Shown here: positions 1 to 64,000 of the stretch, piece by piece | Position numbering within the stretch: the first letter of the stretch is position 1 | How the letters are laid out: each line of letters starts with the position of its first letter | NCBI GenBank assembly: GCA_023144635.1 | Contig: JAGLFH010000037.1 | Coordinates: 26,489-90,488 of the forward strand | Source of the DNA: Candidatus Auribacterota bacterium | GTDB lineage: Bacteria > Auribacterota > JAFGBW01 > JAFGJP01 | Direction of reading: 5' to 3' | DNA: 64,000 nt | Made by a program: the position numbers and the translations under genes | The notes under the pieces: model-generated | What the model was told of the DNA's origin: nothing | The model's input: only the letters and a program-made list of their open reading frames with translations | Database searches by the model: none

Positions 1-256
1 TATCACCGTTTTCAATTGCAGCTGCCTGTTTACTGATAAGAGGATCTGCAACTTCTCTTCCAGATTTTATTCCCATAAATATACCACCGGAAAGAAGTGC
101 AACGAAAAGGATTATTATTACTATACATCCGCACCCTCCAATAAGTATCCATTTAAGCGGACTCTTTTTTTTAGCTGGCGGCTGACTAGGTGTTTGAATA
201 GGCGCTCCATTAGACGGTTCACTTGCAGGAATGGATGGATTCATTTCATTATTCAT
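1..256 (-). CDS. hypothetical membrane protein (5' end complete, 3' end beyond window start)
   Basis: ATG at 256-254 with GGAG-type SD about 6 nt upstream; at least 85 codons open to position 1; one predicted TM helix (WILIGGCGCIVIIILFVALLSGGIF). Absent from ORF track because truncated by the window edge. Confidence 0.4.
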   Translation of the reverse strand, partial: MNNEMNPSIPASEPSNGAPIQTPSQPPAKKKSPLKWILIGGCGCIVIIILFVALLSGGIFMGIKSGREVADPLISKQAAAIENGD

Positions 257-273
257 AAGACATCTCCTTTTTA

Positions 274-1371
274 TTAATTGTTAACTTTATGAAACTTCTT
301 TTGTGAACTTTTTTCTCTTTTTCCCCATGTGAGAAACTTTCTTTTAACCTGAAAGCCATTACTCTTGAGAAATTTCACCATACCAGTCTTTGTCACAAGA
401 TGCCCAAAGCCTATTGCAATAAAAGCATTTCCTTTATTAAGATAAGGTAAAACCGCTCTGTTCATACGGTGATTTCTTTCAGTATATATTTTTTCATATA
501 GTTCTTTAGTCTCATTTTTTGAAATGCTTTCGATTAAAACATCTTCGATCTTTTTTACGTTCCCGCTAACATAAAGGTTCTTTAACTGAACCAGTTCCTT
601 TTTAGTTTTAGGATCAACAGATTCTTCAAGAAAAGTTTCTTGAATTTTTGGAGAAAGCTCCTCAAAATAAGATACCTGATCATCTACAGTTTCAAGCCCG
701 ACAGTTTTTATTTTATTTTTCTGAGCCAGTTGTATTACATAAAGATCCATTGGCAGATCCAGTAAATTAATAAATTCCTGACTCTGGAACTGTTGTGCAA
801 GCATACCAAGGTACCATGGCTTACATTTATTAGTAAACTGGCGAGGTAATCCAAACTTTGAAAAGAACCTCATTACTTTTGAATATAATTGCTGTGAGAT
901 AGATGTTTTTAATGTCTTATTGCCTTTAAACTGACCTGCAACACTTATTTTATTAAGTGCTTCAGAAAAATCATTTATTTCTACGATTATGACATCACTT
1001 GATATTATTTTTTTTCTTAAATTCCTAAGATATGAACCCGGAAGAATGTGCATAGTTCCAAAAAGAATGCTTTTTTTTCCATTTTTTACTGCTTCCCAAT
1101 AACAGATCTTTTGTTCGTTTTGAGGAGAAGCTGACGAAAAATTAACAGGAAAAAAGAAAACAGATATTAAAAAGATAAACAAAAATACAATACGTGAAAT
1201 AAAAAAATGAACAAACTTGCGTTTACCCGCCTCCGCAACGGATATGCTTCGGCGAGATTTCACAGAGTAGATGCGTGAAGTGCCATGGGTGACTGCCTTA
1301 AACTTTGTCGAAGGGTTAGCTTGTGAGGTTTCATTATTATGTTGATTATTTAGCATCTTTAATTGATTCAT
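274..1371 (-). CDS. TraB/GumN family protein
   Basis: 365-aa ORF; motifs LFGTMHILPGSY and AIGFGHLVTKTGMVKFLKSNGFQV resemble the TraB/GumN family; N-terminal hydrophobic segment. Start may be a downstream Met (overlaps the upstream PilZ gene by 26 nt). Confidence 0.6.
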   Translation of the reverse strand: MNQLKMLNNQHNNETSQANPSTKFKAVTHGTSRIYSVKSRRSISVAEAGKRKFVHFFISRIVFLFIFLISVFFFPVNFSSASPQNEQKICYWEAVKNGKKSILFGTMHILPGSYLRNLRKKIISSDVIIVEINDFSEALNKISVAGQFKGNKTLKTSISQQLYSKVMRFFSKFGLPRQFTNKCKPWYLGMLAQQFQSQEFINLLDLPMDLYVIQLAQKNKIKTVGLETVDDQVSYFEELSPKIQETFLEESVDPKTKKELVQLKNLYVSGNVKKIEDVLIESISKNETKELYEKIYTERNHRMNRAVLPYLNKGNAFIAIGFGHLVTKTGMVKFLKSNGFQVKRKFLTWGKREKSSQKKFHKVNN

Positions 1372-1753
1372 GAATAAATTCTTCTAAAGTTATTTTATCT
1401 ATATCATCTATGTTTAAAAACTGAATTCCAATAGCATATTTTTTTTCTATTTCGTCAAGGCGCGACCAGACTACCTGTCCTAGAACATTTATGATCTTAC
1501 AGTCAGAATATATAGGTAAAGTTAATTTCATTTTTATATATTTTCCAGCCTTGATCCTTAAGGGAAGCTTTAGCTGAACACCGCCAGCACTTATATTGTT
1601 CGTATATGCATACTGCGAAAGGCCTTCTTCTTTAAGATTGTCTTTATCATATCCACATTCTTTAAAGCGTACAGGGAAAGAAAAAGGAATACGCGTGTAT
1701 TGCCTGCGTTCATTAATTGAATATGAATCATTCTTCTCGAGATTTTTATCCAT
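1346..1753 (-). CDS. PilZ domain protein (putative c-di-GMP binding)
   Basis: 135 aa; RRQYTRIPF ... NISAGGVQL ... GIQF matches the PilZ RxxxR / DxSxGG pattern. Confidence 0.65.
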   Translation of the reverse strand: MDKNLEKNDSYSINERRQYTRIPFSFPVRFKECGYDKDNLKEEGLSQYAYTNNISAGGVQLKLPLRIKAGKYIKMKLTLPIYSDCKIINVLGQVVWSRLDEIEKKYAIGIQFLNIDDIDKITLEEFIHESIKDAK

Positions 1754-1900
1754 TTCGACCCTTTTTATAATATAATGATACTATCTTTATTAAGATTATA
1801 TAGTCAACGAGAAATTTTTTGAATACTTTAATTTTTATTGTTTCAAAATACTCCTCATATTTATATAATCATATATATAAACACGCAACAGGAGCTTTTT

Positions 1901-2341
1901 ATGGATTCAAATATCAAAGTAATGATCGTTGATGACTCTCTTCCATTCAGGAGCATACTTTCATCTTTACTCTCAGAGCATCCCGATATAACTGTTGTCG
2001 GAACTGCTTACAGCGGCAAGATGGTCTTAAACAGAATTGAAGAAGAGGGAGCACCTGATATAGTTGTTCTGGATTATGAGATGCCGGAGATGGATGGATT
2101 TCAAACCCTAAAAGTAATAAAATCTAAATATCCACAGGTAAGCGTTATAATGCTGACTGCATATGCACAGCAACAAGACGGCCATTTTGTAAAAAGAGCT
2201 AAAGAGCTTAAAGCTGACGATATTCTTTATAAAGTACGTGATGGAAAATCCAGAGAAGAAAATATAGCTTATATTAAAAAAGAACTTATAAATAAAATTC
2301 TTGAATGTTATAAGGCTAAGTGGACACCAAAAAGGAAATAA
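1901..2341 (+). CDS. response regulator, stand-alone receiver domain (CheB-type receiver)
   Basis: ORF track starts at 1838; ATG at 1901 has GGAG SD 6 nt upstream and yields MDSNIKVMIVDDS...DIVVLDYEMPEMDG...VIMLTA, a typical receiver domain with no output domain. Confidence 0.75.
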   Translation: MDSNIKVMIVDDSLPFRSILSSLLSEHPDITVVGTAYSGKMVLNRIEEEGAPDIVVLDYEMPEMDGFQTLKVIKSKYPQVSVIMLTAYAQQQDGHFVKRAKELKADDILYKVRDGKSREENIAYIKKELINKILECYKAKWTPKRK

Positions 2342-2347
2342 TATTTT

Positions 2348-2479
2348 ATAAACAAAGCTTAATTATGGCTATAATCTCTTTAAAGAAATCAATAAAGTAG
2401 AATCAGATAATTACAAAGTCAGAGACTCCCTCGCATCTTTCTTATAATGAAATAGATCATTTTTTTTAAGCTTTGTTTA
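2348..2479. repeat. inverted-repeat-flanked element (15-bp arms ATAAACAAAGCTTAA / TTAAGCTTTGTTTAc)
   Basis: Arms at 2348-2362 and 2466-2479 enclose about 100 bp that includes a unit repeated again at 2839-2880. Confidence 0.4.
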
Positions 2480-2689
2480 CCTAAAGGCAAGCCCTCTGCA
2501 CTACATCTGCTTTGTTATCAAACATTTCCAGTATAAGAATACAGCACAATGTTTGATGCCTCACATCTGCAGCGCATTTGACTTGTAAAATACTATTTCC
2601 TTTAAATATTTCTTTCATAAATAAAGCTGAATAAGAAACATAAACTCTTTAATCTAAGTCAATTGTCGATAGTCCATAGACCATAGCCA

Positions 2690-2760
2690 GAAATCAGAGG
2701 TCAGAGAACAGAAGAAAAGAAAAAACAAGATACAAAATAAAAAAACATCAAACCAAATTT
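2690..2760. repeat. T-depleted purine-rich low-complexity tract
   Basis: cagaaatcagaggtcagagaacagaagaaaagaaaaaacaagatacaaaataaaaaaac; similar tracts at 25366-25660, 37290-37350, 50485-50625. Confidence 0.45.
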
Positions 2761-3156
2761 AAAATCTCAAACAAATACTATTTCCTTTAAATATCTTCTA
2801 CATAAACAAAGCTGAATTAGAAATCTAACCCTTTTGAGCAAATCAATAAAGTAAACCCAGACAATTACAAAGTCAGCCTTGCAGCACATAAAATTAAATT
2901 CCAATAATCAAAAAAACAAATAACAAAACAAAATCCTAAAAGCCGTCATTCGGGTTTCGTGAATGGAACGCAAGGGTAAAGCACCAAGAACACAGATACA
3001 AAATTTATTATTTATTCATAGGCGAAGGCGGGTGCTAACAATTTAAATAAATAAAAAAAAGAGGCAGAACTTGAATATCTGATAGGTGGAAGAAGAAGGG
3101 TCATCAATTCAAAAGTCCTGCCTCACACGGCCGCCATCCTTGGCCGCAAATCTATA

Positions 3157-3333
3157 TTAAACTATTAGTTGTTTGGCATTTTCATTTTTTTCAAATAAGG
3201 TCTGGGCTTTTGCCTCCTCTGATATATAAGTTAAAATAGATCCCATAAAAGCAATTAATGATATAAAAAAGCCTATATAAAGCAGCAGCTTATTAATAGA
3301 TATATTGATTTTTTTTTCAGCTATGTCCAGCAT
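3157..3333 (-). CDS. small hypothetical membrane peptide (58 aa)
   Basis: ATG at 3333-3331 with GGTGG-like SD; translation MLDIAEKKINISINKLLLYIGFFISLIAFMGSILTYISEEAKAQTLFEKNENAKQLIV has one TM helix; lies inside the 1.3-kb intergenic region; below the ORF-track size cutoff. Confidence 0.15.
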   Translation of the reverse strand: MLDIAEKKINISINKLLLYIGFFISLIAFMGSILTYISEEAKAQTLFEKNENAKQLIV

Positions 3334-3645
3334 ATATCCCCACCATTAATTAATTAACACTTTTATATATTAGTATTATACCATACTTTTCATAAAAAAT
3401 CAATTAAACCAGTAATTTTCATTGTTATGCCTTGCAATATAACCACTTATAGCTACTTTAAAATTATCTAGATATATTATATTATTTTACAAATAGTCAT
3501 ATTGTTGATTATTTTGCTTAACAATTAGTTTTTTAAGAGAAGCAGGCCCTAAACCTATTCTATTTTGCTTATTATAACGTGTTTTTTAAGCTATATAATG
3601 TTTGATAGCTTGAATTAAACAGGAAAATACTCTATATTATTTAGA

Positions 3646-4422
3646 ATGGCTTCTTTTTATTTTACTAATAGTATTAAATTCAAAATATGCTGTTTTTTTA
3701 TTGTAGCTTTAGTCTTGTTTACCGCACCTTTTACCTCCACTGCCAACAACACATTTCCTGTTAAGACCATTGTTATTGATCCTGGACACGGCGGAAAGGA
3801 CCAAGGAGCATCAGGCCCCAGCGGAATAGCTGAAAAAGAGGTAACTCTTGATATTTCCCTAAAACTTAAAAAAGAGCTGGAAAAAACTAAAAAATTCAAG
3901 GTTTTTATGACAAGGACTACCGACAAGTTTGTTTCTTTAAAGAAAAGGAAAAAAATTGCAAAGCGATATAAACCAGATGTTTTAATAAGCATACACTGTG
4001 ATGGTAATAAGGACAGAGATATAAATGGTACAGCAGTTTATATTCTTTCAAAAAAAGGCGAAAATTTTACTATTAAACGATCCCTCACACAGGGTGATTA
4101 TGTTTTTAACGGAAACTACATGAATAACTCACTTGCAGACGCAAATCATACCATGGCAAAAACCATGAAGCAAAGCCGTAAATTGGCTGATATAACATTA
4201 AAATATCTTCTGGCACAATTAGGAACAAAAGATATGCATGTAAGAAAAGCCGGCTTCAAAGTATTAAAGATCCTAGATGTTCCTTCAATACTTATTGAAG
4301 TGGCTTTTATTACAAACTGGTGGGAAGAAAAACAGCTTAAGAAAGATAAATTCCGTCAAAAAGCTGCGGTAGGTATAAGAAAAGCACTTCTTGAGTTCTT
4401 TAAAAATAATCCACATAATTGA
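3646..4422 (+). CDS. N-acetylmuramoyl-L-alanine amidase (Amidase_3 family)
   Basis: 258 aa with signal peptide; VIDPGHGGKDQGASG ... VFMTRTTD ... DVLISIHCD are the Amidase_3 zinc-site motifs. Confidence 0.85.
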   Translation: MASFYFTNSIKFKICCFFIVALVLFTAPFTSTANNTFPVKTIVIDPGHGGKDQGASGPSGIAEKEVTLDISLKLKKELEKTKKFKVFMTRTTDKFVSLKKRKKIAKRYKPDVLISIHCDGNKDRDINGTAVYILSKKGENFTIKRSLTQGDYVFNGNYMNNSLADANHTMAKTMKQSRKLADITLKYLLAQLGTKDMHVRKAGFKVLKILDVPSILIEVAFITNWWEEKQLKKDKFRQKAAVGIRKALLEFFKNNPHN

Positions 4423-5513
4423 AATTGGAAAAACCAATACACATTATATACAGCCTTTCCGGTGAAGGAAGAGGGCATGCAACCGTTGCTCTTGCCATTC
4501 ACAAAGAGCTTACCACCCGACTCCCTCTCCTTAAAATCCATTATTTTTGCGGTGGAAAAGCTTTTTATTTTTTAAACGAATCAGGATTGGATGTAACTAA
4601 AATACCTCACTTAAGTTACTCTTATAAAAAAGGTGCAGTAAAGCCTTTTTCTACCTTTTTAAAAAATTTAAGGATCATGCTCAACAAGAAAAACTTCATT
4701 TCAATAAAGGAACAAATCATAAGTTTTTCACCGGTACTTTGTTTATGCGATTTTGAATATTTTGTCCCAAAAATTATAAAGAAGCTGAAAATACCCCTTA
4801 TAAATATAAACCATCAGGGCATTATTACAGAAACAAAATACCCTGTACCTTTAAAAGAAAGATTAAATCACCTTTCCGCTGTTTTAGGAATACATATGAT
4901 CTCATCTCGCGCTCTAATCAACATCATTACTTCCTTTTTTATACCTCCAGTTAAAAAAAATAAAAAAAATAATATCTTTGTCGGACCAATAATAAGAGAA
5001 AACATTGAAAACTCTAGAAAGACAAACTTAAAAAAGGACTTTGTACTTGTTTATGTCATGGATGAATCTTTTAGCTGGATAGAACCTCTTCTTAGTGAAA
5101 TAACAGAAGAAAATTTTATTATTTCAGGGTTCCCAGCAGCAGATGGTAAAAAACATAAAAACATAATACACAAAAAAATAGATCCTGATGTTTTTCTTGA
5201 AGATCTAAAAGATTGTAAATGCGTTATTGCCACATCAGGGCACACTTTGATTGCCGAAGCACTTGCTCTCCAAAAACCTGTTTTAGCACTTTATCAACCC
5301 AATCAGTTCGAGCAATTTTTAAATGCACACTTTCTGGAAAATATGGGTTACGGTAAATCAATAGAAGCTAAAGGAAATATACTGCCTTCCATTAAAAACT
5401 TTTTGAAAAATATTCCAAGATTTGAAAAAAATATTAAAAACTGTTTTTCTACAGGTAATGCAAAAACAATAGATATCATAATAGAAGAAATAAGAAACAG
5501 AAAAGGCTATTAG
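4419..5513 (+). CDS. glycosyltransferase (MurG/GT28-like fold)
   Basis: 364 aa; N-terminal SGEGRGHATVALAIHKEL glycine-rich loop typical of GT-B (MurG-like) enzymes; TTG start forced by an upstream in-frame stop; overlaps amidase stop by 4 nt. Confidence 0.5.
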   Translation: MKLEKPIHIIYSLSGEGRGHATVALAIHKELTTRLPLLKIHYFCGGKAFYFLNESGLDVTKIPHLSYSYKKGAVKPFSTFLKNLRIMLNKKNFISIKEQIISFSPVLCLCDFEYFVPKIIKKLKIPLININHQGIITETKYPVPLKERLNHLSAVLGIHMISSRALINIITSFFIPPVKKNKKNNIFVGPIIRENIENSRKTNLKKDFVLVYVMDESFSWIEPLLSEITEENFIISGFPAADGKKHKNIIHKKIDPDVFLEDLKDCKCVIATSGHTLIAEALALQKPVLALYQPNQFEQFLNAHFLENMGYGKSIEAKGNILPSIKNFLKNIPRFEKNIKNCFSTGNAKTIDIIIEEIRNRKGY

Positions 5514-5622
5514 CCACAGCCTGTCTCGCCATAATCTACCAAAGGTGGACGAAGGCGGGGGGGAGACACATGAAAGCGTAGTGCGTGTGATGCGTTGAGA
5601 GTGGTGCGTTCAAGGTGCTTCC

Positions 5623-5666
5623 TTTCACGTGACCACGTTGACACGTGGAACGTGACTCACGTGGCG
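5623..5666 (+). repeat. CACGTG-rich 41-nt repeat module (copy 1)
   Basis: ctttCACGTGaccACGTtgacACGTGgaACGTGactcACGTggc; 41/41 identical to 37382-37422. Confidence 0.7.
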
Positions 5667-5774
5667 GAAGCAAATATTAATATTTCACTACGGAAAAGCA
5701 CGAAAAAAACTAAATTTAAAAAAACCTTTTCCTAGATTCCTGCTTCCGCAGGAATGACGTACGTTTTATACTTC

Positions 5775-5806
5775 TACACGGGCACAGCACGCTGTGCCCC
5801 TACTAC
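5775..5806 (+). repeat. REP-like hairpin unit (GTAG-palindrome on complementary strand)
   Basis: tacacGGGCACAGCacGCTGTGCCCctactac; 9-bp arms. Confidence 0.65.
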
Positions 5807-5811
5807 TTTTA

Positions 5812-5850
5812 CAGTGGTACGGGCAGGCGCCCCCGCGTACCGCTGCTCAC
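5812..5850 (+). repeat. REP-like hairpin unit, degenerate
   Basis: cagtGGTACGGGCAGGCGCCCCCGCGTACCgctgctcac; imperfect palindrome. Confidence 0.45.
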
Positions 5851-5918
5851 TTTTTATATTTTTCTTTTCTTTTTTATTTTATTTTAATGTCGTCGAAGAC
5901 ACCATTATTTTTATTTTT

Positions 5919-5950
5919 TTTACATGGGCGAAAGATTTTTCGCCCCTTGT
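5919..5950 (+). repeat. REP-like hairpin unit
   Basis: tacatGGGCGAAAgattTTTCGCCCct; core identical to 55368-55395. Confidence 0.7.
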
Positions 5951-6023
5951 ATGTTTTCACAATTCAGGTAACATCAGAGAAAATATGGGACGCAGATCAA
6001 TAGGATTAAGAGCTTTATTATCT

Positions 6024-6060
6024 TTCACACGGACAGGGACAAGCCCTGTCCCTACATACT
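6024..6060 (+). repeat. REP-like hairpin unit
   Basis: cacacGGACAGGGacaagCCCTGTCCctacatac. Confidence 0.7.
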
Positions 6061-6147
6061 TTTACTTTCTATGGTTCATGACTCTGTGTTCTCTGTGAAC
6101 GTGCTAAAAGTCCGCCGGGGCGGGTGGTGTGAAAGGCTTTTGCTTTT

Positions 6148-7659
6148 TTATCCATAATTTTTATCAATAAGACGCATAATATAATGTTTCTCTATTGCTA
6201 CAATCAGAACAACATGAAAAAAGATATAATGCAATGTATTCGTATCTACAAAAGAATGCACAAATGATCCTACGAAAACACCCAGTAAAGCTACTGATAT
6301 TAATTTTTCATCTTTTTTTAGTTTTTCTTTTGAAATAAATAAAAACATCTTATATATAAGAACAATGTAAAATATTAGTGCTGTCAGTCCTGCAAAAACA
6401 CCCATTTCCACTGAAAGGTTTAGAAAAAGATTATGAGCATGAAAATTATGAAATTCTATCTCTTTAGTAGCATACTTGAGCTTGTCAAAGAACAGCATCA
6501 TATCAATAATATAGGCTGGACCAAACTGTTTATAAAACTCCTCTCCCATATTCAAAAACCCTACTCCAAACAACGGAGAACGCTCTATCATTCTTAAAGA
6601 ATAATCCCATATCTGCCCCCTTCCGCTAAGCCCTGATTTTAAACGCAGAAGAAATATGATCTTCTCCAGATAAATCATAATAACGGCTACGACTGATGAT
6701 ACACCTGCAAAGACCATCTTCCACAAATGTTTAGGACGGACATATAGAAGCACTATCCCGCACCCTATCATCATATTAAGAAGCCCTCCTCTGCTAGAAG
6801 CAATAAGCTGTGCAAAAGCTATGCAAGCAAACAAAAAACCATAAAAGATCTTTAATGAGCGCTTCTTATTCACAAAAAACAAAACAAGGGCTATCGGCGC
6901 AATGGATGCAAGTACAGCACCAAAAATATTCTGATGAAAAAAAACAGAACTGGCTTTAAACTGTTTTAAATCACTTGCCTGCCAGCCAATTTTTAAAGCT
7001 ATATTCTGCCAACCTATGGGAACTATATAATCCTGAAGAAAAAGAAATTTTTGTTTTCTGACAACTATCCACTGCAATATACCGAAAAGAGCCAGAAAAG
7101 TAACGACCAGACAAAGGTTCCTAATAAATACTGAAACTTTCCTTTTTTCATTAAAATAATCACTTAAAGCTAGCATAAACAAAGGAAGAAGAAGCATTCC
7201 TAGGCCGCGAATAAAAGTCTTTGAGGGATTTTCTGCATTAATTGTTGATAAGAGGAAAAAAGTAACCAGAAGAAAAAGAAATTTTTTCGTAAACCCAAAA
7301 TATTTAAGACGAATCTTTACTATAGGCTCTGCATTTCTCTTTAATGACCATATGATACAAAATATAATTATGATTATAGGAGTCATGACCGGTATTGCAA
7401 AAGATATTTCATCAACAGGTGAGTTCTGAAAATACATCATTAGAAATATCAGCGCAACCGCAATATCAGGCTTAAAAAAGATAAGAGCTATTAAAAAAAC
7501 ACCACCAATAATAGCAATTGTATACAGATAGTTATAATTTGAAAAAAAGCTTATGCACCATCCTGCAAAAAGGATTATAAAAAAAAAGATTAAAAGTTTT
7601 TCAGTTTGATCTTTCAGTAAAATTTCTTCTACCCCACGTAAACAAGTTAATAAAAACAT
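6148..7659 (-). CDS. O-antigen ligase / Wzy-like polytopic membrane protein
   Basis: 503 aa, about 10-12 predicted TM helices plus a periplasmic loop, typical of the O-antigen ligase family; directly downstream of the Wzz-like gene. Confidence 0.55.
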   Translation of the reverse strand: MFLLTCLRGVEEILLKDQTEKLLIFFFIILFAGWCISFFSNYNYLYTIAIIGGVFLIALIFFKPDIAVALIFLMMYFQNSPVDEISFAIPVMTPIIIIIFCIIWSLKRNAEPIVKIRLKYFGFTKKFLFLLVTFFLLSTINAENPSKTFIRGLGMLLLPLFMLALSDYFNEKRKVSVFIRNLCLVVTFLALFGILQWIVVRKQKFLFLQDYIVPIGWQNIALKIGWQASDLKQFKASSVFFHQNIFGAVLASIAPIALVLFFVNKKRSLKIFYGFLFACIAFAQLIASSRGGLLNMMIGCGIVLLYVRPKHLWKMVFAGVSSVVAVIMIYLEKIIFLLRLKSGLSGRGQIWDYSLRMIERSPLFGVGFLNMGEEFYKQFGPAYIIDMMLFFDKLKYATKEIEFHNFHAHNLFLNLSVEMGVFAGLTALIFYIVLIYKMFLFISKEKLKKDEKLISVALLGVFVGSFVHSFVDTNTLHYIFFHVVLIVAIEKHYIMRLIDKNYG

Positions 7660-7672
7660 TCATTATAAGGAG

Positions 7673-9832
7673 TTACCTCCAGATCTTGTCAATAAAAGGA
7701 AATACTGGAATATGTGAACTTTTCTTTGCAATAAAAACATGAACATTTCGACCATGAACCAGTTTTGATTTAAAGAAAGCCTCTACATCTTCTATAGAAG
7801 TTTTATCATACTGAGTAACAAGAAGTGTCATATCTGCATGAGGTATGACTGTCTGCCAGTCGTCAGACAAATGAGTCGGTGTATTTTCAATAAATATCAC
7901 TTTATAATGACGCCTAAGAATAGGAATAAAATCTTTTAAATGCGCAAGGAGATAATATTCAACAGGAGAGACCCCCTTACCGCCTGCATAGAAATAATCT
8001 ATACCGTCTTTTGTTTTTTTTGTCATTATCTTTTCTAATTTATCTTCATCCACATCCTCTGCCTGAAAAGAATCCTCTTCATTTGAAGTCACTTCTTCAA
8101 GATTTGGATACTGAGCACTTCCCGATGTATTAAGATTTATTATCACCGGCTTAAGACCAAGTTTATTCAGGAAAACTGCCCAGTGATGCAACAAAAACGA
8201 CTTCCCTTCTTTACCGTTTATGCTGATAACTTGCACAACAAGTGAACTTCCATTCGTGTTTGAATATAACGTCCTTGTAAAATCTCTGATATTTCTTTCT
8301 GCAAATACTTTATGCCCCATATGTACAGACGGGAACTTCGGTACAGTACGCATTGAAGATATACCTTTTTGAAATTCAGCAAGATCTTCTTTTGACCTTA
8401 TCCTTCGTTGAGGAAGATCTATAAAAATTATGATAAAGAGACATACTGCACATGCAGAGCCCAGACACAATGCCAGAATGATAAATTTCCCTGATGTCTT
8501 TACAGGAGGCAAAGCAGGAGAAATTATTTTAACGACTTGAAGCTGCTCCTTATTCATTATTATTCTGTTCTTCTGCTGCTCCTTAATAAGGAACTGGTAA
8601 ACTTTTTGAGCAGTCGTAAGATCCATTTTGAACCTTACCATCTCCATTTCCAAAGCCGGAAGATCTTTTAATTTTCTCTCATAGATATCAACTATATCTT
8701 TGAGCGCTTCTTTCTTTGAGATCAATGCATATTTTTCGGATTCATTTTCAATAATACCTTTTAAAATATCCTGAATAAAAGGCTCTGTTGGAAGATTGTC
8801 ATAATTATCATTTACCATTCGCCTTATCTTATCTTTCATCTGTTTTTTCAGTTCATTGATCTGCCTGCGTATTGATTCAGCAGCACCAGGTGTAGCATAT
8901 CTATTTCGCTGTACGTTAAAATACTCATGTTCTAAAGAGACAAGTGCATTACGCGATTCTATAATAGATGAAGAATCAAACATCTCATCTGATTTTTTTA
9001 AATTTGATGCATATTTAGTAAACTTCTCTTTTAAGTTTTTGATAATTGCTGTCTTTTCTTTGATAGAGATTGCTACAATATTAAGCTCTGAATTATAACG
9101 GCTTAACGTTTCAAGATCTATTTTTGCTTCCAATGCAAGAGAATCGCTAAGTGCTATATTATATTCTCTTTGAAACCTTTCCATCTGGTCCTGAATATCA
9201 TGAAACTCACGTCGGGATCTTTCTGCTTCAGCAAGAACAAAGTCATACTGCAATTTTGCTTCACTATGCATAATATCAAGAAGTTTTTTTGAATACTCTG
9301 ATATGAGAACAGATACTATTTTATCGACCTTATCCCGGTAAGAATACTCTGCTTTTATTTTTGATATAAAAGTAAAAGGCTCATTTTTTATCTTTAGTAT
9401 ATTCTTTTTTAAAACTTTTATTTTTTTTCTTATTTTTCGCTCTTTTTTATCTTTAAGGTCTTTTTCAGTAGCATATTTGTCCATTATATTATCAAGCAGC
9501 CTTCCAACAGTAAGTTGAAAATAATCATATTTTATATCATCAACAAGATTTAGCTGCTCCACTACTTCACGAAGCACAGCATCGCTTTTTAAAAGAGCCA
9601 CATTAGTTTTCATATAGACAAGCGCACCCTGAGCTTCCATTGCAGGAGTTTCAACTGATGTTAAAGAAAGATTAGGGCTGATCATTATTTCAGCTTCTGA
9701 GCGATATTTGGGAAGAAAAATTATTTTAAGGAAAAATAATCCTGTAAAAAAAATAAAAATTAATGTAAAAATAAAAAATCTTTTAAAAAAGATCTCTGTT
9801 AATCTGGTAACAATTTTTTTAAATTCTTTCAT
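7673..9832 (-). CDS. polysaccharide chain-length determinant (Wzz/GumC-like) with C-terminal degenerate P-loop domain
   Basis: 719 aa; N-terminal TM, long coiled-coil periplasmic region, second TM, then a C-terminal domain with a degenerate Walker-A-like segment (SINGKEGKS). Confidence 0.55.
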   Translation of the reverse strand: MKEFKKIVTRLTEIFFKRFFIFTLIFIFFTGLFFLKIIFLPKYRSEAEIMISPNLSLTSVETPAMEAQGALVYMKTNVALLKSDAVLREVVEQLNLVDDIKYDYFQLTVGRLLDNIMDKYATEKDLKDKKERKIRKKIKVLKKNILKIKNEPFTFISKIKAEYSYRDKVDKIVSVLISEYSKKLLDIMHSEAKLQYDFVLAEAERSRREFHDIQDQMERFQREYNIALSDSLALEAKIDLETLSRYNSELNIVAISIKEKTAIIKNLKEKFTKYASNLKKSDEMFDSSSIIESRNALVSLEHEYFNVQRNRYATPGAAESIRRQINELKKQMKDKIRRMVNDNYDNLPTEPFIQDILKGIIENESEKYALISKKEALKDIVDIYERKLKDLPALEMEMVRFKMDLTTAQKVYQFLIKEQQKNRIIMNKEQLQVVKIISPALPPVKTSGKFIILALCLGSACAVCLFIIIFIDLPQRRIRSKEDLAEFQKGISSMRTVPKFPSVHMGHKVFAERNIRDFTRTLYSNTNGSSLVVQVISINGKEGKSFLLHHWAVFLNKLGLKPVIINLNTSGSAQYPNLEEVTSNEEDSFQAEDVDEDKLEKIMTKKTKDGIDYFYAGGKGVSPVEYYLLAHLKDFIPILRRHYKVIFIENTPTHLSDDWQTVIPHADMTLLVTQYDKTSIEDVEAFFKSKLVHGRNVHVFIAKKSSHIPVFPFIDKIWR

Positions 9833-10048
9833 AGCCCGTTTTCTGTAATGTATTATTGTTATTTAAATATAGTTTAACATAATACATATAAAATGTCAAC
9901 TTCTAATTAATATTTAATATATACCTATCTCCCTGAGTTACAACATAATAACTATTATTTCATATATTGATCAAATAAACACTACTATGCATATTTTTGA
10001 TACTTACATGAATTTTTGAAGAAAATGAAAAAAAATCAAAAATACAAC

Positions 10049-10711
10049 TTATCTTGAACGGGATTTTTCTATGTTTTTTTTGATTACCGAAAAATTTGAT
10101 GTCGAAGAACCTACCATATGCCCTTTTTTATCATATACGCTGACACTGGGTATAGATGTTATCTTGTGCTGTTTTGCAACAGGACTACCCCAATTATCAA
10201 TGTTTATCTTTCTTAAGATAACATCATCATATTTTTTTATTAGATCTTCAAGCTTAGGGCCCAACACTTTACACGGACCGCACCAATCAGCATAAAAATC
10301 AAAGACAACAACGTACCCCCTTACTGTATTACTTTTAATGTTTACCTTGCTGCCCTTTGATATGGTTTTTATTCTTGCAACATTACCTAATAATTTCTTT
10401 CTTGGCTGTGGACTTTCTTTTAAGCCTGGATCAGCTTCTTTTGCTTTAGAACCAGTTTTTTTTGACTGTATATAGACTCTTTTTATTTCTGAAACATTGA
10501 CTTTTTCTGTTTTATTATCACTCATCTTTACAAGATATCTTTTACCGTTAAAATACAATAACTTTCCCTTAATGACCTGACTGTCCTTTTTTATTATCAT
10601 GACAATCTGCTCAAACCCTTTGTTTTCACTGAAATAAATATTCTCTGAAAAATAAGAGCCTATTATGATTATCAGCAATACTACCATAATGAAAATTAAG
10701 AAATTCTTCAT
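10049..10711 (-). CDS. thioredoxin-domain protein, membrane anchored
   Basis: 220 aa; N-terminal TM; C-terminal FDFYADWCGPCK thioredoxin active site (WCGPC); AGGAAA SD. Confidence 0.7.
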   Translation of the reverse strand: MKNFLIFIMVVLLIIIIGSYFSENIYFSENKGFEQIVMIIKKDSQVIKGKLLYFNGKRYLVKMSDNKTEKVNVSEIKRVYIQSKKTGSKAKEADPGLKESPQPRKKLLGNVARIKTISKGSKVNIKSNTVRGYVVVFDFYADWCGPCKVLGPKLEDLIKKYDDVILRKINIDNWGSPVAKQHKITSIPSVSVYDKKGHMVGSSTSNFSVIKKNIEKSRSR

Positions 10712-10775
10712 ATTTTTTCCTGTGTTTTATATTAAATATTTTACTATAAATAACTTTTAGATTAAAGCTAAAGGA

Positions 10776-11474
10776 TCAATTGTCATACAGAAATGATATC
10801 CTCTTCTTTTTTCTGAAAAACGACAGCAAAAAGACCCCCATAATAAATCCTCCTATGTGAGCCCACCAAGCAACGCCTCCTGATGATAATGAATCTTGCG
10901 AAGACAAAGCTGAAAATATCTGTATAAGTAACCATAACCCAAAATAAAAAAATGCAGGAACTTCTAAAAAATAAGGTATGAAAAAAACAGGAACAAGGAC
11001 AACTATTCTTGCCCTTGGAAATATTAGCATATAAGCCCCCATGACAGCTGCTATTGCCCCTGAAGCACCTATTATAGGAACAGCTGAATGAATATTAAAT
11101 AAAAAATGTGCCATATTTGCAATAACTCCACAAAGTATATAAAAAACCAGAAACCCAACATGACCTACATGATCTTCCACATTGTCTCCAAAAAGCCAAA
11201 GCGTCCACATGTTCACAAAAAAATGCATCCACCCACCATGAAGGAACATATTTGTAATAAACGGTAATGGATTATACTGCAGAAGAGCTCTTTCCATTGC
11301 CCAATTAAGATCAATATAGCGGGCAGGAACCATACCGTAAATCGCAAAAAACCTCTGTAAAGCATCCTTTGAGAGTGATTTTTCATACAGAAAAACTAGA
11401 GCACTTACAATTATGATAGCCCCTGTCATAAGAGGAGGTTTTTGATGAGGGTTTATATCATTAAGTGGTATCAT
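10776..11474 (-). CDS. rhomboid family intramembrane serine protease
   Basis: 232 aa polytopic; GASGAIAAVMGAY (catalytic Ser motif GxSG) and AHIGGFIMG (catalytic His). Confidence 0.85.
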   Translation of the reverse strand: MIPLNDINPHQKPPLMTGAIIIVSALVFLYEKSLSKDALQRFFAIYGMVPARYIDLNWAMERALLQYNPLPFITNMFLHGGWMHFFVNMWTLWLFGDNVEDHVGHVGFLVFYILCGVIANMAHFLFNIHSAVPIIGASGAIAAVMGAYMLIFPRARIVVLVPVFFIPYFLEVPAFFYFGLWLLIQIFSALSSQDSLSSGGVAWWAHIGGFIMGVFLLSFFRKKKRISFLYDN

Positions 11475-11595
11475 ATCTTTAATTTTCTCTTACATTTACT
11501 ATAAGCTAACATCTTTCTAAATCAAATAATAATTATTATTATTGACCAAAACGTTTTCAAACATAATAATTACTCTAAATTTAAAGGAGGGCTTA

Positions 11596-11700
11596 ATGAG
11601 GGTAATTGAAGATGATTTTGAAGATGACCTAGGGGATGATTTTGAAGATAATGAAACAGATGATGATGCTGAAGATGATGATAACTATGACTATGATTAA
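11596..11700 (+). CDS. small highly acidic peptide (34 aa)
   Basis: ATG 11596 preceded by GGAGG with 5-nt spacer; MRVIEDDFEDDLGDDFEDNETDDDAEDDDNYDYD; followed by a perfect 16-bp hairpin plus T5 at 11751-11791. Coding status unproven. Confidence 0.3.
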   Translation: MRVIEDDFEDDLGDDFEDNETDDDAEDDDNYDYD

Positions 11701-11750
11701 TCTTTTGAAGACGAAGATAATCAAGATTAATGAGTGAATTTAATAATATA

Positions 11751-11791
11751 CTACAAAGGACAGCATTCAAATGCTGTCCTTTGTAGTTTTT
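11751..11791 (+). terminator. intrinsic terminator-like hairpin (16-bp perfect stem, 4-nt loop, T5)
   Basis: ctacaaaggacagcat-tcaa-atgctgtcctttgtag followed by ttttt; ends 8 nt before the rlmN ATG. Confidence 0.6.
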
Positions 11792-11799
11792 AGGTCACC

Positions 11800-12837
11800 A
11801 TGGAAAAAAATGACATAAAACTTATTGATACTGAAAAGCTAAAAGCCATTATGACATCAAATGGTTTTAAGGCATATAGAGCCTCCCAGATACAACACGC
11901 AATATGGAAAGAAGGCGCAAATACCTTTGAGATGATGCCCATTCCTTTAAACCTTAAAGATTTTCTTAAAAAACATTTCTATATTTATACTTGTAAGGTC
12001 ATAAATAAAAGTTCCAGTAAGGATGGAACCATTAAATTTCTTTTAGAATTTTTGAATAAAACATATATAGAAACAGTTTTTATTCCGTCATCATCACACA
12101 ACACACAATGCATATCATCCCAATCAGGATGCAAAATGAGATGTCGTTTTTGCGCAACAGGTGAAAGTGGTTTTAAACGAGATCTTTCAGCCGGAGAAAT
12201 AATAGAACAGATCCTGATAATACAGAAATTAACCGGAGAAAGTATCGGAAATATTGTTGTTATGGGAATGGGAGAGCCTTTTGAAAATTATAACAATTTA
12301 ATGCAGGCGATCCGTATCATAAATTCAAAACATGCTCTTAACATAGGAGCAAGAAGAATCACTGTTTCAACTGTAGGGATCCCAGAAGCGATAAAACGCT
12401 TTGCTGATGAAAACATACAGGCACGGCTTTCGATATCACTTCATGCAAGCGAAAATTCACTTCGCTCTCAAATAGTACCCATAAACAAAAAATATCCAAT
12501 AGAAGATATATTAAAAGCCTGTCGTTATTATAATAAAAAAGCAAAAAAATATGTCAGCTTTGAATACATCCTTTTAAAAGGGATAAATGACTCTGAAAAA
12601 CATGCAATATCACTTTCAAAAAGACTAAAGGGCTGGAAATGCAGAGTAAATTTAATTCCTTACAACCCTGTAAATTCATCAGAATTTATGCGATCAGATA
12701 ATGGTCAAATAAAAACTTTCAGTAACATCCTTAAAAAGTTCGGCATCAATACCACCATAAGAAAAGAAAGAGGCGTGGACATAAAAGCAGCTTGCGGCCA
12801 GTTAAAAAGTTCTTTTTTGAAAAACAAAAATACTTAA
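11800..12837 (+). CDS. rlmN: 23S rRNA (adenine2503-C2)-methyltransferase RlmN, radical SAM
   Basis: 345 aa; FKAYRASQ N-terminal motif, CxxxCxxC radical-SAM cluster (CKMRCRFCATG), GMGEP motif. Confidence 0.9.
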   Translation: MEKNDIKLIDTEKLKAIMTSNGFKAYRASQIQHAIWKEGANTFEMMPIPLNLKDFLKKHFYIYTCKVINKSSSKDGTIKFLLEFLNKTYIETVFIPSSSHNTQCISSQSGCKMRCRFCATGESGFKRDLSAGEIIEQILIIQKLTGESIGNIVVMGMGEPFENYNNLMQAIRIINSKHALNIGARRITVSTVGIPEAIKRFADENIQARLSISLHASENSLRSQIVPINKKYPIEDILKACRYYNKKAKKYVSFEYILLKGINDSEKHAISLSKRLKGWKCRVNLIPYNPVNSSEFMRSDNGQIKTFSNILKKFGINTTIRKERGVDIKAACGQLKSSFLKNKNT

Positions 12838-12907
12838 CCAATATTTTGCCTGGTCTTAATTTTTATAAGACTTTATAATATGTTCAATTAAATAAAAGTA
12901 ATAAAAT

Positions 12908-13717
12908 ATGATAAAAAAACGTTTAAATGTTCATTTATTACAATTTTCAATTTCCTGGGAAAAAAGGGAAAAAAATTTTAAAAAAGTCTTATCGATTTTA
13001 AAGAAAAACCGCATTAAAAAAGGAAGCATTATCTGCCTTCCGGAATATTTCGCAACAGGGTTTACATTGAATTCGCGTAACCTTGCCGAAGATGAAAAAG
13101 GACCAACATCATCATTTTTATCCTTCCTTGCCAAAGAATATAGCTCTTTTGTAATAGGCTCATCAATAATAAAAACAAGTAATAAAAAAAGGCCAACCAA
13201 CAGTGCACTTGTCTTTTCTTCCAATGGGAAAAGAATTGTTCGTTATGACAAGTCTCATCTTTTTACACCAGGCAAAGAAAAAACATTTTATTCAAGAGGC
13301 AAAAATATTTCTACATTTAAGGTAAAAGGGAAATTGTTTGCAGTTGTTATCTGTTTTGACTTAAGATTTCCTGAACTATTCAGGATACTTTATGAGAAAA
13401 ATGTAACCGGTATATTTGTAATTGCAAACTGGCCGGAGACAAGACATCACCACTGGGAAACACTTCTTCGAGCAAGAGCAATTGAAAATCAGTGCTTTAT
13501 TTTTGGAGTAAATAGAAAAGGTTCCTCGCCTTACCAAAACTATAAAGGCGGTACTTCAATTATAGGCCCTTTTGGAAATATTATAGAAAGTTCAGGCAGG
13601 AAAAATATGATTTCTGCTGAAATAGATATTAACAATGCAGATAATGAGAAAAAAAGATTTTCAATAAAGAATGATAGGGCTTTTGATACTTATAAAAAAT
13701 ATAATCCATATAAGTGA
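12908..13717 (+). CDS. carbon-nitrogen hydrolase (nitrilase superfamily)
   Basis: 269 aa; catalytic Cys context ICFDLRFPE and overall Nit/omega-amidase-like layout. Confidence 0.8.
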   Translation: MIKKRLNVHLLQFSISWEKREKNFKKVLSILKKNRIKKGSIICLPEYFATGFTLNSRNLAEDEKGPTSSFLSFLAKEYSSFVIGSSIIKTSNKKRPTNSALVFSSNGKRIVRYDKSHLFTPGKEKTFYSRGKNISTFKVKGKLFAVVICFDLRFPELFRILYEKNVTGIFVIANWPETRHHHWETLLRARAIENQCFIFGVNRKGSSPYQNYKGGTSIIGPFGNIIESSGRKNMISAEIDINNADNEKKRFSIKNDRAFDTYKKYNPYK

Positions 13718-13733
13718 GGACAGAGGGAAGAAC

Positions 13734-13790
13734 AGTTAATTGGTTTACTTGTTAAATAGTTAACTGGTTCAAGGAGCACTGAAGCGCGAT
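13734..13790 (+). repeat. intergenic repeat module (CAGTTAATTGGTT...GTTAACTGGTTCAAGGAGCACT)
   Basis: About 55-nt module also at 50633-50690 (+) and 46503-46557 (-). Confidence 0.6.
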
Positions 13791-13846
13791 AATTATAAAA
13801 AAAAAGATAACTGTGTAAGGAAAAATTACAATTTACATTTTGCGTG

Positions 13847-13885
13847 GATCCCGCGGTTAAACACGCGGGATGACATACGTTTTGG
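13847..13885 (+). repeat. hairpin repeat module (GATCCCGCG...CGCGGGATGACATACGTTTT)
   Basis: 8-bp stem atcccgcg/cgcgggat; second copy at 43281-43316 has the same stem and a different loop. Confidence 0.55.
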
Positions 13886-13982
13886 TTTCGAATTTTAAAC
13901 CTTTTACGGGGGTTGCTTCGTCGCAATAAATCACAATGATTTACTGCTTCTCGCAATGATAACGTTTTCTTTTTTATTACTT

Positions 13983-14020
13983 TTTATACGGGCGTATTGC
14001 AATACGCCCCTACATACTTT
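13983..14020 (+). repeat. REP-like hairpin unit
   Basis: tacGGGCGTATTGCAATACGCCCctacatac; perfect 20-nt palindrome, identical to 48090-48109. Confidence 0.75.
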
Positions 14021-14134
14021 TATGTTTTTCTCTTCGTGGTTTTTGTGGTTAATTAAAATAATGCGTCGCAGACACCATAATTTTAAGTACTTTAGCTCAC
14101 TTTAGGCATTTAAAACTTTATATATCTGTCTTAC

Positions 14135-14509
14135 CTAGGCGGGATTTAAAACTTCTGAAATTTTACTGATCACATCTTCAAATTTGAAAGGTTTTACTAT
14201 ATATCCTGCTGCTCCTACCTGCAACGCCTCTTTTAATTCCTCGACAAGAGATCTACCGGAAATCATTAGAACAGGAATATCCTTTGTTAAATCATCTCTT
14301 TTTAATTTTCTGCATGTTTCAACTCCGTCTATCCCGGGCATTTTTCTATCAAGCAATATTATATCAGGCCTACTTGTTCTCGCTTTTTCTATACCCTCTT
14401 CACCACTGCCTGCCTGAATAACTTCATACCCATTTTTCTGGAGGTCAAACTTAAGAATAAACCTTAAATCCTCTTGATCATCAATAACTAAAACCAGTTT
14501 CTTATCCAT
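14135..14509 (-). CDS. response regulator, stand-alone receiver domain (CheY-like)
   Basis: 124 aa; VIDDQEDLRF ... ILLDRKMPGIDG ... KDIPVLMISG ... KPF receiver motifs. Confidence 0.85.
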   Translation of the reverse strand: MDKKLVLVIDDQEDLRFILKFDLQKNGYEVIQAGSGEEGIEKARTSRPDIILLDRKMPGIDGVETCRKLKRDDLTKDIPVLMISGRSLVEELKEALQVGAAGYIVKPFKFEDVISKISEVLNPA

Positions 14510-14606
14510 AGTACAAAAACTCTTTTTTTTATTAAAATTTTATTTGTAGCTCAATCATAAAATAACAGTTTCTAAAAATTTTATCAATAAAACTATTATT
14601 TTATCG

Positions 14607-15914
14607 TTAGAATCCATATACAAGCGGATCATAATTTAAGATACTTAATATAGCCTGTGCCGCTCCTATCACACTTAAATTACCTTTTTTAGGAGTATTA
14701 AAACCATGACCTTTCGGCACATCCGGTAAAGTTGCATAAGGATAACAAAAAGTCCCATTATCATCTATTGCAAGCTCCATCATGCTTTTCAATAGTTCAA
14801 GCCTTTTTTTGGAGTATCTATTTGATCTTTCATTTTTACCTAACCTTTCAAAATCACTTGATAATCTTTGATATGCATTTATTAGCTGAAATGTCCACTC
14901 GGGTGATACAAGCACTTCTCTATTTAACTTTTTGGCTGTTTTTTTATCAATAAAATCAGCACCTTTTACGAAAACTTCTTTCCCGTCAGGCTTTATAAAA
15001 CTTACAATGGATACACAATTATTTTCTACAAACTCAATAATATTTATCGCAAGTCCGGCCTCTATAGTATCCAGCACTTCCACACCAAGAGCTGAAATAC
15101 CCCAAGTTTGAACATCTGTAGCAACATTTTCATCAGGTTCCTTTCTGCAACCTCTATTAAATCGTTGCTGGGTTTTATTAAAACCCGCTTTTTTTATCCA
15201 AATTAAAATATTTTTATTAGCAGAATTGTATTTTTCATTTTTTGTTTCCTGATAAAGCAAATTAAACAAAGCATATGCATCTATGTTATGCTCGGTTGCA
15301 AAGATTTCCGTAAAGCTATAATCCGGCATTTTTTCAAAAATATCTGAAGTTACGATTGCCTGATCCTTTGGATATATAGGGTCTCCCTTTGGCCCCAAAG
15401 GGATGCCACCGTAATTAATATCTGTTTTATCCTTATTCTGTAAAGATAAATTAAAATCAGCTAGCTTAATGGCAAAACTTAAGTATTTCTTCTCACCCGT
15501 TGCTTTATAAAGATGAAAAGATGCAATTCCCATCCAAAGGTTCTCACCAGACCATACAAGCCAGCTTACTCCTGCATTAGGTTCATACGCAAAAACCCCA
15601 CCTATAAGCCCTCCTAGTCTCCATACATTTTCTTTTGACATATAAAGATCTATTATTTTTTTTGCCTTATCAATGTTACCCGATGCAGTATAAGCTAAAG
15701 CTACCACTGCCGCATCATAAGTAATACACCATTTTTCAAACCTTTTATCACCAACATGGCTATATGGAAGACCGGTATCAGGATCAGAGTTCTTTGTTAT
15801 CCATTTTAAAAAACCATCAATATTGTTCTTATATAAATCTGCATGGATCTCTTTAAAACAAAAAGTAATTGCAAATAAAATGATAAATAAAATAAGTTTA
15901 TAATTAGGTTTCAT
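14607..15914 (-). CDS. hypothetical secreted protein
   Basis: 435 aa with N-terminal signal peptide (MKPNYKLILFIILFAITFCF); no family recognised by eye. Confidence 0.5.
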   Translation of the reverse strand: MKPNYKLILFIILFAITFCFKEIHADLYKNNIDGFLKWITKNSDPDTGLPYSHVGDKRFEKWCITYDAAVVALAYTASGNIDKAKKIIDLYMSKENVWRLGGLIGGVFAYEPNAGVSWLVWSGENLWMGIASFHLYKATGEKKYLSFAIKLADFNLSLQNKDKTDINYGGIPLGPKGDPIYPKDQAIVTSDIFEKMPDYSFTEIFATEHNIDAYALFNLLYQETKNEKYNSANKNILIWIKKAGFNKTQQRFNRGCRKEPDENVATDVQTWGISALGVEVLDTIEAGLAINIIEFVENNCVSIVSFIKPDGKEVFVKGADFIDKKTAKKLNREVLVSPEWTFQLINAYQRLSSDFERLGKNERSNRYSKKRLELLKSMMELAIDDNGTFCYPYATLPDVPKGHGFNTPKKGNLSVIGAAQAILSILNYDPLVYGF

Positions 15915-15943
15915 ATTAGAAATTGATTGAAGAGATTAATTTA

Positions 15944-16195
15944 TCAGATAGAACTGTCATCTAATATTAAAACAGGTTCAACTAACTCAGATTCTATCCA
16001 TATTTTGTGATTATTTCCGAGATTTGGTATTCTTCCGAGTTTGACTTCAATATGCCCATCAGGGCTTACGTTTGTAACTTTTAGAGCTTTGCCTACATTG
16101 TTTTCAAGATATGATACTATTTCTTTTGATAACTTATAGACTTCTTCCGGCACTTTCAGCATTTTAACAAAACCGCCTACTTTTAATTTGCTCAT
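15944..16195 (-). CDS. hypothetical protein (83 aa)
   Basis: ORF co-directional with neighbours and tightly spaced; no recognisable motif. Confidence 0.4.
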   Translation of the reverse strand: MSKLKVGGFVKMLKVPEEVYKLSKEIVSYLENNVGKALKVTNVSPDGHIEVKLGRIPNLGNNHKIWIESELVEPVLILDDSSI

Positions 16196-16343
16196 TTTTA
16201 TTACCTTTTCTAATTAAATATTATGTTTAAGAAAATCGTGTCCAGAGTGGACTTTCAAGTTTTAATAATACAATTTTTGGTTTAAAATCCAAAGAAATAA
16301 TTAAAACACTAATTCTCCATTAGTTTTTTCATTTTCATCCTTT

Positions 16344-17069
16344 TTAAATTTTCTTTTGTTCTTTATTATACCAGAGTAAAGAACAAACCGATTTAAAGCA
16401 TATTCCAAAAGGAAATAGAATAAGAACAAAAACCATTAAAAAAGCACGTATTGGATTTTCTATTCTTCTATTTGATGTAGTTACAGGATGATCGGTAATT
16501 ATATCAAATGACATTTTTCTTTTTTTACCCCAAACAAACATATTTCTTGAAAACCATATTTCCTCACTTGCATAAACTTTCTCGCTAAATCCTCCGATAT
16601 CATCAAACGCTTGCCTAAGGCAAAAAACAAAACACCCTGCAGCTAAAGAAAATTTTACTGATGCAAAAGTCCATAGACTCATAAGAGTTCCTGCAAAAAA
16701 ACCTATTGGTTTATCCATTGTTACGATTACTCCGCCGCCACAACAAGTTCCTGTTGATAATTTTTTTAAAGCATCTTGTAAAAGATCTTTTGATAAGACA
16801 GTATCTGCATCTAAAAAAACAAGATATTTACCCTTTGCTATATTTCCACCTTTATTCCTGGCACGTGATATCTGGTTTACTGGTTCAAAAACTACCTTTG
16901 CACCATACTCTTTCGCTACTTTAGAAGTTTTATCAGAAGAATTGTTATCAACAACAATGACCTCACCCAAAAAATCTATTTTTTTCATAGCTTCATTTAA
17001 TGCTTTTAAAGACTTTGGAAGCCAAGTCTCTTCATTAAAGCTGGGAATAATAACAGAATAATCGATCAT
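16344..17069 (-). CDS. glycosyltransferase family 2
   Basis: 241 aa; YSVIIPSFNEE ... VVDNNSSD ... FLDADTV (GT2 DxD region) plus C-terminal TM. Confidence 0.8.
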   Translation of the reverse strand: MIDYSVIIPSFNEETWLPKSLKALNEAMKKIDFLGEVIVVDNNSSDKTSKVAKEYGAKVVFEPVNQISRARNKGGNIAKGKYLVFLDADTVLSKDLLQDALKKLSTGTCCGGGVIVTMDKPIGFFAGTLMSLWTFASVKFSLAAGCFVFCLRQAFDDIGGFSEKVYASEEIWFSRNMFVWGKKRKMSFDIITDHPVTTSNRRIENPIRAFLMVFVLILFPFGICFKSVCSLLWYNKEQKKI

Positions 17070-17452
17070 TTTGAGATTAATAGATCCAGGATAACAGCCA
17101 GTATCGACATAAAGAAAATAAAAAAGTAGTTAATACCTTCTTTTGTTTTAACAAGAGATGATAATATGTATGAAATAAGATACCTGTCTTCAACAGAAAT
17201 CTCCTTTTCACATTCTATTTTTGCAATAAGATCATTTTTTCTGATTATTCTTTTTCTTTTTTTAGATATATAACCTCTATATGCAAAAAAATAGATATAA
17301 CCAATAACAGCAAAATACCATACAGGCCTTACAAGGTGGGGATAAAGCTTATCTATAACAGTAAGTGAGCGGAAACAAGCCGCACAAATAATACCTATAA
17401 TAAAGGTGAAAATTATAACCAGTCTCGAAGCTGTTTCAGGTTTTTTATTCAT
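17066..17452 (-). CDS. small integral membrane protein
   Basis: 128 aa, hydrophobic N- and C-terminal segments; stop overlaps the GT2 start (ATGA), suggesting co-translation. Confidence 0.5.
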   Translation of the reverse strand: MNKKPETASRLVIIFTFIIGIICAACFRSLTVIDKLYPHLVRPVWYFAVIGYIYFFAYRGYISKKRKRIIRKNDLIAKIECEKEISVEDRYLISYILSSLVKTKEGINYFFIFFMSILAVILDLLISK

Positions 17453-17533
17453 TTTTTAAATTTTAGACTTATTTTAGAATACTTGCAATGATTAGAAATA
17501 AAGAGAAAACAATTTATGAAGGATAGAAATGAA

Positions 17534-18010
17534 TTATCTTTCTTCTATAATGTACGTATAACGTCCGTTATCAGTTAGCCGGAATGTGCCTGTAGATAAG
17601 TCACCATCATCAAGTAAAGAATCAAGTGCTTCAAGCTCATCTGTAGTAGCTTTTGTTTCAAAAAGAGCTATACCTGCATAATCATAACCGCCGCCTTCAC
17701 CCCATGAAGGCCCCTCCCAGTTATAACTACCTCCTAAAGCATCTGAATTCCAGCTATTTTCAGTTATATACCCCTGCATACTGGCCGGATATATAAGGTG
17801 AGTATCAAGAGGATATTTCCCTTCTTCCATACAGTACATCTGGAAAGCATCAGCAAAAACCTTTATATTTTTAGCTACGCGAGCTACTCTGGCATTTTTT
17901 CTGGCCCTTAAAAAAGATGGCATTCCAATGGCAACAAGAAGGCCTATTATCGCTACGACTATCATGATTTCTACTAAAGTAAAACCTGATCTTTCGTATA
18001 TTTTTTTCAT
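17534..18010 (-). CDS. prepilin-type pseudopilin (type II secretion / type IV pilin-like)
   Basis: 158 aa; N-terminus MKKIYERSGFTLVEIMIVVAIIGLLVAIGMP is a prepilin cleavage/methylation signal (G-FTLVE). Confidence 0.8.
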   Translation of the reverse strand: MKKIYERSGFTLVEIMIVVAIIGLLVAIGMPSFLRARKNARVARVAKNIKVFADAFQMYCMEEGKYPLDTHLIYPASMQGYITENSWNSDALGGSYNWEGPSWGEGGGYDYAGIALFETKATTDELEALDSLLDDGDLSTGTFRLTDNGRYTYIIEER

Positions 18011-18179
18011 ATTTTATCCCAGCTTCTATTTTTATTCGTAAAACACTAGTACAACAGCATTAACAACTTTACATAAAATTTGAAAAATATATATTTATTC
18101 TTATAATATTATACAATTAAATACATTAAAAAGGAAGTCTTTGACTGCTTTTTTGAGTGTTTTTTTGTAAAAAAACAGC

Positions 18180-19256
18180 TCAATTTTCATACTCAAGATA
18201 TCTGTAGGTATGCTCTTTTAACATATAAACATATTCATCTGAAATAACAGTATTTTTTTCGGACATTTTATCTATAGTCCATGCAAACTGAGACATAAAA
18301 GGAACAGCAAGATTATACTCATTTTTGAGCCACTTTTTGCTGCCGATGTTCATAACCTGCAAATCTTTTAGTTGATCATTTTTTAAAACCTGTGCAAGCT
18401 CCTTAACTGAAAGCCAGTTACTTTCTTTATCTTTTACTATCGCTCCATAATCAGTATCTATCATAAGCCATCTTTTTGAAGATGTTGATAACACTTCACT
18501 GACAACATGGCCCACTTCACCTTTTTCAGGTTTTAAATAAATCTCTTTTGTTTTATAGCCACTTTTTGACATCAAAAAGTTTAAGAATTTCGTTATATTA
18601 CCGCAATGTAAGCAAAGAGGCTGATCACTTGCAAAAAATTTTCTAAGCAAATTTTGAGGCACACATGAAGTTGCACCATGCTTTTTCATCATTTCAATTG
18701 AAGCATCGGATTTTGAATGAACAGAGTTTTTTGCAACAAAGGAAGCTATTGATAAAATTTCTTTTTCTACTTCCATTTCATCTTCAAGGATCAATATTTT
18801 AAAGTTACCCATTGTAGTCCTTAAATAGTAATCACCTTCTTCAGGAAAAGTTATTTGTTTTCTATCAAAAATGATCTTACTTATATCAGTACCTTTATAA
18901 TTTCCGGGTACAGGAAATGTCCCGACTATTTCAGGAGGACTCTTTTCAAGAAAAGGCTTAAAGACTTTATCTATATTTGTAGCTATTTCTGACCATTGTA
19001 CTTTTTTCTTTTTAAAGATAAGAAACAGATCATCCGTTACAGGCTCTACAGCTATTTTATCCCAACCGTACCTTACCCCCTTTGAAAATCCTTCCTTTTT
19101 CCCTTCAATAAATCCTGAAGACTTTCCTCGCAAAAAACCTGAATAATATGAAAATATCAGAATTGCGATAATAAATAAAAAGCTTAGAGCAATTGTTCTT
19201 TTTTTTATTTTATTAATTGTTCCCTCCACATTTACAGTGATAACAAGAAGATGCAT
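18180..19256 (-). CDS. hypothetical membrane-anchored protein (start uncertain)
   Basis: 358-aa ORF; the annotated ATG overlaps the upstream gene by 44 nt; an in-frame ATT at 19217 behind GGAGG would give MNKIKKRTIALSFLFIIAILIF. Confidence 0.5.
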   Translation of the reverse strand: MHLLVITVNVEGTINKIKKRTIALSFLFIIAILIFSYYSGFLRGKSSGFIEGKKEGFSKGVRYGWDKIAVEPVTDDLFLIFKKKKVQWSEIATNIDKVFKPFLEKSPPEIVGTFPVPGNYKGTDISKIIFDRKQITFPEEGDYYLRTTMGNFKILILEDEMEVEKEILSIASFVAKNSVHSKSDASIEMMKKHGATSCVPQNLLRKFFASDQPLCLHCGNITKFLNFLMSKSGYKTKEIYLKPEKGEVGHVVSEVLSTSSKRWLMIDTDYGAIVKDKESNWLSVKELAQVLKNDQLKDLQVMNIGSKKWLKNEYNLAVPFMSQFAWTIDKMSEKNTVISDEYVYMLKEHTYRYLEYEN

Positions 19257-19518
19257 AAAAAGCTCTTATTGGTATTCCGTAAAAATGTTTCCCGCATTTC
19301 GGGCATTTTGAACTTATGGAATATGTAGCTACAAATACACCTGACATTACAAATGGCATTATAAGTAGCGGATTAAATCTTATATTTTTAATTTCTGTAA
19401 CTACAGCTACAACTATTATTGCTAATAACATCAAGCCAAAGAAGCCAAGTCCTAAAGTTCTTTTTCTATTAAGTTTTTTTATCTCAAGAGAAAAATCTTT
19501 TTCTATTTCTTCTGTCAA
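19213..19518 (-). CDS. small membrane protein with C-terminal zinc-ribbon
   Basis: 101 aa; TM segment then CPKCGKHFYG...CYHCKCGG. Confidence 0.45.
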   Translation of the reverse strand: MTEEIEKDFSLEIKKLNRKRTLGLGFFGLMLLAIIVVAVVTEIKNIRFNPLLIMPFVMSGVFVATYSISSKCPKCGKHFYGIPIRAFYASSCYHCKCGGNN

Positions 19519-19533
19519 AACTAACCTCCTTTT

Positions 19534-19935
19534 TTATACTTCTTTTGGAAATTCATTTTCTACTACATCAATCAATTCAAAAGATTCAACTTCTAAAGAA
19601 TAGTAAATAAAACTGCTTGTATACCCTTGCTCATATTTGGAAACCGGTTTCACTTTTTTAATAGAAAGAACACCAATAATACGTACCAATTTACCTTCCG
19701 TATGTTTCTTTAAATATTCTTTTCCTGAAAGATATATCTTATCACCAGATGATAGAACAACTCTTTCACCAAGCCCTTTAGCAAAAGCACCCCATGCTAT
19801 ACCATCTATCTGAATACGTTTTCCAACAAGTGGTTTAATAATATGGTCAACATCTGATATCCTTTCATCAGCAAAACAAACAGTACTGATAAAAAGTAGA
19901 AATATTATAATAGTTGCTTTCATTCCCCTCTCCAA
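19534..19935 (-). CDS. hypothetical secreted protein
   Basis: 133 aa with signal peptide (MKATIIIFLLFISTVCFA). Confidence 0.5.
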   Translation of the reverse strand: MERGMKATIIIFLLFISTVCFADERISDVDHIIKPLVGKRIQIDGIAWGAFAKGLGERVVLSSGDKIYLSGKEYLKKHTEGKLVRIIGVLSIKKVKPVSKYEQGYTSSFIYYSLEVESFELIDVVENEFPKEV

Positions 19936-20341
19936 TAAATTTAAATTAACTGAGTTGTTAATTCTTTAATTTTAATAAAAGTTCCTCCAAACTATTATTC
20001 ACAATCTAAGTGTGCTGTATATGCAAGGCATCACATAAAAAGATAAACTTATTTAACTTTGTCTGTTGTCTGTAGCTTTTAAGAACTTAGTGTGTTTTAA
20101 ATGTGAGGCTTGCGAGTGAATATGACGCAAGCGTATTTTTTCCATACGCTGAGGAATCTTTAGCGAGTATAACGAAACAGTTGAAATTCAATAAGTTCTT
20201 AAAAGCTATAGACAGACTCCGTCCCTCTAACTTACATTAAAACACACTAAAATATTATATCATAATGTACTTAATATTATTTAAAAAAACAGGAGTGAAA
20301 CAGAAATTTAAAAAGCATTTAAGAACTTCGTAAGCCAGGTT

Positions 20342-20719
20342 TTATTCGCCAATAAGCTTTATGACTTTATCGGACATAATATTCGGGGTGGTGCTTAACT
20401 TTACACAAAAATCATCAGCACCTAATTGACGGCCTTTTACTACTTCTTCACCACTTGATTTTCCGGTTAAAATAATAACAGGAATATCTTTTGTTATATC
20501 ATTTTGCTTCAGTTCCTGTAATACTTCAAAGCCATTTTTGTCAGGAAGCATAATATCAAGAAGAATAAGATTGGGCTTTTGTTCAAAAGCAGATTTCAGA
20601 CCAGCCTCTGCTGTCTGCTCATACATGATCAGGAATCCTTTCGCTTCTAATGAAGAACCCATTACCATGCGGACAGTCGGACTGTCGTCTATCAATAAGA
20701 TCTTTTTTATTTCAACCAT
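20342..20719 (-). CDS. response regulator, stand-alone receiver domain (CheY-like)
   Basis: 125 aa; LLIDDSPTVRM ... ILLDIMLPDKNG ... KDIPVIILTG ... DDF. Confidence 0.85.
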   Translation of the reverse strand: MVEIKKILLIDDSPTVRMVMGSSLEAKGFLIMYEQTAEAGLKSAFEQKPNLILLDIMLPDKNGFEVLQELKQNDITKDIPVIILTGKSSGEEVVKGRQLGADDFCVKLSTTPNIMSDKVIKLIGE

Positions 20720-20781
20720 TAAAATTAATATAAATAAATTATAAAAAGAAGTAAAGGTTAAAGTAATTTGTTAGTTTGTAT

Positions 20782-22092
20782 TTACTTCAAATTTTCAATC
20801 ACAATAACATCTTTTTTTCCGCATTTATCACATTTACTAACATTAAGGCGTTTTTTAAATAAAGCAGGCCTTAATGATTCACGCGTCTTTTGCTGTACAT
20901 TTCCACATGTTGTACATTTCCCCTTAAAGAACACCTTACCATTTAAAGCATCATCTTTTACAAGTAATGCACCATGAAGATTAACAGATCCTTTTTTTGC
21001 GATTTTTTTGACTTGCTTATCTTTAACTTGATTGGACTCTTCCACAGCAGGTACTGAAGATACAACTTTTGGACTCTTCTTTGAAAAAAGTGCAAAAAGA
21101 ATAACAGCAATAATAAAAACAAAGAATACACCGGAGAGAACATAAAACATCTTTTTAATTGAAGGAGAAGATGCTTCCTTACTCTTTTCTGGTGCAGAAG
21201 CTTCCTTCTTTTTCTGGGGCAAAACAGTAATAATTGTTCCAAGATCAGTATCTGCTTTCTTTTTCTGATTTGGACTTATACGTAACAGATTTTTATCTAA
21301 CTCCTTAACAACATCCTTAAAAGACTGAAAACGGTCTTCAGGTTTTACTTTTGTCATTTTGAAATAAATACGCCTTAAGAAATCAGGAGTGTCAGGATTT
21401 AAATCTTTAGGATCCGGACGTGAAGTATTTAAATGCTGTTGAATAACCGTATAAAGGTCACCCTTAAACGGTTTCTTTTTTGTAAGCATAAAATAAAGAA
21501 TAACACCTGTTGAGTAAATATCGCTGCGACTATCCACATCTGCACCATTTATCTGTTCAGGGCTCATGTAATAAGGTGTCCCTAAAAGCTTTCCTGTTCC
21601 GGTAAGTGTTGAATGTGTATCAATTGCCTTTGCAAGACCAAAATCCATGACCTTCAATACTCCTGCGGAAGTTACCATTATATTTGAAGGTTTCATATCT
21701 CTGTGAACGATCTTTCGTTTTTCAGCCTGAAAAAGTGCTTCAGCAATACTTTTCATTATCAATGCCATTTCCTTTGGCGAGATCAATGGATTATCAAGGA
21801 TCTTTTTCTGAAGAGTTTCTCCATCAACGTACTCCATTACAAGATAAAGGTTATTATCTTCCTTACCGGTATTATAAATTTGAACAACATTGGAGTGGTT
21901 TATTCGTGCAGCAGATCTTGCTTCTCTTATAAAACGCTCTTCATAATCTCTTTCTTTCACAAACTGAGAAGATAAAAGTTTTAGAGCTACTTTCCTGCCA
22001 AGGGATAACTGCTCGGCCTCATAAACAATGCCCATACCCCCTTCACCGATTTTCCGAATTATCCTGCATCCGCCTATTACTTTATCTTTCAT
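20782..22092 (-). CDS. serine/threonine protein kinase with TM segment and C-terminal zinc-ribbon
   Basis: ORF track extends to 22137; Met at 22092 gives MKDKVIGGCRIIRKIGEGGMGIVYEA. HRDMKPSNIM, DFGLAK, SPEQ Hanks-kinase motifs; TM near residue 330; C-terminal CTTCGN...CDKCGKK. Confidence 0.85.
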   Translation of the reverse strand: MKDKVIGGCRIIRKIGEGGMGIVYEAEQLSLGRKVALKLLSSQFVKERDYEERFIREARSAARINHSNVVQIYNTGKEDNNLYLVMEYVDGETLQKKILDNPLISPKEMALIMKSIAEALFQAEKRKIVHRDMKPSNIMVTSAGVLKVMDFGLAKAIDTHSTLTGTGKLLGTPYYMSPEQINGADVDSRSDIYSTGVILYFMLTKKKPFKGDLYTVIQQHLNTSRPDPKDLNPDTPDFLRRIYFKMTKVKPEDRFQSFKDVVKELDKNLLRISPNQKKKADTDLGTIITVLPQKKKEASAPEKSKEASSPSIKKMFYVLSGVFFVFIIAVILFALFSKKSPKVVSSVPAVEESNQVKDKQVKKIAKKGSVNLHGALLVKDDALNGKVFFKGKCTTCGNVQQKTRESLRPALFKKRLNVSKCDKCGKKDVIVIENLK

Positions 22093-22251
22093 AGAGTACC
22101 TTTTATAAATTTTAATACAGAAAAGCATGTAAAGCAAATGATTTGTGGGACTTATAAAAAATAAAAAAACCTCTAATATCGAAAAACAGAGTCGTATATA
22201 TAATTTTTTTAGTGCGAATTAATCTTTTATCTTATAATATTAAATATAATC

Positions 22252-25200
22252 ATGAATACATCAATACGAATACAATTTCGTTTTCTTTATATTATTTTTT
22301 TTATATGCCTTTTCCTTTTTATCCCAAACAAAGATGTACTAACAGATACCAATGCTGATAAATATTATGAACAGGGTAATTTATTTTTTGAAGAAGAAGA
22401 ATTTGGTAAAGCTCTTTACGAATACGAAAAAGCTATTATATTGGAACCAAATCATGTTTTTGCTCTCCTTGGAATCGGAAATGTTCATTTTAAGTTAAAT
22501 GATATTGATAAAGCATATGAAAAGTTTATTCTTGTTATTAAGCTAAAGCCAAAATGTTTTGATGCCCACCTTAAATTAGGAATAATTTTTAAAGAAAAAA
22601 ACAAAAGAAAGGATGCTCTAAATTCTTTAAAAAAAGCCATAAAATTAAACTCCCATTCTGCTGAAGCATATTTTTATCAGGGGCTTATATATTTGGATCT
22701 TAAACGATACATTGATTCAAACAACTCATTTCTTGAAGCAACAAATGAAGAACCTGTTTACATGTTAGCACACTACTATCGAGGCATTGTCCTTGTTAAG
22801 CTTGATAAATTTGAAAATGCAGTTGAATCATTTAATAAAGCAATAACGATAGACCCGACTTATCCTGATTCACACTTCCAAATGGGAATCAGCTATATAA
22901 ATAAAGAACAGTATAAAGAAGCACTCCCCCATCTTCAAAAAGCAGTGAATATTATAATACCTAAAAAGGAAAAACCCGATTACACAGGAAAGCTCTATTT
23001 TTATATTGGAGAAGCGTTCCTCAATCTTAAAGAGTACCCAAAAGCAATAACAGCTTACAGCGAAGCTTTAAATTCAAATGAAGAAAGTGCTGGCCTATAT
23101 CTTCATCTTGGGAAAAGTTTTTTAAATATTGATAGGTTACAAGATTCTATAAAAGTATTTGAAAAAGCTGTAAAAAAATATCCGGATAATAGCTCTATCA
23201 GAATATGCCTTGCGAGATCTTATGAAGGCATAGGATTTCACAGTTCTGCTCTGCCTCATTATGAAAAAGCTCTTTTGTTAGATCCTGAAAACCCCGACAT
23301 CTATTATTATCTTGGGCTAGCTTATAAAAAATCAAAAAAATATGAAGATGCCGTTAACTCTCTTAATAAAGCGATTGAACTGAAAAAGGATCATGCTGAT
23401 GCATATTTTCACCTTGGAATAAGCTATCAAAACTTAAAAGAATATGATAAAAGCCAAAATGCATTTAAAAACACCATAAAGCTTAATAAAGGACACACTG
23501 GAGCTTATAAAAATCTTGGAAATATTTTGTTTCAAAAAGGAGATTATTTAAAAGCTGTAAACCTTTACAAAAAAGCAATTAAAATAAGTAAAAATGACCC
23601 TGAATTATTCTTTTATCTTGGAACATCATTTCGCATCTTGAATAAAATGCCCAAAGCAGAAAATGCTTTTAAAAAAGCTATAGAAATCAATCCTGACTAT
23701 TTGGAAGCAAGAATACGCCTTGCACAAGTCTATTATGATCAAAATAATTTCCCAAAAGCAATCAATACATATAAAGAGATCATTGATCTCGATAAAAATA
23801 ATACCTCTGCCCATCTTTATATCGGTCATTCCTATTTTAAACAAAAAAAACACCTGTTAGCAGCAGGTGCTTTTTCTAAAGTAGTTTTGATCGAGCCAAA
23901 AAACATTGAAGCCTACAAAAATCTCGGATTATGTTTTTATGAGTTAAAACAATTTGATAAAGCAGCAATTGCATTTAGTAATGCACTAAAATTTAAAAAA
24001 GATGATGCCCACATTCTTTTCCTTCTGGGAGATTCTTATTTTAATATTAAAAAATTTAAAGAAGCTCAAGATAAATTTAAAAAAGCTGTAGAACTTGCCC
24101 CAAGAGATGGAAAGGCACTAAAAAGACTCGGAATTTCGGAATTTAAACTTAATAATTTCACACAATCTGCTAACGCATTTGAAAAAGCAATAAAAAGAAA
24201 GCAAAGATCTCCAGAAGTTTATTCTTATTTAGGAATTTCCTACTCTGAACTTAATAAAAAAGATAAAGCTATTGAAGCTTGTCAGGAAGCTGTTTATCTT
24301 AGCAATAACAACGTAGAATATATACGAAATCTTGCAAAAGTATATTATAAGTTCGGTGAATATGAAGATGCCATAATATCTCTAGACGAAATTATCCAAA
24401 CAGTTCCTGACGACATTGATTCTTATTTGATGCTCGGAAATATCTATTTAAATATTGATAAACCTCTTGAAGCAGAAAAAAATTTCCATGAAGTTTTAAG
24501 TCTTAATAACGATAACTTAGAGGCAGAGACACAGCTTGGGCTTATTTACTACCAAAAAGGCCTTTATTCTGATGCAATTAACTGTCTCAAAAAATCCCTT
24601 ACAAAAGAACCTGACAATGCTGACGGACATAGAATAATAGGTAAAGCCTATACTTCTATTAATAATTATGATGAAGCAATCCTATCTTTAAAAAAAGCAC
24701 TCCGCCTGATTCCAGAAAGAATCGATGTAATAAATGATCTTTGCAATGCAATTGCGGTTACAGGAGAATTTGAAGAAGCAGAAGAGATCTATAATAAAGC
24801 TCTTTCAAAATATCCCGAGAACGCTTTTCTTCGTTCCAACCTTGGAATATTCTATAGTAAAACAGGTAAAAAAGAGCAAGCTGAAAAAGAATGTATTGCT
24901 GCAATTAAAATGAAACCTGATTCGGTTAAATTACATCATAATCTTGGGCTTGCTTACTATTACTTAGACAATAAAGAAAAAGCATCAGAGATATTTAATA
25001 AAACTATTCTTCTTGATAATAATTACACAGATGCATACATAATGCTCGGCTTTATATCTGAAGAGAAAAAAGATTTTGAAAAAGCATTGTTCTATTATAA
25101 TGAGGCAATACGCACTGATGATAAGAATATTGAACCTTATTACTATAAAGGCGTAGTACATGCTAAATTAAATAATTATGAAAAAGCAAAAAAGAATTTT

Positions 25201-25365
25201 AAGAAAGTTATACTGCACAAACCAAATCATATTGATGCTATCTATAATTTAGGTGTCATTTATACTCTTCTTGGTAATACTGGAAAAGCACACAAGCAAC
25301 ATAAAATTTTAATCAGGCTTCACAAAGGATCTGCAGACGAACTTATGGGAATAATCCTGTACTGA
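22252..25365 (+). CDS. tetratricopeptide (TPR) repeat protein, 1037 aa
   Basis: N-terminal signal/TM then more than 25 tandem 34-residue TPR units (recurring W-LG-Y...A...F..A..L.P.N pattern). Confidence 0.85.
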   Translation: MNTSIRIQFRFLYIIFFICLFLFIPNKDVLTDTNADKYYEQGNLFFEEEEFGKALYEYEKAIILEPNHVFALLGIGNVHFKLNDIDKAYEKFILVIKLKPKCFDAHLKLGIIFKEKNKRKDALNSLKKAIKLNSHSAEAYFYQGLIYLDLKRYIDSNNSFLEATNEEPVYMLAHYYRGIVLVKLDKFENAVESFNKAITIDPTYPDSHFQMGISYINKEQYKEALPHLQKAVNIIIPKKEKPDYTGKLYFYIGEAFLNLKEYPKAITAYSEALNSNEESAGLYLHLGKSFLNIDRLQDSIKVFEKAVKKYPDNSSIRICLARSYEGIGFHSSALPHYEKALLLDPENPDIYYYLGLAYKKSKKYEDAVNSLNKAIELKKDHADAYFHLGISYQNLKEYDKSQNAFKNTIKLNKGHTGAYKNLGNILFQKGDYLKAVNLYKKAIKISKNDPELFFYLGTSFRILNKMPKAENAFKKAIEINPDYLEARIRLAQVYYDQNNFPKAINTYKEIIDLDKNNTSAHLYIGHSYFKQKKHLLAAGAFSKVVLIEPKNIEAYKNLGLCFYELKQFDKAAIAFSNALKFKKDDAHILFLLGDSYFNIKKFKEAQDKFKKAVELAPRDGKALKRLGISEFKLNNFTQSANAFEKAIKRKQRSPEVYSYLGISYSELNKKDKAIEACQEAVYLSNNNVEYIRNLAKVYYKFGEYEDAIISLDEIIQTVPDDIDSYLMLGNIYLNIDKPLEAEKNFHEVLSLNNDNLEAETQLGLIYYQKGLYSDAINCLKKSLTKEPDNADGHRIIGKAYTSINNYDEAILSLKKALRLIPERIDVINDLCNAIAVTGEFEEAEEIYNKALSKYPENAFLRSNLGIFYSKTGKKEQAEKECIAAIKMKPDSVKLHHNLGLAYYYLDNKEKASEIFNKTILLDNNYTDAYIMLGFISEEKKDFEKALFYYNEAIRTDDKNIEPYYYKGVVHAKLNNYEKAKKNFKKVILHKPNHIDAIYNLGVIYTLLGNTGKAHKQHKILIRLHKGSADELMGIILY

Positions 25366-25499
25366 TACAGACACAAGACTCAAGCAAAACCTCAGAATCC
25401 AAAGACCTAAAACAAAGAAGAAATAACAAAAGGCACAAGACTCAAAAGCGTTGTTCGTCGTTCGTGATTCGGGGTTCGTGAATTGAGCGCTCCGCGATA

Positions 25500-25660
25500 T
25501 AAAATAAAAAGCAGAGAACAGAAAAAAATCGAGGGATGAAGGACGAGGGACAAAAAAACAGAAGATGCACGATACAAGATACACGATAAATAAAAGCAAA
25601 AGACTTTAGACTCAAGGGGAAAAGCACAAGATAGAAAAGAATAATAAAGAATAAATGTCC
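25500..25660. repeat. T-depleted purine-rich low-complexity tract
   Basis: agcagagaacagaaaaaaatcgagggatgaaggacgagggacaaaaaaacagaagatgcacgatacaagatac...; several GGA motifs. Confidence 0.45.
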
Positions 25661-25723
25661 ATGGACCGTGGTCAATAGACCATAGTCAGAAAAAAACAAA
25701 AGAAAAATTAAAAATAAATAAAT

Positions 25724-25767
25724 CACCCCGCAGGAGTAACCAAGTAACACCTACGGGGTGGTTTTTT
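25724..25767 (+). terminator. terminator-like hairpin repeat (CCACCCCGCAGG...CCTACGGGGTGG plus T6)
   Basis: caccccgcagg-agtaaccaagtaaca-cctacggggtgg-tttttt; second copy 47979-48027. Confidence 0.45.
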
Positions 25768-25776
25768 ATACTACGC

Positions 25777-25810
25777 TTTACAGCGGGCGCAGGCTAGCGG
25801 CGCCCCTACT
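25777..25810 (+). repeat. REP-like hairpin unit
   Basis: cagcGGGCGCaggctagcgGCGCCCctactcac. Confidence 0.6.
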
Positions 25811-25872
25811 CACATTCTACTTTTTATGTTTTACAAGGGCGGTTCGCTTATTTTACACCAAATCCTTGCCCT

Positions 25873-25919
25873 CATGAACCACGTGGGGTTCATGACCGTA
25901 AACCCTACGTGGTTTACGG
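25873..25919 (+). repeat. double-hairpin repeat module (CATGAACC...GGTTCATG / CCGTAAACC...GGTTTACGG)
   Basis: Related copies with the same stems and different loops at 33927-33961 and 46408-46431. Confidence 0.5.
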
Positions 25920-25967
25920 CTATCGCAGATCCGCCAGCGCTTTGAGGAGGACTCACTTTTTATTTTG
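25920..25967 (+). repeat. intergenic repeat module (CTATCGCAGATYCGCCAGCRCTTTGRGGAGGACT)
   Basis: Three copies in window (25920, 28432, 41733 inverted), each preceded by a GC hairpin and containing GGAGGACT followed by a T-run. Confidence 0.6.
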
Positions 25968-26169
25968 TTGTTTTTCACTTGAAACCTCGAATCCTTGAAC
26001 TCTTTTTTTCTACTTTCTACAATTACAATTGACAAATAAAATACTGATTGTTAACATAAAAATTCAACTGATTTATTAGTATTTATTTTTACGTAAAAAA
26101 ATTTATAATTTACTGCTGTCAAATAAGTTATTTCAACTTCTAGTAAATTTATTCTCGGAGGGAAACATA

Positions 26170-27186
26170 GTGAGTCTTCAACGCGCATTCATTAAAAATA
26201 TTATTGAAAAAGCAAAAAAAGATCCTAAACATATCGTGTTTCCGGAAGGAGAGGATACGCGTATCCTTGAAGCAGCGCACGTAATTACAAAAGAAAAAAT
26301 TGCAAAGATAACTATTCTTGGCGATGAAGATAAGATATCTAATTTTTATGATGAAAAAGGATATTCGAAAGAAAACATCTCTATAGTTGATCCTACTAAA
26401 TCACATGACATCCCTCATTTTGTAGAACTCTTTTATATTTTAAGAAAACATAAAGGAATTTCTATTGAACAGGCAAAGGAATTTGTAAAACAGAACAATT
26501 ATTTTGGTACTCTTTTAGTATACGATAAAATGGCTGATGCTCTTATATCAGGAGCATCACATTCAACTGCTGATACAGTAAGACCTGCTTTGCAAATAAT
26601 AAAAGCTTCAAGAAAGACATCTATTGTATCCAGCATGTTCTTCATGTGTTTTGATGAAAAAACACTGATATTTGCAGATTGCGGGCTTGTTGAAGATCCT
26701 AATGATAAACAACTTGCTGATATGGCAATACAAAGTGCACTAACCGCTCTTCAATTTGATATTGAACCTGCTGTTGCGCTTCTGTCATATTCCACCAAAG
26801 GATCAGCAGAGAGCCAGATGACAAATAAAATAGTCAGAGCAACAAAAATAGCTCAGGAAAAAATAGCCCAGCTATATCCTGATCTGCCAATAAAGATAGA
26901 CGGCGAGCTTCAGGGAGATGCTGCAATAGTCCCAAGTGTTGCGATCAAAAAATGTCCCGGAAGTATTTTGCAGGGAAATGCAAAGGTTCTTGTATTTCCT
27001 GATCTGAATGCTGGAAACATTGCTTATAAGCTTGTACAAAGATTATGCGGAGCATCTGCTTTTGGTCCAATATTACAGGGGCTTAAAAGACCTGTAAATG
27101 ATCTTTCTAGAGGATGCAGCATAGATGATATTGTCGGAGTAACAGCAATAACGGTAGTTCAATGCCAACAAAAAGAAAATGAATAA
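26170..27186 (+). CDS. pta: phosphate acetyltransferase (Pta; could be a butyryltransferase)
   Basis: 338 aa, GTG start with GGAGG SD; phosphate acyltransferase family; immediately upstream of ackA. Confidence 0.85.
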   Translation: MSLQRAFIKNIIEKAKKDPKHIVFPEGEDTRILEAAHVITKEKIAKITILGDEDKISNFYDEKGYSKENISIVDPTKSHDIPHFVELFYILRKHKGISIEQAKEFVKQNNYFGTLLVYDKMADALISGASHSTADTVRPALQIIKASRKTSIVSSMFFMCFDEKTLIFADCGLVEDPNDKQLADMAIQSALTALQFDIEPAVALLSYSTKGSAESQMTNKIVRATKIAQEKIAQLYPDLPIKIDGELQGDAAIVPSVAIKKCPGSILQGNAKVLVFPDLNAGNIAYKLVQRLCGASAFGPILQGLKRPVNDLSRGCSIDDIVGVTAITVVQCQQKENE

Positions 27187-27205
27187 GAAGGGTTAAAAGT
27201 TAAAC

Positions 27206-28408
27206 ATGAAAATTCTAGTAATCAATTCAGGATCCTCATCTATAAAATATGAATTATTTAACGTTCACACTCATGATGAATATACTGTTCTTGCAAAAGG
27301 AGTAGCAGACAGAATAGGAATAAGCGGAGCATATATACAGCATAAAAAAAATGATGAGGAGGAAGCTATTATTGATATGGATCTTCCAAATCATACAACA
27401 GCAATAGATGCGATTCATAAACTACTTGTCGACCATCAGCATGGCGTTATTGAAAACATCAGCGAAGTAGAAGGTGTCGGGCATAGAGTTGTACACGGAG
27501 GTGAAGATTTTACAGGCTCTGTTCTTGTTGGCAAACAGGTGATAGAAGCTATTAAAAAAAACTCTGAACTTGCCCCCCTTCACAACCCGCCTAACCTCCT
27601 TGGAATAGAAGCAACAAGTAAAACTCTCCCCTCTGTTCCACAGGTAGCAGTTTTTGATACTGCTATTCATCAGACAATGCCGCCAAAAGCATATTTATAC
27701 GGCTTATCTATTGAACAATATAAAAAATATGCTATTAGAAGATACGGGTTTCATGGAACATCGCACGGATATGTTTCAAAAAAAGCAGCAGAAACAGTCG
27801 GTAAATCACTAAAGGAACTAAAAATTATAACATGTCATCTTGGTAACGGTGGATCTATTACAGCATTTTTAGATGGTAAATCAGTTGATACTTCAATGGG
27901 ATTTACTCCTTTAGAAGGAATAATTATGGGAACACGCTGCGGTGATCTTGACCCATTCATACCAATTTATATTATGGAAACACAAGACATGACGCATGAG
28001 GAAGTCAATATCCTTATGAATAAAAAGGGCGGGCTATTAGCATTAACCGGAAAAAGAGATATGAGAGATGTCCTTCAAGAAGCTAAACAAGGCAGCATCG
28101 ATGCAATAAACGGAATAGAGATGTATGTATATAGAATACAAAAATATATAGGTGCCTATGCTGCTGCTATGAATGGGGTAGATGTTATTGTGTTTACTGC
28201 CGGAATAGGAGAAAACAGCTTTTATATCAGAGAAAAAATACTTAAAAACTTTAGTTACCTTGGCCTGATCTTAGATACTGAAGCAAATAATAATAATGAA
28301 ATTATAATATCCACAGAAGATTCCAGCATTTATGCAATGGCCATCAAAACAAATGAAGAACTAGTAATAGCAACAGAGACATTTGATATCATCTCTAAAA
28401 AATCGTGA
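27206..28408 (+). CDS. ackA: acetate kinase
   Basis: 400 aa; MKILVINSGSSSIKYELF N-terminus, VGHRVVHGG, GFHGTSH acetate/propionate kinase signatures. Confidence 0.92.
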   Translation: MKILVINSGSSSIKYELFNVHTHDEYTVLAKGVADRIGISGAYIQHKKNDEEEAIIDMDLPNHTTAIDAIHKLLVDHQHGVIENISEVEGVGHRVVHGGEDFTGSVLVGKQVIEAIKKNSELAPLHNPPNLLGIEATSKTLPSVPQVAVFDTAIHQTMPPKAYLYGLSIEQYKKYAIRRYGFHGTSHGYVSKKAAETVGKSLKELKIITCHLGNGGSITAFLDGKSVDTSMGFTPLEGIIMGTRCGDLDPFIPIYIMETQDMTHEEVNILMNKKGGLLALTGKRDMRDVLQEAKQGSIDAINGIEMYVYRIQKYIGAYAAAMNGVDVIVFTAGIGENSFYIREKILKNFSYLGLILDTEANNNNEIIISTEDSSIYAMAIKTNEELVIATETFDIISKKS

Positions 28409-28431
28409 TTCGTAATTGGCGGATTTATAAT

Positions 28432-28480
28432 TCGCCCCTATCGCAGATTCGCCAGCACTTTGTGGAGGACTAACTTTTTT
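28432..28480 (+). repeat. intergenic repeat module (CTATCGCAGATTCGCCAGCACTTTGTGGAGGACT)
   Basis: cgcccctatcgcagattcgccagcactttgtggaggactaactttttt. Confidence 0.6.
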
Positions 28481-28483
28481 ACC

Positions 28484-28520
28484 GTTTTACAAGGGCGGAT
28501 TTAGAATCCGCCCCTACATA
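28484..28520 (+). repeat. REP-like hairpin unit
   Basis: acaaGGGCGGATTtagAATCCGCCCctacata; identical core at 55528-55548. Confidence 0.75.
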
Positions 28521-28597
28521 CCTTTTATGTTTTTTGCTTTTATTTTTTTCTGTCTTCTGGTTTTTCCAATCTGTGTGGTCTGTGCAACTTTTATTTA

Positions 28598-29269
28598 TTA
28601 TTGTGTTACAGGTGCACCAGCAGGAACTTTAGCCATTCCTTTTGCTATTGCATCTTTTATGAGCTGTCCTATATCTGCCTTATATTCCTTGTTAGGAATA
28701 CCTGCATTATCTGCAAGTGATTTAATCTTTTTTAAAGCTGTTTTAAGCTCTTCATCTGTTACTACTTTTTTGAAATTCTTATTGGTGTTACCACCTGAAG
28801 TTTGAGATGTAACCATTATTGATTCCATTGCAGATTCTAGCTGATTACCATTAATGTTTTCTTTTACCATACCATGCATAGCGCGAGAAAGAGTTATCCG
28901 GGCTGCTGTTTTTTCTTCTGCTGTCAATTTTGATTTCTCTATATAGCCTGCTTCAAAACCACGTACCATAATAGCACCCACAAGAGATTCCTGAGCAAGT
29001 GCTTCCATTATAGCTGCTCCCTGCTGAGCACTTATTTTTCCATCACGTATATCTTGAGTAAAAGAACTTATAGCACTTTTAGCTTTTTTAAATTCTTCTT
29101 CAGGAAGACCCAGTTCCTTTAACATTGCATCTGAAGCTTTTTCTATACCTATAGCTGCCAGTTTAGGAAGATTCTTAAAAGCAAGATATCCGCCTATTCC
29201 ACCTAATAAAACAACCACGACACAACCTATTGCAAATAGCTTCCAGCAACCGCCCTTTTTTTCTGACAT
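28598..29269 (-). CDS. hypothetical membrane-anchored protein
   Basis: ORF track starts at 29368, but that N-terminal extension overlaps repeat hairpins; ATG at 29269 has AAGGAGA SD 6 nt upstream and gives MSEKKGGCWKLFAIGCVVVVLLGG (TM anchor). Confidence 0.55.
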   Translation of the reverse strand: MSEKKGGCWKLFAIGCVVVVLLGGIGGYLAFKNLPKLAAIGIEKASDAMLKELGLPEEEFKKAKSAISSFTQDIRDGKISAQQGAAIMEALAQESLVGAIMVRGFEAGYIEKSKLTAEEKTAARITLSRAMHGMVKENINGNQLESAMESIMVTSQTSGGNTNKNFKKVVTDEELKTALKKIKSLADNAGIPNKEYKADIGQLIKDAIAKGMAKVPAGAPVTQ

Positions 29270-29421
29270 ACTATTTCTCCTTTTTATTATTATGTTTATA
29301 AATACAGTAATCCAGTTACATAAAAAAATCAAAGGATTTCCGAATATTGGATAAAACAAAAGAAGCATGTTTCATAAGTTATTCGCTTATAAAACATGCT
29401 TCTGATAAAATTTAAATTGAA

Positions 29422-30636
29422 TTACATATTTTCGATTATTTTTTCTGCAAATTCTGAACACTTAAGAAGTGTTGCACCTTCTATCTGTCTGTGCAGATCA
29501 TATGTAACTGTTTTTTTGTGGATCGCACCGCTAATACCAACAAATATTAGATGAGCTGCTTCCTTCCATCCCATATATTCAAGCATAAGTTTTGCAGAAA
29601 GTATGAGTGAGCCCGGATTGACTTTATCCTCGCCAGCATATTTCGGAGCTGTTCCGTGTGTAGCTTCAAAAACAGCTATGCCATCTCCTATATTAGCACC
29701 GGGAGCAAGACCAAGTCCTCCTACCTGAGCTGCAAGCGCATCTGACATATAATCACCATTAAGATTAGGCATTGCAAGTACGCTGTACTCCAAAGGACGA
29801 AGCAATATCTGCTGGAACATAGCATCAGCTATTCTGTCCTTTATGAGAATTTTACCCGCAGGCATTTTCCCATCATGCTCTTTCCATAACTCTTCTTCTG
29901 ATATCGTTTTATCACCAAAATTCTCTTTTGCTTCCATGTATCCCCAATCACGGAACGCCCCTTCTGTAAATTTCATAATATTACCTTTATGAACTAAAGT
30001 CACGGAGTCACGGCCATTATCAATTGCATATTGTATTGCTTTATGGACAAGACGTCTTGTTCCTTCAGGAGATATAGGTTTTATTCCAATACCAGATGAA
30101 GTACGTATATTACACCCCATCTCTTTATTTAAAAAGCTTAATACTTTTTCTGCTTCATCACTTTTACTGCTCCATTCAATACCAGCATAAACATCTTCAG
30201 TATTTTCACGAAAAATTATCATATCAACTTTCTCTGGCGCTTTAACAGGACTTGGTACTCCAGGAATATACTGAACAGGACGCACACAAGCATAAAGTTC
30301 CAACTTTTGCCTAATAGCAACATTAAGGCTTCTTATTCCTCCACCAACAGGAGTTGTTAAAGGCCCTTTGATTGCCACACGATATTTTTTTATTTCTTCC
30401 AAAGTCTCATCAGGCAAATAATCACCCATTTTTTCATTGGCCTTTTCACCTGCATAGATCTGTTTCCATTCGATCTCTTTCTTTCCGTTATAGGCTTTCT
30501 TTATAGAAGCATCAATAACAGATCTTGTGGCTCTCCATATATCCGGCCCAATGCCATCACCTTCAATATAAGGTATTACCGGTTTATCAGGCACAACAAG
30601 AGTACCATCGTCTTTTAACTCTATAATAGACATCAA
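29422..30636 (-). CDS. icd: isocitrate dehydrogenase (NADP-dependent)
   Basis: 404 aa; long identical stretches to the canonical prokaryotic Icd as remembered ([56 protein letters not shown]). Confidence 0.95.
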
Positions 30637-30651
30637 TTTCTCCTTCCTTTT

Positions 30652-31818
30652 TTACTTGCTCAACTCTTTAGCAAACTCTTCAATACGATCAAGTCCGCGC
30701 TTTATTGTCTCTTCATCAGATGCATAAGAAAGCCTTATATTTTCATCTACTCCAAATGCTTTACCCGGTACTACTGCAACATTTTTTTCTTTAAGTATTT
30801 TCTCTGCAAATTCAAATGATCCCAGTCCAAGTTCTTTTATATTTGGGAAAACATAAAAAGCTCCTTCAGGAATATTACAGGTTATACCCGGTATGTCTCC
30901 AAGACGGTTTACAATATAATCGCGCCTTTTTTCAAAAGCCTGTCTCATCTTATTTATCTCGTCATCCACCCAAAAAGAATTTTCTAATCCCCGCATTATA
31001 ATAGACACTGGATTTGAAGTACTGTGGCTCTGAAGCTTTGATATACCTTTTACTACCTCAACAGGTCCTGCAATATAGCCTATTCGAAGACCTGTCATTG
31101 AATATGATTTTGAACATCCGTTTACAACGATTGTCTGCTTAAATATATCTTCGTTAAGAGAAGCAATCGATACATGTGTTGCAGGAGAATATATGATCTT
31201 TTCATAGATCTCATCAGATATTACAATAATATTTTTCTTAACGCAAAGTTCAGCGATTTTCTCAAGATCTTCTTTTTTATAAACAGCCCCGGTAGGATTA
31301 CACGGACTATTGATTATAAGAAGCTTTGTGCGGGATGTTATTTTGCAAGATATCTCTTCTGCAGTAAGCCTGAAGCCGTTTTCTTCATGGCACTTTACTG
31401 AAATCGGTTTTCCTCCTGCAAGCTTTACCATCTCAGGATAACTTACCCAGTATGGATCAGGTATAAGTACTTCATCATCCGAATCTATAAGAGTAAGTAT
31501 TATATTAAATATAGAATGCTTAGCTCCACATGATATAACTACATTTTCCGGCAAATAATCAAGCCCGTTATCTTTTTTAAATTTTTCACACACAAGCTCT
31601 TTTAATCTTAATGTTCCGGTTGCCGGAGTATATTTTGTAAAACCTTCATCTAATGCTTTTTTGATACTTTCCTTAACAAGAGAAGGTGTATCAAAATCCG
31701 GCTCCCCTGCACCAAAACTTATTACATCAAGCCCCTCGCTTTTCATTTTTTTTGCTTTGCTTGTTATAGCAAGTGTAGGAGAAGCCTCTATACGCGATAT
31801 TCTTTTTGAAATCTTCAT
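30652..31818 (-). CDS. aspartate / aromatic aminotransferase (class I PLP-dependent)
   Basis: 388 aa; GAGEPDF, NSPCNPTG and PLP-lysine region GCSKSYSMTGLRIGY. Confidence 0.85.
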   Translation of the reverse strand: MKISKRISRIEASPTLAITSKAKKMKSEGLDVISFGAGEPDFDTPSLVKESIKKALDEGFTKYTPATGTLRLKELVCEKFKKDNGLDYLPENVVISCGAKHSIFNIILTLIDSDDEVLIPDPYWVSYPEMVKLAGGKPISVKCHEENGFRLTAEEISCKITSRTKLLIINSPCNPTGAVYKKEDLEKIAELCVKKNIIVISDEIYEKIIYSPATHVSIASLNEDIFKQTIVVNGCSKSYSMTGLRIGYIAGPVEVVKGISKLQSHSTSNPVSIIMRGLENSFWVDDEINKMRQAFEKRRDYIVNRLGDIPGITCNIPEGAFYVFPNIKELGLGSFEFAEKILKEKNVAVVPGKAFGVDENIRLSYASDEETIKRGLDRIEEFAKELSK

Positions 31819-32987
31819 TATAAATACTCCTTTATTACTTTTTTAAAATAATTCTCTTTAATTCCTATTATTTTCATTTCACGCAAAGCATTTTTCGGAG
31901 AATCAGAAGCATGAGCAGTGTTTTCCATAACATTCTGACCAAATTCTTTTCTGACCGTAGAAACTGCAGCTTTTGAAGGATCTGTAGAACCAAGCTGATC
32001 ACGTATTTTTTCAATAGCATTATATCCCTGATAACAAAGAGCAAGACATTTTACTTTACCACGTGCTTTTTTTTCTTTTGCAGATATCGACTTTGTCAGA
32101 TCATATCCTGTCATAAAATTAACGATTTGATTAAAACTCGTTTCAGCATTTAATCCCTTTAACTTCTCTGTGATAGAATCTACTAGTTTTGAAGGAATAT
32201 CAAAAGGGAATGCATCATTCAAAGAATTCTCTACTTTATTTCTTACCATAAATTTCAATTTTTCCCTCAAAACTTCTTTTACAGGCCCGTAAAACTCTTC
32301 TGCCTGAGAAACACTCATCTGAAGGACTTTTGCACCTATTATAAAAAGACCTGTCCTTGAAAAAGAATCTATAATATTACCGGGACGGCCTGAAGGAAAT
32401 CTAAAATTATCGGGCTTTATAAGTACAAGCGTTTTCTGAACCTTTTCCATTTTACGATAGCTTACTACATCTTCAAGAAGACCACCTTCTTTATCACTAT
32501 ACTTTGCAAGTATTTCTAATTGTTTTTTTGTCTCACTAATTGAAACACCGGTTACTACTGCAGGCTCAAAATATTTTATATTTCCATCCACATCCTGAAT
32601 ATAATCACCATAAGTCTCACGTATAGTCTCACCGCCGCTATCTGTTGATACAGCCCCAACAACGTTTTTTAATTTTTCAACTGCCTCGTCACCTTTAAAA
32701 AGAAGACACATCACACGCTTTCTTTCTCCGGTGACTTTATCAGGCGCATAGTTTTCGTACAAGTATTTAACAAATAACTCTCTTACCTTTGCCTTATGTT
32801 TTTTATCTGTTATAACTTCTCTTATTGCCTCAACATATTCATCTATCATTTTTTTTGAAGGAGCAAACATCCTTGCACCTATAAGCTCAAGTTGCGTTCT
32901 TGCAAGAAGCCGGCTTATAATACCACCTGTGCGGGATTTTCTTAGGGAATACGGATTAATGAAAACATATCCTATCTCTTTTGCCAT
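31818..32987 (-). CDS. tandem nucleoside-diphosphate-kinase-like domain protein
   Basis: 389 aa. C-terminal half has NDK motifs (KTLVLIKPDNF...GNIIDSF...EEFYG...NTAHASDS with putative catalytic His); N-terminal half is a degenerate NDK-like repeat (GYVFINPYSL...GGIISRLL) lacking the His motif. Confidence 0.6.
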   Translation of the reverse strand: MAKEIGYVFINPYSLRKSRTGGIISRLLARTQLELIGARMFAPSKKMIDEYVEAIREVITDKKHKAKVRELFVKYLYENYAPDKVTGERKRVMCLLFKGDEAVEKLKNVVGAVSTDSGGETIRETYGDYIQDVDGNIKYFEPAVVTGVSISETKKQLEILAKYSDKEGGLLEDVVSYRKMEKVQKTLVLIKPDNFRFPSGRPGNIIDSFSRTGLFIIGAKVLQMSVSQAEEFYGPVKEVLREKLKFMVRNKVENSLNDAFPFDIPSKLVDSITEKLKGLNAETSFNQIVNFMTGYDLTKSISAKEKKARGKVKCLALCYQGYNAIEKIRDQLGSTDPSKAAVSTVRKEFGQNVMENTAHASDSPKNALREMKIIGIKENYFKKVIKEYL

Positions 32988-33277
32988 ATAAATACCTCTC
33001 TTTTACTTTTAATTAACCCGTCTACGACGGGGACTTTTTTTAGCCACTAAGGGACACTAAGAATTACTAAGAGGCAGCAAAGCTGCCTTTTTTTGATACA
33101 CACTTCCTCTTTTTTTCCCTTCGTGCCTTCTTCGTGAACTTCGCGGTTAATTCACTTTTTTTAAAAAAGGAAATTCTTATATGTTTTAATTATAAAAAAC
33201 TTTGCTTTTTAAAAGTTTGAATAGTATATATTATTATCATCATTTTTAAAAATATTTTTTTAATTTGGAGTACTATA

Positions 33278-33715
33278 ATGAAGATTGTTGCCCAGCGTGT
33301 TAAAAAAGCTTCTGTGTTTGTTGATGGAAAAGAAATCGCTAGCATGAATAAAGGTACTCTCATATATTTTGCTGCTGCTAAAGAAGATAATAAAAAAAAT
33401 GCTGACTGGCTTGCAGATAAAATCTTAAGCCTCAGGATATTTGAAGATGAATTTGGGAAAATGAACAGGTCTTTAATCGATGTAAAGGGAAGCTTAATGG
33501 TAGTTCCACAATTTACTCTTTACGGAAATTGCAGAAAAGGCAAAAGACCGGGTTTTGATGAAAGTGCCTCTCCTGAAACAGCTAATGAACTATTCAAATA
33601 CTTCGTAAATAAGCTAAAAGAATCTTCTATTCCGGTATATACAGGTAAATTCCGATCCCACATGGAAGTTACAAGCATAAATGACGGCCCTGTTACTTTT
33701 ATAATCGAAAAATAA
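33278..33715 (+). CDS. dtd: D-aminoacyl-tRNA deacylase
   Basis: 145 aa; MKIVAQRVKKASV N-terminus and C-terminal NDGPVT (SQFTL / GPVT motifs); GGAG SD. Confidence 0.9.
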   Translation: MKIVAQRVKKASVFVDGKEIASMNKGTLIYFAAAKEDNKKNADWLADKILSLRIFEDEFGKMNRSLIDVKGSLMVVPQFTLYGNCRKGKRPGFDESASPETANELFKYFVNKLKESSIPVYTGKFRSHMEVTSINDGPVTFIIEK

Positions 33716-33990
33716 GACTCAATAAAACGTGGTGCGTGATGCGTTGTGAGTTATGCGTTCAAGGAGCACTGCGTAATAAAAAACGTCATTCGTCGTTCGG
33801 GATTCGTGGTTCGTTCAAGGAGCGCTTCCGCCTTCGTTAAAACTATGGCGAGACAGGAAAGCGAGATAAAAAAACATTAAAAGCGTGATTCGGGGTTCGT
33901 AGTTCGTAAATGGAGAGAACACAGAGTCATGAACCACGTCCTAAACCACATAGGGTTCAGGATAAACAGAAAAAGTAAAAGGTAAAATGT

Positions 33991-34025
33991 GAGTAGGGTT
34001 CTGGCCTGCCTGAACCGTGTAAAAG
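33991..34025 (-). repeat. REP-like hairpin unit (inverted orientation)
   Basis: Plus strand gaGTAGGGTTCtggcctgcctGAACCgtgtaaaag; identical core at 43158-43187. Confidence 0.6.
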
Positions 34026-34231
34026 ATAAAATGTGAAAGTAAGAAAGGGTTACAGCGTTCAAGGTTATTCGATGGAGTTTATTCTGAGCGGAGTCTAAGA
34101 TCCATTCACGAAGAACACGAAAGACAAATTACGAATACCCCTATTTTCTCCCCCTCTGTCCTCTGCTTTCCGGGCTTTTTCTTCAGTCTTGAGTCTGGTG
34201 TCTTGAGTCTTGAGTCTTACATAAAAATCCC

Positions 34232-34260
34232 TTGTTTATTATATATAAAATGTATATAAT
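34232..34260 (+). promoter_or_regulatory. candidate sigma70-type promoter upstream of purQ
   Basis: TTGTTT (34232-34237), 17-nt spacer, TATAAT (34255-34260), about 38 nt before the purQ ATG. Confidence 0.35.
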
Positions 34261-34297
34261 GCCATTCCCTGAAACCTGAAAAATAAAGGAATCTAAT

Positions 34298-34993
34298 ATG
34301 AAGTTCGGAGTTGTTGTTTTTCCCGGTTCTAATTGTAATGAAGACTGTTACTGGGCTCTTAAAAATGATATTGGCGTTGATGTCAGATATATATGGCACA
34401 AATCAACTGAAATCGATGATCTGGACGCAATCGTCCTTCCGGGCGGATTCAGTTACGGAGATTATTTAAGAGTAGGGTCCATTGCGCGATTTTCACCTGT
34501 TATGAATTCAGTTATCGACTTTGCTAAAAAGGGAAAACTTGTGATCGGGATATGTAATGGCTTTCAAATCCTTTTGGAAGCAGGACTGCTTCCCGGAGCT
34601 ATGCTTAAGAACAAACATTTAAGTTTTATATGCAAATACGTATCTCTAAAAGTAGAGAATTCATCTACACCTTTTACTATAGAAACTAAAGATCATAATA
34701 CATTAAACATTCCTATCGCTCACGGAGAAGGAAATTATTATATAGATAATAACGGACTTGATGAGTTAAAAAAGAATAACCAAATAGTATTTAAGTATTC
34801 TAATAAAGATGGAAAAACTGATGATAATACAAATCCCAATGGTTCAGTTGAAAATATAGCCGGTATCTGCAACAAAGAGAAAAATGTTCTCGGAATGATG
34901 CCGCATCCTGAAAGGTGCTGCAACGCTAATTTAGGTTCCGTGGACGGACAATCTATATTTTTATCCATGAAAAATTTTATTAAGCAGAATTAG
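34298..34993 (+). CDS. purQ: phosphoribosylformylglycinamidine synthase subunit PurQ (glutaminase)
   Basis: 231 aa; [26 protein letters not shown], catalytic GICNGFQ and HPER triad. Confidence 0.92.
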
Positions 34994-35002
34994 GAGCTAT
35001 TT

Positions 35003-37240
35003 ATGTATAAAGATCAACCCGTAACTGACAAACTTGTAGAAGAACACGGTATTTCTCCTGAAGAACATGTAAATATAAAAAAGATGCTCGGAAATAGAGA
35101 AATGAATTTTACCGAGCTTGGACTTTTTTCGGTAATGTGGTCAGAACACTGTAGTTATAAGAACAGCAAACCTCTTTTAAAAACATTACCAAACACCGGA
35201 GATAACATACTTGTCGGAGCCGGAGAAGAAAATGCCGGTGTTATAGATATTGGCGACGGCTGGGCAATATCCTTTAAAATAGAATCTCACAACCACCCTT
35301 CTGCTATTGAACCTTTTCAGGGAGCAGCTACAGGTGTAGGCGGTATAATACGTGATATTTTTACTATGGGAGCAAAACCGATCGCTGTAATGGATTCATT
35401 AAGATTCGGTGATCCATCAAAGCCACGTACAAAATGGTTAGCAAATGGAGTAGTTGCAGGTATTGCTCATTATGGAAACTGCATTGGACTTCCCACAATA
35501 GCAGGGGAGACTTTTTTCGATTCGTCCTATGAAACAAATCCTCTTGTTAACGCCTTTTGCCTTGGAATATTAAGACATGAACATCTTGCAAAAGGAGCGG
35601 CTACAGGTGTAGGTAATCCTGTGTTTTATGTAGGAGCGGCTACAGGACGTGATGGAATTCATGGAGCAACGTTTGCATCAGAAGACCTTGATGATTCTTC
35701 TGAAGAAAGACGCTCTGCTGTTCAAGTAGGAGATCCTTTTATGGAAAAGCTTCTTATGGAAGCATGCCTTGAACTCTTAAAGACCGGTGCTGTTGTTGGT
35801 ATTCAGGATATGGGTGCAGCAGGCCTTGCATGTTCCTGTTCTGAGACGGCAAGTAGAGGTAACGCAGGAACTGATGTAGACCTTTCCCTCGTGCCACAGC
35901 GTGAAGAAGGAATGATACCTTACGAGATCCTGTGTTCAGAATCACAGGAACGTATGCTTGTTATCGTCAAAAAAGGAAGAGAAAAAGAAGTTAATGATAT
36001 ATTTGAAAAATGGGATCTTCATGCTGTTCAAATAGGAACAGTTATTGACGGAGAAAAAATGATCGTCCGCAACAACGGTGAAATCGTTGCTGATGTAAAA
36101 GCAAAAGACCTTACGGACAATGTTCCTGAATATACAAGAAAAGTTATTGAGGCAGATTATTTCAGCAAACTCAAAGAGCAAAATGATAAAGATATTGAAA
36201 AAGCACTTGCTAAAAATAATTTAGATCATAATAATTCTCTATCAAAACTTCTCTCATCACCAAATATTGCAAGTAAACATGAAATATACGAGCAGTATGA
36301 TCATATGGTAAAAACAAATTCTACTGTTCTTCCGGGTTCTGATGCTGCAGTACTTTTAGTAAAAGAAGCAGACAAGATCCTTGCCATGACTACTGATTGT
36401 AATGGACGTTACTGCTACGGAGATCCATTTACAGGAGCAAAAATAGCTGTTAGCGAAGCAGCAAGAAATCTTACATGCAGCGGAGCAACACCAATTGCCG
36501 TTACTAACTGCCTTAATTTTGGTAATCCATATAATAGTGATGTTTACTGGCAGTTCAATCTGGCCATAAAAGGCATGAGTGAGGCCTGCATTAAATTTGA
36601 CACACCTGTAACAGGAGGAAATGTCAGCTTCTATAACCAAAATCCTGATGGTGCTGTCTTCCCCACTCCTGTAATAGGAATGGTGGGATTAATAGAAAAA
36701 AAAGAACACATAACTTCTCAATTTTTTAAGGAAGCAGGTGATATGATAGTACTCCTTGGGCCTGTAGGAGAAGAATTAGGTGCCTCTGAATACATGAACG
36801 TAATAGAAGGTGTCTCAATTGGAACACCCCCAGCATGCGACCTTGAAATGGAATACAATATTCAGAGCTTTTGTAGAGAATCTATTAAAAGCGGATTTGT
36901 TAGTTCTGCTCATGACATTTCAGAAGGCGGACTTGCGGTATCTTTAGCAGAATGCTGTTTTTCTTCCCTTGGACATCTTGGAGCTGCAATAGAACTTCCA
37001 TATGAAATAGTAAATAATACAAGTGCTCTTTTTGGAGAGACACAATCACGTATAATACTTTCCATTAAAAAAGATAAAATTAAAGATTTCATGAATTTTA
37101 GTGCAAATTATCGCGTTCCATTCTGTGAAATCGGCAAAGTTACTGAAGAAAAAGATCTTATTATTTCAGCTAAAGGAAAAAAATTAATAGAAAGATCTAT
37201 TAATGATCTTTTTGATTCCTGGATGATAGGAGTGCTTTAA
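35003..37240 (+). CDS. purL: phosphoribosylformylglycinamidine synthase subunit PurL
   Basis: 745 aa; FSVMWSEHCSYK, ESHNHPS, two AIR-synthase-related domains. Confidence 0.95.
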   Translation: MYKDQPVTDKLVEEHGISPEEHVNIKKMLGNREMNFTELGLFSVMWSEHCSYKNSKPLLKTLPNTGDNILVGAGEENAGVIDIGDGWAISFKIESHNHPSAIEPFQGAATGVGGIIRDIFTMGAKPIAVMDSLRFGDPSKPRTKWLANGVVAGIAHYGNCIGLPTIAGETFFDSSYETNPLVNAFCLGILRHEHLAKGAATGVGNPVFYVGAATGRDGIHGATFASEDLDDSSEERRSAVQVGDPFMEKLLMEACLELLKTGAVVGIQDMGAAGLACSCSETASRGNAGTDVDLSLVPQREEGMIPYEILCSESQERMLVIVKKGREKEVNDIFEKWDLHAVQIGTVIDGEKMIVRNNGEIVADVKAKDLTDNVPEYTRKVIEADYFSKLKEQNDKDIEKALAKNNLDHNNSLSKLLSSPNIASKHEIYEQYDHMVKTNSTVLPGSDAAVLLVKEADKILAMTTDCNGRYCYGDPFTGAKIAVSEAARNLTCSGATPIAVTNCLNFGNPYNSDVYWQFNLAIKGMSEACIKFDTPVTGGNVSFYNQNPDGAVFPTPVIGMVGLIEKKEHITSQFFKEAGDMIVLLGPVGEELGASEYMNVIEGVSIGTPPACDLEMEYNIQSFCRESIKSGFVSSAHDISEGGLAVSLAECCFSSLGHLGAAIELPYEIVNNTSALFGETQSRIILSIKKDKIKDFMNFSANYRVPFCEIGKVTEEKDLIISAKGKKLIERSINDLFDSWMIGVL

Positions 37241-37381
37241 AAAAGTGTTGAGTGTTAAGTTTTGAGTGATGAGTTGAAGGAGCACTTCGTGCGAAGATAG
37301 ATACAAGATACAGGATAAAAACAAGAACAGAAGACAGAGGACAGAAAGAATAGAATTACATTTAACAAATTATTGAGGTTG

Positions 37382-37424
37382 CTTTCACGTGACCACGTTG
37401 ACACGTGGAACGTGACTCACGTAG
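37382..37424 (+). repeat. CACGTG-rich 41-nt repeat module (copy 2)
   Basis: Identical to 5623-5663; lies between purL and purF. Confidence 0.7.
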
Positions 37425-37547
37425 CACCCTACTGCTTAGCTTTGCAAGCAAAACTAAGCAAAAATCAGAGTTCGCAATAACGAAATTTTACTTTTATATT
37501 TAACTAACAACTAACTTGAAAAACAATTTCTACTAAAAGCTAAAATT

Positions 37548-38975
37548 ATGAAAAATTACACCGACAGACCAAAAGATGAATGCGGTATCTTCGGCATCTA
37601 TGGAAAAGAAGATGCAAGTGAACTTACTTACCTAGGTCTTTTTGCCCTTCAGCACAGGGGACAGGAAAGTGCCGGAATAATTTCAGGAAGCAAAGACGAA
37701 TTAAAAATATATAAGAACATGGGGCTTGTCGGTAAGATCTTTAAAAAGAGATTTCTTGACAGCCTTACAGGCAATTATGCTCTGGGGCACGTAAGATATT
37801 CTACAACAGGTTCATCAATGCAGAAAAATGCTCAACCTCTTCTTATTAGTTATGCAGGAGGAGAACTTGGAATATCACATAACGGAAATCTTGTAAATGC
37901 AGGAAAATTAAGAAATGAGCTTGAAGCAGAAGGCTCTATCTTTCAAACAACAGTCGACAGTGAAATTATTCTTCACTTGATCGCAAGAGATAAAGCAAAA
38001 GACTTTAAAGATAAATTAAAAAATGCACTTTCACAAATACAAGGAGCTTATTCTTTAGGGCTTATAAGAAAAGGACTCCTTATTGGTGTTCGTGATCCAA
38101 ACGGATTCAGACCTCTTTGTATTGGAAAACTCGGATATTCACACATACTTTCTTCTGAAACATGTGCGCTTGATCTTATAGGTGCTGAATTTATAAGAGA
38201 TGTTGAACCCGGAGAAATAGTGTATATCTCAGATAACGGTATTATCTCTGACAGGATACCCGGGGAAAAACAAAAAAAATCATTCTGTATCTTTGAACAT
38301 ATTTACTTTGCCCGTCCTGACAGCATAATCGATGGCAAAAGCGTACACGTTATGAGAAAAAATATGGGGAGACAACTTGCAAAAGAACATCCGGTAGAAG
38401 CAGATATGGTCATACCTGTTCCTGACTCTGGAAACTCTGCGGCCCTTGGTTATGCAGAAGAATCAGGAATTCCGTTTGAGATGGGCATAATAAGAAATCA
38501 TTATATAGGAAGAACCTTTATTCAACCTTCACAAAATGTAAGAGATTTTGCCGTTAAAATAAAACTGAATCCTGTTAAAAATATTATTAAAGGTAAACGC
38601 ATTGTTGTTATTGATGATTCTATTGTTAGAGGCACTACAAGCAGAAGCCGTGTAAGGAGCCTAAGGGAAGCAGGAGCAAAAGAAATACATATGCGAATTT
38701 CCTGTCCGCCACACCGTCATAGATGTGTATACGGAATTGATTTCCCGTCTGAAAGTGAGCTTCTGGCTGCAAATAATGACATGCAAGCTATAAAAGGATT
38801 TCTTAATGTTGATTCTATAGATTATTTAAGTCAACCGGGCCTTTTAAAAGCATTAGAAGGTGATCAAGATGAGTTTTGCTGTGCCTGTTTTGACGGAAAC
38901 TATCCTGTAAAATTTGATAAAAGTACAACAAAATTCATTCATGAAAAAGGAACATTGATCACTGAGATCCAGTAG
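37548..38975 (+). CDS. purF: amidophosphoribosyltransferase
   Basis: 475 aa; N-terminal CGIFGIYG nucleophile, PRTase loop VVIDDSIVRGTT, C-terminal Cys cluster. Confidence 0.95.
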   Translation: MKNYTDRPKDECGIFGIYGKEDASELTYLGLFALQHRGQESAGIISGSKDELKIYKNMGLVGKIFKKRFLDSLTGNYALGHVRYSTTGSSMQKNAQPLLISYAGGELGISHNGNLVNAGKLRNELEAEGSIFQTTVDSEIILHLIARDKAKDFKDKLKNALSQIQGAYSLGLIRKGLLIGVRDPNGFRPLCIGKLGYSHILSSETCALDLIGAEFIRDVEPGEIVYISDNGIISDRIPGEKQKKSFCIFEHIYFARPDSIIDGKSVHVMRKNMGRQLAKEHPVEADMVIPVPDSGNSAALGYAEESGIPFEMGIIRNHYIGRTFIQPSQNVRDFAVKIKLNPVKNIIKGKRIVVIDDSIVRGTTSRSRVRSLREAGAKEIHMRISCPPHRHRCVYGIDFPSESELLAANNDMQAIKGFLNVDSIDYLSQPGLLKALEGDQDEFCCACFDGNYPVKFDKSTTKFIHEKGTLITEIQ

Positions 38976-39040
38976 ACGCAAATATGTTAGACGCGAATTG
39001 AAAAACTAATTAACGCAAATAAAAAATAGATGGTGGTAAT

Positions 39041-40090
39041 ATGAACCAAGAAAATGAAAAGAAAAATATTTCTTACTCTGATACAGGGGTTGATATCTCG
39101 ATGGGTAAAAAATTTGTAGAAAGCATTAAAAACCATGCAAAAAAAACTTTCAATAATAATGTATTAACAAATATTGGACAGTTTGGAGGACTTTTTGATA
39201 TATCCTCACTTCCCTTTAAGGAACCTGTACTTGTTTCCAGCACTGATGGGGTCGGAACAAAAATAAAAGTCGCTGTTGCTGCAAACTTACATAAAAATAT
39301 CGGCATCGATATTGTATCTCATTGTGTAAACGACATTATGGTGCAAGGTGCACACCCGCTTTTTTTTCTTGATTATATTGGCTGTGGAAAATTATCTCAC
39401 CAGATCATGCTTCAATTAGTAGAAGGAATGAAGGATGCCTGCATTGAGTCAGGATGCGCTCTTATTGGCGGAGAGACTGCAGAAATGCCCGATGTTTATA
39501 AAGAAGGCGAATATGATCTTGTGGGAACTATTGTAGGGATCGTTGACAAAAAAAACATCATAGACGGAAGCAAAATAACTTGCGATAACGTTTTAATAGG
39601 ACTGCCTTCAAATGGTCTTCATACTAACGGATACACTCTTGCCCGTAAAATAATATTTGATATTAAAAAATTTGCCCCAAATACAAAAATAGATGAACTT
39701 GAAAATACAATAGCAATTGAGCTTTTAAAGCCTCATCGTTCATACTGCAAGGTATTAAAAGAACTTTTTGATAAAACTCAAATAAATGGTATCGCCCATA
39801 TAACCGGAGGCGGAGTTATAGAAAACATTCCTAGAATACTTCCATTAAATTGCAGTGCTGAAATAAATAAAGACACAATGCCTGTACCCCAAATATTTGA
39901 TCTTATGAAAACTTGGGGACCCGTAGATGAATCTGAGATGTACAGAGTCTTTAATATGGGTATAGGTCTTGTAATTGTTGCTGAAAAAAATGACTCGGAA
40001 GCAATACTTAAAATAGCAAAAGAATTTTACCCCGAAGCATCTGTAATTGGAAAGATAATAACTGGTAACCAAAAAACTGTTTTAAACTAG
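39041..40090 (+). CDS. purM: phosphoribosylformylglycinamidine cyclo-ligase (AIR synthase)
   Basis: 349 aa; YSDTGVDI, DGVGTK, IGLPSNGLHTNGY motifs. Confidence 0.95.
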   Translation: MNQENEKKNISYSDTGVDISMGKKFVESIKNHAKKTFNNNVLTNIGQFGGLFDISSLPFKEPVLVSSTDGVGTKIKVAVAANLHKNIGIDIVSHCVNDIMVQGAHPLFFLDYIGCGKLSHQIMLQLVEGMKDACIESGCALIGGETAEMPDVYKEGEYDLVGTIVGIVDKKNIIDGSKITCDNVLIGLPSNGLHTNGYTLARKIIFDIKKFAPNTKIDELENTIAIELLKPHRSYCKVLKELFDKTQINGIAHITGGGVIENIPRILPLNCSAEINKDTMPVPQIFDLMKTWGPVDESEMYRVFNMGIGLVIVAEKNDSEAILKIAKEFYPEASVIGKIITGNQKTVLN

Positions 40091-40116
40091 AGAATATTTA
40101 ACCAAAGAGGAAGTTC

Positions 40117-41691
40117 ATGGCAGAGATCAAAAGAGCACTTGTCAGTGTATCTGACAAAACAGGAGTTGTTGATTTTACACGTTTTCTAACAGAAAAAGGC
40201 ATAGAACTTATTTCTACCGGAGGAACATATAAATTGCTTAAATCCGAAGGCCTTAAAGTCACGGAAATAAGCGAGTATACAGGTTTTCCAGAAATGATGG
40301 ACGGCAGAGTAAAAACGCTTCATCCTAAAGTACATGGCGGATTACTTGCATTAAGGAATAACGATAAACACCTTACCCAGATGAAAGACAATAATATTCT
40401 TCCTATTGATATGGTAGTAGTCAACCTGTATCCTTTTAAAAAGGTTTCAAAAGACACAAGTAAATCTTTTATGGAAGTTATTGAAAACATAGATATCGGC
40501 GGACCTTCTATGCTTAGAAGCGGTGCAAAGAATTTTGAAAGTGTTGTTCTGGTATCTTCCCCATCCCAATATGAAAATATACAAAATGAAATGGAAACTA
40601 ATGGGGATGTATCCCTTGATACACGTAAAAAACTGGCACGAGATGTTTTTAGGCTGACTTCATCATATGATGCTGCTATCAATTCTTTTCTCTCCCGAGA
40701 TATGGAAGATGAAAGTATGCCGGATGAAATAGTTCTTTCAGGAGACAAGATCCAAGACCTCCGCTACGGTGAAAATCCACACCAAAAAGCAGCATATTAT
40801 TCTGACGGATCAAAATGGACCAGTGAACAACCAATAACGAATGCTAAACAGCTTCATGGAAAAGAACTTTCTTTTAATAACATAATAGATTTTGACGGAG
40901 CTCTTGACCTAGTTAAGGAATTCTCCAAACCTGCTGTTGTTGTTGTCAAACATACAAACCCTTGCGGATGTGCTGAAGGTGAGGAAGAGTTATCAGAAGT
41001 ATTTAAAAAAGCCTGGGCAACAGACCCTACATCAGCTTTTGGAAGCGTTATAGCAATAAACACTACAGTAGATGAAAAAACTTCCCAAGAAATATCTAAC
41101 TATTTTGTAGAAGGTGTAATTGCACCTGCTTTCCACGAAAAAGCAATTGAAATACTTACAAAGAAAAAAAACTTACGTCTTCTTACGCTTCCCGGACTTG
41201 ATGAGTGGTGCAAAAACAAAAAGAAGCGCGCTGCTTCAATAGATGTTAAAAAAGTAAGCGGCGGAATACTTGTGCAGGAAAGAAATATTTCTATAGGAGA
41301 TGCAGAAAATTATGAAGTTGCTACAAAAAGAGCTCCTACAGATGAAGAGAAGGAAGCACTTGAATTTGGATGGAAGGTTGTAAAACACGTAAAATCAAAT
41401 GCAATCGTATATGTAAAAAAAGGTGAAACTGTAGGTATTGGCGCAGGACAGATGAGCCGTGTTGATTCTTCAAAAATCGCAATAATGAAAGCACAAAAAG
41501 AAGTTAAAGGTTCTGTTCTTGCATCTGATGCTTTTTTTCCATTTAGAGACGGAGTAGATGCTGCAGCAGAAGCTGGAGTAACTGCAATAATACAACCCGG
41601 TGGATCAATAAGAGATGAAGAAGTAATAAAGGCTTGCGATGAACATAACATAGCTATGGTCTTTACAAAAATGCGTCACTTTAGACACTAG
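40117..41691 (+). CDS. purH: bifunctional AICAR transformylase / IMP cyclohydrolase
   Basis: 524 aa; ALVSVSDKTG MGS-like N-terminus, KTLHPKVHGG, C-terminal SDAFFPFRD. Confidence 0.95.
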   Translation: MAEIKRALVSVSDKTGVVDFTRFLTEKGIELISTGGTYKLLKSEGLKVTEISEYTGFPEMMDGRVKTLHPKVHGGLLALRNNDKHLTQMKDNNILPIDMVVVNLYPFKKVSKDTSKSFMEVIENIDIGGPSMLRSGAKNFESVVLVSSPSQYENIQNEMETNGDVSLDTRKKLARDVFRLTSSYDAAINSFLSRDMEDESMPDEIVLSGDKIQDLRYGENPHQKAAYYSDGSKWTSEQPITNAKQLHGKELSFNNIIDFDGALDLVKEFSKPAVVVVKHTNPCGCAEGEEELSEVFKKAWATDPTSAFGSVIAINTTVDEKTSQEISNYFVEGVIAPAFHEKAIEILTKKKNLRLLTLPGLDEWCKNKKKRAASIDVKKVSGGILVQERNISIGDAENYEVATKRAPTDEEKEALEFGWKVVKHVKSNAIVYVKKGETVGIGAGQMSRVDSSKIAIMKAQKEVKGSVLASDAFFPFRDGVDAAAEAGVTAIIQPGGSIRDEEVIKACDEHNIAMVFTKMRHFRH

Positions 41692-41732
41692 AAGAAGCAG
41701 AAGCTATTTAGACACGAAGAAAAAAAGATATA

Positions 41733-41795
41733 AAAGGTAGTCCTCCACAAAGCGCTGGCGGATCTGCGATAGGGGCGATTCATGAATCGCCCAAT
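41733..41795 (-). repeat. intergenic repeat module (same family, inverted) with perfect 20-nt palindrome gggcgattcatgaatcgccc
   Basis: Plus strand aaaaggtagtcctccacaaagcgctggcggatctgcgataggggcgattcatgaatcgccc; lies between purH and purD. Confidence 0.6.
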
Positions 41796-41818
41796 AAAAA
41801 AAATAAAAGGAAAATATC

Positions 41819-43084
41819 ATGAAAGTACTTATCATCGGTAGCGGAGGACGAGAATCTACTCTTGCTTGGAAAATTTCACAAAGTGATAAGGTGAAAAAAA
41901 TATTTATGGCTCCCGGAAATGCCGGTAATGATCACATAGCGGAAAGGGTAAACATAGGCGCAACTAATATTGAAAAACTTAAAGAATTTGCAAAAGAACA
42001 AAAAATAGATATTACTATTGTTGGACCTGAAGCCCCACTTGTACTAGGAATAACTGATGTTTTTGAAAAAGAAGGTTTACCAGTTTTCGGACCATCACAA
42101 AAAGCAGCTCAGCTTGAAGGAAGCAAAGCCTTTTCTAAAAAAATACTTCTCGATAACGGAATACCTACAGCAGATGGTGCAATATTTGATAATTATGAAA
42201 ATGCTCTTGCCCATATTCATACAATTAGAAGGCCTGTAGTTATAAAAGCTGACGGCCTTGCAGCAGGAAAGGGAGTTATTCTGGCTGATACGGAAAGAGA
42301 AGCTATTGAGGCTCTCAAAAGAATAATGGAACAAAAAGAATTTGGTGATGCAGGAAACACCGTAATCATTGAAGAACAACTTAAAGGTTATGAAGTATCT
42401 ATTCTTGCTATCTGCTCAGGAACTGACTTTAAACTTCTTGTACCTTCTCAAGATCACAAACCAATTTTTGATGGAAATAAAGGCCCGAATACAGGCGGCA
42501 TGGGAGCTTATTCTCCGGTTTCAATGTTTCCCGATGAAGATATGGAAGATGTGATAAAAATAATTAAAAAAACTCTTACATCATTAAAAACACAAGGAAT
42601 CACATATAAAGGAATTCTTTACGTAGGATTAATGATAACTGAAACGGGTCCTAAAGTGCTTGAGTTTAATGTAAGGTTCGGAGACCCTGAAACACAGGCA
42701 GTATTACCACGCATGACATCAGACCTTATTGACCCTATTGAAGCTGTGGCAAAAGGAGAAGGACTTAAGGATGTTCATATAGAATGGACAGATAAAGCTT
42801 GCGTTGCAGTTGTTGCTGCATCAGCAGGATATCCAGGATCATATAAAAAAGGATATACAATAAACGGAATAGATGAAGCAAGAAAGGATGATGATTGCTT
42901 TTGCTTCACTGCCGGATGTGAAAAGCTTGATAATGATATAGTCACATCAGGAGGCAGAGTTCTTGCCGTATCTTCACTTGGAGCTAATTTTGATATTGCT
43001 AGAGAAAAAGCATATAATGCTCTCACAAAAATTAAGTTTACTGATATTTATTATAGAAAAGATATCGGTATTGTTTATAAGTAA
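41819..43084 (+). CDS. purD: phosphoribosylamine-glycine ligase
   Basis: 421 aa; MKVLIIGSGGRE, ATP-grasp motifs, GPNTGGMGAYSP. Confidence 0.95.
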   Translation: MKVLIIGSGGRESTLAWKISQSDKVKKIFMAPGNAGNDHIAERVNIGATNIEKLKEFAKEQKIDITIVGPEAPLVLGITDVFEKEGLPVFGPSQKAAQLEGSKAFSKKILLDNGIPTADGAIFDNYENALAHIHTIRRPVVIKADGLAAGKGVILADTEREAIEALKRIMEQKEFGDAGNTVIIEEQLKGYEVSILAICSGTDFKLLVPSQDHKPIFDGNKGPNTGGMGAYSPVSMFPDEDMEDVIKIIKKTLTSLKTQGITYKGILYVGLMITETGPKVLEFNVRFGDPETQAVLPRMTSDLIDPIEAVAKGEGLKDVHIEWTDKACVAVVAASAGYPGSYKKGYTINGIDEARKDDDCFCFTAGCEKLDNDIVTSGGRVLAVSSLGANFDIAREKAYNALTKIKFTDIYYRKDIGIVYK

Positions 43085-43154
43085 GATAAAAAAAGCAAGA
43101 AAGTCGTGAGTCAAAAGTCCATAGTCAATGGTTAGAGGATAAAAGGTAAAATAT

Positions 43155-43190
43155 ATGTAGGGTTCTGGCCTGCCTGAACCGTGTAAGATA
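43155..43190 (-). repeat. REP-like hairpin unit (inverted orientation)
   Basis: atGTAGGGTTCtggcctgcctGAACCgtgtaag. Confidence 0.6.
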
Positions 43191-43200
43191 GTGAAAAAGT

Positions 43201-43235
43201 AAGTAGGGGCGCTGCTTGACTGCGCCCGTGTAAAA
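43201..43235 (-). repeat. REP-like hairpin unit (inverted orientation)
   Basis: aaGTAGGGGCGCtgcttgactGCGCCCgtgtaaaa; same GGGCGC/GCGCCC stem as 25785-25805 in opposite orientation. Confidence 0.65.
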
Positions 43236-43280
43236 ATAGCTGCCTGAACCGTTGTTAAACTGTAAAAATAAATTTATCTA

Positions 43281-43316
43281 GATCCCGCGATCAAGTCGCG
43301 GGATGACAACGTTTTA
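43281..43316 (+). repeat. hairpin repeat module (GATCCCGCGA...TCGCGGGATGACAACGTTTT)
   Basis: 9-bp stem; upstream of purE. Confidence 0.55.
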
Positions 43317-43427
43317 TTTTTTGTTCTTTTACTATATTGTGCTGTAAAGCACACCAATAACTTTAAGTACTTTAAACTTTAGTGCACTTTAGGCACTTTT
43401 ATATGTTTGAAAAAAGGAGGATTTAAT

Positions 43428-43934
43428 ATGGCTACACCTATCGTTTCTATAATAATGGGAAGTAAAAGTGATTTTAATACTATGAAAAAAGCAGCTGATG
43501 TCCTTGATTCTTTTGATCTTGGTTATGAAATGGAAATAATGTCAGCTCACAGAACTCCTGAAAAAGTAGCTGAATATGCAAAAACAGCTGCAAAAAGAGG
43601 ATTAAAAATAATTATATGCGGTGCAGGTATGTCAGCTCATCTTGCAGGTGTAGTTGCTGCTCATACAGATCTACCTGTAATAGGAATTCCTTTAAGCTCA
43701 GCACAGGGACTTGGTGGTATGGATGCTCTTTTATCTACTGCTCAGATGCCTAAAGGTGTACCTGTTGCTGCAGTAGCAATAAATGGTTCAGTAAATGCCG
43801 CCCTTCTGGCAATAAAAATACTTGCTCTTTCAGATAATACACTGACTGATAAGTTCAAAGCATATAAAGAAAACATGCGAAAAGAAATAGAAGAAGCATC
43901 ACAAAAGATGAAAAAGGGAGAATCTCCTTTGTGA
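43428..43934 (+). CDS. purE: N5-carboxyaminoimidazole ribonucleotide mutase
   Basis: ORF track uses TTG at 43407; ATG at 43428 follows AGGAGG with 7-nt spacer and gives MATPIVSIIMGSKSD...SAHRTP...GAGMSAHLAG (PurE signatures). Confidence 0.9.
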   Translation: MATPIVSIIMGSKSDFNTMKKAADVLDSFDLGYEMEIMSAHRTPEKVAEYAKTAAKRGLKIIICGAGMSAHLAGVVAAHTDLPVIGIPLSSAQGLGGMDALLSTAQMPKGVPVAAVAINGSVNAALLAIKILALSDNTLTDKFKAYKENMRKEIEEASQKMKKGESPL

Positions 43935-44539
43935 AAGTTTTTTATCTTGATGCTAAAAACCCAGATTTAGCCACAATTGACAAAGCTGCTAAAATTGTAA
44001 GGGAAGGTGGACTTGTAGCTTTTCCAACTGAAACTGTCTACGGAATTGCAGTATCTGCCAAAAAACCTGAAACCATACAAAAGTTATACGAGCTTAAAAA
44101 GCGTGCTGTTGATAAACCTTATTCTTATCACTTTGGTTCACTGGAACAATTTTTTTTATTTTCAGGCAATATAAACGACAAATTAAAAAGTTTTTTCAAT
44201 CATTTTTGTCCCGGACCAATAACAGTTGTCTATTATGATGATATAAAGAAGAAAAAACTCGGTATAAGGATACCTAACCATAAAACCGCCAGTCTTTTTC
44301 TTGAAAAATGCGATTGTCCTGTTTTTGCTCCAAGCGCAAATCCATCATCAAAAAAAAGCCCAACGACTTCACAGGAAGTAATATCCTATTTTGAGAATAA
44401 AATAGATGCTGTGCTAGATGCAGGTCCTTGTGACTTTGGAAAAGATTCTACTGTTGTTGAAACAGATGGAAATAAATATAAAATACTACGTCACGGAGCT
44501 GTTACCGAGGCTAAAATAAAAGAATTCCTTGATTCTTAA
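43931..44539 (+). CDS. tsaC: L-threonylcarbamoyladenylate synthase (YrdC/Sua5 family)
   Basis: 202 aa; GTG start overlapping purE stop; VAFPTETVYGIA YrdC motif. Confidence 0.8.
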   Translation: MKVFYLDAKNPDLATIDKAAKIVREGGLVAFPTETVYGIAVSAKKPETIQKLYELKKRAVDKPYSYHFGSLEQFFLFSGNINDKLKSFFNHFCPGPITVVYYDDIKKKKLGIRIPNHKTASLFLEKCDCPVFAPSANPSSKKSPTTSQEVISYFENKIDAVLDAGPCDFGKDSTVVETDGNKYKILRHGAVTEAKIKEFLDS

Positions 44540-44584
44540 AAAAAGGTTCATCTCTAAAGCTATAACTTAATTATTACCTTATTT

Positions 44585-44911
44585 TTACTTCAAACGGGCA
44601 ATCTTAATAGTTGTCTGGGTACCATTCCCCCAAGGCCAAAACATTGCTATAACCGTACCCTCATCAAGAGATTTCGAATATAAGGTCTGGTTTCTTGAAA
44701 CACCACCGAAATCATCAGTTAATTTAAGAACCTCTTTACTGGGTGAAGTTCCTGCAGGTTTTGCAGCATCACCAAGAAGTGAAGCACATGCTTCGTGCCA
44801 CTTGTCTATTTCAGTATTTGCAACAACTACTTCTATATATTCATCAGAATTAGCTCTTTCTTCATGTATTTTTAACCCACTGCACTTTTCAAGGATCTCT
44901 TTAATATTCAC
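44585..44911 (-). CDS. hypothetical protein (108 aa)
   Basis: Well-spaced ORF between tsaC and cspA; no recognisable motif. Confidence 0.45.
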   Translation of the reverse strand: MNIKEILEKCSGLKIHEERANSDEYIEVVVANTEIDKWHEACASLLGDAAKPAGTSPSKEVLKLTDDFGGVSRNQTLYSKSLDEGTVIAMFWPWGNGTQTTIKIARLK

Positions 44912-44990
44912 ATTAAGTCTCTCTTATTGAAGTTTTATGTTTTAGATAAATCACTATTTGAAAAAAAGTATAAACAAGTTTGTTTACTAA

Positions 44991-45019
44991 AAAAGCCCGA
45001 CTAATTAGCCGGGCTTTTT
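44991..45019. terminator. bidirectional intrinsic terminator downstream of cspA
   Basis: aaaaagcccgactaattagccgggcttttt: GC stem flanked by an A-run and a T-run. Confidence 0.6.
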
Positions 45020-45032
45020 ATTTATTTTTTGC

Positions 45033-45233
45033 TTATAATTTTACTACGTTTTTGGCTTGTTCTCCTTTGGGGCCCTCTTCAACATCAAATTCAACATCCT
45101 GACCCTCTTCCAAAGATTTATAGTCATCACCCTGAACAGCAGAAAAATGTACGAATACATCGTTTCCTTCTTCAGGAGTAATAAATCCATAACCCTTTTT
45201 GTTGTTGAACCATTTTACCTTACCCTTTGCCAT
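45033..45233 (-). CDS. cspA: cold-shock protein (CspA family)
   Basis: ORF track starts at 45263; ATG at 45233 follows AGGAGG (8-nt spacer) and gives [18 protein letters not shown]...DVFVHFSA (RNP1/RNP2 motifs); bidirectional terminator hairpin at 44991-45019. Confidence 0.9.
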
Positions 45234-45371
45234 TACAACTACCTCCTTTTTACTATTTACCACACAGAGTATAAGAATAAAAAAGCGGTATATAATCTTT
45301 ACTCTATTTAATACTAATAATATAGTGCAAAATATTTATGCTTTTTGTCAATAAAATAAATCAAGAAAACA

Positions 45372-46214
45372 TTATTCTAAAAAAACTTTTACCTGTGATC
45401 CTCTACCGTGAGCAAATGAAAAAACAACATCACTTGCACCTTGAGGAATTGGTACATTAAAAATATTTTTTCCCTGAGATAAACGTCCATTCTGAGCATA
45501 GGGATGCCATGCGCCATTATAATAAACTTTAATCGTATTTATTATTATTGCATGCTTTTCAGTAATATTGACATCTACAATTATCTTTGAAAAACTTCTG
45601 CCACCCGTATAAGCACTTACATTATACTTTCCAACTTTTTTATCATAATTAGCCTTAGTAAAAGAAGCGATCAAAACCTGCGAACTATGTTTTTTTACAA
45701 TAGGATTGTGACTTGATTTCTGACGTGTACAACCGGGACAACTGCTATTATTTGAACCATACCATCTTTTGCAATGAGTACAACGTATACTGGGGTTTGA
45801 AGAATGAGAAAGACTTACATCAAAACCTTGTCTGCAATGCGGGCAATTAACAAAAAATTGATCAGTGTTCAGTTTTCTTCCGCAATTAACACAAAAAGAA
45901 CTATTAGACTTATTACGCGCTCCACAATTCTGGCAAAGAGCAATCGTATTACTTGTGTTTAAACCAAAATTTCTGTGACAATGCGGACAATATACATTTT
46001 GAGAATATGATGAATTTGTTGATGATGTTAGTTTTGCACCACACCCCGCACAATAATTAGCATTAGATTTATTCTGGTAACGGCAGCTCGGGCATTCATA
46101 ACCCGATCGGTTACTTTGTGATCCTTGATTAAATATATCCAGCCATGAATTGTCTGCAACAACAACAGGCACTATTAAAAAACAAATTAATAAAGTAAAA
46201 ATTATTTTTTTCAT
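45372..46214 (-). CDS. secreted protein with four to five tandem zinc-ribbon (CxxC...CxxC) modules and C-terminal beta-rich domain
   Basis: ORF track starts at 46295 inside a repeat region; ATG at 46214 follows GGAAGGA SD and gives signal peptide MKKIIFTLLICFLIVPVVVA; repeated CPSCRY...CAGCG, CPHCHR...CQNCG, CVNCG, CPHCRQ...CTHCKR...CPGC. Confidence 0.55.
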   Translation of the reverse strand: MKKIIFTLLICFLIVPVVVADNSWLDIFNQGSQSNRSGYECPSCRYQNKSNANYCAGCGAKLTSSTNSSYSQNVYCPHCHRNFGLNTSNTIALCQNCGARNKSNSSFCVNCGRKLNTDQFFVNCPHCRQGFDVSLSHSSNPSIRCTHCKRWYGSNNSSCPGCTRQKSSHNPIVKKHSSQVLIASFTKANYDKKVGKYNVSAYTGGRSFSKIIVDVNITEKHAIIINTIKVYYNGAWHPYAQNGRLSQGKNIFNVPIPQGASDVVFSFAHGRGSQVKVFLE

Positions 46215-46275
46215 ATCAAATCCTTCCTTCGGGGTTTGCCGCGTCGCATCTCCTCGCAATGACAACATTTTACGT

Positions 46276-46312
46276 TTTATAGCGGGAGGAGGCAAGCACC
46301 TCCCCTACATAC
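46276..46312 (+). repeat. REP-like hairpin unit
   Basis: tagcGGGAGGaggcaagcaCCTCCCctacatac. Confidence 0.55.
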
Positions 46313-46360
46313 ATTTATTTTTTCTCTTTTCTATTCGCCGTTAATTCGTGGTTCCTTATT

Positions 46361-46395
46361 TTTTACACGGTACGGGCAAGCCCGCACCCTACTCA
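46361..46395 (+). repeat. REP-like hairpin unit
   Basis: ttttacacGGTACGGGCaaGCCCGCACCctactcac. Confidence 0.6.
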
Positions 46396-46502
46396 CATTT
46401 TACTTTCATCATGAACCCTATGTGGTTCATGCCCCTTTTGTGTCCTTCCCTTTGATTTACTTTATTCACTCAGGACAGGATGGCGGTGAATTTTATAATA
46501 AT

Positions 46503-46557
46503 CGCACGAAGTGCTCCTTGAACCAATTAACTTTTTAACCAGCTAACTAATTAACTG
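46503..46557 (-). repeat. intergenic repeat module (CAGTTAATTGGTT... family, inverted)
   Basis: Reverse complement reads cagttaattagttagctggttaaaaagttaattggttcaaggagcacttcgtgcg. Confidence 0.6.
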
Positions 46558-46683
46558 TTTCCATCTATGTCCGTGCTGAATTTTCATTCTTTTTAAACTT
46601 CTTATACATAGATATAGACGATCAAAACACATAAATATTTCATAAAACAACAGAAATTCGCTGGCAAGGTCAAAGATTAAGAA

Positions 46684-47427
46684 CTAGTATGAACTTCCAG
46701 GATTTTCCTCTCTTTTTTCTAAATATGTAATGTATTTAAAAACTTCTTCCAGCGCTTCAGAATATTCCTTTGAAAACTCCATACCATTCTGATACAACTG
46801 GCCATCCATTACTTTTCTGGAATGCCTTATAATTCCTTCAAGTTTGATAGGATTAGGAAAACTTGTAGGTACTATCATTTTCATCCTTATTTGACAGCCT
46901 TCCTTTATTTCTATATCACTGTTAAATAATAATCCACCTGATGATATATCAACTATCTGAGATGTTTTTATACTGCCTGAGCCAAGTTCAATATATTGAA
47001 TAATAACCTGAGATTTTAAACGTTTATAACGGCGGTTTTCATGATTCAAGAAAGAAGCTTTTTCAGCATTCTCTTCTGCATCACCCTTATCGGCACCTAA
47101 ATAATCAAGATAATCATTTATTTCTTCAGTTATCTCCGGAGTATTCTCAGTAAATTTGATTCCAGTATTATACAACATATCCTTCATTTTTTCGCGAGAA
47201 TGAAGAACAATTCCTTTTATATTAAGCTTATCAGGATAGCTTGTAGGTACAAGTACATTGATCTCGATTGGAGTGTTTGGGGGATAATCTTTTGCTGTTG
47301 TAAACTGCATTCCGCTTCTACTTATATCAAGAAGCTGGGAAGAGTTAAATTTCTCATCATATAAGCCCTTATAAAAAAGCACTATATGAGTTTCTATGCG
47401 CTCATGTTTTCTGCTAAAATTGCTCAT
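46684..47427 (-). CDS. tandem PilZ domain protein
   Basis: 247 aa; two PilZ-like units (RKHERIETH...DISRSGMQF and RRYKRLKSQ...DISSGGLLF). Confidence 0.65.
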   Translation of the reverse strand: MSNFSRKHERIETHIVLFYKGLYDEKFNSSQLLDISRSGMQFTTAKDYPPNTPIEINVLVPTSYPDKLNIKGIVLHSREKMKDMLYNTGIKFTENTPEITEEINDYLDYLGADKGDAEENAEKASFLNHENRRYKRLKSQVIIQYIELGSGSIKTSQIVDISSGGLLFNSDIEIKEGCQIRMKMIVPTSFPNPIKLEGIIRHSRKVMDGQLYQNGMEFSKEYSEALEEVFKYITYLEKREENPGSSY

Positions 47428-47891
47428 TTTTCCTTTTTACTTTGATTTAAAAGCAACTGCAGTTCACTCATAAACTGATTTATATCCTTAAACTGTCTAT
47501 AGACAGAAGCAAAGCGGACATATGCTACTTCATCTATTTTCTGAAGTTTTTTTATTACCATTTCACCAATAACATCAGACTGGATTTCCTTTAATGCGTT
47601 CCTGTTAATATACTTTTCAATTTCTGTAACTATCTCCTCTATTTGTTCTGTGCTGACCGGTCTTTTTTCACAAGCTCTAGAAATACCACCAAACAATTTT
47701 ACACGGTCAAAATTTTCACGGCTTTTATCTTTTTTTATAACTTTTACAGGAACTTCTTCGGTTTTTTCATAAGTAGTAAACCGACTATCACATTTAATAC
47801 ATTCACGCCTACGCCTTATTTTATCCCCTTCAGGAGAAAGCCGTGAATCTATTACTCTGTCATTGAGATGTCCGCAAAAAGGGCATTTCAT
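47424..47891 (-). CDS. nrdR: transcriptional repressor NrdR
   Basis: 155 aa; MKCPFCGH...RVIDSR zinc ribbon plus ATP-cone (VIKKDKSRENFDRVKL). Confidence 0.92.
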   Translation of the reverse strand: MKCPFCGHLNDRVIDSRLSPEGDKIRRRRECIKCDSRFTTYEKTEEVPVKVIKKDKSRENFDRVKLFGGISRACEKRPVSTEQIEEIVTEIEKYINRNALKEIQSDVIGEMVIKKLQKIDEVAYVRFASVYRQFKDINQFMSELQLLLNQSKKEK

Positions 47892-47978
47892 AATATGTCT
47901 TCCTTTATAACTGATTTATATTATTGATGCAATAAATAAAAAGATCAAAAAAAGTGACTAAAATACGTTAAAGTTTCT

Positions 47979-48027
47979 CCACCCCGCAGGAGTAAACAAA
48001 TTACACCTACGGGGTGGTGGTCTTTTT
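47979..48027 (+). repeat. terminator-like hairpin repeat (second copy, plus orientation inside a minus-strand operon gap)
   Basis: ccaccccgcaggagtaaacaaattacacctacggggtggtggtcttttt; between nrdR and glyA. Confidence 0.45.
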
Positions 48028-48082
48028 CAAATTACACAAGTAAAAAACAAATTCTAAATATCAAATTAGATTCAAGACATAT

Positions 48083-48120
48083 CATACACGGGCGTATTGC
48101 AATACGCCCCTACTAACTTT
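48083..48120 (+). repeat. REP-like hairpin unit
   Basis: cacGGGCGTATTGCAATACGCCCctactaac; identical to 13990-14009. Confidence 0.75.
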
Positions 48121-48155
48121 TTACTTTTCCATTTGTGGCTAATTGCCTTTTGTTC

Positions 48156-48195
48156 TTTCACACGGACAGGCACAGAGACCTGTCCCTACATATAT
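48156..48195 (+). repeat. REP-like hairpin unit
   Basis: cacacGGACAGGcacagagaCCTGTCCctacata; identical core at 55483-55504. Confidence 0.7.
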
Positions 48196-48261
48196 TTTAT
48201 TTTTTATTTTAATGTCGTCGAAGGCTCCTTTCACGAACACCAAACGACGAACCACGAGTTT

Positions 48262-49506
48262 TTATATTCCTTCATAAAGAGGAAATTTTTTGCAAAGTGC
48301 ATGAACAGAATCTTTTACTTTCTGAATTTCAGCATCTCTACCACCTGATTTCAAAGTTTGCGAAATAAACTGTGCTATAAGTTTCATTTCTTCCACGCCC
48401 ATACCGCGCGTAGTAACAGCAGGTGTACCTACCCTTATACCACTTGTTACAAAAGGAGACTGAGGATCAAAAGGAATAAGATTTTTATTTACAGTTATCT
48501 CTGACTTATACAGTAAATTTGCAGCATCTTTTCCTGTCATGTTTATACTTCTAAGGTCAACAAGCATGAGATGATTATCAGTACCACCTGAGACTATCCT
48601 TAAGCCTAGCTCCTCTAAAGAAGAAGCAAGTTGTTTTGCATTTTCTATTATTCTCTTCTGATAAAGTTTAAATTCATCTGTTAATGCTTCTTTAAGTGCA
48701 ACTGCTTTTGCAGCTATAACATGCATAAGCGGGCCACCCTGTATGCCCGGGAAAACGTGCATGTTTATATCCTTAGCATATTTTTCTTTAGCAAGAATAA
48801 GCCCCCCTCGTGGGCCACGAAGTGTTTTGTGAGTTGTTGTTGTTACAATATCACAGTATTCACAAGGATTAGGATGAAGTCCGGCTGCAACAAGGCCTGC
48901 AATATGTGCCATATCTACAACAAGAAAAGCATTTATTTTATCTGCAATTTCACGCAATCTTTTAAAATCAATTATTCTAGGATACGCAGAAGCACCGGCA
49001 AGTATCATTTGAGGTTTTTCATCTACAGCCATTTTTTCTAATTCATCATAATCGATCATTTCTGTTTCTTTTGAAACACCATAAGCAATGATCTGAAATA
49101 ATCTTCCTGAAAAATTCATTTTATGACCATGAGTCAAATGTCCTCCGTGATCAAGACTCATTGCAAGTATCTTGTCTCCTGGTTTAATGATAGCAAAATA
49201 TGCAGCCATATTAGCCTGAGATCCTGAATGAGGCTGAACATTAGCATACTCTGCTTTAAAAAGTTCTTTAGCCCTTTCTATAGCAAGAGATTCAACTACA
49301 TCCATATATTCACATCCGTTATACCATCTTTTTCCCGGATATCCTTCTGCATACTTATTAGTAAGGACAGAACCCTGTGCTTCAAAAACAGCACGTGATG
49401 TAAAATTTTCCGATGCTATAAGCTCAAGACCATTTTGCTGGCGTTTAATTTCATTTCTAACAGCCTGAAACACTTCCGGATCAGTTCTCTCAAGATATTC
49501 CATCAT
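48262..49506 (-). CDS. glyA: serine hydroxymethyltransferase
   Basis: 414 aa; [22 protein letters not shown]-lysine region [14 protein letters not shown]. Confidence 0.95.
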
Positions 49507-49948
49507 TATTGCTCCTCTCGATATCAGTTATCTTATCCACACGTCTTCCATGCCTTCCGCCCTCAAATTCTGTATTAAGCCAGATATCCAATATTTCAAC
49601 TGCTGTTTTATCCTCTACAAAAGCACCTCCAAGAGCAAGCACGTTAGCATCATTGTGCTTCCTGCTCATTTCTGCCGCTTTTGGAGTTCTACAAAGTGCA
49701 GCTCTTATTCCACGTACCTTATTAGCAACCATAGACATTCCAATACCTGTTGTACAAATAACTATTCCTTTATCTGCCTTTTTATCTGCTACTGCACGCG
49801 CTGCCTTTATACCAAAATCAGGGTAATCTACAGAATCTTTATTGGGACATCCAAAATCATCAACTTCATATTCTTTTTTTAGAAGATATTCTTTTACAAA
49901 TTCTTTTAACTCAAATCCTCCATGATCACTGGCAATTGCTATTTTCAT
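49490..49948 (-). CDS. rpiB: ribose-5-phosphate isomerase B
   Basis: 152 aa; [25 protein letters not shown] motifs. Confidence 0.9.
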
Positions 49949-50412
49949 ATAATATCAGCCACCTTTTCTATTGCTGGTTTCATTAATTCAAAACAATTTT
50001 CATAAGCATGCATTGGAAGACCTATTGGATCAAAAACATCAGGATCTTTAGGATTATGATTTTCCTCAAATTCTCTTAAAAGATAAATCTTTTTTTTACT
50101 TTCAGGAAACCTTTCTTCAAGTTCCCTTACATGTGACCATGTCATTCCAAGTATAATATCTGATGCTTCCACAAGTGCACCTGTTACAGGCTTTGCTTTA
50201 TTTCCACTTATATCAAGAGCAACGTCTGATAAAACCTGGATTGCATGAGCACTTGGAGAAGACCCTTCATACGCGGCAAGTCCTGCAGAATATACTATAA
50301 CATCCATTTTATTTATATTTTTAAGTACTTCTTTCATATATCCTTCTGCCATCTGAGAACGGCAAGAATTTCCTGTACAAACAAAAAGTACTGCTTTTTC
50401 GCGTTTATCCAT
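49945..50412 (-). CDS. low-molecular-weight protein-tyrosine phosphatase / ArsC-like
   Basis: 155 aa; VLFVCTGNSCRSQMAEG is the LMW-PTP P-loop (CxGNxCRS). Confidence 0.85.
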   Translation of the reverse strand: MDKREKAVLFVCTGNSCRSQMAEGYMKEVLKNINKMDVIVYSAGLAAYEGSSPSAHAIQVLSDVALDISGNKAKPVTGALVEASDIILGMTWSHVRELEERFPESKKKIYLLREFEENHNPKDPDVFDPIGLPMHAYENCFELMKPAIEKVADII

Positions 50413-50484
50413 AATTCCCCTTATAATGTTGTTACATATTAAAGAAATAGTATATTACTATGAATATATTATATTTGCAAATAG

Positions 50485-50625
50485 TGATATAAAAATCAGA
50501 TGACAGAAGACAGAGGGCAGATAACAGAAAACCACATGATTCGTCTTTGGCGAAAACGTGGCTTCGCAGAGGATAGAAGATAGAAAAAGCAAGAGAAAAA
50601 CACAAGATTAAGGCAAAACAGAAGA
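50485..50625. repeat. T-depleted purine-rich low-complexity tract
   Basis: gatgacagaagacagagggcagataacagaaaacc...ggatagaagatagaaaaagcaagagaaaaacacaagattaaggcaaaacagaagaaaaag. Confidence 0.45.
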
Positions 50626-50632
50626 AAAAGAT

Positions 50633-50690
50633 CAGTTAATTGGTTAACTCATTAAAAAGTTAACTGGTTAAAGGAACGCTCCGCTGATTA
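50633..50690 (+). repeat. intergenic repeat module (CAGTTAATTGGTT... family)
   Basis: cagttaattggttaactcattaaaaagttaactggttaaaggaacgct. Confidence 0.6.
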
Positions 50691-50953
50691 TTATAATAAT
50701 GACCAAGGAAAAACACGAGAGGAAAAGTAATTCGTGGTTAATTAATATTATATCGCCGAAAGCTCATTAATTTCACATTTTCTGGTTTTTTTACCTGGCT
50801 TCCGCGGTCTCTCCCAACAAGATGGCGGACAAGTAAACTACGTGATGACAACATTATACGTTTTACTTTTATCTTTTAACCATTTACTATGGACTATTGT
50901 CTATCGACTATTTTTGTTTTTTCTATTATCTGCTATCTGCCTTCTGATTTCTG

Positions 50954-51925
50954 TCACTCATATCCAAGCTGTTTAAAAAGTTTATCGGTAGATTTTAAAT
51001 ATATATCTTTATTTATTTCTTCTAGCCAGTGTTCTTTTATATATTCATTTGCCTGGACACGTGCATCTCCCCAACCCTGCCCCACCCACATAGGCTGGTC
51101 TTCCCAATTGCTGTTTATATAACTAATAGCTTTAATATTATGCTTTTTTACAAACTTGAAAAATAATTTATACCATGCTTCCCAGCCTGTTTTATCAAGA
51201 GATGTACTCATTCCCTTCGGCGTAGCTTCTCCTATCATCACAGGTTTATTATATTTTTTTGCAAACGCTATGACAGGTTCCATCATATCTTCAGGCTGGC
51301 TGAAATAGGAAAGACCTATCCAATCAACATAAGCATCTCCCGGATACCATTTGATAAGGTCAGGTTCTACCTGATGACCGTGTGCATGCCACACATAAGC
51401 TGTATTATTTACTCCTGCATCTTTTAGCTTATCTACAAGATAACAATAAGCTTTTTTATATTCTTCAGGATCATGATGATTGTGCGGGCCATTGAATTCA
51501 TACCCTATACGAAGATATACGGGTACTTTAACCTTTTTAAGCCAGCCTGCTAATAAAACTATATTGTCATCATACAGGCCTTCATAAGTCTTTGATAAAG
51601 CATCTACCATGTAAAGCCCTATCTGGATAACAGTAAACGGATACTTATTCAAAAGCTCATCAGCATAGAATGTACCTGACCCATAATCCTTTGAAATATA
51701 ATTTAGTCCATCCATATCCTGAATCGAAGTATATATCATGAAACCGCCGGGGATGTTTCCTGTATCATCAATATATGTTTCTATGGTCTTATTATCCTGA
51801 CCGATTATTAGAAGGACCTTATCTTGTGGGGGTTCGAGTTTTGATAAAACATTTTCTGCAAAAGAAGTATGACAAAAAAAGATAAAAAATAATTGCAACA
51901 TGAAAAGTGAAATAATAAATCTCAT
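50954..51925 (-). CDS. secreted glycoside hydrolase, clan GH-A-like (GH26/GH5-like)
   Basis: 323 aa with signal peptide; candidate catalytic glutamates in RIGYEFNGPHN and MIGEATPKG; family assignment by eye only. Confidence 0.45.
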   Translation of the reverse strand: MRFIISLFMLQLFFIFFCHTSFAENVLSKLEPPQDKVLLIIGQDNKTIETYIDDTGNIPGGFMIYTSIQDMDGLNYISKDYGSGTFYADELLNKYPFTVIQIGLYMVDALSKTYEGLYDDNIVLLAGWLKKVKVPVYLRIGYEFNGPHNHHDPEEYKKAYCYLVDKLKDAGVNNTAYVWHAHGHQVEPDLIKWYPGDAYVDWIGLSYFSQPEDMMEPVIAFAKKYNKPVMIGEATPKGMSTSLDKTGWEAWYKLFFKFVKKHNIKAISYINSNWEDQPMWVGQGWGDARVQANEYIKEHWLEEINKDIYLKSTDKLFKQLGYE

Positions 51926-51971
51926 AATAATTCCTTTCTATTATTAATTTATAAAAAATATTTGAGTAATC

Positions 51972-52697
51972 TTAGTAATTACCATGGAAATCTGCATCAT
52001 AATCAAATATCGGCTCCTTAGATAGATCAATTACTCTATGATAACCTGCTGTGTTTCTCTTTCTTGTAGTAGATCCGGCATCATAGCAACGTTTAATCCC
52101 CCATTTACCATGCCTTTTTTTGCCTAAATGATTATGACCGTAAAGCAGAGCATCAATGTTTCCATTTTCCATTAAAACATTTCCAAGTTCTTTTGAATCC
52201 TTAAGTTCATGGAAAGGAAGCGGATCAAAAGGATGGTGATGCATATATACAACTATATATTTACTATTCTTTACCTCTTTAAGTGTAAGTACTTTGCTAA
52301 GACGATCCAGCTGATTTGTTCCGATTTGACCTTCAGCAAAAAGCCTGTTATACCAATGGATCTCCTCTGCCATAGAATCAATACCTATAAATGCTATATT
52401 ATCTATAATATCGAGCTTTGGATATTGTACATTTGAATTTTCTAAGATCTTTTCTTTAAAAAGCGAAACAAATTTTTTAGAGCTTTTGGAAGCTGTTCCG
52501 TAATCATGATTTCCGGGAACTACAAGCACAGTAAAACCTGCTGATTCAAGTTTTCTTATATACATCCTTGCTTCAAGATAATTAGAAGGGTCTATTGCGT
52601 TTTCGACCAGATCACCAGTTATTACTATCACATAATCCTTAGCAGGTTCTTTTAAAAAAATAATACTTTCTAATATACACTTGAATCTTTCTCCCAT
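51972..52697 (-). CDS. metallophosphoesterase (calcineurin-like); true N-terminus probably 16 codons upstream at an ATA codon (52745)
   Basis: GDLVENA (motif II), GNHD (III), HHHP, GHNH present; motif I (IIHLSDIHVGF) lies in-frame upstream of the first ATG, with no ATG/GTG/TTG available and GGAGG 6 nt before an ATA. Confidence 0.8.
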   Translation of the reverse strand: MGERFKCILESIIFLKEPAKDYVIVITGDLVENAIDPSNYLEARMYIRKLESAGFTVLVVPGNHDYGTASKSSKKFVSLFKEKILENSNVQYPKLDIIDNIAFIGIDSMAEEIHWYNRLFAEGQIGTNQLDRLSKVLTLKEVKNSKYIVVYMHHHPFDPLPFHELKDSKELGNVLMENGNIDALLYGHNHLGKKRHGKWGIKRCYDAGSTTRKRNTAGYHRVIDLSKEPIFDYDADFHGNY

Positions 52698-52805
52698 ATT
52701 CTCAAAACCAACATGTATATCACTTAAATGTATTATCTTTTTTATTTCAGACCTCCATAAGGTTTTACTAAATTATATCATAAAAAATAGTAGGGCAGAT
52801 ACTTT

Positions 52806-54659
52806 TCAGAACATCTGTTCTTCCTCTTCAAATTCCTTAATTTTTTCCTCATATACTTCTGTTGTTTTTCCAAGTTCTTCATAACCAGTATCTATTAGAC
52901 CCTGTAATTCCTGAACGAACCTTGATAGTTCGGATATAGCACTTATATTTGAAGAGTTAGAAGCATCTATAAGAGCTTCCATCTTTTCTTTTAAAACTTT
53001 TTCTCTTTCCTCAATCTCTTTTTCCAGTAATGGGATTTTGTTTTTATATGGAGTCAATACTCTTGAACGCCTATTTATAAATTCTGCCCGAGCTTTCTTT
53101 TTCTGTTTTATTGATACTGATTTATTAATTCCATTTTTATCCTCAGACTTTTCCTTTGTAAGGTCACCGTTAGTATCTCCCCAACCTACTTCATCAAGAA
53201 AATCTTCATAACCTCCATGATAAATAAATAATCCGTTATCGTGAAAAACGATCAGCTTTTTTGCAACCCTATATAAAAACTCTTCATTATGAGTAACGAT
53301 CACTGATGCACCGTCAAAATTATCTACTGCATCTATTATTCCCTCACATGATTCCATATCAAGATGATGGGTAGGTTCATCAAGTAAAAGTACATTTGCC
53401 GGTGTTACAAGCATTTTACCAAGGAGGACACGGCATCTTTCTCCTCCTGATAAAACACTTATTTTTTTAAGAGCATTATCTCCGGAAAACATCATTAAGC
53501 CGCAGATATCCCTGCTTCTTTTGTTATCACTTCCAGATCGGCAGGATAAAATTTCTTCTTCAACACTCAAATCATCTCTTAAGTTTGCAGTGTCACCCTG
53601 CTCAAAATAAGCTTTTTTAGTTTGAGGGTGGTAACGAACCTGACCATTCTTAGGGTTGAGTCTTTCTGCGAGCAGCTTTAAAAGCGTTGTCTTACCTTTA
53701 CCATTTTTTCCGATAATGCAAATTCTATCATTTTTTGCCACAGCAAGATTAAAATTATCTATTAGTTTTGGAGAATCATCGGAATAAGAAAAACTGAGAT
53801 CAGCAATATCCATTACATATTTTGCCGGAAAAGAGGCAAAATTAAAAGAGAACGAAAGAGTTGATATTTTATCCAGTTTTTCCAGCTCCTGCTCTTTTCT
53901 AATTCGCTTTACACGAGATTGTACCAATGATGCCCTTCTCGCTTTGGCTCTAAATTTATTTATAAACTCATTTGTCTTCTTGTGTTTCTTTTCAATATTG
54001 ATACGCTGTTTTTCATAAACCTCTTCTTCTTTTGAGACCCTTTCATAATAATTACCGGTTAAGCCAGTACATTTTTTAACATTTTTTCTATGAATACCCA
54101 CTATATGAGTTACAACGCTGTCCATAAAACATCTGTCGTGACTGACTATTACACATTCACCGCGCCAAGAATTTAAAAAACGTTCCAGCCACCTTATAGA
54201 AACAATATCAAGAAAGTTAGTAGGTTCATCAAGCAATAACAAATTAGGATTTGATACAAGCACTTTTGCAAGATTAAGACGTATTTTATAACCACCGGAA
54301 AATTCCAGAGGATCACGTAAAAAATCCTCTTCAAGAAAACCAAGTCCAGCAAGGACTTTCTTTACTTTCCACTCGTTTAAGTTTTCATGCTTAGGAAGCC
54401 CAAGACAACCTTCTTCAAGAACAGTTTTAGCACTAAAACTTATATGCTGGCTCAAATAACCTATACGGTAGTCTTTTGGAAGACTGATGGTGCCTTTATC
54501 ACAAGGCTCTTTCCCTGTAATCAAGTTAAAGAGTGTAGTCTTGCCGTGCCCATTTCTGCCTACAAGACCAACACGTTCACGGGGATTGATGCAAAAAGAA
54601 ACATCATCAAAAATAACCTGGTCCCCATATTGTTTGCTGATTTTCTGTATTAAGATCAT
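52806..54659 (-). CDS. ABC-F family ATPase (two ABC domains, no TM domain)
   Basis: 617 aa; two Walker A (GRNGHGKTT, GKNGKGKTT), two signatures (FSGGYKIRL, LSGGERCRV), linker with coiled-coil. Confidence 0.9.
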   Translation of the reverse strand: MILIQKISKQYGDQVIFDDVSFCINPRERVGLVGRNGHGKTTLFNLITGKEPCDKGTISLPKDYRIGYLSQHISFSAKTVLEEGCLGLPKHENLNEWKVKKVLAGLGFLEEDFLRDPLEFSGGYKIRLNLAKVLVSNPNLLLLDEPTNFLDIVSIRWLERFLNSWRGECVIVSHDRCFMDSVVTHIVGIHRKNVKKCTGLTGNYYERVSKEEEVYEKQRINIEKKHKKTNEFINKFRAKARRASLVQSRVKRIRKEQELEKLDKISTLSFSFNFASFPAKYVMDIADLSFSYSDDSPKLIDNFNLAVAKNDRICIIGKNGKGKTTLLKLLAERLNPKNGQVRYHPQTKKAYFEQGDTANLRDDLSVEEEILSCRSGSDNKRSRDICGLMMFSGDNALKKISVLSGGERCRVLLGKMLVTPANVLLLDEPTHHLDMESCEGIIDAVDNFDGASVIVTHNEEFLYRVAKKLIVFHDNGLFIYHGGYEDFLDEVGWGDTNGDLTKEKSEDKNGINKSVSIKQKKKARAEFINRRSRVLTPYKNKIPLLEKEIEEREKVLKEKMEALIDASNSSNISAISELSRFVQELQGLIDTGYEELGKTTEVYEEKIKEFEEEEQMF

Positions 54660-54727
54660 AGGTCAGTATTGTATCAATTCTTTTAAAAATCAAAAAGAAA
54701 TTAAAGGGAAACGGGTTAGATAATTGA

Positions 54728-55174
54728 TTATTCTGTTTTTGGGATATTGGTAAATACTTTTTGGCGGTCAAGAGAATATATCAACTTTGTTTGATCAACA
54801 ATAATTATCATTTTTAGTTTATCTTTTGATTCAAAAGAAAATTCAAAAGTCTCATTTACATTGTTTTCAAAATCAATAGTAAGTGTATTTTTCAACAAAG
54901 AATAAACACCCATTATTTCTTCAGCATATCCATCAAAAATATTTTTTTTCCTGCATTTACCATCTTCCGTAAAAGCATAGGTAGTTACCATATCCAAATC
55001 GCTACCCATTGCATTTGTTTCTACTATTTTCCACGTACCGATAATACTTGCATCTACATTAATTATGCGGGGAGTATCTTTCTTTACTGCAGTTGAAGTG
55101 GAATCGCATCCTTCAAGACAAAAAACAGCAAAAACCATACAAAAAAATACACTTATTATTGTTTTTGGATTCAT
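54728..55174 (-). CDS. putative lipoprotein
   Basis: 148 aa; signal peptide with lipobox-like LEGC. Confidence 0.55.
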   Translation of the reverse strand: MNPKTIISVFFCMVFAVFCLEGCDSTSTAVKKDTPRIINVDASIIGTWKIVETNAMGSDLDMVTTYAFTEDGKCRKKNIFDGYAEEIMGVYSLLKNTLTIDFENNVNETFEFSFESKDKLKMIIIVDQTKLIYSLDRQKVFTNIPKTE

Positions 55175-55365
55175 AACATCCCCTTGAATACTTTATAACT
55201 CTATATGAAATGTATTTTAAACCTTAATTTATATTTTTGAAAGGAAAAACTACTTCACCACGAAGGGCACGCCCGCTTTCGCTAAAGCTTTAGCGAGGCC
55301 TCATTGTCTCGTCGTAGCCTTGGCGTAGAACGGGAAGGAACACGAAGAAAAGCTTTTCTTTTTAC

Positions 55366-55400
55366 ATTACATGGGCGAAAGATTTTTCGCCCCTACTACT
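55366..55400 (+). repeat. REP-like hairpin unit
   Basis: tacatGGGCGAAAgattTTTCGCCCctactac; identical to 5926-5945. Confidence 0.7.
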
Positions 55401-55476
55401 TTTTACCTAGATTCCTGCCTAGCGGCAAGGTCGCTGGCATTCGCAGGAATGACATACGTAATAGTATTTTGTGCTT

Positions 55477-55515
55477 TTACACGGACAGGCACAGAGACCT
55501 GTCCCTACATGCGTT
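55477..55515 (+). repeat. REP-like hairpin unit
   Basis: ttttacacGGACAGGcacagagaCCTGTCCctacatgcg. Confidence 0.7.
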
Positions 55516-55517
55516 TA

Positions 55518-55555
55518 CATTTTACAAGGGCGGATTTAGAATCCGCCCCTACACA
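55518..55555 (+). repeat. REP-like hairpin unit
   Basis: ttttacaaGGGCGGATTtagAATCCGCCCctacacac; directly abuts the previous unit. Confidence 0.75.
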
Positions 55556-55670
55556 CTTTTTACTTCTTACTTTTTTCCTCTGATTCTTTTTTATCCTGTA
55601 AATCCTGTCTAAATTTATAATCATCAGCGAAGGCGGAAGACTCCTTGACCTATCACCTATAACCCATTAC

Positions 55671-56951
55671 CTATGACCTGTTTAACTTTTTTATCAATTT
55701 TCTCCAGATCCTAAATTCTTCAGACAACAAAACTATAGCACCAATTAAATAAAATGATGAAAGTATCCAGAAACTTCCCGGACCATTTCCTTTGTAAGAA
55801 GTCTTTTTTTCTGCCATTACAGGACGTGTCATGCAAAAAAGCATGGCTATTTCACCAAGGCATGATGAATCTGCAGCTTTACTTCCCATCAGGCTTGGGA
55901 TAAGACATCCAAAAGGTGTTGGCCATGAAAAAACTGACGCTTCAAGCATTATTGGAACACTTCTATCAAAACGCCCCATTGTACGTGCTGCACCTACTCC
56001 AAATGCCGATGCAACTGTTCCATAACCAAAAAGAACAGGCCCTGAATCTACATCCTCATATAAACCATTATGTTTAATACTGGCCTCACGATAGCCAGCA
56101 AAAAACCGATCTTCCTGCCAGAAATATTTGTCATGCATCTTAAACCACTTATCAGCCGAGATCATATCAAGTTCTGGTACAAACATAAGTATGCCTGAGT
56201 TACCGCACCCTCTAGCAATGCCAAGAGGACGCGCAGTCTTTTCATCTACTATAAAACCTGGGAGACCTTCATTTGTTAGTGAATATTTCTTTAGGACATC
56301 TATTAATTTACTTTTTAAAGCCGAATGGTCTGTTCCTAATAATTTATCTGCTCTAATAATAGATGCAACAGCCCAAACAACATCATTCGGATAGCATTCA
56401 CCCGGATAATCATCAAGCAAATGAGACGGTGCGTTTAAAAGTTCACGACCAAGAGACGTTGTCTGATCATAAAGCATTTTCCGGTAACGCTTATTACCCG
56501 TTACTTTTTCATAGCTTGATAATCCCATTATTAAAAGCATTCTATAAAAAAGATTTTTTTTAGTTAAATATGAGGATCCCCATTTTTCTTTTACCCAATT
56601 TCCTGTTTTAGGATCAGTGATGACATCTGCTGCAATATCTGCTGTTTTTTGTATTAAAAGAGTTATTTCTTTTATCTGACAAGAATCCTTATCTTTTATA
56701 TGGCTTTGTATTTCTTCTGCAGTTAAAAGATAAAAAACAGATCCGAATATAGGCCATTCTGTTCCTGCCACATCTTCAGAATCAACAGATGAAGCAAATC
56801 CTGTTTCCATATATTTTTTTGCCCATTTTTGATAACGATGCGATGTATTTTTAAACCATGGCAAAGTTATTTTTGGAAACTCACCATTCCTGACATTTTT
56901 ATCAAAATATATTTTAAAAGATATTATTGCAGGATATAGAAGCAAAAACAC
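55671..56951 (-). CDS. hypothetical membrane-anchored protein (start uncertain; possible ATT start at 57044)
   Basis: 426-aa ORF from GTG without SD; the frame stays open upstream to the GH17 stop, with AAGGAG 7 nt before an in-frame ATT that would give MKNIFRNLLKQVGVFKLYSQIIFTFFIIFVAV (classic n-region plus TM). Confidence 0.5.
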   Translation of the reverse strand: MFLLLYPAIISFKIYFDKNVRNGEFPKITLPWFKNTSHRYQKWAKKYMETGFASSVDSEDVAGTEWPIFGSVFYLLTAEEIQSHIKDKDSCQIKEITLLIQKTADIAADVITDPKTGNWVKEKWGSSYLTKKNLFYRMLLIMGLSSYEKVTGNKRYRKMLYDQTTSLGRELLNAPSHLLDDYPGECYPNDVVWAVASIIRADKLLGTDHSALKSKLIDVLKKYSLTNEGLPGFIVDEKTARPLGIARGCGNSGILMFVPELDMISADKWFKMHDKYFWQEDRFFAGYREASIKHNGLYEDVDSGPVLFGYGTVASAFGVGAARTMGRFDRSVPIMLEASVFSWPTPFGCLIPSLMGSKAADSSCLGEIAMLFCMTRPVMAEKKTSYKGNGPGSFWILSSFYLIGAIVLLSEEFRIWRKLIKKLNRS

Positions 56952-57047
56952 AGCTACAAAAATTATGAAAAAAGTAAATATGATTTGAGAATATAATTTA
57001 AAAACACCAACTTGTTTTAAAAGGTTTCGAAATATGTTTTTAATTTT

Positions 57048-58091
57048 TTATCTCCTTCCTCGAATCTTTTGATCTTGATTAATGGAAATTATCGGCATTA
57101 TCTCAGGAAAACTATCCGTTTTATCTTTAAGAGTATCTATATAATGCTTCTTCGTGCCATCTGCAAAATATATCCCCCAGTGAGGGCCTACTCGATTTGG
57201 TTCTTTTACTTTATATTCTTCATCAAAAGCAGAAAAAAAGAAGAAATCTATTTTTTCTTTTTTTGCTAATTCTAAAAAACCTTCTAAAAACTTTTTTTGA
57301 TTTTCTATACTTGCTACAGAAGCACCATTTGCATCACCATCACTCGGCCATCCCGTTTCACTGATGATAATTTTTTTAAACTTATACTTGTTTTTGATTT
57401 CCATGAATTTATTAAACGTGTGGTCAATTGCTTTATCAATATCTATTTCTTCCCAATATGGATGAATGTTTAAAAAGATAAAATCTACAGCATGTACAAG
57501 ATCAGGATTATCTCTCCAAATACTCCACGGCTCAGACGTTGTTACAGGACAATCAACCTGCTGCTTAATTCTCTTTATATGTTCTATTACAACTCCCTTC
57601 GCATAACCTTCGGGCCACCCTTTACCAAATCTGAATATACCCTCATTACCAACAACAATAAATGGTATGTTGTTATAAGTATTTGCAATGCGTACAAGGT
57701 TTTCAATTTGCTCATGGTTATTTTTTTCATTATGAGTAAGCCATGCACCTGTAACGACTTCAATGCCAGCATCTGCAGCACATTTTAAAATCTCTTCATG
57801 TCCATGATCTACAGAATAGATCCTTATTATATCTGCAACATGTTTAAGAATCTCCATGTCTTCACAAAGCTGCAAGGAAGAGGGAAAGACTCCCTTGGAA
57901 GGATCCTGACCTTTTCTAAAAGGACCATAATCAATACCAATAATCCTTTTTTCATTATCAGATGCAAAAGAAAAGTTACTATTTGTTAAAAAAAGACCGG
58001 TTGCTAAAATAAAAAAGAAAATAAGGCCGGTCTTTATGCCTTTTAACTTTGAAAAAGACAACTTATTGTTTTTATATATGATAAAATCCAT
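57048..58091 (-). CDS. glycoside hydrolase family 17-like (beta-1,3-glucanase / glucanosyltransferase)
   Basis: 347 aa, signal peptide; IVVGNEG and IIISETGWPSDGD are hallmark GH17 catalytic-Glu motifs. Confidence 0.75.
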   Translation of the reverse strand: MDFIIYKNNKLSFSKLKGIKTGLIFFFILATGLFLTNSNFSFASDNEKRIIGIDYGPFRKGQDPSKGVFPSSLQLCEDMEILKHVADIIRIYSVDHGHEEILKCAADAGIEVVTGAWLTHNEKNNHEQIENLVRIANTYNNIPFIVVGNEGIFRFGKGWPEGYAKGVVIEHIKRIKQQVDCPVTTSEPWSIWRDNPDLVHAVDFIFLNIHPYWEEIDIDKAIDHTFNKFMEIKNKYKFKKIIISETGWPSDGDANGASVASIENQKKFLEGFLELAKKEKIDFFFFSAFDEEYKVKEPNRVGPHWGIYFADGTKKHYIDTLKDKTDSFPEIMPIISINQDQKIRGRR

Positions 58092-58262
58092 TAATTTCCT
58101 CCGGATAATATAATTAAACTATTTTTGTATAATTTATAAATTTTTTTTCCTCTTGGCGAGAAATATTTTACCATTAAAATAAAATAGCTGTTAATAAAAT
58201 AACATATATTGATAAAATACTACAATCAAGGCAGTTACAATACAACTTAAGGCCGGTTGCAT

Positions 58263-58291
58263 TTGACTTTTTTTAAAAAATAGGTTATAAT
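58263..58291 (+). promoter_or_regulatory. candidate sigma70-type promoter upstream of ORF 58314
   Basis: TTGACT (58263-58268), 17-nt spacer, TATAAT (58286-58291). Confidence 0.4.
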
Positions 58292-58313
58292 AGTTTGGAG
58301 TGATAGCAAAAAA

Positions 58314-58667
58314 ATGCCAAAAGTAAGCCTTTCAAAAGAGATAACAGATAATATAGTATGGCCTTTAAAATTACGTTCATACCTGCAAGGCATGGAAGAT
58401 ATTCCTGAAAGTAATATACTCTCAGAAAAATGCTGTTGTTATTTAGGGAAATGGCTTTCAAAAGAAGGTTTAACACACTTTGGGGATATTCAAGAGGTAA
58501 AGGAACTTGAAAAGATACATCTAGAGTTTCACGAATCTCTCAGCAGACTTGTCCATATGAAAAACGAGGGAACAATCTCACTTGCAAAGCAAGAACTTAA
58601 GATAATTGACCCTATAAGCAAAAGAATCATCCACTTGCTTACTACGGTAGAAAGAAAGATCTACTGA
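58314..58667 (+). CDS. hypothetical protein (117 aa)
   Basis: ORF preceded by a consensus-like TTGACT-17-TATAAT promoter and GGAG; no recognisable domain. Confidence 0.4.
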   Translation: MPKVSLSKEITDNIVWPLKLRSYLQGMEDIPESNILSEKCCCYLGKWLSKEGLTHFGDIQEVKELEKIHLEFHESLSRLVHMKNEGTISLAKQELKIIDPISKRIIHLLTTVERKIY

Positions 58668-58812
58668 ATATTTCGCAGCGCAACGAACTACTTAAGTAAT
58701 TTTGTAACCACATCAGGTAAAACAAATTAAAAACTAATTGAGGAAATTGAATATTTCATAAAAATATCCGAAATAATTTTTATTAATTCTTAGTAAATAA
58801 AGACAAAAAAGC

Positions 58813-59928
58813 CTATTTAAATATCAACATAGTCGCAGTTTGATTAATATGGCCTATAAACTCTTCCCCATAAGTACTGAACCCTATTGTAGGGATATCT
58901 GTAAAAAGTTCCCCATAGGCACCAGTAAGATCTTTCTGTTCCAGCTCAAGAGTCCTTAAAATACAGTTAAAATTTATAATACCGCTTATGTTTCCTAATT
59001 CATTTTTTTTATTATCTACAGCTTCTTTTGTATCTTTAATAATATCTGTTGCTTCAAGCAAAGCAAGTTCCATTCCCTCACCAACAGCACAATAGAAAAC
59101 CATACTATTTTCTTTTATCTGCTGAGGACTACGCACAAATATATCATCACCAACAAGAAGGCCGACAGGATTATGCATAAATTTATCACTTACTTTATCA
59201 ACTGTTGTCCCAAGAACTTCAGAATAAACCTCTGCTGCAGGCTTTTCGTTAAACTCAAGTATCTCACGGCTTGCTTCATTTACTTTTGTTGCTTTAAGTA
59301 TTATATCTTTCATGGGGCAAAAACTTTGAGTTTTAATATAATCAAAACCATTGCTTGGTTTTAACAAGACAAGTACTGCTGAATTTGGATATGATTTTCC
59401 ATTTGCATAGACAAATGTTTTTTCAAACTTACAGTCATCGCCTGCAGAACCACCTATAAACATTATGTTTGTACGAACGCCTATTTTATCCATTACCTTT
59501 TCTTCTACTACGCTAAGTCCGTCTATAAGAATAATTCCAACGTATTCCTTGGGCGAAAGATCACTCATCTTTGAGCCCAATTTATTTTCAAAAGAATTAA
59601 AAGCATCTTCTACACTTTTCTCTGCATCTTCGCTGATATTCTCAAGAACCTCGATTTTAACATCACTTATAACTTCTTTATCAAGAGACATTGCAACAAT
59701 ACTGTTTTTTAGCATTTTACCGGATACTATTTCCCCGGCAGTAGAACATCCAAACATATCGGTGTCAGAAAAACTATTTTTCATCTCTTTACTTAAAAGT
59801 TCACCTTCAAATGAAGATGAAGCAAAATACACGATAAGCTTAGGATCAACATTTGAAAAAGTATTTTTGATATCATTTACGGCTTCAGTAACAGACTGCT
59901 TATTAGAATAAGCTGTAATAATACCCAT
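58813..59928 (-). CDS. FIST-domain sensory protein
   Basis: 371 aa; N-terminal LIVYFASSSF...FGCSTAGEI and C-terminal GFSTYGEEFIGHINQTATMLIF resemble FIST_N / FIST_C; AGGAGG SD. Confidence 0.55.
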   Translation of the reverse strand: MGIITAYSNKQSVTEAVNDIKNTFSNVDPKLIVYFASSSFEGELLSKEMKNSFSDTDMFGCSTAGEIVSGKMLKNSIVAMSLDKEVISDVKIEVLENISEDAEKSVEDAFNSFENKLGSKMSDLSPKEYVGIILIDGLSVVEEKVMDKIGVRTNIMFIGGSAGDDCKFEKTFVYANGKSYPNSAVLVLLKPSNGFDYIKTQSFCPMKDIILKATKVNEASREILEFNEKPAAEVYSEVLGTTVDKVSDKFMHNPVGLLVGDDIFVRSPQQIKENSMVFYCAVGEGMELALLEATDIIKDTKEAVDNKKNELGNISGIINFNCILRTLELEQKDLTGAYGELFTDIPTIGFSTYGEEFIGHINQTATMLIFK

Positions 59929-59952
59929 GTGGTGCCTCCTTAATAAGAAAAT

Positions 59953-60162
59953 CTAGTTAAAATCAACTTCTACATCAAAATCCTGAGCAACACTTTTCAG
60001 TTTTTCTAAAACAGCAGGATCATCTGAAGATACTTCAGAATATTTATCAGGATCTATTCCTTTAAGTACAAATTTAGTCTTTAATGTAAGTTTTATAAGA
60101 TCACTTCCGTTTGATTTTTTATCAAGTATCTGATTTATTATTTGTTTGATCCTTCCCGACAT
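59953..60162 (-). CDS. small hypothetical protein (69 aa)
   Basis: ORF track starts at 60189; Met at 60162 follows AGGAGG with 8-nt spacer. Confidence 0.45.
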   Translation of the reverse strand: MSGRIKQIINQILDKKSNGSDLIKLTLKTKFVLKGIDPDKYSEVSSDDPAVLEKLKSVAQDFDVEVDFN

Positions 60163-60269
60163 CCTAATAACCTCCTTAACATTGAACAAACTATGAGCAA
60201 ACTATATATTATCATAAATATCTAAATATTTTTAACTAATTTAATATTTATTTAATTAAACAACTACTA

Positions 60270-60794
60270 CTAATTATTTTTAGCATATTTTTGAGCTAAA
60301 TTATGTTCGGGATAAAATAGTAAACAGAGCTTTAGGTATGTTTTATAGCCTTGCTCATCTTTTAAGGTTTTGGCCATATCTGCCAGATGAAAGTAAGCTC
60401 CGCCTTTCATTTTCCGCATGTATGTTTTATTTAAACATAGATCAATTGATTTAAGATATTGCTTCGCTGCTTCTTCTAATTTACCTTCCTTTTTTAAATT
60501 GGAAGCTTGTTTGTATATATCAGCAGCTCTATTTAATTTTTCTCTATCAATACTTAAAGATGTTGATGCTTTCATTAATAATAAAAAAGCATCATCAATT
60601 GTTACTTTGTTTGTACGGGCAATACCGGCTAGAATATTTTTGATCTCTTCATTGGTTTGTAATTTATAAAGTTCTCCTTCTTTGAATATTTCTAAAGCAT
60701 TTTTAAATTTAGGATCTAAAGCTATTGTAGAAAAATATTTAGAAAAATCTTCTTCTGTTAGATAAATGAAGGATTCTTGATTTATTTTACCCAT
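60270..60794 (-). CDS. hypothetical helical (TPR-like) protein
   Basis: 174-aa ORF; alpha-helical composition; no strong motif. Confidence 0.45.
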   Translation of the reverse strand: MGKINQESFIYLTEEDFSKYFSTIALDPKFKNALEIFKEGELYKLQTNEEIKNILAGIARTNKVTIDDAFLLLMKASTSLSIDREKLNRAADIYKQASNLKKEGKLEEAAKQYLKSIDLCLNKTYMRKMKGGAYFHLADMAKTLKDEQGYKTYLKLCLLFYPEHNLAQKYAKNN

Positions 60795-61104
60795 GAGCTC
60801 TACTATAAAATAAGATCAGTTTTTAGTCAAATACCTATAATAATAATAAACGTATAGGAGTCAAGGGAAGGACACAGAGGGGTTGAGGGAAGAAAAAGAT
60901 AAAAGAAGTGTTGAGTGTTGAGTTAAGGTGCGCAGACGCGCGATATTGTAAAAAAAGAAAAAACAATTTAGCCACGAAGTGGTTCGACTACGCTCACCAT
61001 CCTGAGCAACCTGCAGTGAGCGCAGTCGAACTGAATGAAATGAGTCGAATGGAGACACGAAGAAAAGCAAAAAATAAAATTTGACGGAAAAGGAAAACGT
61101 AAAT

Positions 61105-61557
61105 TCAAGCCTCTAAATCATTTAGCTTTTTCTCTATTTCAATTCTCTCCTGCGTAGATTGAACTAAGGCATCTCCATAAGCCTCAATTGTCGGATTACC
61201 TTTTAAATAAACAGCTATTTTAAAAAGTTCATCTTTATCCATCCATAGACCATTACAAGCATCACATTTATCTAAAATAATGTTGGAATCATAGCCATAA
61301 TTGAAAGTTGTTAATTTACAATTGCATACAGGACAAGATCTCTTAGGGTGATCAACTTGTCTTATAGTTATAGGTTTTTTATGTAATTCTACTTTAGCAA
61401 CAGGAATGTTATTATTTTCCAGTAATAAATATACTATGTATTCTTTTAATCTACGACTATCATCAACCCAAGAGCCATGACAAATTGGACACGTATTAAT
61501 AAAAACACCATTTTTATTATATCTTTTTAATTCAGATTGGCATGATGGGCATTTCAT
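61105..61557 (-). CDS. zinc-ribbon domain protein
   Basis: 150 aa; two CxxC...CxxC units (CPSCQS...CPICHG and CPVCNC...CDACNG). Confidence 0.55.
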   Translation of the reverse strand: MKCPSCQSELKRYNKNGVFINTCPICHGSWVDDSRRLKEYIVYLLLENNNIPVAKVELHKKPITIRQVDHPKRSCPVCNCKLTTFNYGYDSNIILDKCDACNGLWMDKDELFKIAVYLKGNPTIEAYGDALVQSTQERIEIEKKLNDLEA

Positions 61558-61584
61558 ATGATCTTCTTATTTTTTATTCTTTTA

Positions 61585-61833
61585 TTAAATAACAAATTTA
61601 ACGGTAGGAATATCTTTTAAAACATTGAAGATATCAATACGTTCATTTTCACTATTAACGTATGCTTCAATCTTAAACGAAACATACGTTCCTTGGCTAC
61701 TTTGGTTGCTTAGATTTATTTCAAATTTTATATGTTTTAGTTTATTTAAAATTTCTTCTGCTAAAAAAGCTTGATCTGAACCAATAACTTTATATGACCA
61801 TTTACAGGGATAATTTATAATTGGCTTTTTCAT
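61585..61833 (-). CDS. YbeD/UPF0250 (DUF493) family protein
   Basis: 82 aa; YPCKWSYKVIG ... SSQGTYVSFKI ... VKFVI matches the YbeD pattern as remembered. Confidence 0.65.
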   Translation of the reverse strand: MKKPIINYPCKWSYKVIGSDQAFLAEEILNKLKHIKFEINLSNQSSQGTYVSFKIEAYVNSENERIDIFNVLKDIPTVKFVI

Positions 61834-61871
61834 TTTTAATATTATAACTATATAAAAAGGAATAAATTAAT

Positions 61872-62303
61872 CTAGATATTATCGATTAAGGTAAATAATT
61901 CGTATTCTTCTTTTTCTATTAGTCCTGAAAGGCACTTAAAAAATATTTTACTTTCTTTTAAAAAAGAGCTGATATCTTTTTTTATAGCATCAAGATTTTT
62001 CCATCTATTCCTATAATTATTAAACATCTCTCTCATGTTTTCCATTTCATTGTTCAATTTTTTTGCTGCTGATTGTACATCTACATTTTCATGCCCAAGA
62101 GCATCAGAATATATTGTTTTATCTTCTATAATAATATGTGCTGTTATCCTTCCTATTAAAACTAAAACTGCGTTGCTGTTTATAAAAATATCTTTATTAA
62201 ATTCTTCTTCCCTTAATAAAGGTTTTATTTTTGTCATATGAGATAAAATATCGGAATGCTGTTTTCTGAAGATCTCTGTCCTTCTCATGTTACACCTTCC
62301 CAA
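61872..62303 (-). CDS. hypothetical protein (possibly hemerythrin-like)
   Basis: 143 aa; spaced His/Glu residues (QHSDIL, AHIIIED, EKEEYE) suggest a hemerythrin-like bundle; weak. Confidence 0.35.
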   Translation of the reverse strand: MGRCNMRRTEIFRKQHSDILSHMTKIKPLLREEEFNKDIFINSNAVLVLIGRITAHIIIEDKTIYSDALGHENVDVQSAAKKLNNEMENMREMFNNYRNRWKNLDAIKKDISSFLKESKIFFKCLSGLIEKEEYELFTLIDNI

Positions 62304-62528
62304 AGTTGGATGTAAAAAATAGACTTTAAGTAGACCTCATTTACACCTATCTACTAAATCAACACTTAATATTTTACGTCATTCTACATTCAATGTCAAA
62401 CATGATATTGAATAGTTTTAGATTTTAAGCTGAAAAAATACTTAGAAGATTGACTGATGTAATTTGGCAGGACAAATTGCGTTTTGGCTGGTTCAGCCAC
62501 AGGCGGACAACAATTTGTTATCTGGTTT

Positions 62529-63941
62529 TTATACTTTTCTATAAAAAAATCTGCATAACTTTTGCATTAAAAAACTATTCATTTTTTTCATCATCCACAT
62601 TTCCGCAACGCGTTTGCTCAAAAAACCCATAGTAGGAAATGAATGTGCTAAAAATAAAATACTATGTAATCTAATCTTTTTTTGAATTATAAGGGCCCAT
62701 TCATTTATCATTTCTCCTGAACCATCACCAATAATGCTTACGCCAAAAACTTTACCAAAAGAATTTGTGAATACCTTAACAAAACCAACGCCGACATTTT
62801 CCGCAATTGCAGCACCATAATCCTCATATTTTGCAATATGTGTCTCATAGTTAATTCCTTTTCCCTTAATCTCTTCTTCTGTCATTCCAACAGATGAAAC
62901 TTGAGGTTCTGTAAAAACTGTCCATGGAATAACATAATTTTTATATTGGAACAATGCAAAAGGACTTACAGCATTCATAATTGCAAACATGCCTTGATGC
63001 ATTGCAGCGTGAGAAAGCATGACACCACCATTACAATCTCCCACAGCATAAATATGTTTGACGGATGTTCTGTATTTTGCATCAACCTCTATGGCACGCT
63101 TATTGTATTTTACACCTGCATTGTTAAGTTTTAATGCATCAAGATCAACTTTCCTTCCTGCAGCCAGCAGCATTTTCTCAGATTTAAGACAAATGCCATC
63201 CTCTGTGTACAGACATATTTCGTTACCCTCTTTTTTTACGTTTATTATTTTTTTTGAATTATAAACTTCAATACCCTCTTTTTTAAAAACATCTTCGAGT
63301 AAATCGCCTGCTTCTTTGTCACCAAGAGGAATAAGAAAATCATCCATATGTACAATGATGCACTTAGTACCAAGCCTGGTGAACGCCTGAGCCATTTCAC
63401 AACCGATGGCACCACCACCAATTATTGTCATACTTTTAGGGATTTCTGTTAAATCGAATATATTTTTATTAGTAAGAATATCTATATTTGAAAGGCCGTC
63501 AATCGGAGGAACCATAGGTTCAGTGCCCGTTGCAATAAATATCCTTTGGGCAGTAATAGATCTCTCGCCAACCTTAATTGTATGTGAATCTACAAAACTT
63601 GCGGATCCCTCACCCATAATAAGATCCACTTTTTTAAACATCTTCAATGTTTTTTTGTTGGAAATATAGTCTAAATAATCAGCTATTTTTGAGAAAGGAG
63701 ATTTGATGTTTGGTATTTCTCCATTCATCAAGTCCATTTCTTTGAGCTTTGATGATGAGTGTCTGAATTTAGAAATTCTAAGCAGAGATTTGCTGGGTAT
63801 ACACCCTACATTCATACATTCTCCACCAATTTTATCTTTTTCAATTGCACAGACTTTCAGGCCCATTTCCGTCCCCATTATAGAGACAGCCATTCCTGCA
63901 GGACCTAGCCCGATACAAATTAAATCAAAGTCATATTTCAT
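62529..63941 (-). CDS. FAD-dependent pyridine nucleotide-disulfide oxidoreductase (dihydrolipoyl dehydrogenase family)
   Basis: 470 aa; FAD motif ICIGLGPAG, redox-active disulfide GGECMNVGCIPSK, NAD motif IIGGGAIGCE; AAGGAG SD. Confidence 0.8.
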   Translation of the reverse strand: MKYDFDLICIGLGPAGMAVSIMGTEMGLKVCAIEKDKIGGECMNVGCIPSKSLLRISKFRHSSSKLKEMDLMNGEIPNIKSPFSKIADYLDYISNKKTLKMFKKVDLIMGEGSASFVDSHTIKVGERSITAQRIFIATGTEPMVPPIDGLSNIDILTNKNIFDLTEIPKSMTIIGGGAIGCEMAQAFTRLGTKCIIVHMDDFLIPLGDKEAGDLLEDVFKKEGIEVYNSKKIINVKKEGNEICLYTEDGICLKSEKMLLAAGRKVDLDALKLNNAGVKYNKRAIEVDAKYRTSVKHIYAVGDCNGGVMLSHAAMHQGMFAIMNAVSPFALFQYKNYVIPWTVFTEPQVSSVGMTEEEIKGKGINYETHIAKYEDYGAAIAENVGVGFVKVFTNSFGKVFGVSIIGDGSGEMINEWALIIQKKIRLHSILFLAHSFPTMGFLSKRVAEMWMMKKMNSFLMQKLCRFFYRKV

Positions 63942-64000
63942 ATATTTTTACTCCTTGAATTTTGTCTAAGGGCAGAGTTTTCGCGTCCGCTGCAAACATT

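Follow-up and report, generated by a model that had tools for sequence, protein, structure and literature searches.

Layout of the interval

The window analysed here, a 64,000-nt stretch from a Candidatus Aureabacteria MAG, contains at 2342-3645 an interval bounded by a response-regulator gene and a cell-wall amidase gene. The original prediction that this is the longest spacer in the window is borne out by the ORF map: it measures 1304 nt if the small ORF within it is left uncounted, and the runner-up, at 25366-26169, about 800 nt. It is not the single 1.3-kb non-coding region that had been described, as about 350 nt belong to a small-protein transcription unit and about 240 nt to a divergent promoter region (3404-3645), with a conserved amidase promoter at its end. 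The remainder, 2342-3052, is a lineage-specific convergent spacer between the response-regulator gene and the small gene. All transcript boundaries given below are predicted. The features of the right-hand part are as follows.

3053-3403, minus strand: small-gene transcription unit, complete with sigma-70-type promoter, ORF and two 3'-UTR hairpins
3398-3403, minus strand: -35 hexamer TTGATT of the small-gene promoter (promoter scan; block conserved in relatives L008, L007 and L009)
3375-3380, minus strand: -10 hexamer TATAAT of the same promoter, within TGnTATAAT (promoter scan; conserved block)
3334-3374, minus strand: small-gene 5' UTR including the conserved GTTAATTAATTAAT, a sequence kept in the window, L008/L012 and L007
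3157-3333, minus strand: 58-codon gene for a single-pass membrane protein (hypothetical KAI43_08410 in the NCBI MAG annotation)
3127-3147, minus strand: 3'-UTR hairpin 1, stem GCGGCC/GGCCGU, conserved loop AAGGAUGGC (fold, relatives)
3061-3124, minus strand: 3'-UTR hairpin 2, long stem, large pyrimidine loop CCCUUCUUCUUCCACCU (dG -21 kcal/mol)
3053-3060, minus strand: U8 tract completing the small-gene intrinsic terminator (read from the sequence)
3610-3638, plus strand: amidase promoter TTGAAT-17-TATATT (promoter scan; conserved in five lineages)

The -10 element of the amidase promoter ends 7 nt ahead of the ATG at 3646; with a promoter so near the start codon, the predicted amidase mRNA is probably leaderless.

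A known RNA family, which would have counted against the original reading of the interval, was not found: no Rfam family reaches gathering level anywhere in the window, and the Rfam 15 covariance models, taken to E values of up to 10 over 2200-3800, gave five sub-threshold matches of 14-24 bits against cut-offs of 40-48. A tRNA/tmRNA scan found none. A chromosomal replication origin was considered and ruled out, since 2342-3645 holds no DnaA box (TTATCCACA, at most one mismatch) and the cumulative GC skew falls monotonically across the region without a switch.

A small membrane-protein gene beside the amidase gene

The 58-codon ORF that had been noted on the minus strand at 3157-3333 exists and is a real gene. 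It is called as a gene in the ENA, Logan and NCBI records, and is preceded by the promoter TTGATT-17-TATAAT with TG (10 of 12 matches) and a leader of about 41 nt. Homologues lie upstream of the amidase gene, with position and orientation kept, in L008 (57 aa), L012 (57 aa) and L009/L010 (75 aa), and N-terminal fragments of a homologue were found in L007 and L011; the amidases of the relatives that share the small gene are 65-69% identical to that of the window. A further contig, P0007 (amidase 57%), has a 59-aa minus-strand gene that is matched to the small gene by position alone. In four lineages the ORFs stay open, at lengths of 57-75 aa, and their transmembrane core, with the conserved IGxxISLxxFxxSxxxY, has 10 invariant columns. 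An open frame, conserved residues and a conserved position in diverged relatives are what a protein-coding small gene should show, and all are present here. The protein belongs to no Pfam family, and its alignment yielded no confirmed locus in the JGI metagenomes; the single-pass membrane protein has been found in this lineage only.

Conservation extends beyond the coding part. The promoter and 5'-UTR block is conserved between the window and its relatives, and the adjoining intergenic DNA is unalignable. The most informative pair is L008 and L012, which are 91% identical overall. The two 3'-UTR hairpins together show 0 differences in 96 positions, as against 31/126 in the upstream flank and 5/31 just past the stop codon (16-25%). 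The promoter and 5' UTR differ at 1 of 76 positions, none of them within the 5' UTR, and the small ORF at 8 of 174; a dN/dS value for the ORF would be based on seven changed codons only, four non-synonymous and three synonymous. Purifying selection on the hairpin domain, a non-coding part of the mRNA, goes beyond that on the neutral flanks, as expected of a dual-function RNA or a regulatory 3' UTR.

The hairpins themselves covary in two or three lineages. In L008/L012 the stem of hairpin 1 has changed on both sides (CAUGGC/GCCAUG) around an unchanged loop; the loop 10-mer ARGATGGCGG occurs three times in the window, where 0.03 occurrences are expected. Hairpin 2 is kept in L008/L012 and in L009, with A-U pairs replaced by G-C or U-A in the stem and an unchanged CCACCU in the loop. 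Because the MAFFT alignment of this domain misplaces a stem by one base, it was kept out of the automated pair counts. The domain folds in three lineages with z-scores of -3.0, -6.0 and -6.1.

Hairpin 2 and the U8 tract are the only hairpin plus U-run on either strand within 2342-3645, and have the make-up of an intrinsic terminator, a stable G+C-containing hairpin followed by a U tract. They lie about 30 nt past hairpin 1 and about 95 nt past the stop codon. A standard terminator scan, which does not allow for a loop as large as the one here (about 17 nt), missed them. What follows the hairpins is U8 in the window and a separate canonical terminator in L012 and in L009, which assigns the hairpins to the sense strand of the small gene.

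The inverted repeat and its three-way junction

The convergent spacer holds the following structures and repeats.

2331-2603, minus strand: three-way junction M of about 275 nt, formed by P1 (2331-2351 / 2583-2603), P2 (2349-2362 / 2466-2479) and P3 as third arm
2348-2422, plus strand: repeat copy c1, which holds the P2 5' arm at 2349-2362 (repeat search)
2466-2479, no strand assigned: P2 3' arm of a 14-nt perfect inverted repeat (repeat search, shuffles)
2485-2585, minus strand: P3, a long imperfect hairpin (-40.1 kcal/mol, z -3.9; plus strand z -0.8)
2588-2700, plus strand: repeat copy c2 (repeat search)
2644-2771, plus strand: degenerate 7-base array, the tail of c2 (GTCGATA, GTCCATA, GACCATA, GCCAGAA, ATCAGAG, GTCAGAG, AACAGAA and so on; periodicity scan)
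2773-2876, plus strand: repeat copy c3 (repeat search)
2899-2944, plus strand: degenerate A/C-rich 7-base array, the tail of c3 (periodicity scan)
2942-2999, plus strand: member of a TTCG-type heptamer word family, GCCGTCATTCGGGTTTCGTGAATGGA...GAACACAGA (dispersed copies)

The predicted 15-bp inverted repeat is present, at 14 nt rather than 15: it is perfect over 2349-2362 / 2466-2479 and encloses 103 nt. Perfect inverted repeats of at least 14 nt arose in 1 of 300 shuffles of 2320-3060, and those of at least 10 nt in about half. The 10-bp stem noted inside the region (2517-2526 / 2549-2558) also exists, at chance level when taken alone; it is the tip of P3, which spans about 100 nt. The segments 2466-2479 and 2586-2603 together form a 31/32 inverted copy of 2331-2362, split by a 106-nt segment containing P3, and the resulting junction M reaches 11 nt into the 3' end of the response-regulator ORF. 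Its fold is far stronger on the minus strand (-89.2 kcal/mol, z -6.8) than on the plus strand (-55.9, z -2.7), the minus-strand fold having 87 Watson-Crick pairs, 14 G-U pairs and not a single A-C 1x1 mismatch; the G-U excess could partly reflect an A/C-rich plus strand rather than selection.

P3 recurs in L008, contig k141_1353546 of ERZ27250352. Its Smith-Waterman score against that relative is 30, compared with 11.7 +/- 1.5 in shuffles, the nhmmer E value is 2e-6, and its stems recur in the minimum-free-energy fold of L008. Among 15 outer pairs in two stems there are three double and five one-sided changes, all of them G-U or Watson-Crick on the minus strand, a count that comes from a single relative, whose contig ends too soon to take in the pairings of P1 and P2, and with stem 3 shifted one base by hand. 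M, or at least P3, would read as a minus-strand RNA structure in the same sense as the small gene. No terminator lies between M/P3 and the small gene in L008, where the structure would therefore be part of an extended, structured 3' region of the small-gene transcript; the two are set apart in the window by about 470 nt and a strong terminator. No good minus-strand promoter was found ahead of M, the best candidates having a 19-nt spacer. In L012, which is close to L008, M is missing from the 235 nt next to the hairpins, so it is dispensable or movable.

Two other readings of this segment were rejected. A minus-strand micro-ORF over P3 (MFDNKADVVQRACL versus MTDNEVDVVQSARL... in L008) has differences of 4:3:6 by codon position, and stops and 1-nt gaps break its frame in the window. 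As to shufflon-like variation of the regulator C-terminus, inversion between the P1 arms would leave K-R-K-stop unchanged; the regulator tail is intact and within normal orthologue variation.

Gene order breaks at the spacer: in relatives the regulator gene is followed by a block of four genes, which has here been moved and inverted. The gene orders of L009, L013-L015 and the P0007 contig differ from those of the window and L002, and in L008 and L012 all similarity is lost right after hairpin 2. None of the spacers downstream of regulator orthologues (L013-L017) resembles that of the window. Pseudogene remnants were also sought and dismissed, since tblastn with the L009 genes of that position gave no match at E <= 0.01; a very permissive rerun returned noise only.

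Repeat units and 7-base arrays

Direct repeats had been predicted as two units recurring in rearranged order. The repeats are real (BLAST E about 1e-12; 0 expected in shuffles), and the arrangement is different: a single unit of about 100 nt is present in three direct copies, c1-c3, with pairwise identities of 79-80%. Copy c2 has a 15-nt insertion and a diverged 3' half. Taken with their tails, c2 and c3 look like a tandem duplication of about 185-190 nt, 64% identical overall. The units carry no convincing promoter, no terminator and no common fold on either strand, so they lack what each unit of a tandem sRNA cluster should have (promoter, terminator and conserved fold), and the suggestion that the repeats are ncRNA genes fails on these points. 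An nhmmer profile of the unit found only the three known copies in the window and the fetched loci of relatives; a 22-mer from it had 0 matches in the JGI metagenomes, the consensus 0 in viral contigs, and the unit no match in plasmids and phages. Copies c2 and c3 are absent from L008 and all other relatives.

The tails belong to a wider class of sequence. Lag-7 autocorrelation peaks in intergenic DNA only, and the window has 342 high-scoring 7-base-periodic positions, in about 19 arrays, against 17 in shuffles. Head-to-tail 7-nt periodicity is above chance at 2644-2771 and 2899-2944, and the arrays are not near-perfect copies of one heptamer: Tandem Repeats Finder reports matches of 73-84%, and the unit drifts along each array. 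That program gives period-7 rows at 11 other loci and none within 2342-3645, where the nearest rows have periods 8 and 20. CAGA/ATAG arrays like 2644-2771 lie at 25541-25732, 37297-37346, 50486-50540, 50846-50961 (minus strand) and L002:975-1175; TTCG-type relatives lie at 25448-25495, 33785-33830 and 33883-33925, with weaker ones at 46344 and 48247 (minus strand). In about 14 of 17 arrays the purine-rich strand is the sense strand of the gene ahead of the array, and NAG words spaced by four bases are frequent in them. The units c1-c3 are still about 80% identical and their tails barely alignable, which could mean selection on the units.

Discussion

We give a probability of about 55% to the reading that 2342-3645 is not one element but a composite of a small-gene unit, a divergent promoter region and a convergent spacer. 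Part of the interval is conserved RNA structure. The earlier proposal of an ncRNA candidate holds to that extent, for the 3'-UTR hairpins and, as a candidate, for P3, whose compensatory changes are seen against one relative. Comparison with relatives has a split outcome, the small gene, its hairpins and (in one relative) P3 being conserved and repeat units c2 and c3 absent. The repeats are most likely products of local duplication, given that they have no Rfam match, no convincing promoter or terminator, no common fold and no further copies. The repeats that first drew notice are probably the least functional part of the interval, and its features overturn no current ideas.

Under the composite reading the small-gene mRNA would do more than serve as message, and its 3' hairpin domain would be under stronger constraint than its ORF. 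RNAs with two functions are known from RNAIII with delta-haemolysin, SgrS/SgrT and SR1/SR1P, and 3'-UTR-derived sRNAs from cases such as CpxQ. The likeness lies in a very small ORF followed by a structured, highly conserved 3' domain, and in a terminator-proximal hairpin whose C/U-rich loop is able to pair with Shine-Dalgarno sequences. The RNA of the small gene differs in having no sequence or Rfam relationship to them, and its peptide is a membrane protein kept beside a cell-wall amidase gene. The pyrimidine loop (CUUCUUCCACCU) could pair with Shine-Dalgarno-like sequences; as an anti-Shine-Dalgarno sequence the loop of hairpin 2 is a resemblance only, and GGAG or GAGG stands upstream of only about 30% of the window's genes. 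Protein binding or mRNA stabilisation might equally be the role of the domain. We regard the small-gene mRNA as a candidate dual-function RNA, and as a testable case, in an uncultivated candidate phylum, of an untranslated 3' domain more conserved than the coding part.

P3/M, with its compensatory changes, is the second structured RNA candidate at the locus. Like the REP/BIME elements that stabilise mRNA 3' ends, it places stable stem-loops directly past a stop codon in a convergent spacer. Unlike them, 2331-2603 is single-copy, a three-way junction of about 275 nt that is much larger and without a GTAG tail, and its more stable fold is that of the strand antisense to the neighbouring regulator gene. 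Outside this interval the window has many REP-like hairpins that do carry a GTAG/CTAC tail.

Several rival readings were weighed. One is that 2331-2603 is functionless: the regulator 3' end would have been duplicated in inverted orientation, a palindromic insertion would then have split the product, and the likeness to L008 would be ancestral sequence in slow decay. Such a history fits the 31/32 inverted copy of 2331-2362 with its interruption of exactly 106 nt; a strong folding z-score is to be expected of any inverted repeat in DNA, the skewed composition of the plus strand pushes mismatches to G-U on the minus strand, and M is absent beside the hairpins in L012. We nevertheless find this unlikely: the P3 block stands about 12 standard deviations above shuffles where other intergenic DNA of the window and L008 is unalignable, all eight changed pairs of the 15 outer P3 pairs keep minus-strand pairing (three by double change), and the junction of P2 arm and P3 is already present in L008, which makes the arrangement old. 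Still less probable, and the least probable of the readings weighed here, is an origin of the left part from a MITE or IS remnant, a mobile element in decay. It would explain the perfect 14-nt inverted repeat around about 100 nt with its nested palindromes (a 19/21 inverted repeat is present too, so terminal inverted repeats of the MITE/IS kind do exist here) and the position at a rearrangement breakpoint, and the lineage does have other families of small palindromic repeats whose mobility is clear. But the junctions show no target-site duplication, no transposase remnant was detected, and neither the unit nor P3 was found again when the window, the fetched loci, plasmids, phages, viral contigs and JGI metagenomes were searched. 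The mobile-element proposal of the original prediction is thus not supported: multiple copies and a target-site duplication would mark such an element, and neither was seen in about 70 kb of genome or, for copies, in the other collections searched.

The repeat units invite a different rival reading, that c1-c3 are tandem small regulatory RNA genes or one long sponge RNA whose A-rich motifs (AYAAAG three times per unit, NAG words 7 nt apart) titrate an RNA-binding protein. Tandem sRNA arrays are known from NsiR1 in Nostoc and LhrC1-4 in Listeria, and sponge RNAs from CrcZ and CsrB. As in the arrays, several diverged direct copies of a unit of about 100-190 nt share one intergenic region; unlike those, c1-c3 have no recognisable promoter, terminator or common fold. 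Three copies are about 80% identical beside diverged tails, the A/C-rich plus strand is predicted to lack structure, L008 may retain the 3' half of c1 (CAATAAAG...AATTACA), about 14 of 17 arrays are purine-rich in gene sense, and 700 nt is unexpectedly long for a convergent spacer, which needs no promoter DNA. This reading is quite unlikely in view of the missing signals (no promoter of at least 9/12 with normal spacer conserved across units, no terminator after any), the want of a common secondary structure or Rfam match, the loss of c2/c3 in L008 and all other relatives, and the lack of any known candidate binding protein. For the small gene, we considered a type I toxin on the model of TxpA/RatA, BsrG/SR4 and Fst, with the 3' hairpins or 5' leader as target or template of an antisense antitoxin. 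The protein would suit that role, having fewer than 60 aa, one transmembrane helix and a tiny lineage-restricted family; the untranslated mRNA parts are extremely conserved relative to the ORF, and the anti-Shine-Dalgarno-like loop could occlude translation. What makes it very improbable is the stable synteny with the amidase gene (amidases 65-69% identical, probably also the 57% P0007 contig), unusual for toxin-antitoxin loci, together with a bidirectional terminator that abuts hairpin 2 in L012 and leaves no room there for a convergent antisense promoter; the window, too, has no plus-strand promoter upstream of the hairpins.

Under the composite reading, the repeat units and 7-base arrays would be what local duplication and slipped replication left behind, lacking any sequence-specific role of their own, and would probably act only as unstructured A/C-rich 3' read-through sequence of the regulator gene. 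According to passages in two papers (PMC4679880, PMC4692102, citing Mrazek 2007), long simple-sequence repeats in bacteria are most often heptanucleotides, and polymerase slippage is given as their cause. The arrays resemble known bacterial heptanucleotide repeats (cyanobacterial STRR; TAACTGA in Beggiatoaceae; GGGAATC in Xanthomonas) in being tandem, solely intergenic and spread over many loci, and a slippage origin is plausible here as well. They differ in being degenerate, with neighbouring heptamers 1-3 bases apart and a drifting motif, in comprising several word families (CAGA, ATAG, TTCG, GAGT), and in mostly trailing genes with the purine-rich strand in sense. Their hosts differ too, the Candidatus Aureabacteria MAG of the window and also an Omnitrophota MAG; we found no reports of heptamer repeats in Aureabacteria or Omnitrophota in the literature.

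It is a long shot that the purine-rich arrays and repeat units are transcribed as part of 3' UTRs and there serve an oligomeric RNA-binding protein as platforms; periodic RNA recognition is known from HutP and TRAP. If true, the arrays would not be slippage debris but would govern termination or the fate of mRNAs across the genomes of Aureabacteria and Omnitrophota. In either case the long "empty" spacers here consist of a limited set of 7-base words and small palindromic repeats, which matters for the annotation of Aureabacteria and Omnitrophota MAGs. We speculate that the same words may have a part in the tendency of contigs from this lineage to break off between genes.

The interval at 2342-3645 is composite. 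Its functional core is the predicted transcription unit of a small gene for a single-pass membrane protein, whose structured 3′ UTR is strongly conserved; on the small-gene strand, hairpin P3, and possibly all of the three-way junction M to which P3 belongs, is a candidate for a conserved RNA structure. Dispersed repeats and 7-base-periodic arrays lengthen the spacer (2342-3052), and are best explained as having arisen by local duplication and slippage where a rearrangement joined the sequence; intergenic DNA of this genome is generally made in this way. G+C content of the window is low (~32%).

Features of the interval and its neighbours
1901-2341 (+): response regulator, a stand-alone receiver domain; left neighbour
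2331-2603: junction M, with arms P1, P2 and P3
2348-2422: repeat unit copy c1 (79-80% identity among copies)
2588-2700: repeat unit copy c2 (same identity range)
2773-2876: repeat unit copy c3 (same identity range)
2644-2771 and 2899-2944: 7-base-periodic arrays in the spacer
3061-3124 (-): hairpin 2 of the small-gene 3′ UTR
3127-3147 (-): hairpin 1 of the small-gene 3′ UTR
3157-3333 (-): small gene, 58 codons
3403-3375 (-): small-gene promoter TTGATT-17-TGnTATAAT, from motif match and conserved block
3646-4422: amidase gene; right neighbour

The amidase is identical to a protein in an NCBI MAG of a Candidatus Aureabacteria bacterium. Four metagenome contigs with the amidase gene gave no comparative signal, because over 1800-3800 they match the window at 100% identity. 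Protein look-ups yielded more distant relatives: L008, L012 (a close pair), L007 and L011, with amidase or small protein at ~51-69% identity; L009/L010, with amidase at 65% and regulator at 63%; and L013-L017, with regulator orthologues at 72-73%.

The small gene and its 3′ UTR

The small gene is a genuine gene, better defined than any other part of the interval. The 58-codon ORF named in the original prediction is present. L008, L012 and L009/L010 carry a homologous ORF that is placed and oriented likewise upstream of the amidase, and L007 and L011 have N-terminal fragments. In the contig of P0007, a minus-strand gene of 59 aa at this position, missed by profile search, is a putative counterpart. 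The protein family has no Pfam match and comprises just three clusters among 5.8 billion proteins. The block holding the promoter can be aligned across lineages, while the remainder of the divergent intergenic region cannot.

An upstream ORF of 8-9 codons (3334-3362(-); L012:183-212) begins at a conserved TTAATTAATG in the leader; it overlaps the main start codon in the window and L008/L012, and is absent in L007. Five lineages share the TTGAA(T/A)-17-TATATT-like promoter of the amidase (window 3610-3646; L008:890-930; L007:460-500; L009:9965-10003; L011:320-359); its -10 box ends 7-8 nt 5′ of the ATG, which implies that the amidase mRNA would be leaderless or nearly so.

Two minus-strand hairpins follow the small-gene stop codon, and the second, followed by U8, forms an intrinsic terminator; neither strand has another within 2342-3645. 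Both hairpins also occur in L008/L012, and hairpin 2 in L009; L012 and L009 have a separate canonical terminator 3′ of the hairpins on the small-gene strand, which fixes the sense of the hairpins. Stems vary between lineages: the closing pair of hairpin 2 is A-U in the window and G-C in L012, an inner pair is A-U (window), U-A (L009) or U-G (L012), and the hairpin 1 stem is GCGGCC/GGCCGU in the window and CAUGGC/GCCAUG in L008/L012. The loops AAGGAUGGC and CUUCUUCCACCU / UCUCCACCUCC are kept. Over 503 nt, L008 and L012 share 91% identity, with differences at 31/126 positions upstream, 1/76 in the promoter and 5′ UTR, 8/174 in the ORF, 5/31 in the segment after the stop codon, and 0/96 in the hairpin domain. 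The calculated chance of this last value at the flank rate of ~0.2 is ~5e-10, and therefore the 3′ domain appears more constrained than the coding sequence itself. The pyrimidine loop of this domain is similar to an anti-Shine-Dalgarno sequence, which suggests that this may be a regulatory or dual-function RNA.

Junction M and hairpin P3

A 15-bp inverted repeat had been claimed near the left edge; a perfect repeat is indeed there (2349-2362 / 2466-2479), at 14 nt, and one as long arose in just 1/300 shuffles. The last codons of the regulator and the start of c1 (2331-2362) have, as we found, a 31/32 inverted copy made up of 2466-2479 plus 2586-2603. This inverted copy is interrupted by the 106-nt hairpin P3, giving junction M. 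The 10-bp stem previously singled out as a long hairpin exists and is at chance level by itself, but it caps the ~100-nt hairpin, whose significance is confined to the minus strand. On the minus strand M has a folding energy of -89.2 kcal/mol (z -6.8), with 14 G-U pairs and zero A-C mismatches, versus -55.9 (z -2.7) for the plus strand.

Unexpectedly, L008:36-290 proved homologous to 2431-2526 and the sequence beyond, in the same orientation and on the same side of the small-gene hairpins. The Smith-Waterman score is 30, versus 11.7 +/- 1.5 in shuffles, and nhmmer gave E = 1.3e-3 with the L008 query against all sequence collected and E = 2e-6 with the window spacer as query; between the two lineages, neutral intergenic DNA is not alignable. 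In the outer two stems of P3, 8/15 pairs differ between window and L008 (a count made with stem 3 re-registered one base by hand), as three compensatory double changes and five one-sided Watson-Crick/G-U interconversions on the minus strand. In window and L008 alike, every one of the 15 outer pairs is standard on the minus strand, while the plus strand would have three A-C mismatches in the window and two in L008. The minimum-free-energy fold of L008 gives the same P3 stems, again favouring the minus strand (z -2.5 vs -0.7). The L008 comparison covers P3, the contig ending before any partners of P1 and P2, and in L012 the M/P3 element is absent within 235 nt. The case for a conserved minus-strand RNA structure at P3 is good but thin, coming from a single comparison sequence with composition skew as a possible confounder. 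In L008 the element would, by prediction, belong to the small-gene transcript, because no terminator lies between the two.

A gene-order breakpoint

In L013, L014/L015 and L009, a convergent 172-174-aa gene lies 6-130 nt beyond the regulator gene, followed in L013 by a 122-aa gene, a 107-aa gene and MaoC. In the P0007 contig, RF-1, MaoC, small gene and amidase adjoin one another. In the window lineage the MaoC, RF-1, 122-aa, 171-aa block is inverted and lies upstream of DUF4864-TraB-PilZ-regulator, and the 719-aa and Wzy genes, too, are inverted and lie downstream of the glycosyltransferase. From these gene orders, the regulator/small-gene junction is new in the window lineage. Similarity between L008 and L012 ends exactly 3′ of hairpin 2, and a small palindromic element, GGATCCCT...AGGGATGACAA, has opposite orientations in the two; this loss and flip show that the breakpoint site is plastic. 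Several local rearrangements also distinguish 1-13717 from L009, L013 and the P0007 contig, with further reordering of thioredoxin-like, rhomboid and RlmN genes.

Repeat units, periodic arrays and alternative readings

The dispersed direct repeats originally described are significant, but consist of one ~100-nt unit present three times rather than two units whose order is shuffled. With their tails, c2 and c3 look like a ~185-190-nt tandem duplication. The original prediction read the region as a candidate for one or more ncRNA genes or a decayed mobile element. For the units themselves, tandem sRNA genes are possible, but we found no structure common to c1-c3 on either strand and no conserved promoter or terminator in them, and a defining feature of such genes was tested for and is lacking. 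A decayed mobile element is likewise possible, yet no further copies of the unit were found anywhere searched, and a defining feature of such elements also proved lacking when tested. A type I toxin-antitoxin locus is a third possibility, for which a defining feature was tested and is lacking too.

Intergenic lag-7 identity is 0.338, versus ~0.31 at adjacent lags, with no such peak in coding DNA; 342 positions score highly for 7-periodicity, almost all intergenic, versus 17 in shuffles. The 7-base periodicity is a general property of this genome's intergenic DNA. Like CAGA, ATAG and TTCG words occur at 25.4, 33.7, 37.3, 43.1 and 50.5-50.9 kb and upstream in L002, and 2942-2999 is a TTCG-family member. 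Periodicity is also present in the Omnitrophota MAG contig L005 (five arrays) and absent in L009, the closer relative. Heptanucleotide repeats are described as over-represented in bacterial intergenic DNA and ascribed to polymerase slippage (PMC4679880, PMC4692102); compared with those, the present arrays are unusual in their degeneracy and in the bias of the purine-rich strand, which is the sense of the preceding gene in ~14/17 cases.

Dispersed repeats elsewhere
25389-25732, 28516-28567, 33723-33993, 34169-34230, 37243-37346, 43090-43158, 50486-50540, 50846-50961, 55637-55692; L002:975-1175: degenerate 7-periodic arrays
5796, 14006, 25802, 28510, 43203(-), 48106, 55389, 55545: REP-like 8-mer, eight exact copies
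13850-13885, 43282-43315, 50797-50852; L002 ~1270-1340; L008:150-180; L012:694-733: TCCCGCG palindromic family
3131-3140(-), 46477-46486(+), 50819-50828(+); L002 ~1295: 10-mer A(A/G)GATGGCGG

Word families in the arrays are CAGA, ATAG, TTCG, GAGT and AGATAC. Beyond the gene whose end is at 25365, a 360-nt stretch shows periodicity nearly throughout, with a canonical terminator at its end, and several heptamer arrays end in GTTCAAGGAGC. Paired words AGTTAATTGGTT / AGTTAACTGGTT (13734-13777, 50634-50669, 46513-46548(-); also 33757, 33813, 37273, 5608) continue into GTTCAAGGAGC at 13.7 and 46.5 kb and into the variant AAAGGAACGC at 50.6 kb.

The REP-like elements are G+C-rich hairpins followed by GCCCCTAC(ATA), the other strand reading GTAGGGGC. 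Six copies fall outside clear genes on the ORF map (14006, 25802, 28510, 43203, 48106, and 5796, which is in a doubtful 114-aa ORF); those at 55389 and 55545 lie within a 102-aa ORF (55304-55612) that may be spurious. The second small palindromic family, TCCCGCG..CGCGGGATGACAAC(G)TTTT, has short or long loops and is probably mobile, because its orientation is opposite in the 91%-identical L008 and L012. The 10-mer occurs three times in the window, versus 0.03 expected; every copy is intergenic and two are in predicted hairpin loops, one being the conserved loop of 3′-UTR hairpin 1. Near-identical large-loop intrinsic terminators at 25722-25768 and 47978-48025 (CCCCGCAGGAGTAA.CAA..ACACCTACGGGGTGGT plus T run) suggest that terminators may be dispersed repeats in this genome. 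An identical 31-mer, CACGTGACCACGTTGACACGTGGAACGTGAC, with CACGTG-type palindromic words, is found in two intergenic regions (5626-5656 and 37386-37416).

Follow-up and report, generated by a model that had tools for sequence, protein, structure and literature searches.

The spacer at positions 5514-6147 (634 bp) of the window, i.e. of the whole 64-kb stretch of DNA that was analysed, separates two convergent genes of the cell-envelope class, namely a gene for a GT1-type glycosyltransferase (4419-5513, plus strand) on its left and a Wzy_C/O-antigen-ligase gene (6148-7659, minus strand) on its right. The window has a G+C content of about 33% and represents a housekeeping region, in which Amidase_3, the GT1-type glycosyltransferase, Wzy_C, Wzz, purQ/L/F/E, glyA, nrdR and dtd are recognised on the basis of Pfam. 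Its A+T-rich host belongs to the uncultivated phylum Auribacterota; according to the abstract of PMC9324843, Aureabacteria, Ca. Auribacterota and SURF-CP-2 denote the same group.

A sequence-only reading of the spacer had described it as packed with REP-like units and several further kinds of repeat, and all of these items were recovered, offset by at most 1-4 nt from where they had been placed (Table 1). Exact 18-mers with a second occurrence in the window account for 20% of the spacer, compared with 5.3% of the intergenic DNA as a whole and 0.14% of the coding DNA, and every kind of repeat within the spacer is found again in other spacers of this genome. The matches of 5520-5533, 5587-5615, 5501-5518, 5920-5947 and 6021-6058 come in addition to those that had been noticed before.

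Table 1. Features of the convergent spacer and its left edge, with positions counted from the first letter of the window
Position	Strand	Feature	DNA fold (kcal/mol; z)	Other evidence
5501-5533	.	5-bp hairpin AGGCT/AGCCT across the glycosyltransferase stop codon, then the word CCTGTCTCGCCATA		both recur in the window
5587-5615	+	degenerate heptamer-like tract GTGATGC GTTGAGA GTGGTGC GTTCAAG		26/29 with 33736-33764
5616-5672	.	CACGTG module: five tandem octamers CACGTGNN within the outer stem GCTTCC/GGAAGC	-18.3; -4.7	hairpin of ~55 nt
5731-5768	-	candidate CGTC-tagged REP-type hairpin	-7.6; -3.9
5754-6098	+	114-codon ORF across four REP units, judged spurious		no Pfam match
5776-5803	+	putative GTAG-tagged REP unit 1: ACAC-GGGCACAGC-ACG-CTGTGCCC-CTAC	-8.6; -3.2	covariance model, 47.6 bits, E = 5e-8
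5810-5847	+	diverged REP-like variant: ACAGTGG...CCGCTG	-11; -2.0
5877-5911	+	non-hairpin module TTTTATTTTAATGTCGTCGAAGACACCAT	no significant fold
5920-5949	+	putative GTAG-tagged REP unit 3: TTACAT-GGGCGAAAGATTTTTCGCCC-CTTG	-9.1; -5.3	covariance model, 46.1 bits
5950-6020	.	stretch without repeat partner		no partner of 14 or more nt in the window except at its edges
6021-6069	+	putative GTAG-tagged REP unit 4 with conserved flanks: TCTTTCACAC-GGACAGGG-ACAAG-CCCTGTCC-CTACATACTTTTAC	-8.7; -4.7 (hairpin 6027-6055)	54.5 bits, E = 1e-9
6070-6094	+	one half of a hairpin of the CATGAACC-CTATGT-GGTTCATG family, followed by the word GACTCTGTGTTCTCT		alignment

Three other classes of repetitive DNA were considered and rejected. 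A 7-nt periodicity is strong in four other spacers of the window and weak in this one (an excess of 0.01), an integron attC array would come with an integrase and cassettes, which are both lacking, and with other end motifs, and the regular spacing of a CRISPR is absent.

A family of GTAG-tagged hairpins

The four REP-like units that had been proposed were found at 5776-5803, 5810-5847, 5920-5949 and 6027-6055, at irregular start-to-start distances of 37, 110 and 105 nt. Three of them belong to a family of 16 copies and the fourth (5810-5847) is a diverged relative. The canonical GTAG is present in the units at 5776, where it heads the hairpin on the minus strand, and at 6027. In the unit at 5920-5949 the tag has mutated to CAAG, and its twin at 55367 retains CTAC (5920-5947 and 55367-55394 are identical, 28/28); the region 6021-6058 resembles both 48154-48192 and 55474-55510. 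In the diverged variant the tag has changed (CAGC) and the flanks CAGTGG and CCGCTG pair, which results in an imperfect hairpin of ~12 bp. This variant abuts unit 1 head-to-tail after TTTTAC, has the 5' flank ACAG(C/T)GG in common with the copies at 25780 and 46279, and is absent from the matches of the covariance model described below.

The 16 copies in the 64 kb were collected on the basis of a CCCTAC anchor combined with hairpin energy, and they are readily aligned. Their consensus reads TTTTAC-AC-GG[8-bp G+C stem, 4-5 nt loop]CC-CTAC-WYAC-TTTTAC, i.e. a T-rich lead, a stem that continues for ~6 further pairs after the GG, and the end (W)TTTTAC, so that on the opposite strand of each unit a perfect G+C-rich hairpin sits between GTAG, which directly adjoins its 5' side, and GTGT. 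Hardly any variation is seen in the flanks and in the two G-C pairs that close the stem, CCCTAC (GTAGGG on the other strand) being present in 15 of the 16 copies, and the inner stem is variable. At least nine stem classes occur, several of them twice at loci that lie tens of kb apart (5920/55367, 13988/48088, 28485/55520 and 33976/43140). With a covariance model of the family, 15 copies are retrieved at E <= 4e-7 and no further match has an E-value below 0.3; the sixteenth copy (55479) is not listed because it overlaps a neighbouring match.

The variation between the copies is strictly compensatory. On the 7-pair helix, 94.6% of the cells in the 16 copies are paired, versus 67.9% in shuffled sequences and at most 58% with slid partners. 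Double-sided changes affect five of the seven pairs and amount to 29 cells, versus 7.0 expected in shuffles, and one-sided (G-T) changes or wobble are met in none of the 112 stem cells; the compensatory pairing is in agreement with RNAalifold. Compensation that keeps to Watson-Crick pairs and avoids wobble would be predicted for a palindrome at the level of DNA, rather than for a structure that is formed in RNA only.

All 16 copies are intergenic, none residing inside a confirmed gene of the 64-kb window, and their distribution over the spacers is uneven: the five divergent spacers have none, three convergent spacers hold six copies and six unidirectional ones 10-11. In all clusters of the window the units are arranged head-to-tail (5776/5810/5920/6027, 43157/43203, 46279/46365, 48086/48160 and 55369/55479/55525), and inverted or alternating pairing of the REPIN/BIME type was found in none of them. 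TTTTAC borders every unit on both sides, which implies that in the arrays the 3' end of one unit constitutes the 5' flank of the next. A replication-strand bias was rejected as an account of the orientation, since the latter flips twice within the 64 kb, along with gene direction.

Outside the window, neither a REP nor a transposase was found in the sequence that flanks it on its contig (10 kb downstream and 4.4 kb upstream). The REP flank pattern, which has three matches in the window versus 0.00 across 100 shuffles, yielded 65 mostly single matches on contigs of other genomes, from unrelated phyla. Eleven of these 65 are true hairpins (<= -9.5 kcal/mol), where 0.5-4% would be expected, so that similar GTAG-GG...CC-GTGT hairpins do occur sporadically elsewhere (e.g. 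an inverted pair on contigs from gut metagenomes). A stricter pattern gave nine matches over metagenome contigs, none of them from this lineage.

According to the available text of Di Nocera et al. (2013, PMC3733652), GTAG REPs have stems of 6-13 bp, carry the tag in more than 90% of the members, form sub-families with complementary stem changes and are located between convergent and unidirectional genes. They are short palindromic units of 20-40 bp. By anatomy, copy variation and distribution, and as judged from sequence, the units described here are members of this GTAG-tagged super-family.

A CGTC-tagged hairpin and further modules

The second type of hairpin in the spacer lies on the minus strand and reads AAAACGTA-CGTC-ATTCCTGC-GGAA-GCAGGAAT-CTAGG, with the CGTC at 5756-5759, a stem of 8 bp and a loop of 4 nt. 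The earlier description of a repeated ATTCCTGC hairpin is borne out by two matches, of 5731-5743 and 5747-5764 to 55406-55418 and 55442-55459, respectively, which comprise both arms of the hairpin as well as its flanks. Four copies of this type are present in the 64-kb window (5736, 13848, 43282 and 55411). Their tag is CGTC in the spacer copy and TGTC in the other three; the stems ATTCCTGC/GCAGGAAT and ATCCCGCG/CGCGGGAT are both 8 bp long, start with AT and differ in a compensatory manner; the loop is GGAA (4 nt) in the spacer and measures 7, 8 and 28 nt elsewhere; and the tail is CTA in the spacer copy, CCA once and CTA twice in the others. All four are single units, i.e. no head-to-head dimers of this hairpin were found in the 64 kb. 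In the CGTC super-family, as characterised in the accessible part of PMC3733652, the tag is often TGTC, the stems comprise 8-9 bp and start with A-T/T-A, the loops comprise 4-5 nt and a short tail is close to CCA; CCTC is a further variant of the tag, and the units are numerous and mostly arranged as head-to-head dimers. As a single hairpin, the one at 5731-5768 fits this description in all features except the exact tail, which, taken together with the GTAG units, implies that both REP super-families known so far may well be represented in the spacer.

The CACGTG module, which had been reported as a repeat, is indeed shared without any mismatch between 5622-5662 and 37382-37422 (41/41, E = 1e-15); the window holds no third copy, and the outer stem of the one at 37382-37422 is a different one. 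For the TTTTAATGTCGTCGAAG module, copies had been proposed near 48205 and 14055, and they were located at 48202-48223, which is identical to 5877-5898 (22/22), and at 14064-14084, which resembles 5891-5911 (19/21). A piece near the right end had been recognised as the reverse complement of a distant site; the match holds over its full length (23/23), and its actual position is 6072-6094 versus 33914-33936, 1-4 nt away from the coordinates first assigned. It is part of a half copy of a hairpin family with the general form CATGAACC-CTAYGY-GGTTCATG. The order in which this tail follows a REP unit (6021-6094) is repeated at 33914-34022 on the minus strand and at 46365-46431 on the plus strand, so that some modules move jointly, as composites.

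At the left edge, two pieces have partners in reverse complement: 5501-5518 is similar to 48134-48151 (17/18), and 5520-5533 is identical to 33844-33857 (14/14). The heptamer-like tract at 5587-5615 ends in the recurrent word TTCAAGG(A/T)GC, and similar tracts are present in other spacers. The single stretch of the spacer that has no partner, 5950-6020, contains neither an ORF nor an RNA match.

Assemblies and relatives

Repeats of this kind raise the question of whether the spacer could be an artefact of assembly, with collapsed or chimeric repeats. Logan short-read contigs stop within it, at 5737 and 5740, and one scaffold has 100 N in the place of another REP cluster, that scaffold gap being the sole 'difference' that a between-sample comparison of the REP clusters brought up. 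Nevertheless, three samples that were assembled independently (ENA; L001/L082, L081) and the NCBI MAG GCA_030633405.1 agree at every base of the 634 bp. The identity across samples combined with the breaks in the Logan contigs indicates that the spacer is real and that it forms an obstacle to assembly; an artefact is therefore extremely improbable.

Comparison with relatives shows that the repeats are gained or lost between them. The spacer between glyA and nrdR measures 370 nt and holds two GTAG REPs here, versus 90 nt without any REP in a relative of which the GlyA is 84% identical. A comparison on the Wzy_C side, as had been advised for this spacer, was possible with a second Aureabacteria MAG (GCA_016929035.1, Wzy_C 57% identical), which extends at least 344 nt past Wzy_C before the contig ends. 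No sequence in this stretch could be aligned to 5514-6147, yet it is full of other repeat modules of the window, with matches to 46409-46431, 46250-46279 and 25563-25588. The covariance model of the GTAG family found zero copies in 11.5 kb from a related species. On the basis of the glyA-nrdR and the Wzy_C-side comparisons, the repeats should be viewed as lineage-specific additions and not as conserved regulatory sequence.

Coding potential, RNA genes and transcription termination

The ORF at 5754-6098 is open over 114 codons and starts with ATG, and a gene caller picked it on two truncated Logan contigs that end in the spacer; on the complete ENA contigs it is not called. Its frame crosses four palindromic hairpin repeats with their T-runs, the product would be Phe-rich and of low complexity, and the same repeats elsewhere are in frame with nothing. 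These observations, together with the lack of a Pfam match, agree with the original view that the frame is repeat-derived, and leave next to no probability that it represents a real protein-coding gene.

The possibility of a hidden gene for a small regulatory RNA, located for example at 5950-6020 or in the CACGTG hairpin, was considered because the spacer folds better than shuffled sequences on both strands (z -5.5 and -4.4). The repeat hairpins suffice to explain this excess. Rfam searches, at the gathering threshold for the whole window and at E <= 1 for the spacer, gave nothing credible: the sub-threshold matches in the spacer, to FtrB (25.8 bits), SprD (19.6 bits) and STnc230 (22.9 bits), concern unrelated lineages and remain far below the respective gathering scores of 66, 100 and 50 bits. 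Promoter-like sites in the region do not exceed the level in shuffles (3 vs 3.4), and the corresponding spacer of the relative is unalignable, all of which renders an RNA gene highly unlikely. Within 5514-6147 ARAGORN found no tRNA either. The view of the spacer as a non-coding pile-up of repeats is thus supported, in that the searches revealed neither a protein gene nor a tRNA or an Rfam RNA.

A different matter is whether the hairpin array functions in RNA, that is, whether it has been selected as a bidirectional terminator or insulator, or as a set of stabilisers of mRNA 3' ends, that protects against collision of the convergent transcripts. Terminator and stabiliser roles are attributed to REPs in published work (available part of PMC3733652), the REPs are located past the ends of genes and are absent from divergent (promoter) spacers, and, like intrinsic terminators, the units are G+C-rich hairpins that are T-rich on the 3' side of the stem on the plus strand. 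In addition, the region 5300-6400 contains three terminator-like sites versus 0.5 expected in shuffles; two are REP units with T-rich tails that pass a loose terminator scan on the plus strand, and the third is the hairpin at 5501-5533, on the minus strand. Unlike in intrinsic terminators, however, the T-run begins 4-6 nt past the stem and not at its foot, being separated from it by CTACWYAC, and the conserved flanks of the family are not those of a terminator. The stop of Wzy_C has no adjoining terminator-like hairpin on the minus strand, the 112 stem cells contain no G-U pairs, and the relative does without REPs between glyA and nrdR. Moreover, in the unidirectional spacers 10 of the 11 units put their T-rich tail on the non-transcribed strand, which makes them mostly antisense to the flanking genes. 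Since these units face the other way, termination or stabilisation lacks support as a general explanation of the family, and we consider it unlikely that the array is a selected RNA-level device, even though a role as terminator or mRNA stabiliser on the plus strand is possible.

Relation to known repeat systems

The closest known counterparts of the GTAG units are the perfect-palindrome 'group 3' REPs, e.g. REP-Sm/SMAG of Stenotrophomonas maltophilia (Corneloup et al. 2021, PMC8266576), in which a palindrome of 16 nt is directly preceded by GTAG (PMC8266576). The units have in common with the GTAG REPs that an unpaired GTAG immediately precedes the hairpin, which consists of a perfect, G+C-rich stem (~8 bp) and a short loop, and that they occur in many copies that are all extragenic, avoid divergent spacers and fall into complementary stem sub-families. 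Unlike them, they reside in an A+T-rich host (33% G+C, Auribacterota), have long conserved single-stranded flanks (TTTTAC...GTGT and ...WYAC-TTTTAC), lack G-T pairs, are not accompanied by a cognate RAYT in ~78 kb, and are ordered strictly head-to-tail instead of in HH/TT dimers. Head-to-tail arrangement is rare or absent in most REP families, according to PMC3733652.

For the candidate CGTC-tagged hairpin, the comparators are the families CGTC-1 to -4, which include dRS3 of Neisseria and RPE-4/RPE-6 of Rickettsia (available text of PMC3733652). Shared are the CGTC/TGTC tag, the 8-bp stem of which the first pairs are A-T and T-A, the 4-nt loop (in the spacer copy), the unpaired 3-nt tail CTA or CCA, and the presence of GTAG REPs in the same genome. 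The differences are that the window contains only four copies, three of them with longer loops (7, 8 and 28 nt), that the units are single and not HH dimers, and that the tag is preceded by AAAACGTA, a conserved flank not found in those families.

As in the BIMEs of E. coli and the mosaic regions of Neisseria (REP/dRS3), several small kinds of repeat fill one spacer, and the modules recur elsewhere in different combinations. BIMEs, however, have REPs in alternating orientation, a regular spacing and defined linkers (e.g. IHF sites), whereas here the orientation is uniform, the spacing is irregular and the linker modules are unrelated to those of BIMEs. The spacer is thus a BIME-like but uniformly oriented mosaic, composed of GTAG-tagged and putative CGTC-tagged REPs and associated repeat words.

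Origin of the repeats

We consider it probable that 5514-6147 is non-coding DNA in which REP-type miniature palindromic repeats have accumulated. Such palindromes would pile up where insertion is harmless, in this case at the 3' ends of two convergent genes. GTAG REPs are non-autonomous, and their RAYT, a HUH Y1 transposase, binds the folded single strand and cuts close by, the GTAG serving as a guide-like motif (PMC2817692, PMC8266576). By analogy with these GTAG REPs (Nunvar 2010, PMC2817692; Corneloup 2021, PMC8266576), the present units would be non-autonomous elements, of which the folded single-stranded hairpin with its 5' GTAG guide would be recognised by a RAYT/TnpA-REP, a HUH tyrosine transposase whose gene would lie elsewhere in the genome. 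The enzyme would bind the folded strand, with the GTAG as a guide-like motif, cleave in its vicinity and thereby bring about copying into new intergenic sites. Any present-day role, such as shielding mRNAs at their 3' ends or weakly terminating the transcript of the glycosyltransferase gene, would be secondary and optional. In a REP/RAYT system one would expect a REPtron in the same genome, i.e. a cognate RAYT gene (TnpA-REP, Pfam Y1_Tnp PF01797) with the REPs on its flanks. Among 30 ORFs of the window (Pfam) and in the Pfam lists of the 14 kb of flanks (together ~78 kb) there is no RAYT/Y1 or other transposase, and the mobilising enzyme is therefore entirely inferred.

Two features of the family fit this picture less well. 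The units are head-to-tail in every cluster, and the number of stem classes found on one pair of flanks within 64 kb, at least nine, exceeds the usual diversity of one RAYT-REP pair. The TTTTAC on both sides, which neighbouring units of an array share, would suit a rival explanation, spreading without a RAYT, either by a TnpA of the IS200/IS605 type that cuts at the bordering TTAC or by local duplication and slippage. IS608 inserts 3' of TTAC. The guide and cleavage logic has been summarised in PMC8266576. Local duplication or slippage would also explain why all arrays are head-to-tail. Against this stand the lack of a transposase of any kind in ~78 kb of the genome and the position of GTAG directly 5' of the stem, which is the RAYT signature; slippage on its own cannot account for a family with identical classes tens of kb apart. 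Spreading by such non-RAYT means is accordingly rather improbable.

A further reading would be a variant REP system in which the enzyme reads the conserved single-stranded TTTTAC...GTAG/GTGT flanks plus any G+C-rich perfect hairpin, irrespective of the sequence of its stem, and targets its own TTAC-adjacent sites in an IS200/IS605-like manner, a way of amplifying REPs that is not known from classical REPIN/BIME systems. Insertion beside a TTAC that is re-created at the 3' end of the unit would then give rise to head-to-tail pile-ups and to many stem classes under one enzyme. The head-to-tail arrays, the TTTTAC borders and the many stem classes allow IS200/IS605-like self-targeting without demonstrating it; we attach little probability to such self-targeting and hold the variant system as a whole to be a distinctly doubtful proposition.

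Conclusion

The accumulation of REP-type repeats in this spacer is a real observation, but the elements are of the well-known REP kind and in that sense ordinary, so that we judge the overall significance as modest. It has some practical consequences for the study of these organisms: REP clusters explain the breaks and N-gaps at intergenic spacers in assemblies of these MAGs, and ORFs like 5754-6098 can be flagged as repeat-derived false genes. In terms of the biology of the repeats, the GTAG-tagged and, as far as the fit of the 5731-5768 hairpin goes, the CGTC-tagged REP super-families would be extended to the candidate phylum Auribacterota/Aureabacteria, which is absent from the phyla named in the accessible text of the 2013 REP survey (PMC3733652), and repeats go unmentioned in the one genome paper on the phylum that was consulted. 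Should the cognate transposase be found, the head-to-tail order and the many stem classes would provide a compact test of substrate choice by REP enzymes.

Repeated modules of the intergenic spacers

The spacers of the window hold, besides the GTAG-tagged REP hairpins, several further modules that recur (see the table), among which the terminator-like hairpin, present in two copies, is a repeated module in its own right; its copy at 47980-48018 is oriented opposite to the direction of the flanking genes. All three copies of the TATCGCAGATCCGCCAGCGCTTTGWGGAGGACT module are adjoined by a GGCG(G)ATT...AATCGCC hairpin, and the word TTCAAGGAGCAC/GTGCTCCTTGAA is common to many spacers besides those with the ATCAGTTAATTGGTT...TTAACTGGTTCAAGGAGCAC module, including the one between the convergent glycosyltransferase and Wzy_C genes (5609-5619). 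Several spacers moreover contain runs of degenerate heptamers (units AGACTCA, CAAGATA and TTCGTGA), which show a lag-7 autocorrelation excess of 0.09-0.14; the same test applied to coding DNA yields a lag-3 signal only, without lag-7. These runs recall the STRR heptamer repeats of cyanobacteria, although the phylum is a different one. Internal direct repeats are likewise found within a 1.3-kb stretch of 29% G+C and few genes (2342-3645), where the sole ORF according to the ENA gene calling comprises 58 codons.

Repeats and direct repeats (window positions unless a contig handle, L, is given)
Feature	Location	Remark
Terminator-like hairpin, CACCCCGCAGGAGTAA..CCTACGGGGTGG then T-run	25724-25762; 47980-48018	36/39 identical
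TATCGCAGATCCGCCAGCGCTTTGWGGAGGACT module (n=3)	25920-25953; 28432-28479; 41732-41778 (-)	91-97% identical
ATCAGTTAATTGGTT...TTAACTGGTTCAAGGAGCAC module (n=3)	13728-13780; 50628-50675; 46510-46559 (-)	about 88% identical
Heptamer runs	25366-26169; 33716-34297; 37241-37547; 50413-50953	lag-7 autocorrelation
Heptamer run, related MAG	L070 4980-5030	heptamer GATACAC
Direct repeat in 2342-3645	2386-2422 with 2840-2876	
Direct repeat in 2342-3645	2588-2638 with 2773-2823	
Inverted GTAG-GG hairpin pairs	L072 3243-3318 (also L073, L075, L077, L080); L067 1481-1609	

Repeats, gene boundaries and assembly

The glyA-nrdR spacer measures 370 nt in the window (47892-48261) and contains two REPs, the terminator-like module and the word TTTTAATGTCGTCGAAG, whereas that of a relative (contig L088, 2320-2409), whose GlyA is 84% identical, measures 90 nt and is devoid of repeats. 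Elsewhere, the REP at 46279-46308 overlaps the TTG start of the zinc-ribbon ORF 45372-46295; this start was assigned mechanically, and the real one probably lies farther downstream.

Repeat clusters are also the exact points at which assembly fails. One scaffold (L086) has a 100-N gap (10114-10213, window 55487-55566) within the REP cluster at 55.5 kb, two Logan contigs (L002 and L003) end in the CGTC-tagged hairpin (window 5737 and 5740), and the glyA-carrying contigs of relatives span only 2-4 kb.

Occurrence outside Aureabacteria

On unrelated metagenome contigs, as well as on contigs of Clostridia-type MAGs, GTAG-GG hairpins are found as inverted pairs and have the same flanks as the units of the window, ACACGG...CCCTAC. 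In the scanned genome collection, true hairpins made up 11 of the 65 matches to the flank pattern, versus an expected 0.5-4%. Taken together, these occurrences imply that the ACACGG...CCCTAC flank type is not exclusive to Aureabacteria.

Follow-up and report, generated by a model that had tools for sequence, protein, structure and literature searches.

The 64,000-nt stretch of DNA analyzed here, referred to as the window, belongs to a metagenome-assembled genome of Candidatus Auribacterota, a member of the PVC group, and it raises the question of why one 41-nt sequence, CTTTCACGTGACCACGTTGACACGTGGAACGTGACTCACGT, should occur in it twice without a single mismatch. A search of the window sequence placed both copies on the plus strand, at 5622–5662 and 37382–37422; the original prediction had given the start of the second copy correctly but had placed that of the first (5623) too far along by one base. 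Allowing up to three mismatches revealed no further copy in the window, and the 41-mer had no match in 100 dinucleotide-preserving shuffles. Similarity extended over 5619–5665 and 37379–37425 (45 of 47 positions identical; repeat family D17), and the flanks outside these limits were unrelated between the two copies. In other words, identity ended no more than 3 nt from the module. It had been foreseen that the repeat might prove to be a piece of a longer, recently duplicated mobile element, but in the window the identity does not extend into such an element. The module belongs instead to a family of insertion-type sequences that is dispersed over many loci.

The internal structure of the repeat was largely as predicted. 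In copy 1, the five ACGT cores start at 5627, 5635, 5643, 5650, and 5659, and their measured spacing (8, 8, 7, and 9 nt) lies within the proposed range of 7–9 nt; the two copies are the only ACGT clusters in the 64-kb window. Three full CACGTG palindromes had been claimed for both copies, and this is true of copy 1 (5626, 5642, and 5658) but not of copy 2, whose third box reads CACGTA (37418), since the 41-mer is followed there by A and not by G. The nested inverted repeats are genuine, with CCACGT/ACGTGG lying inside TCACGT/ACGTGA. Host repeats that other genomes hold both with and without the insertion set the boundaries of the unit, which is in truth 40 nt long, T-CACGTGACCACGTTGRCACGTGGAACGTGACTCACGT-GG. 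The relevant parts of the window are as follows.

5575–5622, plus strand: heptad "word array" element (GTGCGTG TGATGCG TTGAGAG TGGTGCG TTCAAGGTGCTTCC), family D3.
5616–5622, plus strand: 5′ arm (TGCTTCC) of the host stem around copy 1, also the end of the word array, from folds.
5625–5664, plus strand: ACGT module copy 1, the 40-nt unit TCACGTGACCACGTTGACACGTGGAACGTGACTCACGTGG, from window search, fold, and filled/empty boundaries.
5666–5672, plus strand: 3′ arm (GGAAGCA) of the host stem around copy 1, from folds.
37376–37432, plus strand: REP-like host hairpin around copy 2 in the purL–purF spacer, from RNA and DNA folds.
37385–37424, plus strand: ACGT module copy 2, equal to copy 1 except at unit position 39 (A for G at 37423).

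Copy 1 is identical to the second commonest variant in public data. A single strand of the module is predicted to form one compound hairpin of 31 nt, with two 6-bp helices (TCACGT/ACGTGA and CCACGT/ACGTGG) and a TGRC loop, followed by a 9-nt tail, CTCACGTGG. In copy 1, the predicted helices pair 5625–5630 with 5650–5655 and 5633–5638 with 5643–5648, with a loop at 5639–5642 and the 3′ tail at 5656–5664. Several mutually exclusive folds are equal in energy, and the ends of the module are imperfect inverted repeats of 7–8 nt with the terminal symmetry TCACGTGA ... TCACGTGG. The word array, which follows a glycosyltransferase gene, bears copy 1 in its terminal hairpin and is context outside the module; when the flanks are included, a single extended stem-loop is predicted for copy 1, both as RNA (−28.3 kcal/mol, z = −4.05) and as DNA (−18.3 kcal/mol, z = −5.07). 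The host hairpin of copy 2 has the arms AGG-TGCT (37376–37383) and AGCA-CCT (37423–37430) and ends in a CCCTAC head (37427–37432) that is common to many other hairpins of the window; the same CCCTAC-type host bears the module in loci L083, L129, L133, L141, and L144.

An array of protein-binding sites or a structured RNA had been proposed for the repeat. At the RNA level, the module might act as a sequence-specific protein-binding or processing hairpin, such as a nuclease substrate or 3′-UTR stabilizer, co-transcribed with its carrier repeats. The stable RNA fold, best when host flanks are included, would suit such a role, as would the coincidence of the variable positions with the hairpin loop, bulge, and tail. 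Furthermore, in an element of Verrucomicrobiota the module is surrounded by hairpins that covary and linkers that are conserved, as is typical of structured RNAs. However, the module gave no Rfam match at the gathering threshold, either in the window or in five loci, and relaxed settings gave only sub-threshold hits at chance level. Both window copies are in sense orientation downstream of a plus-strand gene, as this reading would have it, but 61 instances showed no clear orientation bias relative to neighboring ORFs (crude gene calls), and the T run of an intrinsic terminator was absent after the module. The sequence is thus foldable, as predicted. Its helices compete with folds of equal energy, and they lack any compensatory change, which argues against ordinary selection on RNA structure. 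We consider an RNA-level role quite unlikely.

It had also been suggested that the neighboring glycosyltransferase/O-antigen ligase genes and purF might share regulation through the repeat. This idea found no support, because the neighbors differ between instances: among the first 64 loci, every ORF family was limited to 5 loci or fewer, and no link to any gene class was seen. A non-autonomous element would be expected to lack a recurrent neighboring protein family in this way. Neither window copy was overlapped by a promoter-like or terminator-like site, and the purL–purF spacer of a related, much diverged Auribacterota genome does not contain the module, which counts against regulation of the neighbors. 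Regulation of adjacent genes by the module is therefore not supported.

Scans of public genomes and metagenomes yielded approximately 105 module instances that differ in their flanks, and these flanks represent at least 24 contexts. The near-invariant module was found in 58 loci of approximately 25 species-level MAGs of Lentisphaerae, Victivallales, Kiritimatiellae, and Verrucomicrobiota; in the genome scan, this corresponded to approximately 25 of 185,579 species representatives, and most of the 86 returned metagenome contigs also contained the module. The GC content of the loci ranged from 34 to 70%, and copy number was low (1–14 per genome). Nearly all of 150 loci had one match per contig, and a CRISPR repeat was rejected because no regularly spaced array occurred in them. 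The module was absent from the viral contigs, plasmids, and phages scanned, and no paper containing its sequence was found in the literature. Neither the related Auribacterota genome nor Kiritimatiella glycovorans, which has an intact IS91 homologue, was among the genome-scan matches.

These data also bear on whether the repeat could have arisen by chance, as an assembly or adapter artifact, or by local duplication of a longer element in this genome. Some public instances lie near contig ends, and the Logan contigs of this strain break in neighboring repeats, as an artifact might lead one to expect. Nevertheless, independent assemblies of the same strain reproduced both copies, and the instances come from many unrelated projects, in PVC lineages only and always with lineage-specific flanks. 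Together with the empty shuffles and the short extent of identity in the window, these observations refute all three explanations, to which we attach virtually no credence.

Comparison of filled and empty host repeats showed that the module enters other sequences as an exact 40-nt block without target-site duplication. A Lentisphaerae repeat, GTTGGAGTTCA^CAGCTTTAGCGTG, was found with its subtypes in 34 distinct empty and 10 filled forms, and every filled subtype had an empty match. An element of Verrucomicrobiota (...ATCA^CGGCCC...) occurred in empty and filled forms with the same boundaries within one genome. Five contigs have the module within a Tyr codon of an IS91-family transposase gene (Pfam Y2_Tnp and Zn_Tnp_IS91), an out-of-frame insertion that leaves a truncated protein; removal of exactly 40 nt restores the frame and recovers ...PDYDTEPVMMYANG*, a C-terminus that is intact in many homologues, including the K. 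glycovorans protein. Other settings include an IS91 pseudogene, MITE-like elements, and REP loops. The module and another small element are nested reciprocally (L092 and L119 versus L090, L094, and L124), and truncated forms of 24, 31, and 33 nt occur at hairpin tips (L071, L086, and L131). The neighboring base is usually A on the 5′ side and usually C on the 3′ side (84%); the 5′ dinucleotide is variable, with CA in 37%, followed by GA, TA, TT, and others. The module often occupies the tip of a palindrome that was already there, or a site close to that tip, with flank pairing (at least 6 bp, no more than 6 nt from the junction) in 37% of contexts compared with 10% of control positions (p = 2e−5). 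Turnover at orthologous spacers is suggested by the much diverged Auribacterota relative, whose purL–purF spacer lacks the module, and by a Victivallis locus with the module (L010), whose syntenic counterpart (L159; flanking protein 95% identical) is without it. These two Victivallis spacers differ in the repeats that they contain, and contigs of the same strain were identical, so that the close strains compared gave no orthologous site that was cleanly filled in one and empty in the other.

The window copies are repeated in the same orientation at a distance of 31,760 nt, and they could be read as attL and attR of an excisable segment of 31.7 kb, the module then being a lox-, dif-, or att-like site of site-specific recombination. 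Its size and nested inverted repeats (arms of approximately 13 nt and a short spacer) resemble tyrosine-recombinase core sites, and an inverted pair lies 1.9 kb apart in L030/L084. However, the intervening segment contains housekeeping genes, including an rlmN-like gene, dtd, purQ, and purL, and no integrase was found among the 20 window ORFs scanned, which represent only part of the segment. The occurrence in at least 24 unrelated contexts of many species, mostly as one copy per contig and with boundaries of the insertion type, also disfavors a recombination site, which we consider very improbable.

The sequence of the module is itself conserved, beyond mere pairing. In one host family, identity was 96% in the module versus 64% in the host, and in the Verrucomicrobiota element there were 16 covarying pairs in the host hairpins versus 0 in the module. 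Variation is confined to the loop, bulge, and 3′ tail of the 31-nt hairpin, namely unit position 17 (the center of the inverted repeat), positions 24–25 (the linker), and the last box. Modules resident in IS91 were identical at 40 of 40 positions where the adjacent IS91 sequence was only 57–93% identical; since neutral selfish copies should decay, this points to copies that are each under purifying selection, are corrected by gene conversion, or have been inserted repeatedly at a hot spot. No decayed copies were seen among the sites defined by host repeats, and blastn gave no partial matches in the loci searched. The strong constraint or copying that had been inferred from the window is thus borne out more widely, as the same 40 nt recur near-unchanged in many PVC genomes while the surroundings diverge.

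We tentatively favor, with slightly more doubt than belief, the interpretation that the module is a very small non-autonomous insertion element recognized through its sequence by a putative trans-acting factor. Such a factor would recognize the folded strand by sequence and copy or move the unit into single-stranded hairpin regions, and the module may travel within an IS91 element as well as within MITE-like elements and host repeats; this reading would imply no regulation of the flanking genes. Our best guess for the factor would be an HUH-type enzyme, of the kind that mobilizes REP/REPIN, IS200/IS605, and IS91 elements. No transposase, RAYT or other, was found among the 20 window ORFs scanned, and a crude Y1-HUH motif gave no match in 940 kb of flanking DNA. 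Several findings count against mobility of this kind: a selfish repeat would be expected in more copies, the 5′ flank lacks the fixed target that IS200/IS605 elements have, decayed copies are essentially absent, modules resident in diverged IS91 sequence stay identical, and only approximately 40% of contexts have clear flank pairing.

The conservation could also be explained if the module were a host-selected DNA site, in which four to five ACGT-centered boxes with nested inverted repeats are bound as a duplex by a conserved PVC protein, with ribbon-helix-helix, ParB-like, and nucleoid-associated proteins as candidates. Purifying selection would then keep each copy, and the repeats would merely carry it. 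An invariant sequence without compensatory change beside covarying host hairpins, the identity within diverged IS91 copies, and the absence of decayed copies are all consistent with this, and variation at position 17, positions 24–25, and the last box is what an operator whose half-sites are conserved would show; the lack of a clear orientation bias also fits. In contrast, the sporadic distribution, with the Auribacterota relative and K. glycovorans unmatched, the junk-like locations, the irregular box spacing, and the absence of any gene-class link speak against a host-selected site. The tandem palindromic met boxes of MetJ are 8 bp long, AGACGTCT, and parS, the site of ParB, is a 16-bp palindrome, TGTTNCACGTGAAACA. 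The module resembles both in its ACGT-centered palindromic boxes approximately 8 bp apart, but its boxes are of the CACGTG type and irregularly spaced, unlike met boxes. Its first box, TCACGTGA, equals the parS core, and both sequences are conserved across distant lineages; however, direct comparison gave only the central 8 of 16 consensus positions from the module and 10 of 16 with the window flanks, and the instances are scattered in mobile and repeated DNA, so parS was rejected. Overall, we regard a host-selected DNA site as unlikely.

Among known small elements, the insertion element that we favor resembles the small dispersed repeats (SDRs) of heterocystous cyanobacteria, which Elhai et al., in Genome Research in 2008, reportedly called "very small mobile repeated elements". 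SDRs are 21–27 nt long. Like them, the module measures tens of nucleotides, far below MITEs, forms a hairpin, nests in other repeats without target duplication, and encodes no protein, with no mobilizing enzyme known for either; in both, filled/empty comparison reveals precise insertion. Its 40-nt unit (below 100 nt), its 105 instances in at least 24 contexts, and its precise presence or absence in homologous sequence are thus SDR-like. It differs in its length, its PVC hosts, its low copy number, its construction from ACGT-centered 8-nt words, and its essential invariance from Auribacterota to Lentisphaerae, Kiritimatiellae, and Verrucomicrobiota at 34–70% GC. MITEs such as Correia/NEMIS measure approximately 100–500 nt, and Rickettsia palindromic elements (RPEs) can occupy protein-coding genes. 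The module is likewise non-autonomous, dispersed, and terminally symmetric, and it has an RPE-like location in the IS91 transposase gene, but there it is out of frame; MITE membership was rejected on the basis of its short, imperfect end repeats and the lack of duplication in the filled/empty comparison. A miniature element derived from IS200/IS605 (PATE) was also rejected, as the module has no fixed 4–5-nt 5′ target and forms a single compound hairpin rather than two subterminal ones. REP elements and RAYT transposases were reportedly treated by Nunvar et al. in 2010. REP and REPIN elements are mobilized by RAYTs, which are IS200-like Y1 HUH transposases (Bertels & Rainey 2011, PMC3116915). 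They are short extragenic imperfect palindromes, as is the module, thought to be recognized by the enzyme as folded single strands and inserted without duplication, and the CCCTAC/GTAGGG-headed hairpins of the window, one of which hosts copy 2, resemble classical REPs. The module was nevertheless rejected as a REP/REPIN: the GT[AG]G head is present in the host hairpins only (no GTAG or GTGG in the required position on either strand of the module), there are no inverted doublets, copies number 1–14 rather than hundreds, and the module is unchanged across distant lineages, whereas a given REP belongs to one species and the RAYT of that species.

Such short repeats are usually confined to one lineage and soon decay. 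Since a 40-nt non-coding module is near-identical across distant PVC lineages of varied GC content, even within fast-evolving repeats and a transposase gene, something must read almost every base. It is possible, though doubtful, that the module is the recognition hairpin of an undescribed system common to several PVC lineages, either the smallest horizontally spreading mobile DNA known, moved by a putative hairpin-specific enzyme, or a domesticated cassette on which a conserved factor that binds DNA or RNA would maintain purifying selection in each copy; either would account for letter-perfect conservation from the 34%-GC Auribacterota genome to Verrucomicrobiota-type MAG loci of approximately 70% GC. 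In practical terms, the module marks repeat-rich spacers where assemblies break, and it is a cautionary case in that perfect repeats adjacent to genes may be non-regulatory. If the reader is a transposase-like enzyme, the module would represent a new class of extremely small mobile DNA that travels between genomes via IS elements and REP-like repeats; if it is a binding protein, the module would reveal a conserved, PVC-specific system of nucleic-acid recognition.

Pattern search of the window located the 41-mer CTTTCACGTGACCACGTTGACACGTGGAACGTGACTCACGT twice on the + strand, at 5622–5662 and 37382–37422, with 0 mismatches, as the original prediction had reported, except that copy 1 starts one base before the position given there (5623). 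The MAG that contains the window carries the NCBI label Candidatus Aureabacteria, which corresponds to phylum Candidatus Auribacterota of the PVC group. No third copy was found in the window with up to 3 mismatches allowed, and 100 dinucleotide-preserving shuffles gave 0 matches. The ACGT cores, at spacings of 8, 8, 7, and 9 nt, form the only two such clusters in the window (GC content, 34%); three full CACGTG palindromes had been described, and this is correct for copy 1, whereas the third reads CACGTA in copy 2. Similarity ends at 5619–5665 versus 37379–37425 (45/47 identity), so that in the window the module is not part of a longer mobile element, the case that had been named as contrary to the prediction; yet it does belong to a family of insertion type. 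Comparison of host-repeat copies with (“filled”) and without (“empty”) the module defined a unit of 40 nt, T-CACGTGACCACGTTGRCACGTGGAACGTGACTCACGT-GG, placed as follows.

The two module copies and their neighboring genes
4419–5513, + strand: family-1 glycosyltransferase gene, on one side of the convergent spacer with copy 1
5625–5664: module copy 1, with boundaries from filled and empty host repeats
6148–7659, − strand: Wzy_C/O-antigen-ligase-like gene, on the other side of that spacer
35003–37240: purL
37385–37424: module copy 2, between purL and purF; unit position 39 is A, not G
37548–38975: purF

A heptad word-array element holds copy 1 at its end, between the arms TGCTTCC and GGAAGCA, with which the copy has a fold z of −4 to −5. 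Copy 2 lies within a GGTTGCT...AGCACCCTAC hairpin of a CCCTAC/GTAGGG-headed REP-like family that is abundant in the window and hosts the module in further public loci (L083, L129, L133, L141, and L144). No polymorphism was found at either site, as all contigs with the flanking proteins were of the same strain and identical.

Among Lentisphaerae host-repeat sites, gathered by host sequence alone, 34 distinct copies were empty, reading GTTGGAGTTCA^CAGCTTTAGCGTG and GTTGGAGT[T/A/C]^CAA[A/G]CTT..., where ^ is the insertion point; 10 carried the 40-nt unit exactly at ^, one was filled by a different small element, and none held a decayed module. Every filled subtype was paired with a matching empty subtype. 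In Verrucomicrobiota, where the host is a multi-hairpin element of ~230 nt, filled (...ATCA[40 nt]CGGCCC...) and empty (...ATCA^CGGCCC...) forms occurred in one genome. No duplicated target bases were found at the unit junctions, and over the contexts the 5′ neighbor was A in 66% and the 3′ neighbor C in 84%. The module is a discrete, precisely bounded 40-nt unit.

Five metagenome contigs carried an IS91-family transposase gene (Pfam Y2_Tnp and Zn_Tnp_IS91) with the unit in its 3′ end, in a Tyr codon, between TA and C. The interrupted protein ends in ...PDYHVTTLSRGT*, a form also recorded in the database (P0185), and when exactly 40 nt were deleted in silico, the C-terminus ...PDYDTEPVMMYANG* of many homologues was regained, including that of a protein NCBI names Kiritimatiella glycovorans transposase. 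Because the homologues P0222 and P0240 hold a different small insert at nearly the same place, the spot is one that attracts small insertions. In a sixth contig (L113), the module lies in an IS91 pseudogene that holds many more short inserts. Another small element occurred inside the module, after module position 23, at two loci (L092 and L119), and reciprocally, the module occurred inside that same element at three (L090, L094, and L124). The module also occurred shortened to 24, 31, or 33 nt, and two of these forms occupy the very tip of a palindrome in the host (L071; L086, gttggagttca-[31 nt]-tgaactccaac). These sequence comparisons point to insertion of the module as the direction of the event.

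When empty sites were reconstructed, a flank stem at the junction (at least 6 uninterrupted pairs beginning at most 6 nt from the junction) was present in 37% of contexts versus 10% of control positions (p = 2e−5); an earlier measure, the MFE “cross-pair” count, did not discriminate (p = 0.13). The module thus has an affinity for palindromes, which is not universal. The unrelated sequences that it has entered are many, commonly with a palindrome at the insertion point and with no target duplication.

A scan of 185,579 species, each represented by a single genome, with a pattern fixing the CACGT cores only, yielded 64 loci, of which 58 contained the nearly invariant module CACGTGACCACGTTG[A/G/T]CACGTGGAACGTGACTCACGTGGC; the loci from Acidobacteriota and Gemmatimonadaceae (L015, L017, L019, L024, L040, and L061) were rejected as plain, unrelated CACGT tandem repeats. 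The 58 loci (1–14 per genome; locus GC, 44 to 70%) came from ~25 MAGs labeled Lentisphaerae, Victivallales/Victivallis, Kiritimatiellae, or Verrucomicrobia/Verrucomicrobiota. A metagenome scan fixing the 5′ 23 nt only yielded 86 contigs, most with the full unit. Pooled, the scans gave 105 instances that differ in their flanks and comprise 33 sequence variants, and clustering of the flanks, lenient by design, gave at least 24 contexts. An artefact is unlikely. Searches of viral contigs, plasmids, and phages did not recover the module, and its being a recombination or att site is likewise unlikely. No partial or decayed copies were detected by blastn-short over the loci collected first. Rfam gave nothing credible at gathering thresholds (window and five loci) or at relaxed thresholds (both kinds of locus), and a full-text search of the searchable library found no paper with the module sequence, whether written as DNA or as RNA and read from either strand. 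Literature queries about Lentisphaerae REPs and about CACGTG in Verrucomicrobia gave no paper either. A self-cleaving ribozyme, a CRISPR repeat, and a tRNA- or rRNA-derived fragment were rejected, given that no array was seen, that none of the genome-scan matches fell in an rRNA or tRNA gene, and that a pattern of variable stems around a conserved core was lacking.

The strong constraint that the original prediction had offered as one reading of the perfect identity was borne out, as module conservation is far above that of all its surroundings. In 13 diverse copies of the Verrucomicrobiota host element, mean pairwise identity was 96% in module columns versus 64% in host columns, with 16 compensatory base pairs in the host hairpins versus 0 in the module helices. 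The five IS91 copies matched at 40/40 module positions, with flanks 57–93% identical. Across the 105 instances, position 17 varied in 38, positions 24 and 25 in 11 and 19, and positions 36–40 in 26 in total, whereas positions 1–6, 8–16, and 18–23 were invariant; the search patterns fixed some of the scored positions, each being free in at least one of the two scans. The variable positions are the loop, internal bulge, and 3′ tail of a predicted 31-nt hairpin (TCACGT/ACGTGA and CCACGT/ACGTGG around TGRC); alternative folds pairing the first box with the last had equal predicted energy and fitted the variation less well. The stems are thus conserved in sequence and not only in pairing, which is a signature of sequence-specific recognition rather than of ordinary selection on RNA structure.

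The neighborhood of the module did not support shared regulation of the glycosyltransferase/ligase genes and purF, which the original prediction had suggested checking. All-against-all blastp of the ORFs around the first 64 loci recovered nothing but widespread PVC families (sulfatases, pseudopilins, URO-D-like, PIN, and Fic), each at 5 loci or fewer, and no cis-encoded partner was evident among them. A role as promoter or terminator was rejected, as no promoter-like or terminator-like site overlapped either window copy. By eye, TTGACA in the module lacked a −10 partner, and TGGCAC of the G variant, considered as a sigma-54 site, lacked a −12 element. No clear bias in orientation relative to neighboring ORFs was seen with these crude gene calls. 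In a related genome of Auribacterota, whose PurF is 82% identical, the purL–purF spacer contained the same kinds of short repeats without the ACGT module, and two syntenic Victivallis spacers (flanking protein 95% identical) differed in their repeats, with the module in only one, suggesting fast turnover of orthologous spacers.

Several other repeat families were seen alongside the module.

Other repeats in the window
Word-array elements: 13728–13780, 25444–25493, 33725–33770, 33783–33826, 37245–37286, 50628–50680 (+); 46510–46572 (−); variant, 5575–5622
CCCTAC hairpins: 5775–5810, 5908–5957, 6007–6071, 13985–14028, 25784–25816, 28489–28532, 33979–34029, 43140–43228, 46356–46406, 48085–48205, 55355–55567
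AGATCCCGCG-loop-CGCGGGATGACAACGTTTT family: 5735–5768, 13846–13886, 43280–43318, 55410–55460
Purine-rich word arrays: 25500–25640, 37290–37350, 50497–50535, 2688–2732, 50909–50953 (−)
Second small module: 5519–5558 and 33824–33850 (−)

The word-array elements (at least 8) comprise four or five degenerate 7–8-nt words, then (C/G)AAGGAGCRCT and a small hairpin; the word changes between elements (e.g., GTTCGTC GTTCGTG ATTCGGG; AGTTAAT TGGTTTA; GTGTTGA GTGTTAA). Most lie directly 3′ of a stop codon in sense orientation, none matched Rfam, and the design recurs in the related Auribacterota genome L153 (2716–2760 and 5590–5630), as does the AGATCCCGCG-loop-CGCGGGATGACAACGTTTT family (2858–2890), which has a variant AGATTCCTGC...GCAGGAATGAC. 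The GC-rich hairpins, which end in CCCTAC (GTAGGG when read from the opposite strand) and in many cases continue into ACTTTT, resemble classical REP elements with a GTAG head, although the window showed no RAYT gene. Purine-rich arrays (GACAGAAGACAGAGGGCAGATAACAGAA and GATAGATACAAGATACAGGATAAAAACAAGAACAGAAGACAGAGGACAG) fill several window spacers, and flanks in PVC MAGs hold similar arrays of other words (GTGACCA, AAGAATA, and GGAAAGTA). The second small module (cctgtctcgccat...cgaaggcgg) has a Lentisphaerae form, gtccgccgtagc...gcgaaggcggaagc (L116, L034, L037, and L003), and thus appears common to different phyla; in L116, a 36-nt version lies in frame in an IS91 transposase gene (HLGL-PGRRSSKSEGGW-QQGV), and the insert in P0222 and P0240 is similar. 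The ~230-nt element of Verrucomicrobiota/Kiritimatiellae MAGs (loci L007, L011, L016, L023, L045, and L062; relatives L006, L014, L042, L101, L127, and L143) extends from about −190 to about +60 relative to the module. Its boundaries are TA and the inverted ends TAGCCTGA...TCAGGCTA, and it has conserved linkers ACGTG, AACGTGG, ACCCCGTTT, ATCA, CGGCC, and CAGGTTA. It is multi-copy, without an ORF or Rfam match, has 16 covarying base pairs (RNAalifold), and may represent either a MITE or a structured RNA not yet described. Direct repeats of 70–75 nt (79–80% identity; 185 and 454 nt apart) occupy 2348–2876, within an apparently non-coding stretch (2341–3646). The same strain has four independent assemblies from short reads (three from Logan, one from ENA; L155–L158), and all of them break at about 5737–5883, in the repeat-rich spacer beside copy 1, so the repeats there are multi-copy in the genome. 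The metagenome loci L130 and L128/L079 carry longer arrays of ACGT words that are related to the module (in L130, for example, three tandem 16-nt units TCACGTGACCACGTYG), which suggests that duplication of 8/16-nt words gave rise to the 40-nt unit or can lengthen it.

We tentatively read the module as a mobile unit, which is quite possible though well short of secure. A trans-acting factor would recognize nearly every base of the folded strand and would copy or move that strand. A purely selfish element fits poorly with the low copy number, the missing decayed copies, the perfect residents of diverged IS91 elements, and the failure to find an enzyme among the scanned window ORFs or in flanking DNA. 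These points favor selection on each copy, either as a protein-binding DNA site, which we consider rather improbable, or as an RNA hairpin, which is more doubtful still; gene conversion or recurrent hot-spot insertion could also lie behind them. Against a host function stand the sporadic phyletic spread (~25 species representatives; the matches included neither the related Auribacterota genome nor Kiritimatiella glycovorans) and the junk-like DNA at many sites.

For a mobile unit, cyanobacterial small dispersed repeats, which PMC3116915 cites, are the nearest descriptive precedent, and HUH-type single-strand transposases are enzymes that act on the ends of IS200/IS605 and IS91 elements. Their action on such ends and on REP/REPIN sequences (PMC3116915) is the nearest mechanistic precedent. 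The module is best filed with the very small dispersed mobile repeats, as a variant that is unusual among them in its conservation across distant PVC lineages.
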